DNA of 64,000 nt from an uncultured delta proteobacterium (GCA_963745035.1 CAVUVW010000010.1:1-64000), one strand, 5' to 3'; positions 1 through 64,000 are shown, counted from the stretch's first letter. Numbers and translations: made by a program. Notes: generated by a model not told the origin, from the letters alone.

Positions 1-17
1 TTGCTAAATTGTCTTAG

Positions 18-295
18 ATGATCCGAAGCTTCAAGGACCGGAAGACGGAGGATTTTTTCGGTGGAGAGAATGTCAGGCAGTTCTCGGCTTCAAGAGGGCG
101 GCGGAGCGCAAGCTGGTGATGCTGGACAGCGCAGTGAAACTCGGCGACCTCGCCGCGAGTCCCGGAAATAGATTGGAAAAGTTATCGGGAAACAGGGCCG
201 GACAATACAGTATCCGGATCAACGACCAATGGCGGATCTGTTTTACTTGGAAAGACGATGGTCCGCATGACGTCGAAATCGTGGACTATCATTAA
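18..295 (+). CDS. higB: HigB/RelE-family toxin (frameshift near nt 85)
   Basis: MIRSFKDRKTEDFF... continues in another frame as ...GNRLEKLSGNRAGQYSIRINDQWRICFTW...EIVDYH*; directly upstream of HigA. Confidence 0.85.
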
Positions 296-306
296 GGAGT
301 AGCAAA

Positions 307-615
307 ATGAAGAAGAATGGAATGCGACCGGTTCCGCCGGGTGAAATTCTCAACGAGGAGTTTTTGAAGCCGCTAGGCTTGACGGCAAACGCGCTCGCGA
401 AGGCGATCGGGGTGCCGCCTAACCGGATCACGGCGATCCTGAAGGATGAAAGAGGTATCACAGGGGACACGGCAATCCGGCTGGGAACATTTTTCAAAAC
501 CTCGGCGGAATTCTGGATGAACCTGCAAATGACCTACGACCTGCGTAACGCTGAGAAGGCGCTGCCGGCGAGGGTGAGAAAGAGTATCGAAGACAGCAGG
601 AGCCTGCTGCCATGA
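307..615 (+). CDS. higA: HigA HTH antitoxin
   Basis: PVPPGEILNEEFLKPLG...AEFWMNLQ motifs; AAGGAG RBS. Confidence 0.92.
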   Translation: MKKNGMRPVPPGEILNEEFLKPLGLTANALAKAIGVPPNRITAILKDERGITGDTAIRLGTFFKTSAEFWMNLQMTYDLRNAEKALPARVRKSIEDSRSLLP

Positions 616-652
616 TATAGAATCCAAACCCCAATCCGCCCTCAAACTTTTC

Positions 653-1669
653 ATGAGTGACACCAATGTTTCCTCGAACTCGGAGATAACGACGATGCCT
701 CAAAAAACTTGCTTCAGTAGGTTGTGGTCAACGACCGCGTTGCTGGCGATTTCGATGCTCATTGGAGTCGCTCACGCGGCGCAGCGGGAACTGAAGGAAG
801 TCAGAGTCGCCTATCCGCCGTCCATGGCCTCGGTGACGCTGATGACGGGCATCAAGCAGAAATTTTTCGAAGAGCAAGGCCTCACTCCCACACTGCTTGT
901 GATCGCCAGCGATTTGGCTATGAAGAGCCAAGTGGTGGGTGAGATAGATTATACGCTCTTCGGCGGCGGCACGGGCATGGTCGCGGCGGCGCAGGGCTTG
1001 CCGATCAGGGTCGTGCACCTGCCGCATAAATTTGCCGATCTTACATTGGTCGGGCGACCGGAATTCAAAACAGTCGCTCAGCTGCGCGGCAAAAAAGTTG
1101 CCGTCAGCAGTTTTTCTGGTGCGGTTTACAGCTCCACGCGCGCGATGCTCGCTGCTGGCGGATTGGACCCCGACAAAGATGTCGTGATGATTCCGATGGG
1201 CCGCGAACCGATTCGCCTGCAGGCACTGCTCGCCGGGAGCATCGATGCTAGCCCGCTGCCTGTGCCGCTGCACGCCATAGCGGAAGAAAAGGGCATGAGT
1301 CTGCTCGCCGATATCGAAGGCAAGTTCGAAGTTCCGTTTAGCGGGGTAACGGTGACCGAAAGAAAGCTGCGCGACAACCCTGACGAAGTGAAGCGTTTTA
1401 TCCGGGCCATGGTGAAAGCCGGCCGATACTTCCTGAGCCATCGCGATGAATCGGTGGCGCTCTATATGAATTGGCTCAAGCTGTCGAAGGCGATCGCCGA
1501 AAACGCCTATACCCGCTCGATCAAATCGGTCAGTCCCGATGGGTTGGGCAAAGAGAGCGCGATCAAGACCCAACTGGGGCTGATCAAACAGACCACGGGC
1601 AAGGATGTGAAGGTCGAGGCTGTGATCGATTTCACGTTGCTGCGGCAGGTGTTAGCGGAAACAAAATGA
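653..1669 (+). CDS. NMT1/SsuA-like ABC substrate-binding protein
   Basis: Signal peptide, LRGKKVAVS, GLDPDKDV motifs. Confidence 0.85.
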   Translation: MSDTNVSSNSEITTMPQKTCFSRLWSTTALLAISMLIGVAHAAQRELKEVRVAYPPSMASVTLMTGIKQKFFEEQGLTPTLLVIASDLAMKSQVVGEIDYTLFGGGTGMVAAAQGLPIRVVHLPHKFADLTLVGRPEFKTVAQLRGKKVAVSSFSGAVYSSTRAMLAAGGLDPDKDVVMIPMGREPIRLQALLAGSIDASPLPVPLHAIAEEKGMSLLADIEGKFEVPFSGVTVTERKLRDNPDEVKRFIRAMVKAGRYFLSHRDESVALYMNWLKLSKAIAENAYTRSIKSVSPDGLGKESAIKTQLGLIKQTTGKDVKVEAVIDFTLLRQVLAETK

Positions 1670-1954
1670 ACAACACACCGGACGACACCTCAAACCGGCA
1701 TCCGCGGTCACTTCTCACTCACTGATCAACGCCGGAGCCCGCCGCCTTGATGCGGCCGTGTAAAGTCCAGACTCAGGCCTGACCCGAGATTTCCCCTATC
1801 TGACCCGGATTTTATGGCCGGAGGATCGGCTTGTCGGATGCCGTGGAGTAGCCTGCTTAAGTGTTAAAGTCGATTTTTAAAAGCCGCTTGAAATCCCCCG
1901 GAGCAAAATGCCATGAAGAAACATAGATGCAGGAAGAATACAGGAGGTTTTCAG

Positions 1955-2171
1955 ATGAAAAGAAACCCAATCATGACGGGAGTGGCAGTTTTAGCTGTTG
2001 GCGGGCGCGGTTTCAGCCTGCTTCTCGTTTCAAGGCGGAGATGAGACGGTTGTTCAGCAGCGGTCTCCGACAACAGATGCGGAGCTCCGGGATCTCAAGG
2101 CCGCTTACGACAAAGGAATTATCTCGGAGCGGGAATATAATCAGCAAAGGGACAGATTGCTGGGTCGGTAA
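1955..2171 (+). CDS. Small SHOCT-domain lipoprotein (frameshifted)
   Basis: GGAGG RBS, MKRNPIM..., then in a shifted frame ELRDLKAAYDKGIISEREYNQQRDRLL*. Confidence 0.6.
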
Positions 2172-2202
2172 AAATCTTAAAAAAATGCGGGAGGTCTTTT
2201 TG

Positions 2203-2406
2203 ATGGGAAGAGAAATATTTCTATTGTGCGGAGCGGTGTTTTTGTCCGGTTGTATCTCCGTGTCAAGCGGTGAAAGGACCGTACAGGAGGAACCGGCAGG
2301 GAGGACCACTGGCCAGCAACTCCAGGATCTCAAAGCCGATTACGATAGGGGACGCATCTCCGAACAAGAATACAATCAGCGGCGAAACAGGCTGCTAGGC
2401 AACTAA
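2203..2406 (+). CDS. Small SHOCT-domain lipoprotein
   Basis: LSGC lipobox; QLQDLKADYDRGRISEQEYNQRRNRLL; paralog of the upstream ORF. Confidence 0.75.
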   Translation: MGREIFLLCGAVFLSGCISVSSGERTVQEEPAGRTTGQQLQDLKADYDRGRISEQEYNQRRNRLLGN

Positions 2407-2610
2407 AAAACTAGAAAAGGGAAATTTTACAACCGCTTTAGTTGCTTTCATATCTCTGCCGCTCAGTTTCTCCAATGGAATTGCAAAAAATAAAGCTGCC
2501 GGTCAAGGAGCATTGAGGGCCAGGTCTTGGTCTTGCAATCACACATTTGTCGCAATGCAAGACGCGACCCCGTTAATGCTCGCGGACCGTTGTACTTTCG
2601 ACAGCTCCGG

Positions 2611-3699
2611 TCATCGGCGCACAAATTCCGCGACCAGTCTCTGCCAGCGATTCATCGCCTCGTCGTATTGCGCAGTGGTGAAACCCTCTTCCGGGTACCA
2701 GCGTTTGAAGCCGGTCTCACGCACCGGACTGCCGTGGCGGAACATATCCACGAGCACTTTCTGTCCTTCGGGACTGAGAAAGAAATCAACCAACAGCAAC
2801 GCTCCGTGGGGCCGTTGCGCGTGTGCGAAAACAGCCACGCCGCCGGCGATGGCCGGCACCAGATCCATGGGAACCCACGCGACCGACGCGCCTTTGTCGA
2901 CAGCATGACCGATATTGCTCTGAATTGCCGTGAACGACAGCGCCACCTCTCCCGAAACAATCATCTCGTTGAACCCCGGACCGCTGACGCCATGAACGGT
3001 CACATCCTGTTCCTTCAACTTCTTCACAAAACCGTCGCCCTTCGCCTTAAGCATACCGCCGATCAATCGGGCCGCGACATCGTCATTGCTGATGGCCATT
3101 TTACTTCTCAACGCGGGCTTGAGCAGGTCGTCGAAGTTTTTCGGGATATCGGCTGAGGGCATGGTTTTTCTGTTGTAGCCGACGCCAATATACGATTCGC
3201 GGTCGGTGGTCCAGAAGACCAGACCGCCGGGCGCCTTTTGCTTGGCGACTTCGGGATACTCCGATAGGTAGGGCGAGGTGTACGGCGCCAGGAGCTGGCT
3301 GTCGCGCAGCACCATCAAACCCGGCGGCGAAGTCTCGATGACATCTCCGAGCGGACGTTTGGAGCGCGCCTCGGCTAGAACTCTGGAAGCGAGCTGCGTG
3401 CCGCTCGCCCGATAAGTCTCCACGGTAACGCCGGGATACTTGGCCTCGAAAATCTTGACGATCTCCTTGTTGGCAATCAGTGATGTGTACCAGAGAAACT
3501 TGCCTTCCTTTTTGGCGCCTTCATACAGCAAACGCTCACGGTCCGGCCCGGTGTATTTGGCCAAATCGGCCAGGGTCGCCGGTTTCGCGCTCTGAGCCGA
3601 CGCGCTTCCCAGTAGCCCGGCAAGTAAAACCATAGCCGCAAGATAGTTTCTTCCAGTCGACATCAACATCCTCCTTATGGGCACATTCTTGGACTTCAA
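2611..3699 (-). CDS. ABC extracellular solute-binding protein (Fe/thiamine-like cluster)
   Basis: GAKKEG...WYTS, FEAKYPGV, LLVDFFLSPEGQ; exact start uncertain. Confidence 0.85.
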   Translation of the reverse strand: MKSKNVPIRRMLMSTGRNYLAAMVLLAGLLGSASAQSAKPATLADLAKYTGPDRERLLYEGAKKEGKFLWYTSLIANKEIVKIFEAKYPGVTVETYRASGTQLASRVLAEARSKRPLGDVIETSPPGLMVLRDSQLLAPYTSPYLSEYPEVAKQKAPGGLVFWTTDRESYIGVGYNRKTMPSADIPKNFDDLLKPALRSKMAISNDDVAARLIGGMLKAKGDGFVKKLKEQDVTVHGVSGPGFNEMIVSGEVALSFTAIQSNIGHAVDKGASVAWVPMDLVPAIAGGVAVFAHAQRPHGALLLVDFFLSPEGQKVLVDMFRHGSPVRETGFKRWYPEEGFTTAQYDEAMNRWQRLVAEFVRR

Positions 3700-4863
3700 T
3701 TACTTGACCACGCCCTCCGCACGAAGATCGGCAAGCTCCTGGCTCGATAAACCCAGTTCTCCGCCGATTACTTCGTCGGTGTGCTGGCCGATGGTCGGCG
3801 CATCGTGGTGGATGGCTGTTGGCGTCCTCGAGAGATGAATCCACGGAGCCAACAAAGTCGTTGGGCCCGCGGTCGGGTGTTCGCGCTCGATGAACGCACG
3901 CCGCTCCTTGATATGCCGGTCCTCCATCACTTCGCCGACCGAAAGCACGGGCGCGCCGAAATAATCCAGCTCGCGCAGTCCGTCCCAGATTTCCCGGCGG
4001 GTTTTACCGCTCGCCCAGGCTCTGACCAGCTCCTCAAGTTCCGCGCGATTCTGCCGGCGTGCCGTCGTTGTGGCAAAGCGCGGATCCTGAACGAGATCGT
4101 TTCGATTCATTAGCCGTGTTACTGCGGACCAAACGGTATCGCTCATTTCCGGCACACGTAACGTGAAATAGCCGTCGGCCACCTTCATGGGCCGGTTGCC
4201 GACACTGACGCCGGTGAAATGCTCGTGCAGCGAGCTGATCATGAATCCGAGCACCGCTTCTTGCATCGAGACTTCTACCTTTTGTCCCTCTCCGGTGCGC
4301 TCGCGCGCGTGCAGCGCGGCGAGGATACCGAGCGCGATGCTCACGCCCGCGGCCTCGTCGCCAATACCAAGGGTCTTGGTTCCCGTTGCGCCGTTGTTCT
4401 TCCACGCGCTGTGAAGCCACCCGGCGATACTGTTGTTGGAAGCTGCGGTGTTGCCATAATTCGCGTATGGCCCCCATTCGCCGTAGCCGCGCGAACACGC
4501 GTAGATCAGCCGCGGGTTTATGGCTTTCACGGAATCGTAATCCAAACCGAAGCGCTCCATCACTCCTTTTTGATAGTTCTCGACGAGCACATCGGCGCGT
4601 TCGATGAGCCGTCGCGCCAGCTCCACGCCTTTTGGAGTTTTTAGATTGAGCACGATGCTCTTCTTGTTGACGTTGATCGACAAAGACTCGTACGCATCGA
4701 CAGTGGCGCCGGGCGGCATCCACAAGCGGCGAAACTCATCGCCGTTGGGCGGCTCCACCTTTATGATGTCGGCCCCGAGATGACCGAGCAGCATCACGCA
4801 GAACGGACCGGCGAGCGCGTGGGTAAAGTCGATCACGCGTAGGTCTTGGAGAGCGCCGGGCAT
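3700..4863 (-). CDS. CaiB/BaiF family III CoA-transferase
   Basis: LRVIDFTHALAGPFC, LGADIIKVEPP, APTIGQHTDEV. Confidence 0.93.
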   Translation of the reverse strand: MPGALQDLRVIDFTHALAGPFCVMLLGHLGADIIKVEPPNGDEFRRLWMPPGATVDAYESLSINVNKKSIVLNLKTPKGVELARRLIERADVLVENYQKGVMERFGLDYDSVKAINPRLIYACSRGYGEWGPYANYGNTAASNNSIAGWLHSAWKNNGATGTKTLGIGDEAAGVSIALGILAALHARERTGEGQKVEVSMQEAVLGFMISSLHEHFTGVSVGNRPMKVADGYFTLRVPEMSDTVWSAVTRLMNRNDLVQDPRFATTTARRQNRAELEELVRAWASGKTRREIWDGLRELDYFGAPVLSVGEVMEDRHIKERRAFIEREHPTAGPTTLLAPWIHLSRTPTAIHHDAPTIGQHTDEVIGGELGLSSQELADLRAEGVVK

Positions 4864-4883
4864 GGTGAATTCCTCCTGAATGC

Positions 4884-4972
4884 TTGGAGTGTTGGAGTGT
4901 ATTGGAGTGATGAATAGGAGCTGGCGCAATGGGTCGCAGTACTCCAGCACTCCATTACTCCAGCACTCCACT
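4884..4972. repeat. Inverted 8-mer repeat (TGGAGTRH / TACTCCA) hairpin element
   Basis: ttggagtgttggagtgtattggagtgatg...gtactccagcactccattactccagcactcca; similar element at 38217-38290. Confidence 0.7.
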
Positions 4973-5392
4973 CTTCTCTACTGGCCGAAACTTCGGCAGT
5001 GTTACCTCCGCCGTGACATCTTCGAAAACCACGCGCACGGGCATGCCGACGCGCACGTCCTGCGTTGGGCATCCGATTACATTGCTAATCATCGTGATCT
5101 GCCGGTCCGTGCCATCCAGCGTAATATGCGCTACGACGTACGGAACATCTTCTTGGAAGGCGGCGATGGACACGTAATGCACGATCACGAATGAAGCCAC
5201 GACGCCGGTTTCGCCGAGTTTCGTCCAGTCGAAGTTCCAGGAATAGCAATGTGGGCAGAACGCTTGAGGCGGCCAGCGAAATTTTCCGCAATCGCGACAG
5301 CGCTGCGCCGATAGCTCGTGCGCTTTGCATCCATCCCAGAACCGCTGCGAATCGACATCTGCCACTGGGAGCGGCTTAGTGTACTCTGTCAT
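4955..5392 (-). CDS. Zn-ribbon/OB-fold protein (DUF35/ChsH2-like)
   Basis: QRCRDCGKFRWPPQAFCPHC; VGMPVRVVF; adjacent to a thiolase. Confidence 0.92.
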   Translation of the reverse strand: MTEYTKPLPVADVDSQRFWDGCKAHELSAQRCRDCGKFRWPPQAFCPHCYSWNFDWTKLGETGVVASFVIVHYVSIAAFQEDVPYVVAHITLDGTDRQITMISNVIGCPTQDVRVGMPVRVVFEDVTAEVTLPKFRPVEKSGVLE

Positions 5393-5394
5393 CG

Positions 5395-6576
5395 CTAGGC
5401 CCTCCTCAACAGCATGGCGCTTTCGCCGCATTCGCCGCACACGAGAGCGATTTCAGGATTGCGCACCTGCCGGCAGACGGAGCGATCGTAGCTGTGCGCG
5501 CCGTTGCAGAGATCGTCGACCACGCCTTCGGGCCGCAGTTGCTGCACGGCCTCGATGACGTGATTGAGGCCGTGGATGTGCGCTTCGGAAAGCAATCCGC
5601 CGTGCGTATTGACCGGCAAATCCCCGTCGAGCCGGTTGTGGCCCGCCGTCACCCAGCCGCCGATCTCGCCCTTCTTTACCAGTCCGAAATCTTCGATGTG
5701 AACCATGCACATGGCGGTAAAGGGATCGTAGATTTCGGCGATGCTGACGTCGCGCGGCGTGATCCCGGCTCCTTCGTAGAGCAGCGGAGCCGAGTTGGCG
5801 CCGTTGGTTTCCCAAAGACCCGAAGTCTGACCCTGGCCGCCCATTCCCGACATGATATAGACCGGCGCGGGCTTCCTATCGCGTGCCCGCTCCGCCGAGG
5901 TGATCACCAGCGCGACGCCGCCGTCGCTCTCCTGGCAGCAGTCGAGCAAGCGGAAAGGATAAATGATCCAGCGCGAGTTCTGATGATCTTCGATGGTCAT
6001 GGGCTTGCGCATCATCGCTTTCTGATTGAGCGCGGCGTGACTCCGTTCCGTGACGGCGAGATGAGCAAAGTCCAAAGTCGTGGTGCCGTAGCGCGCCATG
6101 TGCGCGGTCGCGATGGGACCGAAGGAAGCGGCCGCATGATGGATGCCGAACGGGGTGGTAAACTGCGCGTCGCCCTTGACGTCGTTGGCGCGTTCGGCGC
6201 GCGCCGCGCGTCCCTGGCTGTAGCGGTTCCGCGCTTTGAAAACCAGCACGTTCTTGCAGATCCCCGCATGCACGAGCATCGCGCCGGACAGCACGGCGCC
6301 GCAGTTCCACCCGCCGCCGCCGTCGCTGTAAAACTCGAAGTTGCACTTCTTGAGACCCAGCGCGCGCACCAGCTCGCGCACCATCTGCCCTTCCGGCTGG
6401 CGGTGGTAGAACGACACCACGCCGTCGATGTCCTGAACTTTGAGCCCGGCATCCGCGATCGCCTTGAGACTCGCTTCCGCGGCCAGGCTCAAGGTCGTTA
6501 CTCCGGAGTTGCGTGAGAACGCTGTCCAGCCGATCCCAACTATGGCGGTTTTATCTTTGATCGCTTGTTCCGGCAT
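5395..6576 (-). CDS. SCP2-type thiolase/Ltp2-like protein
   Basis: AIVGIG, LLDCCQESDGG, VNTHGGLLSEAH. Confidence 0.92.
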   Translation of the reverse strand: MPEQAIKDKTAIVGIGWTAFSRNSGVTTLSLAAEASLKAIADAGLKVQDIDGVVSFYHRQPEGQMVRELVRALGLKKCNFEFYSDGGGGWNCGAVLSGAMLVHAGICKNVLVFKARNRYSQGRAARAERANDVKGDAQFTTPFGIHHAAASFGPIATAHMARYGTTTLDFAHLAVTERSHAALNQKAMMRKPMTIEDHQNSRWIIYPFRLLDCCQESDGGVALVITSAERARDRKPAPVYIMSGMGGQGQTSGLWETNGANSAPLLYEGAGITPRDVSIAEIYDPFTAMCMVHIEDFGLVKKGEIGGWVTAGHNRLDGDLPVNTHGGLLSEAHIHGLNHVIEAVQQLRPEGVVDDLCNGAHSYDRSVCRQVRNPEIALVCGECGESAMLLRRA

Positions 6577-6663
6577 CTTTACCTCTGTCTACCCGAATCA
6601 ATCCCGCATACTTCATTCGTCAATTTTTGTCATTTCGACGTAGAGAGAAATCTTTCCCGACTT

Positions 6664-7704
6664 TCAATTCGCAAAAATTTCCTTCAGCAGCCTTGCGTCT
6701 TCGTCAAAGCTGTCGGCCCAGGCAGGATCGACGGGGACGATCTGCGCGCCGCGCACTCTGATGCTTTCGTCTTGTGGCAAATCCGATCTTGCCACCAAGC
6801 GTCCGGCATTTTGATAGAGTTGCTGCCCTTCTTTGGACAGCAGGAAGTCCACTAACAGTCTCGCCGCAGCCGGGTGCGGCGCTTGTGAGATGAGACCCAC
6901 TCCGACCATGAGCCCCGGCAGAGGTCCGGGCGCGACCCAATCAATCGGCGCGCCCCTTTGTTTCAGCCGGTTGACGGTTACGGCATTGGCGTTGACCTGC
7001 AAGGTGGATTCGCCGGCCGCGACCAGTTGAGTGATGAGGGTCTGGCCGATCCGCAGCATGGGATTTTGCTTCGACAGCTCTCGCATGTATTTGATGCCCT
7101 TCTCCCTGCCCATGATGTGGAGCATGGCTGTGAACCAATCCACCTTGTCCTTCTCCAGGATCATCTTGTTCTTCCAGAAGGGAGTGAGCAGATCGTCGTA
7201 GCGCTTGGGCACGTTTGCCGCGGCGACAAGCTTGGTATTGTAGAGCACGACGTAGGGATTGTAGTAAGTCGCCGTCCAATACTTTTCCGCCTTGAAGCCC
7301 CGCGGGAAGAACCGGTCCTCGTTGGAAGCGTACTCCCCCAAGAGACCTCGCTTCTTCAAGGCGTCGAGATAAAACGCCGGCGTTTGCATCACGTCGACCA
7401 GGGATTTTTTTGCGCGCGTCTCTTGCAGCACTTTGGTGGTCAGCCGTTCGCCTTCGGCCCGGGTAATGTTCACCTCGAGAAATGGGTAGCGGGCCTTGAA
7501 GCGCGCGCTCATCGCCCCGGCTTCTTCCAGGTTGGTCGTCGTGTAAAAGACCACCTCACGCTCTTTCTTTGCCGCCTCGATGAGATCGTCCCGTGTCGCC
7601 GCGCGGGACGTTCGAGGAAACGCGACCGCAGCAAACACGACCACCGAAACACCGAAGCAAATACACGCCTTCGTGCGCCGCGTTAGCGTTTTTCGGTCAA
7701 ACAT
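6664..7704 (-). CDS. ABC extracellular solute-binding protein
   Basis: AAKKEREVVFYT, APHPAAARLLVDFLLSKEGQ. Confidence 0.88.
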   Translation of the reverse strand: MFDRKTLTRRTKACICFGVSVVVFAAVAFPRTSRAATRDDLIEAAKKEREVVFYTTTNLEEAGAMSARFKARYPFLEVNITRAEGERLTTKVLQETRAKKSLVDVMQTPAFYLDALKKRGLLGEYASNEDRFFPRGFKAEKYWTATYYNPYVVLYNTKLVAAANVPKRYDDLLTPFWKNKMILEKDKVDWFTAMLHIMGREKGIKYMRELSKQNPMLRIGQTLITQLVAAGESTLQVNANAVTVNRLKQRGAPIDWVAPGPLPGLMVGVGLISQAPHPAAARLLVDFLLSKEGQQLYQNAGRLVARSDLPQDESIRVRGAQIVPVDPAWADSFDEDARLLKEIFAN

Positions 7705-7844
7705 GTTGTTTCCTAGTTTTCTTAGCTATTGGCTCTCTCTTATTTGATCTTTCCTTTTCCTTCAACCGAAACGTTCATCGTCGCCCCGTGCACGTCGAGC
7801 TTTCCCGCATCAGTTCGGCGACCGGTGACACCGACGCCCTCACT

Positions 7845-8613
7845 TAAATTTGCCGATCTCACTTTGGTCGGGCGACCGGAATTTAAAACAGTCGCTCAGC
7901 TGCGCGGCAAAAAAGTTGCCGTCAGCAGCTTTTCCGGTGCGGTTTACAGCTCCACGCGCGCGATGCTCGCTGCTGGCGGATTGGACCCCGACAAAGATGT
8001 CGTGATGATTCCGATGGGCCGCGAACCGATTCGCCTGCAGGCACTGCTCGCCGGGAGCATCGATGCTAGCCCGCTGCCTGTGCCGCTGCACGCCATAGCG
8101 GAAGAAAAGGGCATGAGCCTGCTCGCCGATATCGAAGGCAAGTTCGAAGTTCCGTTTAGCGGGGTAACGGTGACCGAAAGAAAGCTGCGCGACAACCCTG
8201 ACGAAGTGAAGCGTTTTATCCGGGCCATGGTGAAAGCCGGCCGATACTTCCTCAGCCATCGCGATGAATCGGTGGCGCTCTATATGAATTGGCTCAAGCT
8301 GTCGAAGGTGATCGCCGAAAACGCCTATACCCGCTCGATTAAATCGGTCAGTCCCGATGGGTTGGGTAAAGAGAGCGCGATCAAGACCCAACTTGGGCTG
8401 ATCAAACAGACCACGGGGAAGGATGTGAAAGTCGAGGCTGTCATCGACTTCACGTTGCTGCGGCAGGTGTTAGCGGAAACAAAATGAACAACACACCGGA
8501 CGGCAGCTCAAACCGGCATCCGCGGTCACTTCTCACTCACCGATCAACGCCGGAGCCCGCCGCCTTGATGCGGCTGTGTAAAGTCCAGACTCAGGCCTGA
8601 TCCGAGATTTCCC
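7845..8613 (+). pseudogene. 5'-truncated near-identical duplicate of 1027-1795 (NMT1 SBP 3' part plus downstream flank)
   Basis: Protein KFADLTL...LAETK nearly identical; the shared sequence ends at ctcaggcctga(c/t)ccgagatttccc. Confidence 0.9.
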
Positions 8614-8701
8614 GCTCGCCGTTAAGTCCCTCTGCTTGACGGCACTTCGCGTCTGAAATAGAACCGACGAACGAGTCGAGTGTGGGAGGATCAAGAAAAA
8701 A

Positions 8702-9772
8702 GTGTACGCTGCGCGCCAATGGTTAGGGGATTTCGTCTGTCTACGATTGATCATTTCGATAACGCTATTCTGCTTCGCTACATTTATTGAAACGTTTCCG
8801 AGAGGCGCAGTCGCCGCCGACCGGAGCGTTACTCTGTCGCCGGACCAGATCGACAGATCTGCAAAGAAGCTTGAAAGGATAAGACTCGGGTATTCGGGCC
8901 CCAGCATGGGCAATATCCCGTTGCTGATGGCCGCCAAGAGGGGTTTTTTGGCCGATGAGGGTTTTTACGTCGAATTCATTCAGACCCGCAGCAACGTATC
9001 GATTGCAGCGGTGCTGACCGGCGACATGCAATACACATCGGCCACTGTCTCCTCGTCGAGCGCCGCCGGGCGCGGGGTGCCGATAAAGGTGGTGGCGGTG
9101 ATCGTGAACAGGCCCTACCAGTATTTCATCGTCAAACCGAATATACAGAGTATCGACCAGTTGCGCGGAAAGATCTTTGCCGTGGATTCGCTCGGCAGCA
9201 GCACCACTTATCTCCTTGCGAGAGAGGTGTTGAAACAGGCCGGTGTGGATCCTGACAAAGACATCAAGATTATCGGTACGGGGGACGCGTTCGCGCGACT
9301 GGCGCAAATGAAAGCGGGAACCATCGACGGTACCTCGATGACTCCTCCACAGTTGCTGGTCGCACGAAACCAGGGATTCCGGATCTTGGGCAGCGTAAAA
9401 AATGTGCCCGAACTGCCGTCCACCGGCATTGCCGCTTCAGAGAAGTCGTTGAAAGAAAATCCGGAGCACGTAAGAAAAATGCTCCGAGCCACGGTCCGCG
9501 CGCTGGCGTTTGTGCGCGACAACCCGGAAGATACGATACGGCTGGTCATGGACCACCTCAAGCTCGACCGCGCCACAGCCGAGGAATCCTACGAGCTGGT
9601 AAAGGACGCCTACTCTCCGGACGGCAGCATGAGCGACCAAGGATTTCGCTTGGTCTCCGAGCTGCAGCGCGAAACCGGTTTCGCGAAGGCCGGTCCCGCC
9701 GCTCAGATGAGCGATTTCTCATTGCTGCGCCAGGTTCAAGGCCAGCTAAGAGCAGAAGGTATTTTGAAGTAG
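8702..9772 (+). CDS. NMT1/SsuA-like ABC substrate-binding protein
   Basis: IRLGYSG, GVDPDKDI, DFSLLRQV; start uncertain. Confidence 0.85.
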   Translation: MYAARQWLGDFVCLRLIISITLFCFATFIETFPRGAVAADRSVTLSPDQIDRSAKKLERIRLGYSGPSMGNIPLLMAAKRGFLADEGFYVEFIQTRSNVSIAAVLTGDMQYTSATVSSSSAAGRGVPIKVVAVIVNRPYQYFIVKPNIQSIDQLRGKIFAVDSLGSSTTYLLAREVLKQAGVDPDKDIKIIGTGDAFARLAQMKAGTIDGTSMTPPQLLVARNQGFRILGSVKNVPELPSTGIAASEKSLKENPEHVRKMLRATVRALAFVRDNPEDTIRLVMDHLKLDRATAEESYELVKDAYSPDGSMSDQGFRLVSELQRETGFAKAGPAAQMSDFSLLRQVQGQLRAEGILK

Positions 9773-9837
9773 AAAATTCCATCCGGCGCTGTTTCGACTA
9801 GGATGGCGCCGAGATTTTAGGGAGGCAAGCATACCCA

Positions 9838-10596
9838 ATGAGACTCTCACAACGAGTGGCGATCGTAACCGGTTCCGGCAACGGGATCGGCAAAGCGCTA
9901 GCAGGAGGCCTGGCCCGCGAAGGAGCGAAATTGGTAGTTGCCGAGCTCGATGCCGAGGCGGCCAAGCGGACGGAATCGGAAATTCGCGACGCCGGCGGCG
10001 AGGCGATCGCCGTAGTCACCGATGTTTCGTCGGAGGAAAGCACGCGGAGCATGGTGCAGCAGGCAGTCGCCGCCTACGGCAAGGTCGATATTCTGATCAA
10101 CGACGCCGCACACCCGCCGCTGCCGCGAAAAGCGTGGCACGAATTGTCCGTCGAGGAGTGGAGCAAGCCTTTTAACGTCGATCTGAGAGGATGTTTCTTA
10201 TGCTCGAAGGCGGTGTTCCCGCACATGAGGGACCAACGCTCGGGACGGATCATCAATTTCTCCTCCAGCACGGTGGTCGGCGTGCCGGGAGGCGGCGGCG
10301 TGCTTCCGTACGTTTCCGCCAAGTCGGCCGTGATCGGTTTTACGCGCACACTGGCTCGACTCGTCGGCGACTTCAACATCAACGTCAATACCTTGATGCC
10401 GGGATCGACCCTCACCGAAAGGGTCAAACGGCGCCAATCCCAGGAGTACATCGACGCCTATACCGCACAAAGATGCCTCAAGCGCCCGGGACAACCCCAG
10501 GATCTCGTCGGCGCGGCTGTATTTCTGTCCTCGGATGACAGCAGCTTCATTACCGGCCAGACGATCCTTGTCGATGGCGGGCGCGGCATGCTGTGA
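9838..10596 (+). CDS. SDR oxidoreductase
   Basis: TGSGNGIG, YVSAK, ITGQTILVDGG. Confidence 0.95.
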   Translation: MRLSQRVAIVTGSGNGIGKALAGGLAREGAKLVVAELDAEAAKRTESEIRDAGGEAIAVVTDVSSEESTRSMVQQAVAAYGKVDILINDAAHPPLPRKAWHELSVEEWSKPFNVDLRGCFLCSKAVFPHMRDQRSGRIINFSSSTVVGVPGGGGVLPYVSAKSAVIGFTRTLARLVGDFNINVNTLMPGSTLTERVKRRQSQEYIDAYTAQRCLKRPGQPQDLVGAAVFLSSDDSSFITGQTILVDGGRGML

Positions 10597-10628
10597 GAGT
10601 AGCCGTTCGACCAAGGAAAAAGTAAAAG

Positions 10629-11579
10629 ATGAAATTCTTGATTGCAGGACTTGGCATGTTGGGTGTCCATGTCGTGGCGCAGCTTCAGGCCGAAGGGCAC
10701 GAAGTTCAAGCTTTTGACGTCAATCCACGGCCCGGCGCGACGAAGCTTGGCCGCTTGGGGATTTCCATTCGCACCCACGCCGCCGATGTGACCGACTTCG
10801 TGCAGGTTGCCTCAACGGTCGATCTTGTCCGGCCGGATCATGTCATCAATACTTCAGTGTCGCGCGCCACCGATCGTCCTGCGCTGATGACAAACGTGAA
10901 TGTCATGGGGCTGGTCAATCTGCTCGAGGCGGCGCGCATTTTCAAAGTGTCCCGCGTCGTTCACGCCAGCTCGACAACCGTTTACGGTGCGGCCAAGCGC
11001 GATCCCAAATACCAGGGCCAGGTGTCGCACGGTGAGCTGATGAGCTTCGCCGACACTTTTTACGGAGCGACCAAACAGGCCGCCGAAGGGATCGGCCACA
11101 ACTACACCCGGCACTGCGGCGTCGATTTCGTCGCGGTGCGCTTTTGCCATATCTTTGGTGGCGGCTCGACGAGCACCGGGATGGCCATCGAAAATCTCGT
11201 CAAAGCGGCTGTCGAAAACCGCCCGGCGAAGATAGAAAATCGCCGCGCGTTTTGGCAGGACAGGGAGGATTTCGTTTACGTCAAAGACGCCGCTGGCTCG
11301 CTGATTGCGGCCTCCAAGTCTCCTGACATCACCCACCGAGCGATGAATTTCTCCATGGGCGTGCATTACACCTATGATGAGGTCCTTGGATTGGTAAAGA
11401 AGCTGATCAACCCGAACCTCGTCGTGAGCCACGACGGCGCCCCCGATGCCCCTTTTCTGCGCTCGCCTCTCGCGGCGCCGTACGACACAAGCCTTGCGCA
11501 CGAACAATTGCGCTACACGCCAAAGTTCACAATGGAAACCGCCATTCTCGACTTCGCAAAATCACTCAGAAGCGAGTAG
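10629..11579 (+). CDS. NAD-dependent epimerase/dehydratase
   Basis: GLGMLG, ASSTTVYG, YGATK. Confidence 0.9.
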   Translation: MKFLIAGLGMLGVHVVAQLQAEGHEVQAFDVNPRPGATKLGRLGISIRTHAADVTDFVQVASTVDLVRPDHVINTSVSRATDRPALMTNVNVMGLVNLLEAARIFKVSRVVHASSTTVYGAAKRDPKYQGQVSHGELMSFADTFYGATKQAAEGIGHNYTRHCGVDFVAVRFCHIFGGGSTSTGMAIENLVKAAVENRPAKIENRRAFWQDREDFVYVKDAAGSLIAASKSPDITHRAMNFSMGVHYTYDEVLGLVKKLINPNLVVSHDGAPDAPFLRSPLAAPYDTSLAHEQLRYTPKFTMETAILDFAKSLRSE

Positions 11580-11982
11580 CTTTTTGGGAAGGCGGTAATC
11601 GCTCGTTCGGGCATATCGCCAGCACGTCTACCGCGCCGGCGGTCGGCAGTTTGAGTTTTGTTAACACCGTGAAGAGCGAATTCGAATTCAAAGAGACGCA
11701 TCGGAAAGTAATCGAACATTGCGAGAAGTAGTGCTTCGGGAACAAAGTGAGGCTTACCGGTCCAATTTTGTCGGCGAAAATGAGTTGCTAAGCTCTGAAA
11801 ACGCTCGGTTTTGGAGAGAAAATCCTAAAGCTACAGCAACTTAGCTTGGTCCGACCCCAAAACCGGCCTCCTTCTGTTTTCATGCAACGCTACGTTGTTA
11901 AATCGAAGAGTTACATTGCTCCGACGCCGTCGGACTGCGAATGATAGGCGCGAATGCGTAAGTAACTGTGTCTGGAGGTTAC

Positions 11983-13775
11983 ATGCCAACAACCCCTTTG
12001 GTTACACTTTTCAAAGAACAACTTGAAAACGAATCTCAATCACTTGCAAAAACTCATAACCTTACAAAGCGTGGCGATTTCTTGATTTGGTGGTATTTCC
12101 TAAAACTTCGTAACCTTACGCCCTCTGATATCGATCAAATTGTTTGCGATGGCGGAAATGACTTGGGTATTGACGCGATTCAAATAGACGATGCTGACTA
12201 TGTTCATTTCTATCAGTTCAAGAATCCAGAGAGCGCTGACTCGTCTCTCCCTGGAGGGATGTTGACAAACTCCTGTCCGGCTTGCGACTTATTTTAAGCC
12301 GACGCCATCAGACGATTGCAAACGAGGAGTTGAAAGGGTTGGTAGAGGACATCTACCAAATCGTTCCCGCTGGTTATCGTCTTCATCTTGTTACGAGCGG
12401 GACCGGGATGGCGCAGGAGTCTGTCGAGAAGCTAGCCGCATTTGTCCAAGAACTTGGGGGGGCATCGGAAGATTTTTTTATATGGACACTTGAGGACATT
12501 GAATTCCTCCAGGATGCCTTTTACCAGAAACGGCTCCCAACCGTAGATAAGCCGCTCGTATTTCAATTAGAGCGACAACCGCCTTATCAAGTACGATCGG
12601 CTGACCACGACTGTTATCTATTTCATGCAGACGGCGCTACTCTCGCAGATCTCTATAAGGAACACGGGGAGCAACTGCTGCAACAGAACATTCGTGTTTT
12701 TCAGGGTGATCGTTCTACGAACGCAAAGATCCGGCAAACCTGTATAACCGATGAGGCTCGGAATTTTCTACACTACAATAACGGTATCACTTTTCTATGT
12801 GAGACTGCTCAGTGGGACCAATTTGTAGGAAAGCTTACCCTTAATAAGGCGCAGATTGTGAACGGAGGGCAGACGATTAGAGTTTTGAGCAAAGCTGTTG
12901 CCGATAATTCGATTAAACCGGGGGTCTTAGTTGCTGTCCGAGTTATTACATCGCAAGGTGATAAGGAATTTGCTAGTGACGTCGCAGTGAATCTCAATAA
13001 TCAGAATCGAATTGAAACCAGTTTCTTGCGCTCGAATGAGCCCCGCGTCGTCCAACTGGCCACCGCTCTGGAGAGTATCGGCTGGTATTTAGAGCGTCGA
13101 GAGGATGAGGTAAGTCATCTCTCTTCGCTTGAGACCAAGGCGATTGAGCAGCGCATCGGGCACGTCATTGATGGACACGTGATTAAGCTTCGAGACGGGG
13201 CGCAGGCATATGCTGCCACATATTTTCGTCAACCAGAGCTAGCAAAGAAGAACCCAAAGCGGATCTTCCTCGGTGTCGATGATGGTGGTGCGTTCGAACG
13301 AGTATTCGGTTCGGGAATGAGTGCAGAAAAGTTTGTCATCTCCCAACGGCTTAAATGGGAAACAGACGTATTTGTCGAAAAATTCATGAATCTTAAGCGG
13401 CGAAAAGCGCGAGGGGTTGATTGGAAAACAGAATATAGTGCGTTACTGGGATCTGGGTTGGTCCAAGAATTCGGCGATCGTCTTGACCAAGTAGTGCCGC
13501 AGTGCTCAGTGTTTTTATGTGCTCTGCTCTTTGAAGATCACATAGTCCTGCGAAAAAAAGATCCTGCGGTTCTTTTAGCCGCACTCGAAGGAGGAGATTT
13601 ATCGACTATTCTTGATCAGCTGACGGTAATATTGCAGTTTGCGCGCGATAATCCGACGTCAGCAAACAAAAGCTGGCCCACTTTACTCAAAAGTCAAGCA
13701 TTCTTTGAGAACGTCGCCAGCTATTTGCGTGGTCGAGCAGGAGCGCAAGGCGCTGGGCCGACATCAGCAACTTAG
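11983..13775 (+). CDS. AIPR family protein (frameshift near 12255)
   Basis: DGGNDLGIDAI...FYQFK N-terminus; LLQQNIRVF, YNNGITF, QIVNGGQT, NNQN core; lower GC than the flanks. Confidence 0.88.
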
Positions 13776-13815
13776 TAGACTATACAAAGAGATCGCTCAC
13801 TAGCTCAGCAACCAA

Positions 13816-14397
13816 ATGGCACGCCAGAGGTTCGGATTTCTTCTCTTTGATTTTCCGTCGGACCATGAGGTGGATCTTGCGTTGCCGACGGAGGCTGAGG
13901 TGGTTTGGGCGCTTTTAATAAACCGCGATCTTGGAGCGCGAGTGAAGTTAATTAAGGCCAGTACAGAATCTCGTCTGAAAGGACTTCCTCGCTATAGGTA
14001 TGCCGTTCAGTTCGTGCATGTAGCCGGACATGGTTCTCCGTCTTCATTTGAATTGCTTGGCGGTTCGATTCGTTTGCGTAAAGCGGCGCGGCTAATAACT
14101 GGATCTCTCCACCGCCTTCGAGGGCGTGAACAACGGATTTTGTGCTTGTCGTGTTGCTATTCGCGTGCTGCCTTCAAGCATATGCGGCCATATCTTCGTC
14201 AATACTTTACTGAATGTTACTACTTTTGCCGCAAACGCGTGAGTTTTGCCCAAAGTCTCACTACTTGGAGCATGTTTTACTACAGAAAGGATCTGCGTCG
14301 ACCACACGGCAAAATCGTTGAGCGAATTAACGATTTCTTCGGCGAGGATGTATTGGAGTTTGTAAGCATCGGGGATAGCGACGACCCGCTTAGTTAA
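13816..14397 (+). CDS. CHAT/caspase-like protein
   Basis: VHVAGHG and LCLSCC resemble the caspase-clan His/Cys motifs. Confidence 0.55.
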   Translation: MARQRFGFLLFDFPSDHEVDLALPTEAEVVWALLINRDLGARVKLIKASTESRLKGLPRYRYAVQFVHVAGHGSPSSFELLGGSIRLRKAARLITGSLHRLRGREQRILCLSCCYSRAAFKHMRPYLRQYFTECYYFCRKRVSFAQSLTTWSMFYYRKDLRRPHGKIVERINDFFGEDVLEFVSIGDSDDPLS

Positions 14398-14859
14398 ATT
14401 GGAGACTGAACTGATGGGGCCAAACCTTTGTTGATAATCTGCTCTTGACAGAGCCTTCATTCACTTCTTCTCGTCGGCGAGCCGTTTTTTGAAGTTCCAA
14501 CGGAAGTTGGGGTTGCGCATGAGTTGTTGACTGTCTAGTCCTTGACCTATTTTGTTAGGCCTCTTATCGTGGCTTCTGCCGTGAAGAGATTGCCGGCGCT
14601 GTCGATGGCGATGCCTTCTCCGGCGGCTCCGGGAATAATGAATATGGATAATTCGATCGTCGGGCGGAATGAGGATTTTTGGCGGCACCGGCGGCTGCAA
14701 AAAATACCTTCTCTCAGAGGACAACGGGTTTGTTGACGAGGCTTTCGGTAACGAAAGGGAAATTGTCCGCGAGCCAAGCATCGGGATAATGGATAATTGA
14801 TAATGGACAATCAAAACGTTTCGTTGCCGGGTAGGATGACGGATTCGATCAAAGGGCGT

Positions 14860-15288
14860 GGGGACGCTGTTGACTAACTGGACAAATGGCATAAGGGATC
14901 GGAATCCGCGGAGAAGATATGCCGAGACATGCGAGGCTCGATAGTCCAGGGACGCTGCACCACGTGATGGTAAGAGGCATTGAACAACGGCAGATTGTCG
15001 ATGATGAGGCAGACCGCGCGGATTTTGTGCGACGACTTGGAGCCTTGGCTGCCGAAACCGGGACACTGGTAAGGAAAGGCGGGACGCTGTTTCCTTGAAG
15101 GACAAACCATCACTAGAATGGGAATTTGGTCTTGCATTAAGGGGGGCTGGGCCGACTGGCGTAATAAAAATCGAGATCCGCCGAGTACTGATAGGTGGAC
15201 TAGAGGTCGTCTGCGGAAAAGACCCGAGCGGGCGGTAGCACCTCGAAAGTCGCCCGAGTAGTTTGTCCATCTAGTCAACAACGTCCCC
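14860..15288 (+). mobile_element. Internally deleted RAYT-type element with terminal inverted repeats
   Basis: ggggacgctgttgactaactggacaaa / tttgtccatctagtcaacaacgtcccc; encodes MPRHARLDSPGTLHHVMVRGIEQRQI from about 14918. Confidence 0.8.
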
Positions 15289-15410
15289 GAGTCCATAGTT
15301 GCGAATAGTTGCGTAAGACATGAGCGCGTGAGCGCGCCGGCGTCGACCCAAATTCCTTCTTCGGCAAAAAGGGGCATGCGATTTTTGATGGCGAGATCAA
15401 CGATCTAAAG

Positions 15411-16397
15411 TCACTTGATGAGGCGCTGGAACTCGGCGTCGTCAAAGAGCGAGGCAAAGGACTTGTTGCGCTTTAACTGGCCCTTCTGCGCGGGGTTGGA
15501 GGCGATGGCGCGCTCGATCGCTTTCAGTGCCGCCGCCTTGTTGCCCTGGCGCAGGCTGATGTCGGCCATTGCCACCAGTGCCAGATCGTCCTCGGGCGAG
15601 GCCTTGAGTGCGCTCTCGGCGAGTGCCATGGCGCCTGTGAGATCGTTCTTCTCGATCAGCGGGCCGATCCGGCCAATCATCTCGAAGCCACGCGTGACAC
15701 CCAGGATGCGGCGCAGCTCGACGAGCGGCTGCTTGTGGTCGTCGACACGGATGTCGAGCAGCGTGTCGTCGTAGTCGGCGCGAACCAGTGGCTTGACGAT
15801 CTTGAGCATCGCGCCCTGCATGCCGCGGCGGTCGCCGCCTGCAGCCTGGCCGGCATCGAGGGCAGCCAACAGGCGCTCTGCCAAGGGACCCTTCGCGGCC
15901 TCGAAGGCCTTGCCCATCTCCTCGATCACGTTGCCATTGGCCAGCGTGTTGCCCTGCACGCAGTAGATCGGCGTGCACTTGTGGCCGGTCCAGTCGGGGA
16001 TCGTCTTGCTCGACCACGCGGCGCTGCGGCCCTGGATGTCAATGACGGCGACCTGGCGGCGGTCGGGCTCCTTGTCGGCACGCAGCGCGAACTCGAGCGC
16101 CTGCTGCGGCGTCATCCCGCGCTCGATGCCGTCGATGACGAGCTTGCCGTACATCGGGTTGGAGGACGACTGATGCGCGACAATAGCAACGCCGCCTTTG
16201 CCAGTGACAACGCGGTTGCCGATCGACAGGGCCTTGGACTGCACACCGAGGCCGAGCAGGCCCGTGTCCTTCTCCACGGCGATGATTGAGAATGTGCTGT
16301 CCGCGGGCGCGTACTGCCGGGTGGGCGTCTCTTCGGCAGTGGCAGCCGTCAGCGCCAATCCAGATGCTGCAATTGCTGCCATCGCTGTCCTTCGCAT
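15411..16397 (-). CDS. DUF1028 Ntn-hydrolase with C-terminal TPR
   Basis: TFSIIAV, RRQVAVID, QGNTL, GGDRRG, DIRVDDH. Confidence 0.88.
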   Translation of the reverse strand: MRRTAMAAIAASGLALTAATAEETPTRQYAPADSTFSIIAVEKDTGLLGLGVQSKALSIGNRVVTGKGGVAIVAHQSSSNPMYGKLVIDGIERGMTPQQALEFALRADKEPDRRQVAVIDIQGRSAAWSSKTIPDWTGHKCTPIYCVQGNTLANGNVIEEMGKAFEAAKGPLAERLLAALDAGQAAGGDRRGMQGAMLKIVKPLVRADYDDTLLDIRVDDHKQPLVELRRILGVTRGFEMIGRIGPLIEKNDLTGAMALAESALKASPEDDLALVAMADISLRQGNKAAALKAIERAIASNPAQKGQLKRNKSFASLFDDAEFQRLIK

Positions 16398-16664
16398 CGG
16401 TTGCCCCCTCGCCATATTTACAGTGAGAATAAACCGCCTTTTTCTATGACCAAACTCATATCGCAGGACTGGTAGAGCGGTCAATTTCTTTCTGCTTGAT
16501 GAAAAACCACGAATGGAAAGCGATGGGAAGGGTCATTTACGGCAGCAGGAAAACTGCATTCTTCGAGGAGAAAAAGGCAAATTTTGCGGCACGATTGAAC
16601 TGTACGACGCATCACTTCGATGCTGCCGCAAATTGGATTGAAGGAGAATTCAGTTCAATCTTAC

Positions 16665-16763
16665 GGCTAACGACTCAAGCTGAGCCACGCCGGACTAGTG
16701 ATGTCAACCGCGAAAGCGGAACTGAAAGCGCTATCCGGCGTTGGCTCCAGCGCATTGTTCGGC
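16665..16763 (-). other. attC site
   Basis: Minus strand GCCGAAC...GAGCCAACGCCGGA...TCCGGCGTGGCTC...GTTAGCC imperfect palindrome. Confidence 0.85.
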
Positions 16764-16800
16764 TGTTCCGCGGGAACTAGAGATAGAGGTACCATCGACC

Positions 16801-17142
16801 TTAAGAAGCGGGATCGAACCCGAACACTCGTAGCTCTTGGTGGCAGCGGCAGGCCTTCGCGATGCGCGCGGCCCACGCGATAGCCTCTTCGCGAGAGGGT
16901 AGTTCGAGCACCGTGAAGCCGCCATTGAGCGGAGGCGCCCACGAGTATCCGCCTGCGGAGAACGTGCCATCGGCCGAGACGAGCACCGGCGGGACCGCTT
17001 CGTCGATACCGCCGCCGAAGACATATACGCCGGCGGCTTTTGCTTCGTCGATTACCGCGTGTGCGTCGCGACCAACCGCCTCCCATTCGCCATCGGGTAC
17101 GACCATCGCTGCGCTTGGAAATGAGATTAGGTATTTCGCCAT
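16801..17142 (-). CDS. YciI family protein (integron cassette)
   Basis: MAKYLISF, GGFTVLELPSREEAIAWA; lies between two attC sites. Confidence 0.88.
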   Translation of the reverse strand: MAKYLISFPSAAMVVPDGEWEAVGRDAHAVIDEAKAAGVYVFGGGIDEAVPPVLVSADGTFSAGGYSWAPPLNGGFTVLELPSREEAIAWAARIAKACRCHQELRVFGFDPAS

Positions 17143-17189
17143 AGAACTCTTTCTTTAGGAATGGAAGACAGTCGTGCGCGAAGTTCTTT

Positions 17190-17249
17190 GCCGAACGCCA
17201 GCGTCAGCCGCGCCCGCCGGCAGGCGTCGGCTGCACGCAATGGTTGGGC
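17190..17249 (-). other. attC site
   Basis: Minus strand GCCCAAC...CAGCCGACGCCTGCCGGCGGGCGCGGCTG...GTTCGGC. Confidence 0.88.
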
Positions 17250-17282
17250 CATTGGTCAACCAGCGTATCCCGTTCCACCCGT

Positions 17283-18410
17283 TCACGGTGTCTTCCCATG
17301 CACGACTCGATCGATCCGGGGCCAGACCTCGTTTGCCATGAGCTCCATGGAGCGCCGGGCGAGCGCTGGATCGGCCCAGTCGTGGCCTGTGTAGAGCAGC
17401 GTGCCGAATGCGCCGACCTCGGTGCGGAACGCGAGAATCTGGTCCGCGACGCTCTGCGGTGTTCCCGCGATCACGAGACGCTCGAGGCACCGCTGCGTCG
17501 AGAGCTCGGAGTCCAGCTGGCCGGGAAAGTCACGCATCACGTCCAGCGCGCCGGCCTTGGCGAGCTTGGTCTTCATCACGTGGAAGTAGAAGCCGTGCGC
17601 GCCGTCCTCGCGATGGGCATAGCGACGGGCCGTGGTCTCGTCATCGGCAACGAAGACGCTGCGCGCCACGCGCCAACCGGAAGGATCGGCGGAGAGGCCC
17701 GCCGAGCGCCGGCCTTCCAAATAGCTCCGGATTTGGGCCCGGACCACGTAGGCACCCACGTAGGTCGCCGAGATCCCGCTCCAGCCGCGAGTTCCCGCCG
17801 CATGCGGCCCCCGGGCATCCGGCCGGATCGAGGTGATGGCGATGGGAGGATGCGGCTTTTGCAGCGGGCGGACGGCGACGCCCACCCCGATGCTCGGATC
17901 GAGCGAGCGCTCCGTCGTGGTCCGGTAGAACTCGCCTTCGATCCGGTAGGGCGGCGCTTCGCTCCAAATCCGGCACATGTGGTCGAGGGCCTCCTGGGTC
18001 TTGCGGTTGCGGTCCGAGCCCAGGTCTCCGATGGCCTCCGCGTCGCCGGGAACGCCGGGTCCCACGCCCAGGATGAGGCGACCCTGCACCAGGTGGTCGA
18101 CCATCGCGACCTGCGCCGCCGTCATCGCCGGGTGGTAGTTGGCGAGCGGAAGCACGCCGGTACCGAAGGTGATCGATGGGCAGGCATCGGCCAGGTTTGC
18201 GATGAAAGCAAGGCTCGAGGTAATGGTCTCGGCTGAGTCCACGAGATGTTCGCCGATGAAGGCCTCGCGATAGCCGAGTCGATCGGCGAGCACGACCGCT
18301 TCACGGTCCTCGCGCAGCACGTCCCCATAGGGGCGGAACAGCGGGTGGACGGGCTGGATGAAGAATCCGAGCTTCAGAGGGCTTTGCATTGAGTCTTCAG
18401 AGTCGCTCAT
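17283..18410 (-). CDS. LLM-class flavin-dependent oxidoreductase (integron cassette)
   Basis: LGYREAFIGEH, GRLILGVGPG, SMELMANEVWP. Confidence 0.92.
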   Translation of the reverse strand: MSDSEDSMQSPLKLGFFIQPVHPLFRPYGDVLREDREAVVLADRLGYREAFIGEHLVDSAETITSSLAFIANLADACPSITFGTGVLPLANYHPAMTAAQVAMVDHLVQGRLILGVGPGVPGDAEAIGDLGSDRNRKTQEALDHMCRIWSEAPPYRIEGEFYRTTTERSLDPSIGVGVAVRPLQKPHPPIAITSIRPDARGPHAAGTRGWSGISATYVGAYVVRAQIRSYLEGRRSAGLSADPSGWRVARSVFVADDETTARRYAHREDGAHGFYFHVMKTKLAKAGALDVMRDFPGQLDSELSTQRCLERLVIAGTPQSVADQILAFRTEVGAFGTLLYTGHDWADPALARRSMELMANEVWPRIDRVVHGKTP

Positions 18411-18854
18411 TCGTTTCGTGCCGCCTAACTATTAAGTGAGCCGCCGTACGTAGCGACAATTGTTGGTCGGCTTATCTCGGCGACAGCTCGGACAATAAAA
18501 GCTCAAATTGCGTGCAATATCCATCAGCTCACCTGGCTTGTCAACGTAGAGTTTTTCGCTAAAAGCCGACCGGCGCGGCGGCTTATCTCCCTAACGATCG
18601 GCGGCCTATTTCGGCAAGACCATCGCAAAGGCGGCAGGATTGAATTGAACGACGCATCGAGCAAATCGCGTCTGTGTAGAGTCACTTGATTGCAAATCAA
18701 GTCGCTCGGACCTTCAGCGACCAAAGAATCCGCAATCGAAGCCAGCGTGCTTGAAAGTAATCCGACTTTGAGCCTTCGCCGAAAGGGATGGAGTGACACA
18801 GATCGAGGTGCTAACGTGACGCCAGCACAAGTCTAGAAGCCCACGGAGGCGTAC

Positions 18855-19358
18855 ATGTCCTTCCTTACTGACGAACAGAAAGACCTTGCGAACGAGATCG
18901 CCGCCCTACTCACCGAGCGAGGCGAGACGGTCTGCGTGGCGGAGTCTACCACTGGAGGCCTCGTGTCCGCGGCACTACTGTGGGTGGCCGGCGCGTCCAA
19001 GTACTACGCCGGTGGCAGCGTGCTCTACACGCTTGGCTCGCGCACGGCGCTGGCGGGTGTGCCGGCATCGATGTTTGAGAACTACCGCGGCACCACGCCG
19101 GAGATGATCGCCGCCATCGCCGACGCCATGCGCCAGCGCCTGGGCGCCACCTGGTGCATCGCCGAATCCGGCCTCGCCGGTCCCACGCGAGGCCGATCCG
19201 GCCTGCCACCCGGCCGCACGACGATCTGCGTCTGCGGCCCTGTAACGCGTGTCAACGTGCAGCAGACCGGCCTGCCGGACCGAGAGCCCAACATGATCGC
19301 CTTTACGACTCTGACGCTACGCTATCTGCGGGACGCGATTAAAGAGGCGGAGCATTAG
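18855..19358 (+). CDS. CinA C-terminal/PncC-like NMN deamidase
   Basis: VAESTTGGLVS, ESGLAGP. Confidence 0.88.
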   Translation: MSFLTDEQKDLANEIAALLTERGETVCVAESTTGGLVSAALLWVAGASKYYAGGSVLYTLGSRTALAGVPASMFENYRGTTPEMIAAIADAMRQRLGATWCIAESGLAGPTRGRSGLPPGRTTICVCGPVTRVNVQQTGLPDREPNMIAFTTLTLRYLRDAIKEAEH

Positions 19359-19435
19359 GAGTTCGCCCCGCAGAAGCTACGGTGTTGGGCAGCCAAATTT
19401 GGCGAAATCCGAAATCAGTGTCGCTAAGAAAAAAT

Positions 19436-19600
19436 TTACCGTCGGCAGATCCACATCGGCACTTCCTGGTTCCTTTGGCGTTTCCACTCATAGAAGCCAT
19501 CTGCCGGAATCAGACAACGCTGCGTTGAAACGAGCCGCTTGTACGATGGTCTTTCCCGCAGTGTCTCTGCACGGGCATTTATCAGCCGTTGCCAGATGGC
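19436..19600 (-). pseudogene. SOS response-associated peptidase (SRAP) internal fragment
   Basis: LINARAETL...RCLIPADGFYEWK. Confidence 0.8.
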
Positions 19601-20011
19601 CTTATCGACGAGGGCCGTGGGGTCAAATCTGGAGTTAGGGGGAACTAGGCAGGGGGAACTAGCAGTGTCTGACTTGCCTAACTCTACTAACTCCAACCAA
19701 TCCTTGATTATCGCGAAGCACTTTGGGGATCAGGTCTTTTCCTCTTGCTATTGATTGCCTGGGCACCTTCTCGGTGTCAGACCGGGAGGAACGGTGCCGA
19801 CAACACTGAACAATGGCGAGCGCCACCTCGATCATCGACTCAGTCTGACGCCGGCGTAGCTGGCCGGGCGCGCTGTTCAGTCGACTACCGAGCGATCGGG
19901 GACGAGCGAGCGTTGGAGCCACTGGAACATCCGCCACCCGACGGAGTCAGCGGCGAGTGTCACGCCGCAGTCGACAGAAATCTTGAACTGCTCCAAGAAA
20001 AGAGAACGTCT

Positions 20012-20428
20012 ATGAAAGTGTTGGCCGTCGTATATCCTGGTATGACCCTCTTGGACATGGTCGGTCCCATACAGGCGTGGAGTCTCTTACCAGGCTACGA
20101 AGTTCAGTACGCCTGGCGCCGTTCCGGTGCGGTGCGCACGGACTGCGGTCTCAGCGTGCAAGCGACCCATGATTTCGAGGATGCTTGGACCGATCCAGAC
20201 GTGCTCTTTGTCGGCGGCGGTGCGAAGCCCAGATTGGATCTGTTGGGCGATTCCGCCGCAATCGCCTTTTTTGGCGGATCGCGGATCCCGCGCCCGCTGG
20301 GTGTGCAGTGGAATACGCGCCACAGCCGCCGTACGGCGCGCGCCGCCCTGAACTGGCCGACCCGCAGAGTCTGGCAGCCGCGCGCGGCGCTCCAGCAGGC
20401 GATGACCGGCATCTCCGCGCCGAGTTGA
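20012..20428 (+). pseudogene. DJ-1/PfpI paralog with internal deletion
   Basis: Diverged copy of 45499-46158; jumps from WVCS to EYAP near 20308. Confidence 0.85.
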
Positions 20429-20965
20429 TAAAGCAGACTACGGCATGAGTATTGGCTTATTCATGTGAGTCGAGGTTTCGACCCATAGTCAGGATCTGAA
20501 TCCGGCGCCGTCCGGCGCCGAGCAAAGGGGAGCGACGCAGTTCCATAACTTCGTTACCGCAAATTAACTTGAACTTGTATTGACACCACGCCTGCATTGG
20601 AATAGTCAGGCATCAGAACTTGCCATCTCCGATCACACTTCTCTCAGGCGAACGATTTTTCCCGGAGCGCACTATCGTTTGATCGTGCTACACGAAGCTC
20701 GCTAACGAAAGGAGCAGTCCATGACTTACGCCCGAAAGCGTCAGAGCAGGCTGATCCTGCAAACGTTTTAGGAGAGTTCGTCTGTCATCGGGACAAACGG
20801 GCCAAGAAAAGGCGAGGTCGAATTCGCGTGCGCGCTGCCGAGCGTTCCATGCGAGCTCAGGGACGATCAGATTCGCACGGTGCACGGCCCGCTGGGCCAA
20901 GTCATTTCCTCGCCGCGGCGGCAGTGTTTCGATTTTGCGCCGGCGCGCGAGCAAAGGAGGAACCC

Positions 20966-21859
20966 ATGAGCATCAGGCTATTTGCAGACAAGAATTGCAA
21001 AGGCGATTCCCGCCTCGTGGTGAGCGACTTGCGTGACCTGAAGGGCCTGACGGCTGATAAGCCGTCCTCGCTGGTCATCGATGATGAAGACAAGGCAGTC
21101 CTTCTATTCAAAAACGACGATTGGCATGGCGGCGCACTTTATATCCGCGGCCCCGCCACGGTAAACGACCTGGGTTCAGGAAAGGACGGAGGACGCACCG
21201 GCTTCGGCGACTCGATACGTTCCGTGCGCGTCACGCCTTTTCAGGTTGATCTTAACGTCACGGTCGTGACCGACAGTAAGGGGAATTTGCCTGGCGACTG
21301 GAAGACACAACCCGAGGCCAAGGACGATATCCGCAAGATGGTTGATGACGCGAATGCCTTTTTGGACGATAAACGCGCGCTGCTGCAGCTCGGCATCGCG
21401 CGCATCACCTTCCGTAATTCGGATCACCTATTCGCGATCTCCAAGCTCGAGCAGATCGTCCTGCCAGGCGAATGGACCGAAAAAGGTGAAGTCGACGTCG
21501 TATTCACCCACCGGTTTACTAAGGAAGGGACGATCGGGCGCGCGTTCTACCCCTGCTGGGGCGAAAGCGTTGTCGTGGCCAAGCGGCTGAACAGCGTTGT
21601 CGGCGCCGATAGTAGCCTTACGCTAGACGACATGGCCGCGACAATGATGCACGAGATCGGTCACCATTTCGGCCTGGGTCACGGCACAGCTAACACGGAT
21701 AAAAATCTGATGTTCGCCTCACTCGAGCAGGACAGCCTGTCGAAGATGTGGCTGTTGGCGGATCAAATACGCGAGGTGCACGACCGACTCGCTAACAACA
21801 TCAGCCGCAGAGCTGAGCGCAAGGATCCCCGGCCCGACATCTTCAACCCCACGCCTTGA
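20966..21859 (+). CDS. Beta/gamma-crystallin-like N-terminus plus metzincin protease
   Basis: LFADKNCKG / LFKNDDWHG / SIRSVR; HEIGHHFGLGH with a downstream Met-turn. Confidence 0.7.
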   Translation: MSIRLFADKNCKGDSRLVVSDLRDLKGLTADKPSSLVIDDEDKAVLLFKNDDWHGGALYIRGPATVNDLGSGKDGGRTGFGDSIRSVRVTPFQVDLNVTVVTDSKGNLPGDWKTQPEAKDDIRKMVDDANAFLDDKRALLQLGIARITFRNSDHLFAISKLEQIVLPGEWTEKGEVDVVFTHRFTKEGTIGRAFYPCWGESVVVAKRLNSVVGADSSLTLDDMAATMMHEIGHHFGLGHGTANTDKNLMFASLEQDSLSKMWLLADQIREVHDRLANNISRRAERKDPRPDIFNPTP

Positions 21860-22215
21860 TGCGCAACACAGGATTGCGTAATTGTCTCGACACTCGCTAC
21901 GAAGAGAGTCTTCGAGCGGGCGGACCCTGGTGATTCCTTTGGCTCGCAGCAGCAGCGCCACACGGGCGCTGGTCGCTTCGTTGGGTCACGAACAGTAGAG
22001 AACGAGTCGCGATCCCGGGGAATCTCTCCGTGGCGCTCTTCGATCTCTTCCATCGACGCAGCGGTTGCCTGATGGCAACCCTACATCTTGGCGAGCAAGC
22101 CACTCCCGTGGCTGGCGATCACGGCGTCGAAGTTGTCGACCGCCGTGTTCACGTCCATGGTCCGCACGCGATAGACGTCACCATGGGATGCGAGTGAGAC
22201 CCTTGTTCCCAAGTC

Positions 22216-24369
22216 TCAACTACTTTGCAGCTCTTCAGCGCGAATCGGCAGTTTTCGTATGCGCTTGCCGGTGCCGGCAAAGATGGCGTTGCATACCGCC
22301 GGCGCGAGCGGCGGCACCCCCGGTTCTCCCACGCCGCCGGCCGCTGCGGTACTTGGGACGATGTGCACTTCGACCACCGGCATCTCGTTTATTCGCAGCA
22401 TCTGATAGTCATGAAAGTTGCTTTGCTGCACTCGTCCCTTGTCGAGCGTAATGGCGCCGTAGAGGGCGGCAGTCAGGCCCCAGACAATGCTCCCTTCCAC
22501 CTGAGCTTTGACCGTGTCGGGATTGACGACCGTGCCGCAGTCGAGGGCGCAGACCACGCGATGAACCCGCACCTTACCGTCTTTTCCGATTGAGACTTCC
22601 GCGACCTCGGAGGCATAGCTGCCGTAAGAAAACGCGACCGCAATCCCGCGGAAGCGGCCCTGCGGAAGCGGCTTTCCCCAATCGCCTTTCTCCGCAGCCA
22701 GCTCCAACACACCTTTGTGGCGCGCGGCCTTGGTAAGCAAGTCGCGCCGGAACTCGAAAGAGTCCTTTCCCGCGGCGGCAGCCAACTCGTCGATAAAAGA
22801 CTCCGTGATGAAAGCGTTTTGGGACGCGCCGACGGAGCGCCAGAATCCCACAGGAATGCCAAGGTCTTTGTAAATGTATTCCACTTGCAGATCGGGAATC
22901 GCGTAGGGAAGATTGGCCGCGCCTTCGGTCATTAAGGAGTCGATCCCGTCCTTCAAGGGGCGGCCGTGCTGGGCGCCGATCGAAGGAGCTACGATGCGGT
23001 GTAGCCAGGCTGCCGGCGCGCCGCGTTCATCGAGGGCCGCGCGAAAAACGTTGTACGTTGCCGGCCGATAGTGATCGTGTTGCGTATCGTCCTCTCTCGA
23101 CCAGATGACTTTGACCGGAGCATTGACCGCCTTCGACGTCTCCACCGCGTCGGCGACAAAATCCTGTCCGCCGCGCCGTCCGAAGCCTCCTCCCAAGAGC
23201 AGGGTATTGACCTTGACCGCCTCGCGCGGAAAGCCGGTGATGCGCATGGCGGTTCGCTGCGTCCCGGTCTGGTTTTGTGTTCCCACCCAGACTTCACAGT
23301 TGTCTTTCCTCACGTGGGCGGTGCAGTTCATTGGCTCCATGGTAGCGTGGGCGAGAAAAGGCACCTCGTAAACCGCATCCATGGTCTTGGCAGCGGCTCC
23401 AAGCGTTTTGACGACATCACCTTCCTTGCGCGCGACCGGCCCTGGTTCTTTGGCGGCCTCGGCGTAAATTCGGCTGATCTCGGCGCTGCTCAATTGCGCA
23501 TTCGCCCCCTCATCCCAGTTGATCTTGAGCGTCTCGCGGCCCTTTTTGGCCGTCCAATAGCTATCCGCCACCACGGCAACACCGGAGCTGATTTGCACGA
23601 CCTGGCGCACCCCTTTGATGGCTTTGGCTTTGGTGGCGTCGAAGCTCGCCACTTTTCCGCCGAACACGGGACAGCGTTGCACCATCGCAACCAACATCCC
23701 GGGAACTTTCACGTCCAGACCGTAGGTGCCCCGTCCAGTTACCTTCTCCGGCGTGTCCAAGCGGGCCACAGCTTTGCCGATGAAACGGAACTGGTCGGGC
23801 GATTTGAGCTTGGGCTCTTTCGGCACTGGCAACTCAGCCGCCTTGGCCGCAAGATCACCGTAGGTCAATTTCCTGCCGGAAGGACGATGGATGACCACGT
23901 TTTGCTCGGCAAAGCATTCGTCCGGAGACACACCCCACTGTTGTGCCGCTGCGCCAACCAGCATCTCTCTGGCTGCGGCGCCCGACTTGCGCCAAATCGG
24001 CATCAGGTTGCGGATGCTGCGGCTCCCATTGGTCGACTGCTCGCCACCCCGCATCGGATCGCCGTAGGCCGGATCTGCCGGCGCCTGCTCAATGCGGACT
24101 TTCGACCACTCGGCTTCCAATTCATCGGCGACGATCATGGGAATCGCGGTCATGACGCCTTGCCCCATCTCCGACTGGCCGACAATGATGGTCACGGTGC
24201 CGTCTTTGGCAATGCGGATCCAGGAATTGAGTTGGGCTTGCGCCGGCGTTGCGCTTGCGGCTGCGGCGGGCCGCCTAGCGGCCGGAACATGAAACCCGAG
24301 TAACAATCCCCCACCCGCGATGCCTACTTTGAGAAAGCCGCGCCGGCTCAGATTGACAATCGTATTCAT
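22216..24369 (-). CDS. Isoquinoline 1-oxidoreductase beta-like molybdopterin subunit (Tat)
   Basis: [38 protein letters not shown]. Confidence 0.93.
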
Positions 24370-24836
24370 TACGCACCTCCCCGATCCAGCGTGCCCGCAG
24401 CACGGTGAATCGCGCGGCGGATGCGCTGATAGGTTCCGCAGCGGCAGATGTTACCAGACATCGCCGTGTCGATATCCGCGTCGTTGGGCTTCGGCTTTGC
24501 CGCCAGCAGCGCCGCGGCGGACATGATCTGCCCCGATTGACAGTAGCCGCACTGGGGAACATCCTCGGCGATCCAGGCCTGCTGGAGAGGATGGCTGCCA
24601 TCGGCCGAAAGCCCCTCGATGGTGGTGATTTTCTTTCCCTGGACGGCGGCGATCGGTGTGATGCAGGAACGAGTCGGTTGACCATCGAGATGGACGGTGC
24701 AGGCGCCGCACTGCGCGATACCGCAGCCGAACTTGGTGCCGGTCATGCCGAGGTTTTCACGGAGCACCCAGAGCAGGGGAGTGTCGGAACCGACGTCTAC
24801 CTGGTGCGCTTTGCCGTTCACGATGATGGGGATCAT
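24369..24836 (-). CDS. 2Fe-2S subunit (IorA/CoxS-like)
   Basis: [28 protein letters not shown]. Confidence 0.95.
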
Positions 24837-25098
24837 GGGTCCCTCCTCATTCTTTTTGAGTGAACGCACAGCGGAGTGGGTTGATTTTTTTTTATCACGA
24901 GTTTGACCCCAGGTCGATATGGGTCCGCATTTTTGCGAAATCGGTATTCGCGCAGTGCTGTCGAGAGCCTGGAGTTGAGATCCGTTTGTCGTTGATCAAC
25001 CTTTAAGATTTAAGATAAGAGACGGCGAAGAAGTTAGGACGGGTATCTCTACCTCATCCATGTCGAGCGGCGGGCCGCGACCGCGTTGACTTCGCGAA

Positions 25099-26355
25099 AT
25101 GCCCCAAGACTCCAACCACGCCTATCGCTTTCCGCTTCGCTATCGGGACTTCTGTGTGTTTTGGACCGGGTCGCTCCTGTCCGGAATCGGCAGCCAATTC
25201 ACCACCGTCGCAATGGCGTGGCAGCTTTACGAACTGACGGACTCGGCCTTCCAGGTCGGCCTCCTTGGGCTGGCCCGCGCGGTTCCACAGATGGGGTTGT
25301 TGCTGGTCGCCGGGCTCTTGGCGGACGCTATGGATCGCCGCAAGCTCATGATGTGTACTGACATCGGTCTGTTCGGAGTCTCAATGACGCTAGCCCTGTT
25401 GACGCTCGCCGGTAAAGCGTCGCCCGGGTTGCTTTATACCGCGACGGCGCTGTTAGCTATTTTTAACTCTCTGGAAACTCCCGCGCGGCAATCAATCATC
25501 CCGAACCTGGTACCCCGAGAAGAGTTGGCGCAAACCTTGGCTCTTCAGGGAACCCAACGCTACGTTCCGATCATCGCAGGGCCGTCTCTGGCCGGAGTGG
25601 TGTTAGCGCTCTTCGGCCCGGCTGCATGTTATATGATCGATGCATTCTCCTGGCTGGCCATGTCGTTGTCGCTAACGCTCCTGCGAACGAAGCTACCATC
25701 GGGAAAGGGTTGGGAAGCTGTCTCGTTTAGGTCGCTCCATGAAGGGCTCCAATTTGTCTGGAGGCATGGCGTGATTTTCCCGTTGATGGTCCTGGATTTT
25801 GGCGCCACTTTCTTCGGCAACGCGCGCGCTCTGTATCCTATTTACGCACGGGACATTTTGTTCGTCGGCCCGACAGGGCTCGGAGTGCTCTACGCGGCGC
25901 GGGCCGTCGGCTCTCTTTTTTCGGCCACCGCGATCACTTTCTTCGGCCCCGTACGCCGGGGCGGCCGCTGGATTTTCGTGGGCGTCATGGTTTATGGCAT
26001 CTCCACGGTTTTGTTCTCCGGCTCGCAGGTGTTCTGGTTTTCCGTCTTGATGCTCGCGCTTTCGGGTGCGGGAGACACGATCAGCGCGATTCTTCGCACT
26101 ACCATTAATCAGTTAAGTACGCCTGACGAGCTGCGCGGCCGGATGTCTTCCATCAACAGCATTTTCACAACTAGCGGCCCGCAACTCGGTCAGTTTGAGT
26201 CCGGCGTGGTTGCTGCCTGGCTCGGCGCGGAGCTATCAGCCATGACCGGTGGTCTGGCAACTTTGATCATACTTGCAGGCGTGTTGGCGGCTTTTCCTCA
26301 GATCCGCCAATTCCAGATCGGCGACGACGCTCCGCGGAGTAACATCTCGTCATGA
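25099..26355 (+). CDS. MFS transporter (EntS-like)
   Basis: About 12 hydrophobic segments, ADAMDRRKL, PDELRGR. Confidence 0.9.
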   Translation: MPQDSNHAYRFPLRYRDFCVFWTGSLLSGIGSQFTTVAMAWQLYELTDSAFQVGLLGLARAVPQMGLLLVAGLLADAMDRRKLMMCTDIGLFGVSMTLALLTLAGKASPGLLYTATALLAIFNSLETPARQSIIPNLVPREELAQTLALQGTQRYVPIIAGPSLAGVVLALFGPAACYMIDAFSWLAMSLSLTLLRTKLPSGKGWEAVSFRSLHEGLQFVWRHGVIFPLMVLDFGATFFGNARALYPIYARDILFVGPTGLGVLYAARAVGSLFSATAITFFGPVRRGGRWIFVGVMVYGISTVLFSGSQVFWFSVLMLALSGAGDTISAILRTTINQLSTPDELRGRMSSINSIFTTSGPQLGQFESGVVAAWLGAELSAMTGGLATLIILAGVLAAFPQIRQFQIGDDAPRSNISS

Positions 26356-26412
26356 AAGTCGCGCGGCTCTCTATGTGGCGGAGCTCGATCTTGGCAATTC
26401 GACCCTATTCGG

Positions 26413-26801
26413 GGAAGGAGAAAGAAGGGTCAAATCTTGACTTCAGTACTTGGTGAGATTAGCGTAGAGATATTTTATGGCGCGACCGCTGCGAATATCC
26501 TATCCCAACGCTTTTTATCATGTGACCTGCCGCGGCAACGACCGGCGGGTAATCTTCCGCGACGATCATGACCGCACTCGCTTTCTAGCCCAACTCGAAA
26601 GCGCGCTCGAGATCTTCAGTGTGCGCCTGCATGCCTTTGTGCTGATGAGTAACCATTTCCACCTCATTGTCGAGACGCCCAAAGCCAATCTGTCGGAGTT
26701 CATGAGGCAATTCAATATTTCGTATACCGGCTACTATAACCGACGGCACGGCCGCATCGGACATTTATACCAGGGACGATTCAAAGCATCGTGGTGGACA
26801 A
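26413..26801 (+). pseudogene. Tandem partial duplicate of the RAYT left end and 5' gene
   Basis: Nearly identical to about 26802-27190; junction at AAGGA microhomology. Confidence 0.88.
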
Positions 26802-26815
26802 GGAAGGAGAAGGAA

Positions 26816-27857
26816 GGGGTCAAATCTTGACTTCAGTACTTGGTGAGATTAGCGTAGAGGTATTTTATGGCGCGACCGCTGCGAATATCCTATCCCAACG
26901 CTTTTTATCATGTGACCTGCCGCGGCAACGACCGGCGGGTAATCTTCCGCGACGATCATGACCGCACTCGCTTTCTAGCCCAACTCGAAAGCGCGCTCGA
27001 GATCTTCAGCGTGCGCCTGCATGCCTTTGTGCTGATGAGTAACCATTTCCACCTCATTGTCGAGACGCCCAAAGCCAATCTGTCGGAGTTCATGAGGCAA
27101 TTCAATATTTCGTATACCGGCTACTATAACCGACGGCACGGCCGCATCGGACATTTATACCAGGGACGATTCAAAGCCATCGTGGTGGACAAGGACAGTT
27201 ACCTATTGGAGTTGAGCCGCTATGTGCATTTGAATCCGATCCGCATCAAAGCGAAAAGACAGCGGTCGGAGGCCGAACGCATCGGAGAAGTCAGCCGATA
27301 CCGCTGGAGCAGCCTTTCTGGATACCTCGACGGAAAAAAGAAGGCTTTGTGGATGACCTACGACGCAGTGCTCGGTTACGTGGGCGGATCGCGCCAGAAA
27401 TATGCGGCATTTGTGCAGGAGGGGATACGCGAAGGTTTCGCCACTCCATGGGAAGGTCTCCTGGCGCAGATGGTCTTAGGAAACCCGGATTTTGTGGAAA
27501 AGCTGAAAAAAATGAAGATCAAGGGCAGCCCTAAAGATCAGCCGCCGTATCGAATGATTCGAAGCATCAAGGCTGAAGCGCTCATCAAACAAGCGGCACG
27601 TTATTTCGGACTTGCCGAGGCGGACCTGACGAGGAAACGGGGCCGGCATCGGCTGGAACGAGCGCTGGTGATGGAGCTACTGCATCGATACAGCGGGCTT
27701 AAGCAGCGGATGATCGGTGAACGGTTAGGAAATCTGGATGAGGGCCTGGTGAGCCGGGACTGCAGAGCAATCCGGGCAAAGATCAAGAACGATCCGAAGA
27801 TCCGAAAGTGGTTCGAGGAGATCGTAGCAGTAAGTACCTAAGTCAAGATTTGACCCC
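26816..27857 (+). mobile_element. RAYT-type element with 26-bp terminal inverted repeats
   Basis: ggggtcaaatcttgacttcagtactt / aagtacctaagtcaagatttgacccc (24/26). Confidence 0.85.
26867..27841 (+). CDS. REP-associated tyrosine (Y1 HUH) transposase with C-terminal HTH
   Basis: YHVTCRGN, MSNHFHL (HUH), QGRFK, RYVHLNP. Confidence 0.92.
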   Translation: MARPLRISYPNAFYHVTCRGNDRRVIFRDDHDRTRFLAQLESALEIFSVRLHAFVLMSNHFHLIVETPKANLSEFMRQFNISYTGYYNRRHGRIGHLYQGRFKAIVVDKDSYLLELSRYVHLNPIRIKAKRQRSEAERIGEVSRYRWSSLSGYLDGKKKALWMTYDAVLGYVGGSRQKYAAFVQEGIREGFATPWEGLLAQMVLGNPDFVEKLKKMKIKGSPKDQPPYRMIRSIKAEALIKQAARYFGLAEADLTRKRGRHRLERALVMELLHRYSGLKQRMIGERLGNLDEGLVSRDCRAIRAKIKNDPKIRKWFEEIVAVST

Positions 27858-28021
27858 CGCTTTGTTGCTTCGCCACTCCATGGGAAGGTCTCCTGGCGCA
27901 GGTGGGTTGACGTGCATTTGACAACTCTGCCGGGACCGCATATAGCTACGCCTCCCATCGAAACGGTCATTTAAAATTCCTATCCATATCTGACCATTGG
28001 GAGACATCAGGAGGCACAGTA

Positions 28022-29780
28022 ATGCAACGACTCATATCGGCGTCGGCGGGCTTTGTCTGCGCGGTCACGCTGCTCTTCGGACCATCCATCGCGTCGGCCG
28101 CACAGGCATCACCGCAAAGGCGTCGGCCGCCAAGCGGCAGTGCAACGGCACACTGGTCGGCAAGGTGGTCGGTGACGTGGTGGTGCCGCCGGGAGGGGCG
28201 TGTGTCCTCGATGGCGCGACAGTCACCGGCGATGTCACCGTGGGCGCCGATGCCTGGGCACACGCTCAGTCGGCGACGATCAACGGCGACTATACGTGCG
28301 ACCGTTGCCGCTTTGCGCACCTTTACGACTCGACGGTCGGCGGAAACTACCGGATCAGCGAGGCGACGCAAGAAAACCAGATCATCGGCAGCGTCATCAG
28401 CGGAACCCTCATGCTCAAGGCCAGCGACGCGTTCATTCATCGATGGCAACCTCGTGGGAAAAGACCTCAGGTTTGACGGCAACACCGGTGATTCCAGCAT
28501 TGTCGAGAACACGATCAGCGGCAACCTTCGGTGTCGCGACAACGTGCCGCCACCGGCGAGCATGGGCAACACGGCCAAGGACTTCAAGGGGCAGTGCAGT
28601 ACAGCGGGCTTTGGGGCGACGGCAAGCGCTGAGCACGACGCGCTCGGCACCACCTTCGATATCGCGACATTTCTCAGCGAGAAGCTGAAAGAGCTGAGGA
28701 AAGAAGTAGGTGGCCAGCTCCTCGACTGGGCCTCGACCGAGCTGCTGAATGCCATTTTCCGAGGCGGCAGCATCGATGAACTCGAAGAGATCAAGGGATC
28801 TCCTGATCAATATCCAGCAGACGCAGCAGGAAATCTTGCAGGACCTCAGGGACCTGCTTCAAGAGGTGCAATTCCAGAACCTCGTCAACGAGGCACACGG
28901 GTCGGTCGAGGAGATCACGAGCCTTTACGGCCAGCTGGTGAACCTAGCCAAGCTCACTGACGAGCGCGACCGGGACGAGCGCGACCGGGAGGCGAAACGC
29001 ATCCAAGGACTGCTGCTCCCGGCCTCGGGCTCGGATCATCTCTTCACGGCCATGAAAACGATCAGCAACGTGCTGCTCGGTATAGATCATGCTCGGCAAC
29101 AACGAACCCCTCATCAAGCTATTCGCCGATCGCTGGTTTGCCAAGTACACCGCAAAGCAGTTCGACGTGGACGTCCCACTGCGCACGTATCCCGACCAAC
29201 TCGACGCAATGGCTGCGGGGCCTGTTCTATGGTCCAGTACATGGGGATGGTCGAGCGCGCGACCGGCCGCATCGCGAACGGTGATTTCGGCGAGGTCCTC
29301 GCGATAGAACTCGAGACCATGATCGATCGAATGGACAAGCAGAGCAAGCTAATGGCCGAGCACATCCCCAGCTGGACTCGCACGCTCCCCGACGCCTTGT
29401 GACGGAGGCTGGCACGTCGTCTGGGCGCACGAGCTGATAAACGGCAAGATCGAGAACGACGCGTAATGTACGGGAGCCCGGCGGCGGGCAGTTATACCAC
29501 TCGACTGGACCGTCCAGTTCCGCAGCCGCCACGCCCTCAACGGTGATGAAGAGTGGGCCTTGGAGAAGCGGCCCGTCCCGGCGGACAAGCCGGATGACGT
29601 CTTCTTCATGCGCGAGCGGTCACGAGCAAACTACGTTTCGCTCTCGAGCATCAGGGTGGTGATGGTTGCAATTTGCGAAGGCAGGGCTGCGAATCCTGAT
29701 GGGCCGCACGAACGATCCCGCCGTCCCGGCCACCGCCCCGCGGCGCGATCTCTACGTGCCCGTGATCGGCTTCGTTGACA
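28022..29780 (+). pseudogene. Secreted protein with beta-helix-like N-terminus and coiled-coil region; multiple frameshifts
   Basis: GGAGG RBS and signal peptide; coding-like segments switch frames at least four times; end uncertain. Confidence 0.45.
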
Positions 29781-29928
29781 ACAACACATACATGACGTGG
29801 ACAAGGCGGCAGCAACTTGGTCCAGGCCGGTCCGCTCGAGAAAGCGGTGCGGGTAGAGATCGTGCCCGCAGGCCACTGACTGATCGGATAATATAGGTTC
29901 CGTCACCACGTACCTGGAGGATACAACA

Positions 29929-30816
29929 ATGAAAACGCATCTTTTAAACTTTGCGCGTGCTTTCATCGCGGTCAGCATTGGTCTGGTTGTTTTGCTCGCC
30001 GCTTCTCCCGCGTTCGCCGGGTTAAAAATTCGACCGCTGTTCCGGGTGGGCAACAGCCCGCTGGGATAGTCGGTGGTGGAAACCTCCAGGAGATTTTCAA
30101 GGTTGCGGCGGAGAAGTGGGAAGAGGTCTTCAAGAACTGTCAACGGGAACTGGGATGTCACGATCGAATTTGGCTGGGGCGATTTGGGCACCGCGTTCTT
30201 TGCCAAGGTTGAGGATGAGATATCCGTAGGCGGAAATCCGGCACGCATCAAACGAGGTCGAGTCGTTTTTAACAACAACCAGTTCGTCGAACCGGCGTTT
30301 TTCGCCGATCCGACCCCGCGCGATAACGAGGAGTATCGAGAGTTCTCGTCGCTGCTCCACGACGAAGCCCAGCTGAATGTCGGTCGCGTCTTCACCGGGG
30401 GGACTGGCGCCGCCGAAGAATCGATCGACTTACTGACGATCGCCGTGCATGAGATCGGCCACGTGCTGGCACTTCATGAATTGTTTCCTGCCTTCCAGCA
30501 GAAGTGCGAGCAACCGCCAGACCCACCCCCAGCACCAGTTCTGCCGCCGCCATCCGCCTTTATTATCGACGAAGGCAGCACGGCTTCTACTTGCATCGTT
30601 ACCTTCACGGCTCCGAGACCCCACGAAGGCCTGGAGATTTTCGTGGATTTCGGGCCCCACCTCGGAATATTTTCCACTGCGGTCAACCCAGTAATGTCTT
30701 CGCACGTTCACCCAGGAACCCGAAAGCTCATCAGCGCTCTCGACGCGCTCGCGATCGCCGAGATCGTGTCGGCCAATAAGCCAATCCTCAACGGGACGTT
30801 GCCGCCTCCGTTCTGA
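29929..30816 (+). CDS. Secreted matrixin-like metalloprotease (frameshifted near 30050-30140)
   Basis: GGAGG RBS, signal peptide ASPAFA, HEIGHVLALH. Confidence 0.7.
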
Positions 30817-31215
30817 TCTCAGCGGTTCAGCGCGCCCAGACCCAGTGGTGTCAGACTTCCTGGTTTTCCGCGATCAACATCTCGGGTCAGATTGTGCGGT
30901 CAGGTCTTGTATTTTGACATTGCGGATTTTTTGCGGCACCGGCGGCTGCGAAAAATACTTCTCTCAAAGGACAATGGGTTTCTTGACGAGGCTTTCGGTA
31001 ACGAAAGGGAAATTGTCCGCGAGCCAAGCGTCGGGAATAATGATAAGGATAATTGATAATGGATAATTCGATCGTCGGATACAAATAATGGAAAATGGAT
31101 TCGTATTAGGGTGGTTACCTGACGGCAACCTTACATCTTGGCGAGCCAGCCACTCCCGTGGCTGGCGATCACCGGCGTCGAAGTTGTCGACCGCCGTGTT
31201 CCACTAACCGTCTCA

Positions 31216-31653
31216 TCACTGTTCTGACACAGTTACGGCCTGTCCAACGATACCGGCGTAAAACACGACAATTTCCGCGGGAACCGTTCCTTCATTCATT
31301 CCATAGTGGAGTGTGTTCACCACCTCGACTATGGGATCTCCCGCGTTCAAACGCAGCACTTTCCCGTCCGTGGTCTTGACCGTGAGTTGCCCGCTCATCA
31401 GCACGCCGGCATTGATCACCGGATGACTGTGAGTCTCGAGCCGCGCGCCCGCAGGTATAGTGATTTTCAGAATCGTGATCTCGGGCTGACCTTGCGGATA
31501 CGGAACCAATAACTTCCCATCCCAGCTCTTGCTACTCCTGACGAGTTCCTTGACGGAGACAGAAGCGTGGTTAGCCTCCTCGGTCGCACAGCTAAACTGA
31601 ATGAGAACAAGGACGGAAAGGATTGCGAAATTTCGAACGGTTTCTCTTCTCAT
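31216..31653 (-). CDS. Cupin-domain lipoprotein
   Basis: HSHPVINAG...EVVNTLHYG. Confidence 0.88.
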   Translation of the reverse strand: MRRETVRNFAILSVLVLIQFSCATEEANHASVSVKELVRSSKSWDGKLLVPYPQGQPEITILKITIPAGARLETHSHPVINAGVLMSGQLTVKTTDGKVLRLNAGDPIVEVVNTLHYGMNEGTVPAEIVVFYAGIVGQAVTVSEQ

Positions 31654-31790
31654 CGAGGTGCCTCTGAATGGTGTGTAGATGGCTCATCTTTGATTAGCCA
31701 CCCGGCCGAGAAACGGTGCCGACAACATGAACTGAACAATCGCGAGCGACACCTTAATGATCGTGATTTTCAAAACCACATTTGCCATGG

Positions 31791-32246
31791 TTAATCTCCG
31801 TGCCCGCGATGATAGACGAGAGCAACATCCCCCGTTTCAAGCAGCGACTTGAGATTCGATATGACCATCGGCCAGCCCTCCGAGACGGCTCCGATGAACT
31901 TGGAGTCCGGCCGTTCAATCGAATGGGTGAGTGTGAGCTTCGCGGACGCCCCCGTGGGCTCAATCTCGTAGACGCAACGGGAGTTGCCCTCTGCCTTGAA
32001 CTCGGGCTTCCATTCATTTAGCCAACTCATCACCAGCCGCTTCTGCGAAACGCTCTCGAGAATCTCGCCCGAGTCCATGAGGCTTCCGTCAGCATACATT
32101 CTCCACGTGGAGCCGACCTTCCATTCGCTTTCGACGCTCATTCCGAACCGATACTGCTTTATGATCTCGGGCGTTGTTAGTGCATGCCACAGCTTCTCGG
32201 GTGTTATGCGGATGTAGGTAACGTAAACAAATTTCGAGCCAGACAT
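31791..32246 (-). CDS. SRPBCC/AHSA1 protein (integron cassette)
   Basis: VYVTYIRITPEKLWHALT, GWPMVISNLKSLLETG. Confidence 0.92.
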   Translation of the reverse strand: MSGSKFVYVTYIRITPEKLWHALTTPEIIKQYRFGMSVESEWKVGSTWRMYADGSLMDSGEILESVSQKRLVMSWLNEWKPEFKAEGNSRCVYEIEPTGASAKLTLTHSIERPDSKFIGAVSEGWPMVISNLKSLLETGDVALVYHRGHGD

Positions 32247-32300
32247 GGGATTCTCCTAAGTTTGCGATTCGCTTCTTTGGGGATGGACGCGCCACACGAG

Positions 32301-32395
32301 ACCTAACGCCCTGCCGCTCGGTCGCGAGCGGCAGCTACGTTCACGCGAAGAAGTCTAAACCAACTGCCGCTCGTCGGCTGCAGCGCGGGTTAGGC
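32301..32395 (-). other. attC site
   Basis: Minus strand GCCTAAC...GACGAGCGGCAG...CTGCCGCTCG...GTTAGGT. Confidence 0.85.
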
Positions 32396-32496
32396 GGACT
32401 ACACGACCGATGTACACGATCGGAGACGTTCTCTGACCGCGCTCGGGCCGAAGCGCGATGACGGCGGATTGAGCGAAATCGCTGAGCGGTCGTCGA

Positions 32497-32784
32497 TCAG
32501 TCGTGCGCCTTGATCGATCCTTCGATGACTTCGGGTTTTTGTCTCAGCAGTTGCGCCATATGCGTGCGCACGAACTCGGCCGCGAGAGCCACCGATTCGT
32601 CCGCACCGTCCTTGTCCTTGAAGACGCCGAATGAGGCGCCCTCACCATTCCCGGTATCCAGCCAGTAGTAGCGGACGAAGCCCTTGGCCTTGCGCATGAT
32701 GGGCACGAACTGTTCCTGGATGAGCCGATCGATCTCGGCACTGTCCTTCTTGTCGAAGTGGTAATGGCGGATGACGGCAAACAT
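32497..32784 (-). CDS. ABM/dimeric alpha-beta barrel protein (integron cassette)
   Basis: MFAVIRHY...KGFVRYYW; GGAGG RBS. Confidence 0.8.
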   Translation of the reverse strand: MFAVIRHYHFDKKDSAEIDRLIQEQFVPIMRKAKGFVRYYWLDTGNGEGASFGVFKDKDGADESVALAAEFVRTHMAQLLRQKPEVIEGSIKAHD

Positions 32785-33189
32785 GGGACCTCCTTTTGCG
32801 AGCCGAACTTGGAGTACATGACAGCTTATCGTGCCATCAGGCGGACCGCGAGCCCGCCCCAGCAAATGAGGAGGGAACGCAAGGCCGCCTAGGCCCTGTC
32901 GTGGCGATCACGCAGTTGAGAAATGCCGCCTAACTAGTGAGTATACTGACCAGCATTTGCCGATATTAATATCGGCAAATGCCTCTGCAAGGTGAGGGCC
33001 GTTTCGGCTGTGCTAGTTTTGTGCTAGTTCAATCCGCAAACACGGACAATCATCAGCAGGAAAAAGGGAGAGAGGCGCTCACTGCTGTTGGTTTTTGCTG
33101 GTGTATGTCGGTGAGCACCGACCACTCCTAGACTCGAAATCATCAATCAGAGACAGCCGCTATAATCTGCCAACGCACGAGGATCAGAC

Positions 33190-34558
33190 ATGACGATGCA
33201 TCACCAGCTTGAAGCCTACGTCAAACAGAATCGCAAACGATTCGAAGATCTCCTCGGTCAGATGGTCAAGATTCCATCGATCAGTATGGATCCGGCCAAA
33301 GCAAATGACATGCGGCGCATGGCAACTCTTGCGAGGCAAGTATTGAGCGATGTCGGCGCCGAAGCGGAGATCGTGGAGACTGGCGGCTATCCCTTTGTGT
33401 CTGCTGGCTGGATGACTGGTGCACACTATCCTACGGTCACGGTCTATAACCATATGGATGTCCAGCCGGCACAAGAGCCAGAATGGCAACGGGATCCTTT
33501 TGCCTTCCAGAACGAGGGTGGCATCTATCGCGGCCGTGGAGCAACCGATGATAAGGGACCGGCGCTGTCGGCGTTGTTCGGTGCCCGTTTCGCGATCGAT
33601 CAAGGCGTGCCGATCAATATTCGCTTTCTCTGGGAGCTTGAAGAAGAGATCGGCAGTCCTCATTTTGCCGCCGGTCTCAAACAGCGAGCCGAGGTTCCCC
33701 GCCCCGATTCTGTGGTGGTCTCCGATACGATTTGGATTGCGAAAGGGCGTCCGGCCATGCCGTATGGATTGCGAGGATTGATTGGCGCGAGGCTGACCTT
33801 GAGAACCGGCAGCAAAGACGCCCATTCCGGGGTAACTGGTGGGGCCGCGAGAAATCCGTTAGCTGAATTGATGGAAGTTGCACAGGCTTGCGTCAATGCC
33901 AAAACAGGCGAAGTGAAAATCCCCGGCTTTTACAAGGACGTGATGAAGCCAACGAAAGAAGAGATCAAGAGCTTTCTCAAGTCAGGGTTTCAGGTCAAGC
34001 GCTTCAAAGCAGGCCTATGGATTCCACTCTCTCAGAACCGATGATCCGGCTGAAGTGATGCGCCGTATTTGGGCAGCTCCGACTTTCGAGATTCATGGCT
34101 TAACCGGCGGGTACAATGGGCCTGGCATCAAGACTGTGGTGCCGGGTCATGGCGAATTGAAGGTCAGCATGCGGCTCGTTCCGAACCAGACACCAGAGAA
34201 AGCCTTCGACCTGCTGAAGCGCTATGTGGCCAAGCTGAATCCGAACGTCAAAGTGGAAAGGGAAAGCATGCAACCTCCATTCAAAGGCAGTTTTGATGGG
34301 CCTTATGTCGAATGTGTGAAACGAGCGGCGAAGGCGGGATTCGGCAAAGAACCGGCTTTTATTCGTGAAGGGGGATCGATCGGTGCGGTCGTCACGATGC
34401 AGAAGGCCTGGAAAGTGCCGATTCTCTTTCTCGGCTTGAGTCTGCCCGAACATGGCTATCATGCACCGAACGAATACTTCGACTGGGGCCAAGCTTCAGG
34501 CGGAATGAAAGCGTTTGCGCATTATTTTTCGGAGCTCGCCAAAATGGAGAACCGTTAG
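33190..34558 (+). CDS. M20 family dipeptidase (frameshift near 34010)
   Basis: HMDVQP, GRGATDDKG, EEEIGS, HSG, HAPNE. Confidence 0.9.
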
Positions 34559-35507
34559 AAAAATTCATAATGGATAATGGAAAATTGATAATGGACACCT
34601 TCGACCAAATCTAGTGGGGCGGCAGCGGGCCCGTGCCGGCGATTTTTTTGAAAAGATCCACGTCTTGCGGATCGCGAGGAAGCTTCTTTAGGACTTCATC
34701 GAATTCATCCGGCGTGAGCGGGGAAGGCGCGTTTGGGTGGTTACCTGCGGCAACCCTACATCTTGGCGAGCAAGCCACTCCCGTGGCTGGCGATCACAGC
34801 ATCGAAGTTGTCGACCGCCGTGTTCACGTCCATGGCCCGGCGCGCTGTTCAGTCGACCACCGATCGATCGGGAAGAGCGACCGCTGGAGCCACTGGAACA
34901 TCCGCCATCCGACGGGGTCGAGGGCGAGCGTCGACGCTGCAAGCGCAGCGGCCTCGTCCGAGATCGGTCGCCCGTTCGGCGCTATCACGTGGACCTCAGC
35001 CACCCGTTCGGCCATCACGAACCATCCGACCGATTCCTCCACCGACCGGCCGACCGTGACCAGGCCGTGGTTGCGCAGGATGCAGAACTCCTTGTTGCCG
35101 AGCGCGCGCCGAAGATTGAGGGCTGGTCCAGTGTTAATCCTACCGCTTACCGATGTGGTAAGGTCCTGAATTCGCTTCCGGTATCTTCGGTTAATTCTCG
35201 ATCTTTTCCCTGATCGCCCTGCCATCGGGCCAACTCCTCGGCCAAACCGCCAAATGGCTCGCCGATCACCCGGCTCCTGCATTCCCCGAGCCGTCAAAAG
35301 CAACACCGGGATTTTCCTCGATCAGAAAGGCAATTGACAACTCTCCGGTCCGGCGTTACTGCTCGGGCAGAACAAAAAGCTGGTTTGAATTTCTTATGCA
35401 TACGCGAGATCATGCAGCGTGGCCAATTCACGCGGGTGATCGTCCCGCCCGCCGAGGCGCCGGCGCCCCTATCGGCATAAAATAAAAAATAGAAAGTTGG
35501 ATTTCAG

Positions 35508-37063
35508 TTGCCCCAACAGGACCGTCTCAACATTGCCGTCTTCATCGACTTCGACAACATCGAAATCGGCGTCAAATCGACGCTCGGAGAGAATTTCGAC
35601 ATCGGCGCTATCCTCGACGCCTTGAAGGAGCGGGGTGAGGTGGTCACCAAGATCGCCTATGCCGACTGGACGCGCGCGGGCGAGTACAGCCGCCATCTCA
35701 CGCAGCACGCCATCCGGCTGGTGCAGCGCAATCTGACGCCCGGCGGCGACAAGAACGGGGCGGACATCAACCTGCCCTCGACGCCCTCGAAATGGCGTTC
35801 ACGCACCCGCACATCAACGCGTACGTGATCGTGGGCGGCGACAGCGACTTCCTCTCGCTGGTCGAGAAGCTGAAGCAGTACGACAAGAAGGTCTTCGTCG
35901 TGGGCGGCCGCGCTTTCACGAGCATTATCCTGCAGCGCAACTGCCACGAGTTCATCGCGTACGAGAACCTCACGGGTGGCCGTCGCTCCGCGTTCAAGGG
36001 TGGTCGCCCGGTGGCGCCCGCAGCCTCCAGCCCGATCGCGCAGGCGTTCCCGATCGTGCGCCGCGCGCTGAAGATCCTGTCCGACCGCGAAGTGTCGCCA
36101 CAGACGGGGCTCCTGAAGAGCACCCTGCTCCAGCTCGACTCGACCTTCTCCGAACGCAACTACGGTGCGTCATCGTTCCACGACTTCGTCGAAAAGCTGG
36201 CTCAGGCCGGACTCGCGCAATTGAAGCACACTGGCCGGAGCGTGATGGTCGAATTGAACGAGCAGTTCGAAGAAGGCGATCAGTCGACGGCACCGGCGGC
36301 CAAGGCCGAGGCTGCGCCGGAGACGCGGCGGGAGGTCGTTCGACCGCCTTCTCCCGAGGCGGACGCCGTCGAGGCACCTGTCGTCGCGGCGGCGCCCGTC
36401 ACGCCGGCGGGTGACCAGGCTGATGGTGTTCGGCTTGTCGGGAAAATTCTGACGGCCGCGACGACCGCGCGGTGGCCGATATACCTGCGCAATGTCAAGC
36501 AGCTGTTGCGCGCAGCCGATGGTGGTTTCGACGAGCGCCGCTACGGGTTCCCCGGCCTGATCGATCTGTTGCGTGCCTGTCAGCGCGAGGGCCTCGTGCG
36601 GCTCGAACGAGATCGCCGCGGCGGCCTGCTCGTCTTCAAGGGGCCGGTCCTGCAGCAGACGGGGGCGACCCGGTCTGCGGTCCCGCAACGGGACCCGGGC
36701 GCAGCGGAGTCCGACGACGTCGTCGAATCGATGGACGCCGGTGCGCGCGAGCAGCTGGAGGAACTTAATCAAGGCGAGCCGGGCAATCGGCTGGAGCCGC
36801 AGGCGGAGGCCGTTGACGACGAAAGGCGTCGGAGATCGGGCCCATTCCCATCGACACGACCGCGGAACCCCTCGGGCGCGCCAAGCCGCGCCGTCCGCGC
36901 GCCCGCGTCGGGGCCGCCACCCCGGCCGCCGCTCGTAGCACGCGAAAGACGACGGCGCCGAACAAGCCCGCGCCCCGTCCAACCACCCGATCGCGGAAGA
37001 CCGTCCGCTCCGACTCCGGCGGCAAAAACGAGAGCTGACGCGCAGAGGAGAGGGTTCCGCTGA
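35508..37063 (+). CDS. NYN/LabA (PIN-like) protein with two LOTUS/OST-HTH domains (frameshifted)
   Basis: FIDFDN, KNGADI, GGDSDF, FSERNYG, FDERRYG. Confidence 0.88.
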
Positions 37064-37340
37064 GGGTCAGACTTTTACGTCTGGACGATCTTGCTCAGCC
37101 GGTCTCCCGTCCTGTCGTATCATCGGCTTGCAACCGATCGCTCGGCGGTGCGAGCGCGCAGGCCAGGAGGGTCTGGCCTGAGTATTGAGTTATGGTCGTC
37201 ACTACCAACTTCAGGATCGGACCTGTGCAAATTCTCGAATTGAAAATTTAGGCGTGTTCACTTCCATGCGCGCACGCGATAAATGCCGCCGCGGGACGCG
37301 GGGAAGGGCTCAATGCCCTGCTGGAAATCGGGCGCGCTGT

Positions 37341-38129
37341 TCAGTCGACCACCGAGCGATCGGGGACGAGCGACCGCTGGATCCACTGGAACATCCGCCA
37401 TCCGACGGAGTCATGGGCGAGTGTCGACGCCGCAGCCGCAGCAGCCTCGTCGGAGATCGGTCGTGCGTTCGGCGCTTTCACGTGGACCTCGGCCACCCGC
37501 TCGGCCATCACGAACCATCCGACCGATTCCTCCACCGACCGGCCGACCGTGAGCAGGCCGTGGTTGCGCAGGATGCAGAACTTCCTGTTGCCGAGTGCGG
37601 CGGCGATGCGCTTGCCGCCATCGATCGAAAGCACCTCCACCTCCTCATCGTCGAAGAGGGCCTGGTCGAACACGAAGGCGCACGCCTCCTGACTGAGCGC
37701 GCGAAACGGCTCGACGTTGGCCGACCATGGCGTGCCGAAGGCGGTGTGGGTGTGAGATGCGCTCACGACATCGGGACGGGCAGCGAGCAGCGGATGGTGA
37801 ATATAGTAACCGGCCGTGTTGACGGCACCGGTCGCGTTGCCGTCGGCATCTTTCACTTCGCCACCGGGCCCGACCAGCACCAACTGGTGGACCGTCGCCT
37901 CGGCGAATGGGACACCCCAGTCGAGCAGCCAGAAGTGGTCGGTCAACTCGGGGTCACGGGCGGATACGTGGCCGTCGCCGAGCATCCCCCACCGCATCGC
38001 GCCGAAGATGCGGTATCCAAGCGCACACATCCGTTTGCGATGCGCCCGTTCGTCGGCAACCGAACGGACGGTGCCGTAGGGCTCGACCCCGTCGAACGGT
38101 GGATAGGGACTCGATGTCATGTCGTCCAT
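37341..38129 (-). CDS. Class II aldolase/adducin family protein
   Basis: GHVSARDP, HTHT, ILRNHGLLTVG. Confidence 0.93.
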   Translation of the reverse strand: MDDMTSSPYPPFDGVEPYGTVRSVADERAHRKRMCALGYRIFGAMRWGMLGDGHVSARDPELTDHFWLLDWGVPFAEATVHQLVLVGPGGEVKDADGNATGAVNTAGYYIHHPLLAARPDVVSASHTHTAFGTPWSANVEPFRALSQEACAFVFDQALFDDEEVEVLSIDGGKRIAAALGNRKFCILRNHGLLTVGRSVEESVGWFVMAERVAEVHVKAPNARPISDEAAAAAASTLAHDSVGWRMFQWIQRSLVPDRSVVD

Positions 38130-38157
38130 GATACCTCGCGCAATTCAGTCGGATGTA

Positions 38158-38976
38158 CAGGCTGTTGAAAAAGGCCCACCTGCTTCGTCAATGCGCTCGA
38201 TCATCTCATCGGGATCGGAGTACTGGAGTGACGAGAGTGGTGGAGTGATGGGTTTAAGACGCAATACTCCAGTACTCCATTACTCCAACAGTGTAGCAAT
38301 CCTTTTGTGGGTCATAGATAAAGTCCTCTTTAGTAAACAGTCCGCGCTTAAGGTTCGATGAATTATTGGGCTTAGGCACGTAAACCGTCATCCCGGACTG
38401 CTCGCAGGCTTTTACTTCTTCCCCGTTGTAGTAACCTCGGTCGGCCACTACCTGTAGAGTCTGTACGCCGAGCGTCTCTTGGGCCTTCTTTGCCATGGGT
38501 GGACAGTTGCCGTTAGCCGGTAACTTCGTTGGTGACCTCGTGCTCCACCACCAGCTTGTGCTTGTGATCCACCACGATCTGCACGTTGTAGCTGACCTCC
38601 ACCCCGTGCCCTACACGCATCGAGCGGCTCTGCGGATCTGTCAATGATATTTGACTCTCTACACTGCCTTCCAGATCGGTCTTCAGCTGCTCATACTGCG
38701 CTAGGCGCTGCTTGTATTGTTCGATCTTGTCCTGGAGTTGTTCTGGACTCACACCCCGTTGCCCGGCTACCTGCTGATCCTCTTGGTCCAATTCCTTAAG
38801 ATACTGATCGATCTTACCGTCGATCTCTTCTATCATCCGCCTAAGCTTTTTTTCTGTGAAGTTGCGCTTGGGACTATTCACGGCTCCAAATTTGCTGCCG
38901 TCCTCCATTTTGTTCGCGCGCCTCGCATCTAGACTTTTTTGAACAGCCTGGAATCAGGGTTCTTCAACAGACTGTT
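38158..38976. mobile_element. MITE halves enclosing IS1182-like transposase fragments
   Basis: caggctgttgaaaaaggcccacctgcttcgt ... gcctcgcatctagactttttgaacagcctg...ttcaacagactg. Confidence 0.7.
38290..38905 (-). pseudogene. IS1182-family transposase fragment
   Basis: DGSKF, SLTDPQSRSM, YNVQIVVD, VADRGYY. Confidence 0.85.
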
Positions 38977-38997
38977 TACTTTGCTATTGCTTGCCGG

Positions 38998-39429
38998 TTA
39001 GGTGAGCACCACCAGCGAAAATGAGCGCCGACTCTGGAGCAACGTGAAATCGTCGCGGTTCCTAGTGTACAAGGTTGCGCCGAGGGAGCGGGCGCTGAGC
39101 GCCAGCAAGCAGTCGTTCACCAATGTCGGTAGTTTGCTTTTAAGGTTCGGTCTGGAGTGTAGTATCTCCGCCAAAATGGCTCCGGCATCTTTCCAATGGT
39201 TATGATCGGGCGTCACGATACGACCGACTTTCTCGAACGGTTGGAATAAGGTATCTACACGCTTTCTACCGGCGGGCGACTGGGCGCCGGCGAGCAATTC
39301 CTGAGCTACGATGGAGCTGAAGTAGATTCCTGGAGCCTCTTTGTCATAGAGCTCTCGGATGAAAGGAAGGGTTGTCCCGCTTTGGATGAGATCGATATAA
39401 AGATCCGTATCGATCAGATGCTTAGCCAC
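38998..39429 (-). CDS. vapC: VapC PIN-domain toxin
   Basis: LIDTDLYID, QELLAG, NDCLLA, TRNRDDF. Confidence 0.9.
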   Translation of the reverse strand: MAKHLIDTDLYIDLIQSGTTLPFIRELYDKEAPGIYFSSIVAQELLAGAQSPAGRKRVDTLFQPFEKVGRIVTPDHNHWKDAGAILAEILHSRPNLKSKLPTLVNDCLLALSARSLGATLYTRNRDDFTLLQSRRSFSLVVLT

Positions 39430-39620
39430 TAAAAAACCTTTTCTACACCGCCTTTGCCAGCGACTTTTTCCAATGATCTGAGAATGTCTTTTCGGAAAAC
39501 TACCAGGTCTAAAGCAGCATCAATTGCCTCGGTTTCGGTCTTCGCGCCCAGAATTGATCTGACTCGCCGAATCTTTTTTTCGTCCAGATAGTAGTTTTTC
39601 CGCTTAAGGTTTGTTTTCAT
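39429..39620 (-). CDS. VapB-like antitoxin
   Basis: 63 aa, coupled upstream of VapC, KTETEAIDAAL. Confidence 0.75.
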   Translation of the reverse strand: MKTNLKRKNYYLDEKKIRRVRSILGAKTETEAIDAALDLVVFRKDILRSLEKVAGKGGVEKVF

Positions 39621-39823
39621 GATAATCCCAGATACAGACGATTACTTATTTTATACGTATCAACTTAGAGGTCAAGGCTGCCCGAAGAAGCCGATGGACG
39701 AATCCGTCAAGCCGACGCTTTTTTCAATGGATCGAATTGGGCTAATAGGTCGCATCTTTGCTTTCAGCGTTTGATTGCCTTTCGAAATTAAAGGCGCGGT
39801 CCCGGCTCGCCGGTAAAGTTCGT

Positions 39824-41290
39824 CTATGCGGTCGCAGCGGGCGATGCCCTTTCCAGGCCCAACTCATCGGCAACCGCTTGCTCGACAACGGTACCCTTGA
39901 AGAAGCCCGTATTGTTGCGCGTGTGCAGCATTGCGGCATTGGTGAACGTGAACTCGCGAAAATCCTGTTCGGTGACGAAGCCCTTCTCAACCATCTCAAA
40001 CGCTTCGGGTATGACATCCGCAAAGTCGGGGACGTCAAAGTGCGTGAAGTCGGAGCTGAACACCGGCCGCAGCCGAAAGCCCATCCGGGGATCGAAGGCC
40101 CATAGGGTCGTTCTGTCGTCGGCCTCGCAACCGAAATAAAAGTTGGTGGATAATGCCGCTCGGATATCGTCTTTTGACTCGATGCCTGCCGCCGCGAAAT
40201 CGTCGGCGATAAACTCCGGCCGCGCGAGTTCTTCGACGCTGCATTCCGGCCGCAAAAAGTCCAGGCTGTTCATGATCGCGTCGGCATTGGCTTTCACTCT
40301 CGCGTCGCCATACCGGGCGATAAATTGATGCATCTCGGCGATGCTGGTGGCGTGGGGGTTTTGCAGGCCGGCAGGGCGGCGCTTTTCCCAGTGTTCGATC
40401 AGGTCGGCGCACAACTGACAGGCCCAACTGACGCCGCCTTCCATGAAGCCGAAATTGAGGCTCGGGTAGCGCCGCAACAGACCGCCCAGGAAAACGCCCT
40501 TCGCGAAGGCGTGATTCGATGCGGCGAAGTGGCCGATATGGTTGTAGGTGAAGTTGCTGATGGAACTGCGATCCGGCCAACGGCCGCTGCCCGAGTGTTG
40601 GGTTACGGCGACGCCAAGATCAACGCAGCGCTGCCAGAATGGATCGTAATCAAGCGGGCTGTCGAGGGCGACGGTATCGACGTACCACGCGGCTTTCTTC
40701 GCATCGATGCCTTCCGCTGCACTCGGGATAGGACGCTCCTGGTTTCCCTTGAGCATGATCGCTCGGTAGCCCAGCTTGCCGACGGCGTATTCGAGTTCCT
40801 CGATCGCTTCCTCCGGCGTATGCATGGGAATAATCGCCACCGGGGCAAATCTTGCGGCATAGGGCGCGAACATGTCGACCGTCATCTTATTGTAGGCACG
40901 GGCGGCGGCCCGGCGCAGGTCATCCTGAGCAACGCCGTTGAATGCGAGCCCAAGGCTCGGATAGATCAACGCGAAGTCGATGCCCAACTCCGGCAATCGT
41001 TCGTTCAACAAAGCCGGCAGCAGCGCAGTGGCCTTGTCGAGGGTCTTGCTGGTGACGCCCCACCAGTTGCTTCGCCTGGTGCGATCGTGCTGGCGCTGCG
41101 ACCAGGTGGAGCGGTACCACGCGTGAGTGCGCTGCCAGAGCGCTCTCATCCGGTCGACCGATTGAGTGCCGCCCACTTCACGCAAGTACTCGAGAAAGAC
41201 CGGCACCGGTTCCAACCAGTGGCCGTCGCCGTCGATCACGGGGTGTTTCAGGCCGGCGTGTATTTCAGCGGCGCGATTACTCACCGTCAC
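39824..41290 (-). CDS. Amidohydrolase family protein
   Basis: IDGDGH, FMEGG, SSDFTHFD. Confidence 0.9.
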   Translation of the reverse strand: MTVSNRAAEIHAGLKHPVIDGDGHWLEPVPVFLEYLREVGGTQSVDRMRALWQRTHAWYRSTWSQRQHDRTRRSNWWGVTSKTLDKATALLPALLNERLPELGIDFALIYPSLGLAFNGVAQDDLRRAAARAYNKMTVDMFAPYAARFAPVAIIPMHTPEEAIEELEYAVGKLGYRAIMLKGNQERPIPSAAEGIDAKKAAWYVDTVALDSPLDYDPFWQRCVDLGVAVTQHSGSGRWPDRSSISNFTYNHIGHFAASNHAFAKGVFLGGLLRRYPSLNFGFMEGGVSWACQLCADLIEHWEKRRPAGLQNPHATSIAEMHQFIARYGDARVKANADAIMNSLDFLRPECSVEELARPEFIADDFAAAGIESKDDIRAALSTNFYFGCEADDRTTLWAFDPRMGFRLRPVFSSDFTHFDVPDFADVIPEAFEMVEKGFVTEQDFREFTFTNAAMLHTRNNTGFFKGTVVEQAVADELGLERASPAATA

Positions 41291-41320
41291 GGCTCCTCTG
41301 TCGCGCGCAAAATTTGAGGC

Positions 41321-41872
41321 TTAGGCGGCGCCGCGAAAGTTGGGGCGCTTCTCTACCACCATGGTGCCTGCTTCGCTGTTGTAGCGGCCGCGCGCGATGT
41401 TTTCTAGATTCGTGCCGGTGACACGGATGAAACGCGCGCCGGCGGGATAGGCGATGGAATGGATGGCGCGGTTCTGGAAGATACCCGACTTGCCGCGCTC
41501 CATACGATAGGTCTTTACCTTTTCTATTGTCGCTTTGCCGGGAACCGAGCCGTCATCCGTACGCTTCCACTCGCTCATTTCGGTATGTTTGACCGCCTGG
41601 CCGTAGATGGCCCACGAATCACCGTGATCGTGCGGCCCGCCGGCATAGTCCCGGTCCATGACATGCGCCAAGATCTGGAAGCCCAGCTCCGGGTCCTCGT
41701 AGAGTAGATTGGCGCCGACGGCGGCGTTCGGCCCGCAATGGGCGGCGACGAAATCGTCGTTCATCAGCAAGTCCGGCAATTTTTTTCGCACCGTCTCGCG
41801 CCCCGCCGGACCCGGGTCGGCCTCGAGGATGCGGCGGCAGTCGGCGGCAAACTCATCGAGCGTGTAAGCCAT
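41321..41872 (-). CDS. Cysteine dioxygenase-like cupin
   Basis: PHDHGDSWAIYG, AIHSI. Confidence 0.75.
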   Translation of the reverse strand: MAYTLDEFAADCRRILEADPGPAGRETVRKKLPDLLMNDDFVAAHCGPNAAVGANLLYEDPELGFQILAHVMDRDYAGGPHDHGDSWAIYGQAVKHTEMSEWKRTDDGSVPGKATIEKVKTYRMERGKSGIFQNRAIHSIAYPAGARFIRVTGTNLENIARGRYNSEAGTMVVEKRPNFRGAA

Positions 41873-41935
41873 GCTATTTCTCCTGACGCAGTGGAAATTC
41901 AATCCATTTTTTGACGCGGGCTGCTAGTGATTGAC

Positions 41936-43456
41936 TTAGCTTTTGATTTTCATGTCCGCGGCAAGAATCTTACCGTCCGGCGAGCCCTTCCAGATGACGT
42001 TGCGCTGCACACCGTAAAGTTCCGCAAGCGTATAGAGCGGCGCGAACGGGACGTCTTCCATGAGAATGCGGCCGGCCTGATGCAGAATCGCGACGCGCTT
42101 CTTCTGGTCGCCGGTTCGCTGCTCCTCGTCGATGAGCTTGTCGAATTCCGGATTGTTGTAGTTGATGCGCTTGGAACCGCCGGTGCGGAAGTATTGCTCG
42201 AAATAGACATCGGCGTCGCTGCCGTTGCTGCCGGCGTAGTAGAACGGCAGCTTGCCGCCGTTGACGCCGTCCTTCCCCCAGTAGATGGCGTACTCCTGCG
42301 GCACCAGCTCGACTTTGATGCCGACTTTGCCCAGTTGATCGGCGATCACTTCGCAGACCTCCTTGCCTTTGAGGTGGCGGTCCGGGGCCAAATAAAGTTT
42401 GACCTCGAGTCCGTTCGGGTAACCGGCCTGGGTGAGCAGTTCGCGCGCTTTCTTCGGATCGTAAGGATAGCGCTTGATTTTCGGATCGAAGCCGACCCAA
42501 TTCGATCCCAGCGGGCCATTCACCACCGCGCCGTGGCCGTCGTAGATGTGCTTCAACATGACATGGGGATCGAGCGCATAGTTGATCGCCTGGCGCAGAA
42601 GCTTGTTGTCGAAGGGTTTCATCTGCACATTCATGCCGAGAAAGTACATGCGAAAGCCGACTACCTTTTGGATCCGAACGCGCGGATGCTTGGCGATGCG
42701 GTCGACATCTTCGATGGGCACGTTGCTGATCAGATCGGCCTGCCCGGCCAGCAGGCCGGCCACCCGCGCCGCTTCTTCCTTGACGCCTTTGATGATGACC
42801 TCGCGGATCTGCGGCTTGGCCCCCCAGTATTCGTCGTTGCGCCGCAGAACCAGGTTGCCGCCGCGCTGCCAGCTCACGTATTTGTACGGCCCGGTGCCGG
42901 CCGTGGCCTTGTCCAGATCGTCGCCGTATTCCTTCGAGAGAATAAACCGGGTCTCCAGTCGGGTCAGCAACAGCGCATTGGGACTCTTGGTCGTAAGCAC
43001 CACCGTGTAATCGTCGGGCGTCTCGACCTCGACGCCTTGCACATAGGCGCCCTGCAGGCTGCGCTTGTCATTTTGCAGTTTGTCGATGGAGTAGGCGACG
43101 TCTTTCGAGGTAAGCGGCGCGCCGTTGTGAAAGCGCACGCCTTTGCGTAAATGAAAAATCCACTTGCGGCCCTGAAACTCCCACGACTGAGCCAGCACGC
43201 CGACGTATTCGTTGCGGTCGTAGTCCATCTGGATCAGCGGTTCGATGATGTGGCGCCAGATGCCCGTGATTCCGCCGCCGCTGTAGCCGTAGGGATGGAG
43301 CGAGTCGAGACCGACGCCTTGATAAATAGCGACGCGATCTTTGGTTGCCGCCGACGCCTTCGACGCCAAAGCGGGCGTGAAAAGTGTTCCCAATCCCAGA
43401 GCCGCGCTCTGTTGCAGGAACCGGCGCCGATGGATTGCCGCACTGTATTTACGCAT
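41936..43456 (-). CDS. Peptide/nickel ABC substrate-binding protein (Tat signal)
   Basis: RRRFLQ, LRKGVRFHNG, GTGPYK, PFDNKLLRQAINYA. Confidence 0.93.
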   Translation of the reverse strand: MRKYSAAIHRRRFLQQSAALGLGTLFTPALASKASAATKDRVAIYQGVGLDSLHPYGYSGGGITGIWRHIIEPLIQMDYDRNEYVGVLAQSWEFQGRKWIFHLRKGVRFHNGAPLTSKDVAYSIDKLQNDKRSLQGAYVQGVEVETPDDYTVVLTTKSPNALLLTRLETRFILSKEYGDDLDKATAGTGPYKYVSWQRGGNLVLRRNDEYWGAKPQIREVIIKGVKEEAARVAGLLAGQADLISNVPIEDVDRIAKHPRVRIQKVVGFRMYFLGMNVQMKPFDNKLLRQAINYALDPHVMLKHIYDGHGAVVNGPLGSNWVGFDPKIKRYPYDPKKARELLTQAGYPNGLEVKLYLAPDRHLKGKEVCEVIADQLGKVGIKVELVPQEYAIYWGKDGVNGGKLPFYYAGSNGSDADVYFEQYFRTGGSKRINYNNPEFDKLIDEEQRTGDQKKRVAILHQAGRILMEDVPFAPLYTLAELYGVQRNVIWKGSPDGKILAADMKIKS

Positions 43457-43634
43457 TAAAGTTCTCCCGCGCTGAATTGAGCCCGTTATATTCAGCCTGC
43501 GGCGAACCTGTCAACGAAATTCTCTGAAGCGGCAAGCGTTGTGAATGACATCGCGAGCGGCGCCCGCGTTCGTGGATTGCGCTTGGGGAATCCACTTTGC
43601 CGCGAGCGGTCCGAGTGGTTGCCTGACGGCAACC

Positions 43635-44903
43635 CTACGCCTTGGCGACCAAGCTGTTCCCGTGACTCGCGATCATCGCGTCGAAGTTGTCGACCGCCGT
43701 GTTCACGTCCATGGCGCGCACGCGATAGATGTCACCGTGGGATGCGGGGAAGGGCTCGATGCCCTGCTGGAGCTCACGGGCCAGATTCAGCAATCGCTTG
43801 CGCGCCGTGATGATCGCGAGGTCGCTGGTGCCGAGGTGCTCCTTGCGGCGGTCGTAGATGGGCCCCATGCTTTCCTGAATCGCGCGATCCTGATCGTTGA
43901 CGCCCCAGATGCCGGTGTAGGTCGTAGTGCGCTGGATCTCGCGATCGAGCAGGTAGTCGTTCTCCATGTTGCGCTTCGGGATGAACGTGCCGGGGATCAA
44001 CTCAGGCGGAAACGCGCGACCCGTGCGGCGTATTGCGAGGTCTTCGTCGATCAGCGGCCGATCCGGGTGGTAGGAAATATAAAAGGTCATGGTGCGATTG
44101 TCGTCGACCGGAATCCAGGCTCGTCCGCCGGCCGGGAAGCGCATGAACGGAATCAGGCTATAGGTCGGGAGCAGCGCCTGGGTCACCCGCCAGTTGTAGG
44201 TTCCTTCGCCTACTATGCGACGGGCGCCGTAGCGGAAGCCGTAGTCGGTGTCGTTCACGACGATCTTGGGTGCCCCGTCCCGCGCTTTCAGCCTGGGATC
44301 GATGGTGGTGCCCTCACTCGGGGAAGCCGCCGGGTTCAGGTAGGTGTGCAGGAACGAGGCGTGGGAGCTGTCGATGTCGCCCTCGTACCCCTGGAGATAG
44401 TTGGTTTCCTGGTACCACTTCGACACCGAGCGGTGGCTATCGGGGACTTGGGTCCACTCCAATTGAGGCAGCTCTGCGCGGAGATGTTGGGGCCCCATGT
44501 AAACCCAAATCAGGCCGCCGTGGACGGCCGTCGGGTAAGCCGTGATGTGAATCTTGTCTTTGAAGTTGCTTTCGGCGGGTTCGGACGGCATGTCGACGCA
44601 GTTGCCGTCGACATCAAATTTCCAGCCATGATAGACACAGCGAATGCCGCACTCCTCGTTGCGCCCGAAGTAGAGGGACGCGCCGCGGTGCGGGCAGTGA
44701 GCCTCGACGACCCCGATTTTGTTATTTGAGTCGCGAAAGGCGACCAGATCCTCACCGAGCAGGCGCAGGCGCACGGGCGGGCAATCCGCTTTGGGCAACT
44801 CGTCGGCCAGCATCGCCGGCAGCCAGAATCGCCGAAATAGCTCGCCCATGGGCGTTCCCGGCCCGACACGGCACGCGAATTCGTTGTCTTCTTTGCTTAA
44901 CAC
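43635..44903 (-). CDS. Rieske oxygenase (phthalate 4,5-dioxygenase-like)
   Basis: CPHRGASL, CVYHGWKF, DSSHASFLH, QDRAIQES. Confidence 0.94.
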   Translation of the reverse strand: MLSKEDNEFACRVGPGTPMGELFRRFWLPAMLADELPKADCPPVRLRLLGEDLVAFRDSNNKIGVVEAHCPHRGASLYFGRNEECGIRCVYHGWKFDVDGNCVDMPSEPAESNFKDKIHITAYPTAVHGGLIWVYMGPQHLRAELPQLEWTQVPDSHRSVSKWYQETNYLQGYEGDIDSSHASFLHTYLNPAASPSEGTTIDPRLKARDGAPKIVVNDTDYGFRYGARRIVGEGTYNWRVTQALLPTYSLIPFMRFPAGGRAWIPVDDNRTMTFYISYHPDRPLIDEDLAIRRTGRAFPPELIPGTFIPKRNMENDYLLDREIQRTTTYTGIWGVNDQDRAIQESMGPIYDRRKEHLGTSDLAIITARKRLLNLARELQQGIEPFPASHGDIYRVRAMDVNTAVDNFDAMIASHGNSLVAKA

Positions 44904-45233
44904 AGCGGCTCCCGTCTATTAAAAATTTAAAGCACTTTTTTCTCTCCGGTGATTTATCCCTGAACCGGCGAAGGTGTCAATCGTCGGAGAGTTGACTGAA
45001 ATTCACCCTGTCGCTCGGGACTAATCTTCTTGCGGCTCGCTCAAAAATTGGAGACGTCTGAATATTGATTATTTAGTCAAACGCTGGCCGAGCTTCTTTT
45101 TTCGCTCATCTCTTGAGCACCTAGTTGCAATAGTGAACGAGTCGTAGGGAAAAACTTTACTTTCATCATGCAATGTCCGCTTGATCTAGAATCAAGTTCG
45201 ATTCCGCTGCATTGACAGCCAACGGAGGGCAAG

Positions 45234-45410
45234 CTACTGCGGCGACCAGGCGCGGATCTCCGAACGCCCGATGATCACGCTATTGTTTTGTGCGACTTCT
45301 TGCGACATCCGCTCAAGCAACGTCGCAAGATCGACCTCGGCCGCTGTCGCCACGCCGAACTTCTCCATTGCCGGCAGCAGAGTGGCGGCAAGTTCGGCAA
45401 TCGCCCGTAA
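45234..45410 (-). pseudogene. 3'-terminal gene fragment, probably a SAM methyltransferase C-terminus
   Basis: TLLPAMEKFGVATAAEVDLATLLERM...AWSPQ* with no 5' part. Confidence 0.5.
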
Positions 45411-45498
45411 CCACTCTCCGGTCCTTGTCCCGCCGCGTCACGCTGATTAGCGCATGCGTGAAAAGACTCCGGACCCCTTTTTCCAATTACGGTCGCCG

Positions 45499-46158
45499 CT
45501 ATTTACTCTGTGCGGAAACACCGGTCATCGCTTGCTCCAGCGCCGTGCGCGCAGCCGCTAAAGTTTGCGGATCGGCCAGCTCGGGACGTCCCGTCCCATA
45601 CGGCGGTTGGGGCGCGTATTCCAGGAGCAGCTCGACGACTCGTCCCATGCTCTGGCCGGCCCATCGCCCGGCCATTGCGATGCCGAAGTCGATGCCCGCT
45701 GTGACGCCGCCTCCGGTGAGTCGATTGCGGTCGACGCAGATACGTTCGGTGCTGGGCTCGGCGCCAAATTGGCTGAGGGCTTCCCGGGCACCCCAGTGCA
45801 CGGCGGCACGGTAGCCCCGCAACAGTCCAGCCGCCCCGAGCAGCAGCGAGCCGGTGCAGACACTGCACACCCAGCGGGCGCGGGATCCGCGATCCGCTAG
45901 AAAGGCGATTGTGGCGGAATCACTCAACAGGTCCAACGTCGGCTTCGCGCCACCGCCGACAAAGAGGACGTCTGGATCGGTCCAGGTATCCTCGAAACGG
46001 TGGGTCGCTTGCACGCTGAGGCCGCAGTCCGTGGGCACCGCGCCGGAATGCTGCCAGGCGTACTGAACTTCGAAGCCTGCCAAGACACTCCACGCCTGCA
46101 TGGGACCGACCAAGTCCAAAAGGGTCATGCCGGGATATACGAGGGACAACACTTTCAT
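45499..46158 (-). CDS. DJ-1/PfpI family protein (isonitrile hydratase-like)
   Basis: LDLVGP, SVCTG, GGGVTAGID, EYAPQPPYG. Confidence 0.93.
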   Translation of the reverse strand: MKVLSLVYPGMTLLDLVGPMQAWSVLAGFEVQYAWQHSGAVPTDCGLSVQATHRFEDTWTDPDVLFVGGGAKPTLDLLSDSATIAFLADRGSRARWVCSVCTGSLLLGAAGLLRGYRAAVHWGAREALSQFGAEPSTERICVDRNRLTGGGVTAGIDFGIAMAGRWAGQSMGRVVELLLEYAPQPPYGTGRPELADPQTLAAARTALEQAMTGVSAQSK

Positions 46159-46341
46159 TGCCGCGCGCTCCTTTGAGTCAACAAAATCGTTCTGTGCCGC
46201 GAGGTCGGTTCCGGGGTCGGGCCTGAGTTATTGACTTATTGCTCATCGCTGATGCGATCTCGCGGCGTCACGCTGTGCGTGAAAAGATCCCGCCCCCTTT
46301 TCCCAACTACAATTGAATCTAGCGAGCGTGTTTCGACAAAT

Positions 46342-47424
46342 CTAGTGGGGCGGGAGCGGGCCCGTGCCCGCGATTTTTTTGAAAAGATCCACATCTTGCG
46401 GATCGCGGGGAAGCTTCTTTAGGACTTCATCGAATTCATCCGGCGTGAGCGGGGAAGGGGCGTCGCCGGTGAGCTTCTTATAATCGTTGGAAAACTCAGG
46501 GTCCTTATAGGCTGCGGTGATGGCATCGCGCAGCGTCCGAACCCGCTCCGGCGGGGTGCGCGGCGGAGTGATGAAGGTCGCGCCGGCGATACTGAAGGAC
46601 CGATAGATCTCCAGCAGCCGCCGTTCCCTGTCCGTCCTGGCAAAAGATTCGAGCTCGGGCAGATGAGCGAAGCGCGGATGCGTGCTGGCTTTGGGGATCT
46701 GCAAGATCGCGTGAAAGTCGACGAGTTTCTTTTCGATCCATTCGGGATTGCGCCGCAGCAACGAAGGGGCGACGTTCACTCTGGCGTCGAGTTCGCCGCG
46801 CAAGAGCGCCTGATCCATCTCGGGTCCCGAGTATCCGGTGACGAATTTAGGCTCGTTCAGGCGCAGAATATACGCGAACAATCGGGCGAGCGTATGGATC
46901 ACATGGCCCACCGATTGCGCGCCGATTCGTATTCCCGGGCTGGCGCGGAGACGATCCAATGTGCCTAGATTGGACTCCCGTCTGGTGAGAAACACATAGT
47001 GGTCCTCGGATTCGGCGGTACCGAAGAAACTAAATTTGTCGAGCTCGTAATCCACTCCAGGTTCATTGAGGGCTGCGGCCCGGACGAAGCCGCCCGGCGG
47101 ATAGCCGAGCGTCAGGCCGTCGGGACGAGCGGTTCGAAAGATGTAGTTCGCGGCCTTTCGGCCGCCGCCGCCAGGCATGTATTCCGTCACGATATTCGGC
47201 TGTCCAGGAATATGCTTTTTCAAATACGGCAATATCGACTTCAGCCGCAAATCTCCCAACCCTCCCGGCTCCTGGCCAGCGATCACGGTGATGGTCTTGC
47301 CTTGATAAAAGAGCGCCTGCGGTAAGACCGGGTGCGGCTGGCATAAGAGGAAGAACGCCGATGCGCACATGACTGCGCCATTACTAACTTTGCGATATTT
47401 TCCAAAGAGCATCAGAACTCTCAA
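46342..47424 (-). CDS. TctC/Bug tripartite tricarboxylate transporter receptor
   Basis: FYQGKTITVI, MPGGGG, ARPDGLTL; start uncertain. Confidence 0.88.
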   Translation of the reverse strand: MRVLMLFGKYRKVSNGAVMCASAFFLLCQPHPVLPQALFYQGKTITVIAGQEPGGLGDLRLKSILPYLKKHIPGQPNIVTEYMPGGGGRKAANYIFRTARPDGLTLGYPPGGFVRAAALNEPGVDYELDKFSFFGTAESEDHYVFLTRRESNLGTLDRLRASPGIRIGAQSVGHVIHTLARLFAYILRLNEPKFVTGYSGPEMDQALLRGELDARVNVAPSLLRRNPEWIEKKLVDFHAILQIPKASTHPRFAHLPELESFARTDRERRLLEIYRSFSIAGATFITPPRTPPERVRTLRDAITAAYKDPEFSNDYKKLTGDAPSPLTPDEFDEVLKKLPRDPQDVDLFKKIAGTGPLPPH

Positions 47425-47425
47425 A

Positions 47426-48652
47426 CTAACCGGCTTTATAATGGGTCGAGGCTAAGACCTGCTCGACGATCGCCTCGGCGAACTGCGGATCGTTGATGTG
47501 ACAGTCGAACTCGGTCACCGGCACGGACGCCGGCAGGGCCTTCTTCAGCGCTTCCGAGAACACCGGGCACAGCGACGGGTCGTGCAAATGCCCTTCGGGG
47601 CTGTCGTGGTGCGAGAAGCCCTTCAGCGGCACGAAGAACGAGACCGGCCCCTTGGCGCTGCTGATCAGGCCGCCCATGTGCTTCGCCAACTTCTGCAGTT
47701 CGCCAGCCTCGGTGCGTACCGCGGTAATTGCCTGGTTGTGGATGTGATAACGCTTGTTCGGGAATTGTGTCTTCGCCATGTCGATGGGTCCGGACAGCAT
47801 GAAGTCCGCGTTGCCCGGCGCGAAGATCACCGGCACGCCCTTCTCGAGCGCCGCTTTGGCGCGGTCCGGGCCGGCGCTGAACATGCCGTTGTTCAGATAA
47901 TCGTTGATCTCGACCAGCGACACGTCGACGACCGCGCTGACGTCGCGCTCCCGCACGATCTGGTCCATCGCCATGCCGCCGGTACCGAGCGTGTGGAACA
48001 CCATCACCTCGTAGCCTTTGCTCTCCAGCGACTTGCGCACGCGCACGGTGCAGCGATCGGTGGTGCCGAGCGTCGTCATCGCGATCAGCGGCTTCGTTTC
48101 CGCGCGCACGGGCGAGTAGCTCTTCGCCATCGCGGCGGTGGCGATCGCCGCGTTGCGGAACGCGTCGCGGGTGATGCTGTTGAGCCCGGCGATGTCGCAT
48201 ACCGGGTTCACCATGATGATGTCCTTCGCGCCGACGAACGGCCGGGTGAAGCCCGATGCCATCGTCGACACCATCACCTTCGGCAGGCCGTACGGGAACG
48301 CCTGCATCACGACGCTGCCGAGCGTGGTGCCCATCGATCCGCCCACACCGATGATGCCGGCAATGCCATGCTTTGACTGGGCCTCCAGAGCGCACTTGAC
48401 GGCGCCTTCGATCATCACTGCCTGGCACTTGCCTTCATGACGAAGGTCGCGAACCTCCTGGATCGTCTTGCCTGCCGCCGCGGCGACGGTCTCCGGCGCG
48501 ATCTCGACGTTCGGATCGGTCGAATCGCGGATGCTGGCGTCGAGGTGAACGACCTCCACCCCTTCGGCCTCCAGTGTCTGCCGGACGAATTGCGCTTCCA
48601 CTGCCTTGGTGTCGAGGGTCACGATCATCAGAACCTTGGGTTTGCTGCTCAT
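47426..48652 (-). CDS. Tm-1-like ATP-binding protein (UPF0261)
   Basis: TLDTK, GGSMGT, PKVMVSTMASG, HINDPQFA. Confidence 0.92.
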   Translation of the reverse strand: MSSKPKVLMIVTLDTKAVEAQFVRQTLEAEGVEVVHLDASIRDSTDPNVEIAPETVAAAAGKTIQEVRDLRHEGKCQAVMIEGAVKCALEAQSKHGIAGIIGVGGSMGTTLGSVVMQAFPYGLPKVMVSTMASGFTRPFVGAKDIIMVNPVCDIAGLNSITRDAFRNAAIATAAMAKSYSPVRAETKPLIAMTTLGTTDRCTVRVRKSLESKGYEVMVFHTLGTGGMAMDQIVRERDVSAVVDVSLVEINDYLNNGMFSAGPDRAKAALEKGVPVIFAPGNADFMLSGPIDMAKTQFPNKRYHIHNQAITAVRTEAGELQKLAKHMGGLISSAKGPVSFFVPLKGFSHHDSPEGHLHDPSLCPVFSEALKKALPASVPVTEFDCHINDPQFAEAIVEQVLASTHYKAG

Positions 48653-48787
48653 GGCCTGTCTCCTGTCGAATGAAAGAGCACTTCAAATCGCCCACGCCGA
48701 CGGTAATCGGCACCGACACCGTCTCGGCGCCCTTCAGATGATGGAAATCCGCTTTTGGGAGGCTCGGCGACGGTACATCTGCATAGA

Positions 48788-49195
48788 TTACACAGTGCGA
48801 CCCATGTCGAAGACGATCTCCCGTGAGATCTTCCCGTTGCGCATCTCAAAGATGTGAACCAGCCGCATTTCAATCTTGCTGCCGATTGGAAAATGCCAGT
48901 ATCCATCTTTCGCCACCTCGAACGTGACGATGCTGTCATCCACCACACGCTCTTCGGTAGCGAAGCGCTGAAGAAACTGGAACTTTACATTACGCATGGA
49001 CGCAAAGAGTTCCCGGTAATTCTTGGCAGTAGCTTCCTTCCCGGAAAAAGATCGATTAAGGCCATTCGGGGCAGGTGCTTCCCAAACGATGTCGTCGGTG
49101 AAAGTCTTGAGCGCCGTTTCGACCTCATTCAGCGCTTCGCTGTGGAAGTGGCTCTCCACAGCCGCCAGATTTTGGGCTATTTGATCCCTATCCAT
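48788..49195 (-). CDS. SnoaL/NTF2-like protein
   Basis: FTDDIVWE, HIFEMRNGKISRE. Confidence 0.85.
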   Translation of the reverse strand: MDRDQIAQNLAAVESHFHSEALNEVETALKTFTDDIVWEAPAPNGLNRSFSGKEATAKNYRELFASMRNVKFQFLQRFATEERVVDDSIVTFEVAKDGYWHFPIGSKIEMRLVHIFEMRNGKISREIVFDMGRTV

Positions 49196-49283
49196 CTCGT
49201 TCCCTCCATCTCTTGCTTTACTTCGTGTTGCCGCCAAACGCCCAGAGCGCTTTGTTTCAAGTCACACAATTATTGCATCTGCT

Positions 49284-49450
49284 TTAAGTCGACACCCACC
49301 ACGTGTTACCTCCCGGATCGATAGCTCGCTTGGCGCTCGTCGTACGGTATGTCTTCTGGCGGGACATGGTCGTGGCTCCAAGTCGAATGGCTCGGCCGTA
49401 CACCGCATCTACGTCGTCAACGTAGACGTGGATCGACCCGACCGAGGGTG
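49284..49450 (-). pseudogene. VOC/glyoxalase 3' fragment
   Basis: HVYVDDVDAVYGRA...DPGGNTWWVST*. Confidence 0.7.
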
Positions 49451-49949
49451 AAACATGAAATGATGGGAATTTGCTTTTCTCTCGACGCGAGTAATTGAAC
49501 CCCGGCTCCATCAGCCGCTTGCGAGCCAGCTGTCAACAGCTCGACAGCGAGTCGGACCAAAAGAGCAGCCTCCATTCGTACGATTTGGGCGTACCGTATC
49601 CGATAAAGGTGGTCTCATACAACTATAAACGGCTTGAGTGGGCAGGAAACAACCTTTGCTCAATCATCGTAGCTGATCCAAGGATATGTCGCTGCGAAAA
49701 ATACCTTCTCTCAGAGGACAACGGGTTTCTTGACGAGGCTTTCGGTGACGAAAGGGAAATTGTACGCGAGCCAGGCGTCGATCCCGCCTTCGAGCGGGCG
49801 GACCCTGGTGATTTCTTTGGCTCGCAGCAGCAGCGCCACACGGGCGCTGGTCGCTTCGTTGGGTCACTTCTGCAGTTTAGGGTCAGGTCGGCTTGCAACC
49901 AGTGCCGGCATGAAAAACGGAGCGATGAGTTGCCCCGGGTTTGACGGAT

Positions 49950-50267
49950 CTACGAACCTGACTTTAGGTTTCTTTTCCGGACTTGCGAAGGGAGTTTGGC
50001 TCGGCGGCGCCGGGCGACTGTTTTCCAGAATTCTCCGTGGGATACGCCTTTGCCTGCTTTGATGCTTCTTCGTGACTTGCTGAGCAAAGACTGGAAACGG
50101 CGCGAGTGGGCCAGCATCAGTCGTTCCAAATCGTCATTATCCTTAGGCGCCAGCAATACCGCCGCGGCCTTGCCGTTGCGCGTGATAATGACCGGGCCCT
50201 CGTTCTCGCATTCGTCCACATAGGCACTGAGATGGGCTTTCACGTCCGCCAGCGCTGCGATCTTCAT
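49950..50267 (-). CDS. Phd/YefM antitoxin
   Basis: VKAHLSAYV, GPVIITRNGK. Confidence 0.9.
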   Translation of the reverse strand: MKIAALADVKAHLSAYVDECENEGPVIITRNGKAAAVLLAPKDNDDLERLMLAHSRRFQSLLSKSRRSIKAGKGVSHGEFWKTVARRRRAKLPSQVRKRNLKSGS

Positions 50268-50587
50268 AATTGGAACTCCTCTCCTCCGATAAACAGCCGG
50301 TTGCCTTCTTTCACGCCGATCGCCAGGACAGCGACCGTTTTTTCCTCATGATTCACGTCATAAAAGACACGAAATGAGTTTTTCGGCCCAAAACGCACTT
50401 CCCAGGTCGCGCCGAACGAGGCGGGCTCCTCAAGCGGTTTGCGGTTTCTGGTCTCCTTTGCGGGTGTGTGAGAAAGCTGCTCCTTGATCGTTGTCGCAAC
50501 CAAACGGTGATATTTAAGCTCAATCCAATCGAGATGCTTGTATGTCTCCGGCGCGTAGATGATCGTAAATACGGCTTGCCGCGCCAT
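50264..50587 (-). CDS. RelE/ParE toxin (upstream of its antitoxin)
   Basis: WEVRFG...FRVFYDV...AIGVK; ATGA overlap. Confidence 0.88.
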   Translation of the reverse strand: MARQAVFTIIYAPETYKHLDWIELKYHRLVATTIKEQLSHTPAKETRNRKPLEEPASFGATWEVRFGPKNSFRVFYDVNHEEKTVAVLAIGVKEGNRLFIGGEEFQL

Positions 50588-50833
50588 TGACCAAAATTAT
50601 AGTCATCAGCGAGCGGAAATCAAATACTTGGGGAAGAAGAAATGGTAACGCGAACCGTTTGGTGTTCTAACCATTCTTAGGTCTGCCGCGGGCTGAAGTG
50701 TGGTTCCAATTCGAGCGCAGCCGCGATGAAATAATGGAGAATTGATAATGGATAATGGACAATTCAAGAACGTTACCTCTCCCTGCGATTGCTCTTACGA
50801 TGCCTGTCGGTTAACAATGACGACGACTCTCTC

Positions 50834-51790
50834 TCAAAGGACAACGGGTTTCTTGACGAGGCTTTCGGTGACGAAAGGGAAATTGTCCGCGAGCCAGGCG
50901 TCGATGCCGCCTTCGAGCGGGCGAACCCTGGTGATGCCTTTGGCTCGCAGCAACAGCGCCACCCGGGCGCTGGTCGCTTCGTTGGGTCACGAACAGTAGA
51001 GGACGACGTCGCGATCCCGCGGAATCTCGCCGTGGCGCTCTTCGATCTCTTCCATAGCCATACGAAGCGCACCCGGGATCATCTGAGGAAACGCCTCGAT
51101 ATCCATGGGCTGGCGCAAGTCCACGATGGAGATGTTTTCTCGGGCGGTGAGTTTGTCCATGAGTTCTTTCGCAGTGATGCGCGCAATCCGCAGCCGGCGA
51201 AGAAAGCGTTGCCGCTGGATGAATTTCCACAAAACATAAGCCGCCAAACTTCCGGCCAGGACTGCGACCAGCCAACCGCCCCAGCGCAGCGCGATCCGCT
51301 CGAGTTGATCGCTGAGAATCAAGCCCAAGCTCGTAACGGTGACGACCCAGAGGAATCCGCCCAGAGAATCGAAGATCAGGAAACGTTCTAGGGGCATGCG
51401 AAAGACTCCCGCCAGAGACGGTGCTGCGGTATTCAGGCCGGGTATAAATTTGGCAACGAGCAAAGAACGGACGCCATGCCGGATGAAAAGGTTCTCAGTC
51501 CGCCGCACGCAGGAGTCAGGTTCGAGAGAAATGCGGCACAGTAGCTTCAGTATACGGCCGCCGCGGTAACGGCCTAGAAAGTACCAGAACAGGTCGGCCA
51601 AAATAACCGCGATAAACGCCAAGGTCACCGCGAACGTTAAGTTCATTTTGCCGGCACGGGCCAGCGCGCCGGCCGCGATCAACAGAGGAGCAGCCGGGAT
51701 AGGCAGACCCAGCTGTTCGAGCAGCACCCACCCGAACAGCACAACGTAGCCATGCCTGATCAGGAAGTCGGCCGCTTGTTCCAGGCTCAA
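50834..51790 (-). CDS. DedA/VTT plus rhodanese protein with in-frame TGA (probable selenocysteine) at 50987-50989
   Basis: EQLGLPIPA, KFIPG; VLYCS-TGA-PNEATSARVALLLRAKGITRVRPLEGGIDAW continues the rhodanese domain for 50 codons. Confidence 0.88.
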
Positions 51791-51819
51791 GTCCCCGGGT
51801 CGCCTCGGGCAATACGCTC

Positions 51820-52185
51820 GCAAAAAAGAAACTAAGGACAGTCAATATCAGCGCCGCAATCGCCGATTCGACATAGATCCAACGAGCCTGGGAGCGGAGT
51901 CGTTTCTCGACGCCTTCATCTCCGACCGGCTCTTCGGTGCCGTTCATCTTGCGCGCGCCGCGCGCCGCCAAAGCGACTCAGGTCTTTTTGCGAGCCTGGG
52001 AAATAGCGAGAGTTCCCATCCAGAACGGCAGAAATAGCGCCGCATACCAGCCGCGGCTTACATCTGCATGCGCGAGGACGACCGCCATGACGACGCCCAG
52101 GACGAGCATGGCGATACCCATGAGCAGGCGCTTGCGGGTCTCCTTCGGCCCGATATTGGCGAGCTCCGCATTTCCGCCGTTCATC
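51820..52185 (-). CDS. Small membrane protein with in-frame TGA at 51978-51980 (probable selenocysteine); 3' end uncertain
   Basis: NIGPKETRKR-TM-TM-QARKKT-TGA-VALAARG...a further hydrophobic helix in the same frame. Confidence 0.6.
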
Positions 52186-52518
52186 GAAAGCCACCGGTGC
52201 TTTTGTTCATTTCTTGATCTCCGCTTGGTCTCACCCTTAATAGCCGACATTGGGACATCCGGCTAGAGTCCGCTGATGCAGATAGACCATATTGTTGGGC
52301 GATCGGTTAGGTCGCGGTGATCTACGAAACGGCGCCTGAGGCAGTAGAGGCGCGCGCCAAGAACTAATGGCTATCGAACAAGATTTGAAACTTGCTGACG
52401 CCGATTCTCTCCCATCCGTCGTCGCCTCTGGGGTCGGGCCGGAGTCATTGAAGGGAAGGCGCGCGTGAAAAGCGTGTTGCGGCTCGGGCCCACTCGGAGT
52501 AAAGCTCGCTCGTGATCT

Positions 52519-53904
52519 ATGGCCAGCGCTGATTCACCTGCTACCCTGGTGCAGCAAATCGCCCGCAACGTGCTCGACGTCGCCGCCGCGGCGATTCCTT
52601 CGGAGGTCGTCGAGCATACCAAGGCGCTGATCCTCGACTCCATCGGCTGCGCCTTGGCCGCGGCCGAGGAGCCGGCGTTCGCGCGCGCGTCGCGGGTTTT
52701 CGCGCAACTCGGCGGCAACCCGGACTGCACCGTCATCGGCTCGGCGCGCCGGGTCAATCTGCCGCAGGCCGTGTTGCTGAACGGGATTTTGATTCGCTCG
52801 CTCGACCTGAACGATGCCTACATCGGTCCCGGACAGATGGGGCATCCGAGCGACAATATCGCGGTGGCGCTTTCCGTCGGCGAAAAGTTCCGCGCCTCCG
52901 GACTGAGCGTGATCGCCGGCGTAGCGCTCGGCTACGAGATCTACTGCCGCATGCAGGACATCATTCCGACGCGCGCCACCTGGGACCACACGACCGCGTC
53001 GGCCCTGGCGGCGCCTTTGATTGCCGGCCGCTTGATGGGATTGAACGCGGAGCAGCTTACCCATGCGGCTGCACTGTCGGCCACGCACGGCAACACGCTC
53101 GCCGTCGTGCGTACCGGCCAGCTCGCCAACTCCAAAGCGAGCGCCAACGCCATGGTGGCATCCCAAGCGGTGCTGTGTTCGTTGCTTGCCGCCGAGGGCA
53201 TGACCGGCCCGTTGGGGGTGATCGAGCATCCGCGCGGTCTGAGCACGGGCATGCTCGCCGGGGCAAAATTGGATCTCCTCGCTCAACCGATCGGCGACCG
53301 CTATCGAATCCTGAGCTCGGCGATCAAAGCCTACCCCTGCATCGGTACGGCGCAGACCCTAGTCGCCGGCGTGCTGCAAGCGCGCGGCGGCATCGCCGAT
53401 CCGGCGCGGGAAGTCGAACGCATCGAAGTGGCCATGGCCGACATCCCGATCGTCCGCGCTCAAGCGGCGGACGAACAACGGCGCCACCCGGAAACTCGCG
53501 AAAGCGCCGATCATAGCTTCTACTATCTGGCGGCGGCGGCGCTGTCGGACGGTGAAATTTCCGAAGCGCAATTTGCCCCCGGGCGCTGGCTGCGGCCCGA
53601 AATGAGAGAAGCGATGGCGCGGGTCTCGCTCCGCACCGACGCGAGCTTGAACAAATACACGCCCGGCAGCTACCCGGCCGTGGTGAAGCTGATTCTGCGA
53701 AGCGGCGAGAGCCGCGAAGTGGAGGTCATTTTTCCCAAAGGCCATCCTAACAATCCCATGTCGCCGGCCGAAGTCGAGGCCAAATTCCGCGCCTGCGCGC
53801 GCGGGAGAGTAGCGCCGGAGCGCCAGGAGAAAATGATCGGAAAGGCGCGCGAGCTGGAAAAACTCGCGTCCGTGGCCGAGCTCATGAACGATCTGGCAGC
53901 TTGA
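52519..53904 (+). CDS. MmgE/PrpD family protein
   Basis: LDSIGCA, LDLND, HPSDN, IKAYPC, KGHPNNPM. Confidence 0.92.
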   Translation: MASADSPATLVQQIARNVLDVAAAAIPSEVVEHTKALILDSIGCALAAAEEPAFARASRVFAQLGGNPDCTVIGSARRVNLPQAVLLNGILIRSLDLNDAYIGPGQMGHPSDNIAVALSVGEKFRASGLSVIAGVALGYEIYCRMQDIIPTRATWDHTTASALAAPLIAGRLMGLNAEQLTHAAALSATHGNTLAVVRTGQLANSKASANAMVASQAVLCSLLAAEGMTGPLGVIEHPRGLSTGMLAGAKLDLLAQPIGDRYRILSSAIKAYPCIGTAQTLVAGVLQARGGIADPAREVERIEVAMADIPIVRAQAADEQRRHPETRESADHSFYYLAAAALSDGEISEAQFAPGRWLRPEMREAMARVSLRTDASLNKYTPGSYPAVVKLILRSGESREVEVIFPKGHPNNPMSPAEVEAKFRACARGRVAPERQEKMIGKARELEKLASVAELMNDLAA

Positions 53905-53990
53905 ATTTGTGCTCGTGGTCCGTGTTCGTGCAGTCTAGTCGGTCACGTTTCCCGGACACGATCACGATGGTCAAAGCAGGTGGGCCTTTT

Positions 53991-54926
53991 TCAACGGCCT
54001 AATGACATATCTCTGATCAGCGTGTCGATGAAGCCTTCGTCGTCGAGCTCCTTCACCCAATGGAGATCCCAGAGAGCGAGCGGATTCAATCCCTGGGCGC
54101 CGTATTCGTCGCAGGCGATCTCATAGGTGGCGGCCAGGGCCTGCGGGGTCGGATACGGCTTGATCTGGAGCTTCCCGACGATGGCGTCGAAGTGCTTCTC
54201 CATCTCGTGCGCGTCACTGATTTCCATGCGCCGCATCGGCTCTGCCGTGACGACTCTCATGGCTTCCTCTTTGCGATGCTTCATCCAACAAATGCCGTGA
54301 ATGACCGCCTTCACATAATTTTTTAATACCGCGGATTTCTTGCGCGCGAACTCGGCGGTGCACGCCTGGGCGTAATGGCTCACCACGGCAAGATCGGGAA
54401 CCGGGAGAATTTTTAATCCGGCTTTCAAGGGCTCCGCCTGGTAGAGCGGATCCATGAAGCAAGCGATGCATTCGCCGCTGGCGACTTTCTTCCACTGCCC
54501 CCATCGGCCCACGTCCGCGTCCTTGAAGATGGGAACTCCCACTTTGCCTTCCAGTCCCATCATCCTCAGCCAGAGCGTGATCGCAAAAGGCCGGCCCGAA
54601 TCCCGGACCGCCATGTTCTTGCCGACGAATTCGCTCGCGTTGTCGACGTGCTGGGGCACCATCAAATCCAAACCGCGGACGATGCGGGGGGCGCAGAAGA
54701 AAGTAATTTTCTTCCCCTTGGCCGCTTCGGCGTAAAGAAATTCCACGTGATCGATCAACACGTCGGCCGAATCGTCGAACAGCGAAGCTTCGAACTCGGC
54801 ATAAGGTTTGATCTTCAAAACCTCGACGTCGATACCATAATGCTTCGCGCCCATTTCCTTGATGCAATAGATGACCGGAGTTCGATCATCGTCGCGATAG
54901 GCGACTCTTACAGTGTCCATGGACAT
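53991..54926 (-). CDS. Substrate-binding-like protein (NMT1 fold)
   Basis: KPYPT, LWDLHWVKELDDEGFID C-terminus typical of this family. Confidence 0.65.
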   Translation of the reverse strand: MSMDTVRVAYRDDDRTPVIYCIKEMGAKHYGIDVEVLKIKPYAEFEASLFDDSADVLIDHVEFLYAEAAKGKKITFFCAPRIVRGLDLMVPQHVDNASEFVGKNMAVRDSGRPFAITLWLRMMGLEGKVGVPIFKDADVGRWGQWKKVASGECIACFMDPLYQAEPLKAGLKILPVPDLAVVSHYAQACTAEFARKKSAVLKNYVKAVIHGICWMKHRKEEAMRVVTAEPMRRMEISDAHEMEKHFDAIVGKLQIKPYPTPQALAATYEIACDEYGAQGLNPLALWDLHWVKELDDEGFIDTLIRDMSLGR

Positions 54927-54968
54927 TAACCTCTCTGCCGCAGGTGTAATCGACTTAGTATTGTCCGC

Positions 54969-56294
54969 TCAGGAGTTTGGCTTTACTCCAACGGCGCAGT
55001 GGAACGGCTGCGCGATAAAGTACGTTCCGTCCGCGACCGCTTGCGCCATGGCCGCGTGCCATACTCGTGTTTCCTCGGCCGTGAGGGCGCCGAGAATGGC
55101 GCCATGCGTAAATTGCGCACGCGGCGTAGCGGTGTCCGCGGAGGTGGCAAGTTGAGGCCACGTCTGTACGCTTGTGAGCCCCGAGCCGCGAAAACGCCGG
55201 TAGAGACTGGCATCGGCGCACCCCTGGGCGCCCACGAAGCCGCGCGGAATTTGCACTTTGGTTTTTAGCTCGGGGCTTAAGGGGAGATTCACCACCAATG
55301 GGATATCGATCGCCCGCGTTATCACAGCTACGCGTCCGCCGGGTTTTGTGACCCTGATCAATTCGGCGAGCATGCGGTCCGCGTTTCCCTCTTCGAGCAC
55401 CGTAAACGATAGCGCGACGTCGACGTGATCGTCGCCAAAGGGGAGAGCCTCGGCATCTCCTTCTTGAAAGGTAATTACATCCGCGAGATCCTCCTGAAGT
55501 GCAAGCGACTTTGCTTCGCGGAGGAGATATGGATTGACGTCGACGCCGACGATGCGATTGTTCCGGACCGTGTGACGGGCGAGCCATCGATCCAGCACAC
55601 CCGACCCGCACCCGACCTCGAGGATGACTTCGCCTGGGCGTGGTTGCGCCAAATCGATCGAGCGCTGTACGACGCTGAGATAGCCGCCTGGGCGCCCGCG
55701 CGATTCGAGCATCGCGAGAAAACCCAGTTCAGGACCGCCGAGCGTAACCGTGCGGCAGCGCGCGCTGAGGCTGGACAGCAGAGGGTCCCATTGAGACGCC
55801 GCCAAACTCAGCGGCAGCAGAACGAGCGGCGGGCCGCCGCCTTGAGCGTGATATGTAATGCCTGCGATCTCACCTTGAACGTCGGCGGACACGGTTCCGT
55901 CATTCTGCGGTTGCTCTCTCTTTAGGAAGCGAAGCAAGGCGCTCTCGATGTCCGCGCGGCAGTCGGCGACAGGGTCCGCCCACGGCGGACTGAAATAACC
56001 GGTGAGCCAAACTACCGCGGCCTCCGGAAGGTTTGTGACCGCCTCGCGCACCATGGCCGCGGGGCGTCCCTGATCGCCCGCGATGATCAGCAGCCGGCTG
56101 CCCAATGCGCGGAGACCTGGATCGAGACGCGGCGGACAGACGAGGGTCAGCGATGCGATTCGCTCCGAGTAAGCCTCGGCAAATCCCGTGACGTCCGCCA
56201 GCATGGAAGCCGCGAAGTGAGCGCGCTCGATTGCCAGATGATCGAGCACCTGGGCAAGACGGTCAGCGACGGCAATGTTCGCTTCTGTTGTCAT
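54969..56294 (-). CDS. Alpha/beta-hydrolase-like plus class I SAM methyltransferase fusion
   Basis: LEVGCGSG, GDAEALPF, RVTKPGG; N-terminal AHFAASM...SLTLVCP. Confidence 0.78.
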   Translation of the reverse strand: MTTEANIAVADRLAQVLDHLAIERAHFAASMLADVTGFAEAYSERIASLTLVCPPRLDPGLRALGSRLLIIAGDQGRPAAMVREAVTNLPEAAVVWLTGYFSPPWADPVADCRADIESALLRFLKREQPQNDGTVSADVQGEIAGITYHAQGGGPPLVLLPLSLAASQWDPLLSSLSARCRTVTLGGPELGFLAMLESRGRPGGYLSVVQRSIDLAQPRPGEVILEVGCGSGVLDRWLARHTVRNNRIVGVDVNPYLLREAKSLALQEDLADVITFQEGDAEALPFGDDHVDVALSFTVLEEGNADRMLAELIRVTKPGGRVAVITRAIDIPLVVNLPLSPELKTKVQIPRGFVGAQGCADASLYRRFRGSGLTSVQTWPQLATSADTATPRAQFTHGAILGALTAEETRVWHAAMAQAVADGTYFIAQPFHCAVGVKPNS

Positions 56295-56392
56295 CGGCGC
56301 ACCTCCTGCTTGCGACTGCGCGGCACAGAAAAAGGTCTAACGGTGTCGGTAGGCGGCCTTTTGCTCTATGCACCGGCGTCATCTCGAAACGA

Positions 56393-57211
56393 TTAAATCT
56401 CGACAATGATCACGTGTGCCTGGATCTTGCCGTCCACGGCTCCACGCCCGAACCGGTGGGCGATGGCTTCAGTGGCGACATCGGTTGTTTCCTCAAGCCG
56501 TGAGGCAGCCCTTGCTTCGATCTCGTTTCGCAGGGGCGTCCCCTGGCAGTAGGCGATGGCTGGAATCCGCGATGATTCGGCGCGACTGCGAGCGGCCACG
56601 GTGACGATCTGTGGCCGCGCAGTGAATCCGCCATTCTTTAGGTCACGCTCGATGGTTTCGTGATCGTAGTATCCATGCGGGGTGCGGACAAGGAATCTCG
56701 GTGGGGCGTCGGGAAAGACGCTTTCGAGCGCGGTTGTCACGGTATCGGCAAAGTCGTTTTCTTCGATCCTATCCCAGACGTTGAACATGAAAATGCCGCC
56801 TGAGCGCAGCACTCGCCGCGCTTCCGCATACGCCTTTGACTTTTCGGGCAAGAACATCAGGCCGAACTGGCACACTACGGCGTCAAACGTCTCGCCTTCG
56901 AACGGAAGTTGCATGGCATTTGCCTGGCGCCACTCGACCACGCGCTGCGTCCCCATCGCAGCCGCATAGTCGAGCATCGGTTGATTCAGGTCTGTGGCCA
57001 CGATGGACACATTCTCGGGCAGCACGGCTGCCATAGCGCGCGTAACGACGCCGGTCCCGGCCGCGATTTCGAGTACCCGAGAGAGGCGTCGTCCGGCGAG
57101 TCGATGCGCGAGGTCCGCTGCATAGGGCTCGAAGATCAGCGGAACCAAATACCTATCGTAGAGTTCCGGAATCGAACCGGCGAAGACTTTGTCGGTATCT
57201 TCCCTGCTCAT
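56393..57211 (-). CDS. Class I SAM methyltransferase
   Basis: LEIAAGTG, DLNQPML, FDAVVCQFG. Confidence 0.92.
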   Translation of the reverse strand: MSREDTDKVFAGSIPELYDRYLVPLIFEPYAADLAHRLAGRRLSRVLEIAAGTGVVTRAMAAVLPENVSIVATDLNQPMLDYAAAMGTQRVVEWRQANAMQLPFEGETFDAVVCQFGLMFLPEKSKAYAEARRVLRSGGIFMFNVWDRIEENDFADTVTTALESVFPDAPPRFLVRTPHGYYDHETIERDLKNGGFTARPQIVTVAARSRAESSRIPAIAYCQGTPLRNEIEARAASRLEETTDVATEAIAHRFGRGAVDGKIQAHVIIVEI

Positions 57212-57216
57212 GAGAG

Positions 57217-57492
57217 TCACGCTTTGGTGCGAAACCGGCGGGACAAAAACCAGGCGGCGCCGGCCGGCACTCCGAAGACGACGACGTGCACGGCGAGTTC
57301 GGTCAGCACGGAGTAGCCGGCAACGAAGACACCGATGAAGAAATTGACGATGGACGCCGCCAACCAGATCCAAACGAACACGCGGGCGCCGTCCACGGGC
57401 GCCCGCGTCTTGCGCTGATTGAGTTGGGCGGCGACGAAGACGAACAGAGACAGAAGAATAAGGCCGATCACCGTGATTCTAAGCGTGTGCAT
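57217..57492 (-). CDS. Small three-helix membrane protein
   Basis: Three hydrophobic segments, AGYSVLTEL. Confidence 0.7.
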   Translation of the reverse strand: MHTLRITVIGLILLSLFVFVAAQLNQRKTRAPVDGARVFVWIWLAASIVNFFIGVFVAGYSVLTELAVHVVVFGVPAGAAWFLSRRFRTKA

Positions 57493-57671
57493 TGTAGCTG
57501 TCCGTTAGCAGGCTGTTGAAAAAGGTCACCTGCTTCGTTGCGTTCGATCGCCTCGCTGCCACATCAGGCAAAAGGCAGTAGGCAACAGGCAACAGGGAAA
57601 CATCCCAGTGGAACTTGTTTTTAAGCCGGTCACTTCGAGAGCGCACAGTTTTGCCTCGAGCCTGTCCTGAG

Positions 57672-59097
57672 ACTTGTATGATGGATGTCGGCTCTGAACC
57701 GGGAGTGCTCTGCTACAATGCCCGAAACGCCAAAGGCATTGTGCAAGGAGGCACTCAGCATGGGACACAAAGCGTTTATACCACAAGAGTACGATGTGTT
57801 TGCGGGCTTGGACGTAGATAAAAGAAGCATCTCGGTGACCTTTAGCAACCATCAGCAAGGATTTGTCCGATCGTTGCACATGCCGTACAGCGTGGAGCAC
57901 TTGCTCAAGCACGTACGCAAGCATTATCCCGATCAGAAGGTTGCGTTTGTCTATGAAGCTGGACCGACGGGGTATGGATTGTATGATGGGCTTTCGGCCC
58001 AGGGGTATAACTGCTTGGTGGCGGCACCTTCGATGATCCCTCGAGCTCCCGGGCAAAGAGTCAAAACCAATCGCCTCGACAGCCGAGGGTTGTCGGAGAG
58101 CTTGCGCGGTGGACAGTTGAAGAGCATTCACGTGCCTTCGCCCATTTATCGAGAGCTTCGCCATCTCACCCAGCTGCGCGACACCTTGGTCAGTGAAGTG
58201 GCGGGGATGAAGCAGCGGATTCAATCGCTGTTGCTGTTTGAGGGGATCGCTTTCCCAGCGGCTCCCGCTGGGAGCCGCTGGTCTTTGAAAGTGAAGAGCC
58301 AACTGAGGAAACTTCAGTGCTCTAAGAGCATGCGCTTTAAACTCGATCAGTTGCTCGACAACGTGGAGTTTTCTGAGAAGCAGGTCGTGAAAGTGACCAA
58401 AGAGATTCGCAAGCTCTGTCAGAACGATCCTGAACTGGCGCAGTGCATGAAGTATATGATGAGCGTTTGTGGCATCGGCTGGATTGTGGCCAGTCAGCTC
58501 CTGGCTCGTATCGGTGATTGGCGGGAACTTAAAAACGTGCGTCAGCTGGCAGGGTTTTTGGGGCTGGTTCCGAGTGAGGACTCTACGGGAGAGAAAACCG
58601 ATCGAGGCTCGATCACCCGCACGGGACATGGCCGCCTGAGGAGTAAACTCATCCAAGCGGCCTGGTCGGCGATTCGCCAAGATGGTGAACTTCGGGAGTT
58701 TTACAGTTCGGTATGCCGCAGACACCCGCGGCATATGGGTCCGCGAGTCGCCATCGTCGCCGTGGCGCGCAAGCTCAGCACCCGGATTGCTGCGGTGTTG
58801 ATGGAACAACGGCCCTATGTGATGAGACAGAAAAAGTTCATTCAGCTCCTTTGACCCAAGAGGAGACATCGCCCCAGGGAACGGCTCGACGACTTTGAGA
58901 ACCGGGAGAAAGAAACTCCTGACGGTTCGATCCTTGAGACAGAGATCCCGGGGCTTTGTGCCTTAGAGAGGGGCGCATTTTAAGTCAGTGTGACGGCCGG
59001 GTGCCGTGCCACGCATAGCAGCAAGTCTCTCTTGGCCGGGAAAGAAGAAGGGATAAACTAAGAGCATTCGCGGTGTAGCGACTTGACATCCACATAG
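57672..59097 (+). mobile_element. IS110 (IS1111-like) element
   Basis: Subterminal IR GGATGTC (57683) / GACATCC (59085); about 240-bp 3' non-coding end; exact ends uncertain. Confidence 0.72.
57760..58854 (+). CDS. IS110 family recombinase
   Basis: GLDVDK, YEAGPTG, KTNRLD, GLVPSEDSTG, VAVARKL; AAGGAGG RBS. Confidence 0.95.
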   Translation: MGHKAFIPQEYDVFAGLDVDKRSISVTFSNHQQGFVRSLHMPYSVEHLLKHVRKHYPDQKVAFVYEAGPTGYGLYDGLSAQGYNCLVAAPSMIPRAPGQRVKTNRLDSRGLSESLRGGQLKSIHVPSPIYRELRHLTQLRDTLVSEVAGMKQRIQSLLLFEGIAFPAAPAGSRWSLKVKSQLRKLQCSKSMRFKLDQLLDNVEFSEKQVVKVTKEIRKLCQNDPELAQCMKYMMSVCGIGWIVASQLLARIGDWRELKNVRQLAGFLGLVPSEDSTGEKTDRGSITRTGHGRLRSKLIQAAWSAIRQDGELREFYSSVCRRHPRHMGPRVAIVAVARKLSTRIAAVLMEQRPYVMRQKKFIQLL

Positions 59098-59208
59098 CAG
59101 CAAAGTCGAAGGATCGATTTCTCGCGCGCCTCGCATCTGGAACTTTTGAACAGCCTGGAATCAGAGTTTTTCAACAGTCTGTTAGGGTCTGTCGCACTAG
59201 GCCAACCA

Positions 59209-60390
59209 TCACACGAGCTTCACGGTCAACGGGTTGTACGAGTAGAGCCACGCGTTTCGATCGGCGCCTTCGTCGCGCGCGGCGAACACTTGGCGGAGCT
59301 TCGGCTGGTCGCGCATGTGGAACAAAGTGCGGTTGGCATCCGATCCTTTAACGATGCGCGAGGTGCGCGGGATGCGGTTGCGCTCGTAGAGCTTGAGAGC
59401 CTCGGCAGCGTCGTCCGTCGCTTGCAAGGCGCGGGTAAGGACGGCGGCGTCTTCGATCGCCATACATGCGCCCTGGGCGAGGTAGGGCAAAGTCGCGTGG
59501 ACCGCGTCGCCGAGCAAAGTCGCGCGCCGGGTGCTCCAGCTCGCGATCGGCGGGCGATAGTAGAGCGACCAGCGAAAGCACGAGTCTTTATCGACCCGAT
59601 CGATGACCGTCTGGATGTCGGGATGCCAACCGACGAAATCGGCCTTGAGCCGCTCCCACGGAAACTTGGCGGTCCACGATTCTTCGGAGATCTCTTCGGT
59701 TTCCACCAGCCCGACGAAATTGAGCAAAGCCCCCGCGCGGAGATAATAGCAGACCACGTGCGCTCCGGGCCCCATCCACACCGACATGACTTGACCCATG
59801 AAGTTGTCGGGCAACTGATCGGTGGGAAGCGTCAGCCGCCAGGCGGCATCGCCGGTGTATGCGGCATGGTCCGCGCCTGCGATCTGCGCGCGCACCGCGG
59901 ACTTGACGCCGTCCGCGCCGATCAACAGGTCACCTTTGGCCGCGGAGCCGTCGGCGAAGCGAAGCTCGACCCCGGCCGCGGTTTCTGCGAAGCCGACGAC
60001 CCGGCGGTTGAGGCGCACGACGTTCTTGTCGAAGTCCCGCGCCCTGGCGGCGAGCACATCGTGAAGGTCGGCGCGGTGAAGTTGATTGTACGGCGCGCCG
60101 TTCAGCCTCTCGTGCTCGGCGGCGAGCGGAAACTGGCCGATGACCTCACCGATATCGTGAAGTCGAAAGACATAGGCGCCGGGCCGGACCGAAAGCTTGG
60201 CGATGGTCTCGCCAAGCCCGAGGTGGTTGAGCACGTGCATGGCATTGGCGCTCAGTTGTATGCCGGCGCCGATCTCGCTCAGCTCCGGCGCCTGCTCATA
60301 GATCTCGACCTCGTAGCCCGCCTTCATGAGGCAGGAAGCCGCCGTCAGGCCGCCGATGCCGGCGCCGGCGATCAGAATCTTTTTGACCAT
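59209..60390 (-). CDS. FAD-dependent monooxygenase (salicylate hydroxylase-like)
   Basis: GAGIGG, GADGVKS, LLGDAVH...AQGACMAIED. Confidence 0.93.
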   Translation of the reverse strand: MVKKILIAGAGIGGLTAASCLMKAGYEVEIYEQAPELSEIGAGIQLSANAMHVLNHLGLGETIAKLSVRPGAYVFRLHDIGEVIGQFPLAAEHERLNGAPYNQLHRADLHDVLAARARDFDKNVVRLNRRVVGFAETAAGVELRFADGSAAKGDLLIGADGVKSAVRAQIAGADHAAYTGDAAWRLTLPTDQLPDNFMGQVMSVWMGPGAHVVCYYLRAGALLNFVGLVETEEISEESWTAKFPWERLKADFVGWHPDIQTVIDRVDKDSCFRWSLYYRPPIASWSTRRATLLGDAVHATLPYLAQGACMAIEDAAVLTRALQATDDAAEALKLYERNRIPRTSRIVKGSDANRTLFHMRDQPKLRQVFAARDEGADRNAWLYSYNPLTVKLV

Positions 60391-60566
60391 GAGAATGAAT
60401 CGGCCATCGCAAGATGAGAAAAATCTTCCGGCCACACAATACTAATTCCGGCTATTCAAAGCGAGCCGCGCCCGCCGTCGGAAAAAAAGGAAATTTGTGT
60501 TCTTGCTCGACGGAAGCGAACGGGAGTAGATTGTCGGCAAATCGATTTCGAAGATACGGAGACGCC

Positions 60567-61694
60567 ATGGCAACGCAATTTCGAGCGGACAATATCGGCA
60601 GCTTGCTGAGACCGGCGGAGTTGCTGGAGGCGCGGGCGGCGCTGCGCGAAGGGCGCATGGATGAGAGGCAAGTGCGCGAGATCGAGGATCGCTCGATCCT
60701 CAAGGCGCTGGAGATGCAGAAGGGTGCCGGCGTGCAGATCTTCACCGACGGCGAGTATCGACGCGATATTTTTACCGCCGATCTCACCAAGGCGATGGAC
60801 GGTCTCGTGCCCGGCAAGCCGGTGGTGAAATTCGAATGGCGCGGCAAAGGAAAGGAGCTTGCCGAGGAATCCAAGGAAGGCAATCTCCAGTACATCGTCG
60901 GCGGCAAGCTGCGCAAGAAAGGGCGCTTCACGCCCAACGAAGCGCCGTTTTTGAAGCAGCATGCGCCGGGGCCGTTCAAGGTGTGCACGCCGGCGGCGAT
61001 GCAGCACGCGATCATGCGCTATCGGCCCGGCGTCTCGGATAAGTTCTATCCGACCGTGCATGAAATGCTGCAGGACGTGGCCGCGATCATGCGCGAAGAG
61101 GTGCAGGCGCTGATCGACGAAGGCGCATCGTACGTTCAACTGGATGCGCCGTCCTATTCCAACTTTTTCGATCCAAACCGGCGGGAAGTGCTCAAGCAGA
61201 GCGGGATCAACTTGGACGAAGCGCTCGATGCCGCGATCGCCGCGGACAACGCGATGATCGCGGGCATCAAGCGAGATCCCGGCGTCGTGATCGGCATCCA
61301 TTTTTGCCGCGGCAACAAGCGCAGCGCCTGGGGCGCGGAAGGGAGCTATGAGCCGATCGCCGAGAAGGCTTTCGGATCGCTCAAAATGGATCGCTATCTG
61401 CTCGAGTTCGACAGCGAGCGCGCCGGCGGATTCGAGCCGCTGCGATTCGTTCCCAAGGGGAAGACCGTGGTGCTCGGGCTGATCACCACGAAAGAACCGG
61501 AGTTGGAATCCGCGGATGAGATGCTGCGGCGCATCGAATGGCTGCCAAGTATGTCCCGATGGAGAATCTTGCCGCTCAGCACGCAATGCGGCTTTGCGTC
61601 AGCCGCTTCCGGCAACCTGATCTCGTGGGACGACATGCGGCGCAAGCTGGAACTGGTTGCGGCGGTGGCGCGGCGGGCTTGGGATAAGAATTAA
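60567..61694 (+). CDS. Cobalamin-independent methionine synthase II family protein
   Basis: GSLLRP, TDGEYRR, HFCRGN, QCGFAS; compensating frameshifts near 61540-61575. Confidence 0.92.
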   Translation: MATQFRADNIGSLLRPAELLEARAALREGRMDERQVREIEDRSILKALEMQKGAGVQIFTDGEYRRDIFTADLTKAMDGLVPGKPVVKFEWRGKGKELAEESKEGNLQYIVGGKLRKKGRFTPNEAPFLKQHAPGPFKVCTPAAMQHAIMRYRPGVSDKFYPTVHEMLQDVAAIMREEVQALIDEGASYVQLDAPSYSNFFDPNRREVLKQSGINLDEALDAAIAADNAMIAGIKRDPGVVIGIHFCRGNKRSAWGAEGSYEPIAEKAFGSLKMDRYLLEFDSERAGGFEPLRFVPKGKTVVLGLITTKEPELESADEMLRRIEWLPSMSRWRILPLSTQCGFASAASGNLISWDDMRRKLELVAAVARRAWDKN

Positions 61695-61697
61695 CGT

Positions 61698-61731
61698 GTT
61701 CAAATCGTTCAAGCCGTTCAAAACGTTCAAG
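61698..61731 (+). repeat. 9-mer tandem repeat (GTTCAARNC) x4
   Basis: gttcaaatc gttcaagcc gttcaaaac gttcaag. Confidence 0.7.
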
Positions 61732-61907
61732 CCTCCACCTCAATCGTCCTCCGCGCGGCGCGGGGGATGACGGGGGCTTTAGGGTGAAGTGTAGGTATGC
61801 ATGTTCCGCATCGCTGGACAATCCGCATGCGTTCCGGTTTAAGAAAAAGATCGAAATGCGGCGTTGCCGCAGGAAATTTACATTACGAACAAGTGGGAGG
61901 AAATTAG

Positions 61908-64000
61908 ATGACGCAGGTGGTTGGCAGACCGACGCCGAGAGTCGAGGGCGAGCTTAAAGTCACGGGCAAAGCGCTTTACAGCGCGGATTTGAACCTGCCG
62001 AATATCTTGTGGGGCAGGTGTTTGCGCAGCCCGATTCCGTACGGCCGCATTCGGCGGATCGATACCAGCAAAGCGTCCCAGGTGCCGGGAGTGAAGGCGG
62101 TGATCACCGGACAGGATGTCGCGGGACTGCGGATCGGCCGGTGCATTTACGATACGCCGGTTTTGGCGGATGGCGTGGTCCGTTTTATCGGCGAGAAAGG
62201 TTGCGGCGGTGGCGGCGGAAACGAGATTGGCCGCCGAGCAGGCGCTCGAATTGATCGAAGTCGAGTACGAAGAGATCGAGCCGCTGCTCGATCCGGTGGA
62301 AGCGGTGCAAGCCCGGATGCGCCGGTGCTGCATCCGGATTTGCTTACTTACAAAGGACTGCCGGTTCCGCTCGACAGCGTCAGTAATGTGGTCGCTTATC
62401 TCAAGTGGGGCAAGGGAAATCTCGAAGAAGGCTTCCGGCAGGCCGATCTCGTGGTCGAGAATACGTTCACGACTCAGGTGACCCATCAGTCCTATTTGGA
62501 ACCGCACGCCTGCGTGGTGAAGGCGGAAGCGTCGGGCGGCGCCGAAGTTTGGTCATGCAGCAAGACGCCGTTCGCCGTGCGCGGGCAATTGTCGAACTGC
62601 ATCGGCATCGCCAAGGAAAAGCTGGTCTTTCATCCGATGCACATCGGCGGCGACTTCGGCGGCAAGGGCGGTTTCATGGACGTGCCGGTTGCCTATTTTC
62701 TTGTCCAAGAAAAGCGGCCAGGCGGTCAAGATGGTGATGGACTACACGGAAGAATTGACCGCCGGCAATCCGCGCCATGCCTCGATCATCAAGATCAAAA
62801 CCGGCGTCAAGAAAGACGGGACCATCGTCGCGCACCACATCGACTTTCTCTTCGACAGCGGCGCGCTACGCGTCGATGAAGCCGGCGGGCTATTTGATCG
62901 GCGCGTCGACTTGCGCCGGGCCGTACAAGATCGCCAACTGCTTGATCGAAGAGCGCATGGTTTACACGAACAAGATTCCGTGCGGTCACATGCGCGCGCC
63001 GGGCGATCCGCAGGGGTTTTTCGCCAACGAGAGCCAGCTCGACATCGTCGCGCGCAAGCTCGGCATGGATCCCGCGGAGTTCAAGCGCAAGAACATGCTG
63101 CGCGACGGCGACGAAACGCCGATCGGCGGCCACATCTCGCATATCCGCGGCAAGGAAGCGCTGGAAAAAGCGATACAGCTCGCCGGCTACGACAAACCAA
63201 AACCGAAGAACGTCGGCCGCGGGTTGTCGTTTTCGGAATGGAGCCCGAGCGGCGGCGAAGGCAACGTGTTCGTCACCATCGAAGAAGACGGCGGGGTCAA
63301 AGTCATTTCTCCGGTAGTCGACCAGGGCGCCGGCGTGCTTACGGTGATCGTCGAGGTCGTCGGCGAGGAATTGCAAGTACCGGCAAGATCAAATCGAGCT
63401 AAAGCAGGTCGACAGCACCATCGTGCCGAGCGACGGCGGGGTCGGCGGCAGCCGGGCGACGCGGGTTTACGGCAACGCTTCCTACGAAGCGGGCATAAAG
63501 GCGCGCGAAGAGCTCTTTGCCTTCGCGGCGCAATCGCTCGAGGTCGATCCCAAGGAATTGGAGCTCGACAATGGCATCATCTCGCACAAGAAATCCAAGC
63601 GCAAAATGAGCTTCGCCGACGTGGTGAAGTTCAAAGGCGCGCCGATCTACGTGCGCGGCTATTACAAGAGCACCGAGAAATCCCACGACGCTTCAGTGTC
63701 GGCGCAAATCGCCGAGGTCCACGTCGATCCGGACACCGGCAAGGTGACGTTGCGCAATATGGTCTCGGCGCACACGACCGGCAAGGTCATCAATCCGCTC
63801 ATGCATCAAGGACAGATCGACGGCGGCGTAGTGTTCGGTCTCGGCTACGCGCTCACGGAAGAAGTGCTTTTCGACGGCGCCAGGATCACCACGTCGAACT
63901 TGGGCGAATTCAAGATTCCCAACATCATGGATATCCCGCCGCTGAAGACCGACGTCATGGAAAACGTGCCGGCGGGGCCGGGGCCGTACAACAGCCTGGC
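61908..64000 (+). CDS. Xanthine dehydrogenase-family molybdopterin subunit (several frameshifts; runs off the window)
   Basis: KVTGKALY, HQSYLEPH, GGDFGGKG, MRAPG, GQIDGG. Confidence 0.88.

Follow-up and report, generated by a model that had tools for sequence, protein, structure and literature searches.

Stacks of co-oriented copies of gene 3' ends, 73-276 bp long, fill spacers between genes at 14.6-51 kb of the window, that is, the whole 64,000-nucleotide stretch of DNA analyzed here (self-BLAST of the window). The region is a hypervariable island of accessory genes in a soil bacterium, with most genes on the minus strand; the assembly (G000) is a metagenome bin, 92.6% complete with 5.8% estimated contamination. 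Rather than pointing to a novel machinery for gene capture, these stacks are most likely scars, left as DNA from related genomes was inserted repeatedly. A more specific reading, serial and nested displacement of gene 3' ends, is somewhat more probable than not.

The tails belong to four families, DedA-rhodanese, TctC-like, Rieske and class II aldolase, and are 85-99% identical to the respective full copies, with E-values of 1e-18 to 1e-104. The window was compared by BLAST with itself and with the whole assembly, and the four families yielded no copy in the rest of its 7.4 Mb (28 contigs, E<=1e-6). Every copy has the same orientation as its full-length counterpart and, read in the direction of the gene, comes after it. 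The DedA, Rieske, aldolase and TctC fragments listed in the earlier note were all recovered within a few bases. Two of them had been taken for gene ends and are internal pieces: 21910-22053 (DedA) lies 77-221 nt from the stop codon, and 37253-37325 (Rieske) 63-136 nt. Differences between tails and full copies fall at codon positions 1, 2 and 3 in the numbers 27, 17 and 56 (chi-square p 5e-6), indicating that much of the divergence arose in functional genes.

The island is anchored in a full-length DedA/VTT-rhodanese gene (50834..51823, minus strand; Pfam VTT_dom 2.1e-19), which is 92% identical over 1448 bp to the gene in G015 and has an in-frame TGA at 50987-50989 that cuts the rhodanese domain. 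Its tails at 14670-14783, 21910-22053, 30921-31033 and 49691-49867 match 50826-51055 at 93-99%. Behind the full copy lie a UTR and a heptamer-repeat motif, (GATAATG/GAGAATT)n (50731..50764, plus strand), which are natural downstream DNA of this allele, with the same arrangement behind DedA in G006. A ParE/Phd toxin-antitoxin pair (49950..50587, minus strand; Pfam Phd 6e-15, ParE 9.8e-4), found at 87% identity in a different context in G012, forms the cargo between the gene and the putatively displaced tail d1 (49691..49867, minus strand). Tail d1 consists of the last 157 coding nt plus 20 nt, is 95% identical to 50830-50990 and 97.2% identical to the G015 gene, and runs on without a break into 450 bp or more of the DNA behind DedA in G037 (93% identity), a UTR context different from that of the full copy. 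Thus, the full copy and d1 have two different natural downstream contexts, as expected if a donor locus displaced the resident end.

Tail d2 (30921..31067, minus strand; self-BLAST) comprises 70 coding nt and a natural UTR and is joined at 31033 to the heptamer motif; the same UTR type is found on an uninterrupted DedA gene in G038 and on a 549-bp DedA tail in G015. The remaining two pieces, the upstream half Z (21910..22053, minus strand; 97.9% identical to G015) and the downstream half, Y plus UTR (14670..14783, minus strand; self-BLAST), are joined in G038, where the uninterrupted DedA end covers both together with 7 nt missing between them. They are therefore one in-situ tail split by a 7.1-kb insert (14784..21909), which starts with the heptamer motif, ends 50 nt past a metallopeptidase stop and includes an aldolase tail (19865-19977). 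An inverted stretch within the insert (20012-20425) is no tail, being a nearly full-length, degenerate DJ-1/PfpI paralogue. The junction of DedA tail and heptamer motif is identical at 14783/14784 and 31033/31037, which bears out the recurring composites that had been described from the sequence. The description of tails as starting 10-45 nt past a stop codon holds only relative to the resident full copies; in relatives, the tail types continue into natural downstream DNA (DedA in G037, G038 and G015; aldolase in G018), so that the apparent start marks the place where the context of the resident copy changes.

The full-length Rieske/LigXa-like oxygenase gene (43635..44903, minus strand; Pfam) is a divergent allele of a gene found in 7 of the 31 genomes of the genus, with a hairpin (7-bp stem) directly 3' of its stop. 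Four pieces on the minus strand match 43614-43771 at 86-89%: tail r2 (34737..34836), tail r3 (31102..31201, 14 nt from the stop of a cupin gene), tail r4 (22060..22192, 23 nt from the stop of a MoCoBD gene), all from self-BLAST, and the internal fragment 37253..37325, which corresponds to 43698-43771 at 89% identity and lies directly downstream of the aldolase gene. The tails are not copies of the resident gene: of 67 positions, 10-11 differ between the three tails and that gene, 3-6 between them and the genes of G003, G004, G014 and G015, and 1-3 among the tails themselves. The resident copy has a long natural UTR, whereas the UTRs of the tails are cut at differing points, with 3' boundaries that fall as little as 2 nt and as much as >66 nt beyond the hairpin after the stop; the inner breakpoints are at 43704, 43715, 43746 and 43771. 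Three near-identical tails with different ends on both sides call for several copies of one allele or for repeated events with similar donors.

The other two families complete a nest. In gene orientation, the order is full TctC-like gene, DJ-1, full Rieske gene, five genes, full aldolase gene, cargo, aldolase tail, Rieske tail and TctC tail, or TctC[Rieske[aldolase[..]tail]tail]tail. The outermost opener is a binding-protein gene with a weak Pfam TctC match (46342..47424, minus strand), its tail t1 (34600..34732, minus strand) being 95.5% identical to 46332-46463 and 96% identical to G038:C14. The innermost is the class II aldolase gene (37341..38129, minus strand; Pfam Aldolase_II 9.4e-33); tail a1 (34839..35112, minus strand; 266 coding nt) is 91.3% identical to 37331-37606 and 93.6% to the G018 allele, and both aldolase tails match 37329-37606 at 91%. 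The base of the stack is formed by a heptamer motif (34562..34597, plus strand; self-BLAST), 3 nt past the stop of an M20 peptidase gene. Not all brackets are nested: r3 falls outside the TctC bracket and, under the displacement reading, must have come with cargo. The predicted ancestral state, a full TctC gene adjoining the heptamer motif and the M20 gene, was not seen in relatives, and none of the genus's other 30 genomes contains a match to the M20 gene.

Two further pieces lie at the left of the island. The one-off tail noted at 14461 is indeed a gene end (14443..14492, minus strand), that of a gene present at full length in G018 (215-aa ORF), and the piece 14534-14630 matches three relatives at 79-82%; like the pieces noted at 45234 and 49284, it is at most a candidate gene 3' end. 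The same layout occurs on the plus strand, where an NMT1-like binding-protein gene (653-1669) is followed downstream by its 5'-truncated copy (7845..8613; 97.4% identity over 769 bp; Pfam profile positions 120-241 only). Reading the junction sequences by eye revealed no shared motif. The junction partners, eight of eight among those picked by eye, either follow a stop by 12-82 nt or precede a start by 34 nt; on a crude ORF map, the chance of such proximity to gene ends is 4e-10 to 2e-6.

The layout of gene, cargo and own tail recurs at about 20 other loci of this genome and in its relatives. Outside paralogue arrays in this genome, local direct copies exist of the 3' ends of 22 ORFs and of the 5' ends of 9; tails are downstream in 19 of 24 pairs, the medians being 106.5 nt of coding sequence and 15.5 nt beyond the stop. 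A second worked case lies on C19, where a Phd plus PIN pair comes after a Cys/Met PLP gene and precedes its 162-bp tail. Relatives also have tails of this gene (three in G039, two in G018, one in G038), with inner breakpoints at eight different positions. G004 carries four Rieske tails within 25 kb.

We propose that DNA from a related genome would pair homologously within a gene common to donor and recipient, bringing in the 3' end of that gene together with the donor's downstream DNA, the cargo. The far end would then be joined illegitimately, with little or no microhomology, within the last 70-270 nt of the resident copy. The gene would be kept whole, and its old end would come to lie behind the cargo, as a tail that lacks its 5' part but keeps the orientation of the gene. 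An excised circle that carries the 3' fragment of the gene and cargo, integrating through a single crossover (Campbell-type), would be equivalent. If the next event were anchored in the last gene of the earlier cargo, tails would pile up in an order opposite to that of the full genes, and cargo may carry older stacks along, yielding recurring composites. The layout with its polarity and nesting, the relations among alleles, the DedA contexts of empty-site and donor type, and the recurrence in this genome and the genus are observed, and the recombination route, whether one-sided homologous recombination or a circle, the order of events and the route of DNA entry are inferred; ComEC and DprA are present, but also in 10-11 of 14 control genomes, and so say little about transformation. 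One-sided homologous recombination alone fails to explain why the cargo side lies so near gene ends, for which we assume selection against broken neighbors in a compact genome. Serial capture, as previously suggested for this DNA, stands as accretion, given the nested series of full genes and tails and the recurring composites, but not with the reverse transcriptase or HUH engines that had been invoked.

[quoted passage not shown] Template switching of this kind is of the FoSTeS/MMBIR type. The C19 tail differs from the full copy in its own genome at 8 of 161 positions and from those of relatives at 18-23, and the G038 PLP tail is likewise closest to its own full copy (5 of 138); both share derived bases with that copy, an affinity that in-situ duplication or a donor from the same population fits at least as well as displacement does. 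Local direct repeats in G004 are 98.9-100% identical, including a 269-bp tail of a plus-strand gene, the near identity of the three Rieske tails despite their different ends points the same way, and the stack 34562-35112 resembles a chain of short templated pieces with all sources within 16 kb. Moreover, inserts with 46-423 bp direct repeats across stop codons are among those documented (PMC2853133). Against in-situ copying, natural downstream DNA differs between the two DedA copies, and each type follows DedA in some other genome; alleles from other genomes are far closer to the Rieske tails than the resident gene is; no G000 tail is more than 96% identical to its own full copy; and the old DedA tail, which has downstream DNA of its own, is a remnant left in situ.

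Site-specific accretion, in which elements driven by an integrase, or lacking one and mobilized in trans, target these gene 3' ends with a gene-end copy in attP, is improbable. ICE and CIME elements accrete in this way at the fda gene of streptococci. Gene 3' ends are the classical targets of such elements, the succession of intact gene, cargo and 3' fragment is an attL/attR layout, and other contigs of the assembly yield about 16 Phage_integrase matches over the cut-off. Yet no tyrosine recombinase or integrase was found on the 204-kb contig C10 or in the cargo scanned, the inner breakpoints vary within a single gene (four positions in Rieske, eight in the PLP gene), and no common core sequence was seen at the junctions by eye.

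HUH rolling-circle capture or chimeric assembly of the bin is a shade less probable still. The sole HUH gene in the window, encoding Y1_Tnp plus DnaA_C (26867-27841), does lie inside the island, but it is enclosed by 25-nt inverted repeats of its own, is separated from every stack by 3 kb or more and is adjoined by no junction; searches for Y2_Tnp and Helitron-like proteins, both run without a positive control, found no match. Chimerism is suggested by the estimated contamination and by other arrangements of the same genes that coexist in four soil and winery runs as loose ends. However, the copies differ by 1-15%, a divergence that mis-joins at shared words would not produce, and relatives that were assembled independently, in 10-20 contigs, show a layout of this kind too. 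In addition, words of 30800-37400 occur in 19 of the 24 runs listed (shares 0.22-0.56), and one contig of run X5, among 32 of 1266 per-run contig pieces listed, independently runs from the end of the M20 gene across the heptamer into the TctC tail, of which it covers the first 31 nt (34159-34630).

Least probable is an RNA route in which a reverse transcriptase copies 3'-terminal RNA fragments, jumps between templates and yields concatenated cDNA that is integrated: the fragments are 3'-proximal, with outer ends just past stop codons or post-stop hairpins, junctions show little microhomology, cargo borders are as tight to gene ends as in a transcript-shaped unit and RVT_1 exceeds the cut-off in 11 of the 31 genomes, but the only RVT_1 of this incomplete assembly is a broken remnant with stops, tail-bearing G003 and G038 have no RVT_1 match over the cut-off, the Rieske tails were not copied from the resident gene, inner ends within one gene spread over 200 nt, one cargo contains an opposite-strand gene (NYN), and DedA tails run into natural downstream DNA, so that 49691-49867 is not cDNA started at an mRNA 3' end.

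To say that no bacterial system with this layout has been described was too strong, as rhs, mafB and T6SS arrays and restriction-modification inserts are comparable. In published accounts of rhs, mafB, CDI and T6SS loci, a full gene is followed by co-oriented, 5'-truncated 3' fragments of variable length, sometimes in strings, which are attributed to incoming DNA recombining in the conserved part and shunting the old end downstream, by homology-facilitated illegitimate recombination or through an episomal circle, and such displacement arrays can travel with cargo (Jackson 2009, PMC2935791; Kirchberger 2017, PMC5361080). The island shares with them the full gene and its downstream fragments of variable length. 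Here, in contrast, the genes are by Pfam ordinary transport and metabolic genes that have neither a toxin tip nor an immunity partner; the old end is homologous to the new one (85-99% identity), where those accounts describe unrelated tips; four different genes contribute tails, which interleave and nest; and the cargo consists of whole accessory genes.

Insertion with long target duplication, as far as its descriptions go, involves inserts of less than 20 kb without a mobility gene between direct repeats of tens to hundreds of bp, which often span the stop codon and so leave the target gene intact; a relative has the empty site with one copy, and the mechanism is given as not known (Nobusato 2000; Furuta 2010, PMC2853133). 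Inserts lacking a mobility gene between direct repeats, next to an intact target gene, are likewise seen here. That process was described for restriction-modification genes, whereas the cargo here comprises metabolic genes as well as toxin-antitoxin pairs, the events form a nested series, and the DedA upstream repeat has a donor-type flank, so this is not plain target duplication.

Integrative elements accrete in tandem at gene or tRNA 3' ends in ICE/CIME and tycheposon-like islands. In both cases, repeated 3' fragments of the target border successive inserts in one orientation, but this contig has no integrase, and there is neither a fixed crossover point nor a core sequence. Integron cassette arrays, too, add tight gene-sized units serially in one orientation while older material moves away from the insertion point; unlike them, the island has no integrase on its contig and, by eye, no recurrent attC-like repeat at unit borders, and its scars are pieces of genes. 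Its unusual features are the density and nesting of the tails and the ordinary nature of the cargo.

The source of this DNA is a metagenome bin of 7.43 Mb in 28 contigs (92.6% complete, 5.8% estimated contamination), and the window covers the opening 64 kb of contig C10 (204 kb). Self-BLAST of the window and BLAST against the whole assembly recovered, to within a few bases, the gene tails listed in an earlier note, namely, four pieces of DedA, four of Rieske, two of aldolase and one of a TctC-like gene. All four full-length genes are on the minus strand: a VTT/DedA protein fused to rhodanese (50834-51823), a TctC-like binding protein (46342-47424, weak Pfam match), a Rieske/LigXa-like oxygenase (43635-44903) and a class II aldolase (37341-38129, Pfam Aldolase_II). 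Pfam scans of these genes returned only the VTT-rhodanese, Rieske/LigXa, Aldolase_II and TctC-like matches and no toxin domains. The tail pieces measure 73-276 bp and share 85-99% identity with the matching part of the full-length gene, and, as the earlier note had anticipated in positing a strand and 3' bias, every one is in direct orientation and downstream of the full copy when read in gene orientation. Most are indeed gene 3' ends; by BLAST, the pieces at 21910-22053 (DedA) and 37253-37325 (Rieske) are internal. An almost full-length, inverted and decayed DJ-1 paralogue (20012-20425) is not a tail. No copy of a tail family was detected in the 28-contig assembly beyond 14.6-51 kb of C10.

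This island also contains split genes, two toxin-antitoxin pairs and an IS200-like Y1 gene (Pfam scans). Within the window, Rfam at gathering thresholds yielded nothing, ARAGORN found neither tRNA nor tmRNA, and a promoter and terminator scan showed no excess of terminators (4 found, 7.3 expected). ORFs such as 14461-15270 and 34633-35169 extend over several unrelated, stacked tails and are probably not real genes. The M20 peptidase gene is split into 33190-34044 and 34055-34558 and the NYN gene into 35508-35828 and 35792-37063, each near a single-base indel seen in other metagenome contigs (a base missing at 34010 in three of four runs, an extra C after 35773 in all four runs); strain variation or errors in the consensus may account for the two frameshifts. 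The segment 12000-15000 is low in GC (46-50%, compared to about 59% around it) and carries an AIPR (abortive-infection-type) gene at 12282-13775. A 1.45-kb repeat at 57659-59112, with four further copies at 99.4-99.7% identity and a 447-aa ORF without a Pfam match, is probably an IS. Short dispersed repeats lie beside it and beside the PIN toxin-antitoxin pair (38157-38290, 38903-38976, 57504-57561, 59114-59184) and recur on other contigs. A multi-copy element of about 250-300 bp, present at 76-87% identity in at least 10 places in the assembly, sits upstream of minus-strand genes and has no Rfam match; its copies at 18420-18666 and 16528-16663 bracket a 2-kb luciferase-like monooxygenase segment that is missing from G039, one of the related genomes compared (handles beginning with G), at a locus otherwise 99.9% identical.

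The DedA locus shows what lies beyond the stop codons. The tail at 49691-49867 appears to start 20 nt past the stop, in keeping with the claim that tails begin there, but this appearance comes solely from the resident full copy having another 3' flank. The tail continues into G037-type DNA: in G037, an unbroken DedA end is followed by the same DNA as that after the window tail (93% over 461 bp). The full resident gene is followed by another UTR and the heptamer-repeat motif (GATAATG/GAGAATT)n, an arrangement also found behind DedA of G006 but not of G037. The DedA direct repeats span 161 bp, where G037 and G038 have a single continuous copy, and the only cargo between the two DedA copies is a ParE/Phd pair, which G012 has at a different place, with borders 10 nt after a stop and 40 nt before a start. 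The pieces at 14670-14783 and 21910-22053 are contiguous in G038, with the same UTR type and 7 additional nt absent from the window, and so represent two halves of a single, older DedA end. These halves are parted by a 7.1-kb insert that begins with the heptamer motif. The junction between DedA tail and heptamer is identical at 14783/14784 and 31033/31037, so composite pieces were propagated. Judging from the flanking sequences, each tail is a remnant that has kept DNA from downstream of its gene, rather than a piece that starts at an RNA end. G015 encodes a full DedA gene with a 549-bp tail 1.9 kb downstream; comparison of its DedA with that of the studied assembly in 100-nt windows revealed no recombination breakpoint inside the gene.

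The DedA-rhodanese frame contains an in-frame TGA at 50987-50989 (minus strand) in the rhodanese part (...VVLYCS*PNEAT...), which is kept in the tails (~49864, ~21985) and in G015, G037 and G038. A stem-loop begins about 10 nt downstream of this TGA (fold z-score only -1.0), and both tRNA-Sec (76.7 bits) and SelA (523 bits) are encoded in the genome. A selenoprotein gene, rather than a pseudogene, is a possibility here.

The natural Rieske 3' UTR, as found in G003, G004, G015 and the resident gene, is longer than that of any tail, and the Rieske tails are cut 2, 6 and 11 nt beyond the post-stop hairpin. Among themselves, the three terminal Rieske tails differ at 1-3 of 67 shared coding positions, compared to 3-6 differences from the full genes of G003, G004, G014 and G015 and 10-11 from the resident gene. 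The tails are therefore nearer to foreign alleles than to the resident one, and the resident intact gene is not their source. Similarly, the aldolase tail at 34839-35112 is 93.6% identical to the G018 allele versus 91.3% to the resident gene. Differences between full copies and tails fall on the three codon positions as 27, 17 and 56, a third-position bias that would fit divergence of functional alleles plus some later decay and does not separate the models considered below. In G004, a 25-kb region of its contig C4 contains four co-oriented Rieske tails and one full gene, together with further local direct repeats at 98.9-100% identity. Synteny of NYN and Rieske in G015 is loose and suggestive only.

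Read on the minus strand, the island runs from DedA through the heptamer, ParE/Phd, the DedA tail, UPF0261, the full TctC-like gene and DJ-1 to the full Rieske gene; five genes, the full aldolase gene, a Rieske fragment and the NYN gene (plus strand) follow, and then come the aldolase tail, the Rieske tail, the TctC tail and a heptamer. For TctC, Rieske and aldolase, this order is the bracket structure T[R[A[..]a]r]t, which would arise if each event placed new DNA between a gene and its own old end and the next event used the last-arrived gene. Further along lie Rieske and DedA tails at 31102-31201, 30921-31033, 22060-22192, 21910-22053 and 14670-14783, which fit three successive events at DedA; not all of these are nested in the TctC bracket, so some must have come with cargo. 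The predicted ancestral state of the stack at 34562-35112 prior to nesting was not found in 30 relatives.

The layout is a habit of the whole genome, not of this island. We sorted the hits of a whole-assembly self-BLAST by means of a crude ORF map, leaving out five tandem arrays of paralogous binding-protein genes, the limits of which were set after the data were seen. With the arrays excluded, a direct copy of the 3' end lies nearby and outside ORFs for 22 ORFs, compared to 9 with such a copy of the 5' end (binomial p 0.03), and the copy is downstream of the gene in 19 of 24 pairs (p 0.007). The local 3'-end copies retain a median of 106.5 coding nt, and similarity stops a median of 15.5 nt beyond the stop. 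Most local direct repeats of the assembly come from long tandem arrays of co-oriented genes of about 1 kb (C17:177-207 kb, C14:388-412 kb, C11:203-223 kb, C2:0-25 kb); the 3' ends of these genes, putative TctC-type binding-protein paralogues, cross-match at 80-85%. In the window itself, outside the range covered by the earlier note, an NMT1-like binding-protein gene has a 5'-truncated 769-bp copy on the plus strand, 6 kb downstream (7845-8613 matching 1027-1795, 97.4%), with the same gene-cargo-tail layout.

The earlier note had called for a search for the same stacks in the genome and its relatives, and a layout of the same kind was found on contig C19 and in G004, G015, G018 and G039. The cleanest case, on C19, consists of a Cys/Met-metabolism PLP gene, then a Phd and PIN pair, then a 162-bp tail (94.4%). 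Downstream fragments of the PLP gene number three in G039 and two in G018, whereas the single fragment in G038 is upstream of the gene; one match to the 162-bp repeat is listed in each of G005, G032 and G042, which may be empty sites. No conclusion depends on G005, an unpublished genome. The PLP-gene tail of G015 is linked to the same toxin-antitoxin pair as on C19, and the end of this pair meets different points of the PLP gene in the studied assembly and in G039. Other cargo consists of ordinary genes, encoding a ChaN-like protein, a 3-keto-disaccharide hydrolase, GFA, a permease and a sensor kinase. For the island, G039 offers no clean empty site: it has pieces 99.9-100% identical at 15109-16613 and is otherwise rearranged.

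The copies differ by 1-15%, so mis-joins at shared words cannot be their origin, and similar layouts occur in independently assembled relatives, some with 10-20 contigs. Words from 30800-37400 occur in 19 of the 24 runs listed (shares 0.22-0.56), and the rows that contain this stretch cover 8 studies. Among the 32 pieces listed of per-run contigs, from runs with the habitat labels soil and winery, one reaches from the end of the M20 gene across the heptamer into the TctC tail; support from reads, in the form of per-run contigs, covers this one place. Joints of 31033 to 21910 or 21928 in per-run contigs proved to be intact DedA genes of other strains placed on both halves.

By eye, the junctions have no common motif and 0-3 nt of microhomology; the lack of a shared motif, together with breakpoints scattered within one gene, argues against a site-specific enzyme. 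On the cargo side, all eight junctions, chosen by eye and placed on a crude ORF map (greedy, with a minimum ORF length of 120 aa), lie 12-82 nt from a stop or 34 nt from a start. Three candidate border features were rejected: the GGGTCAGG-type motif (2 in the window versus 0.66 expected, reached by 15 of 100 shuffles, and not enriched genome-wide), a role as a dispersed REP for the 25-nt inverted repeat that flanks the Y1 element (four genome sites at up to 4 mismatches, three of them at the element itself), and hairpins at cargo ends as a general feature, which are clear only behind the Rieske and MoCoBD genes. The heptamer has 18 sites in the assembly and many copies in relatives (15 matches in G036); those in the window, all on the plus strand, are at 14784-14811, 31037-31067, 34562-34597 and 50731-50764. 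At C21:352712-353244 of the studied assembly, two heptamer copies in inverted orientation flank a small gene, which may encode a four-helix-bundle (23S rRNA intervening sequence) protein. The cargo, ParE/Phd at DedA, Phd and PIN on C19 and ordinary genes elsewhere, includes no mobility gene in inserts of less than 20 kb; none of the 20 Phage_integrase matches listed for the assembly is on C10, and window Pfam scans revealed no integrase. The Y1_Tnp gene (26413-27857) is fused to a DnaA C-terminal HTH domain and flanked by the 25-nt inverted repeats; its 5' part is tandemly duplicated (390 bp, 98.7%), and the assembly has two or three more Y1_Tnp loci.

The DedA and Rieske data fit displacement by a donor locus, whereby a homologous crossover inside a gene common to donor and resident would be accompanied by illegitimate joining of the far end of the donor into the last 70-270 nt of the resident gene; alternatively, a circle with a core fragment would integrate, with the same product. 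The origin of the incoming ends bears on this, the DedA flanks being of G006 type versus G037 type and the Rieske tails being nearer to alleles of other genomes. Contrary to donor displacement, the PLP tail on C19 and the G038 tail are sisters of the full copy of their own genome, and the three near-identical Rieske tails, cut differently on both sides, also count against it. One-sided recombination does not explain the closeness of cargo ends to gene ends, for which putative selection for intact neighbours in a compact genome, suggested in Furuta 2010 (PMC2853133), would be a plausible account.

The tight cargo ends, the independent toxin-antitoxin/PLP junctions in the studied assembly and in G039, and the roughly 20 loci in one genome would also be expected from a dedicated route that adds whole genes just behind a resident stop codon, with the last 70-270 nt as the landing pad. 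We consider such a route improbable; if it operates, it could use transcript-shaped DNA from the group-II-like RTs of the genus or a gene-end nuclease, and would amount to an integrase-free cassette-accretion system. Reverse transcription as the engine, with reverse-transcribed copies making the tails, was proposed in the earlier note and has low odds: RVT_1 is above the cut-off in 11 of 31 genomes of the genus, but the studied assembly (92.6% complete) has one, broken, and the tail-bearing G003 and G038 have no match (assemblies 88-99% complete, so that absence is not proven), while the natural downstream DNA of the DedA tails is hard to square with cDNA starting at RNA 3' ends. HUH rolling-circle capture, the other engine proposed there for the stacks, likewise has low odds, the Y1_Tnp and DnaA_C gene of the window being enclosed by its own inverted repeats and distant from all junctions, and Y2_Tnp and Helitron_like_N searches of the studied assembly being empty, as they were in the control genomes, that is, without a positive control.

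Little is understood of how flexible regions gain single genes when neither integrases nor transposases take part, and insertion with long target duplication has been without a mechanism since its description. Dozens of such events, differing in age, are preserved in the genome and its relatives; at one place the brackets are as many as three deep, and some events have empty-site and donor-type relatives. This material could serve to weigh one-sided homologous recombination, circle integration and template switching against one another. Polymorphic toxin loci are not the only ones with strings of orphan 3' ends, and a limited full-text literature search retrieved no published description of nested multi-gene stacks of ordinary genes.

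Among known systems, integrons have IntI beside the array and attC sites, whereas here no integrase is on C10 among the matches listed and, by eye, no repeat is common to the borders. IS91, ISCR and Helitron elements would be expected to encode a Rep/Y2 HUH transposase with a fixed origin end beside the captured DNA; the searches for one, without a positive control, were empty, and a Y1_Tnp gene lies within its own inverted repeats. RT-made retrocopies would be expected to require an intact RT, which here is broken or, in G003 and G038 (88-99% complete), without a match. The layout resembles C-terminal displacement arrays (rhs, mafB, T6SS effector-immunity), in which 5'-truncated pieces of an intact gene, variable in length and co-oriented with it, lie downstream of that gene, but lacks the unrelated polymorphic toxin tips with immunity genes, the tails here being 85-99% identical. 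For T6SS effector-immunity arrays, a crossover in the shared gene plus an illegitimate joint is proposed in Kirchberger 2017 (PMC5361080), and for rhs, integration of a circle with a core fragment in Jackson 2009 (PMC2935791). The DedA case also resembles insertion with long target duplication, with direct repeats over 30 bp against one copy at the empty site of a relative, and an insert of less than 20 kb without a mobility gene. Such insertion is described for restriction-modification genes in Furuta 2010 (PMC2853133), according to which the repeats often span stop codons, so that the target stays intact; unlike plain target duplication, the upstream DedA copy has a donor-type flank (UTR and heptamer as in G006). 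The most likely interpretation of the pattern is a densely packed and nested case of a known type of scar, left either by 3'-end displacement or by insertion with long direct repeats, with the twist that, in this uncultured soil lineage, the genes concerned are ordinary ones and toxin-antitoxin pairs.
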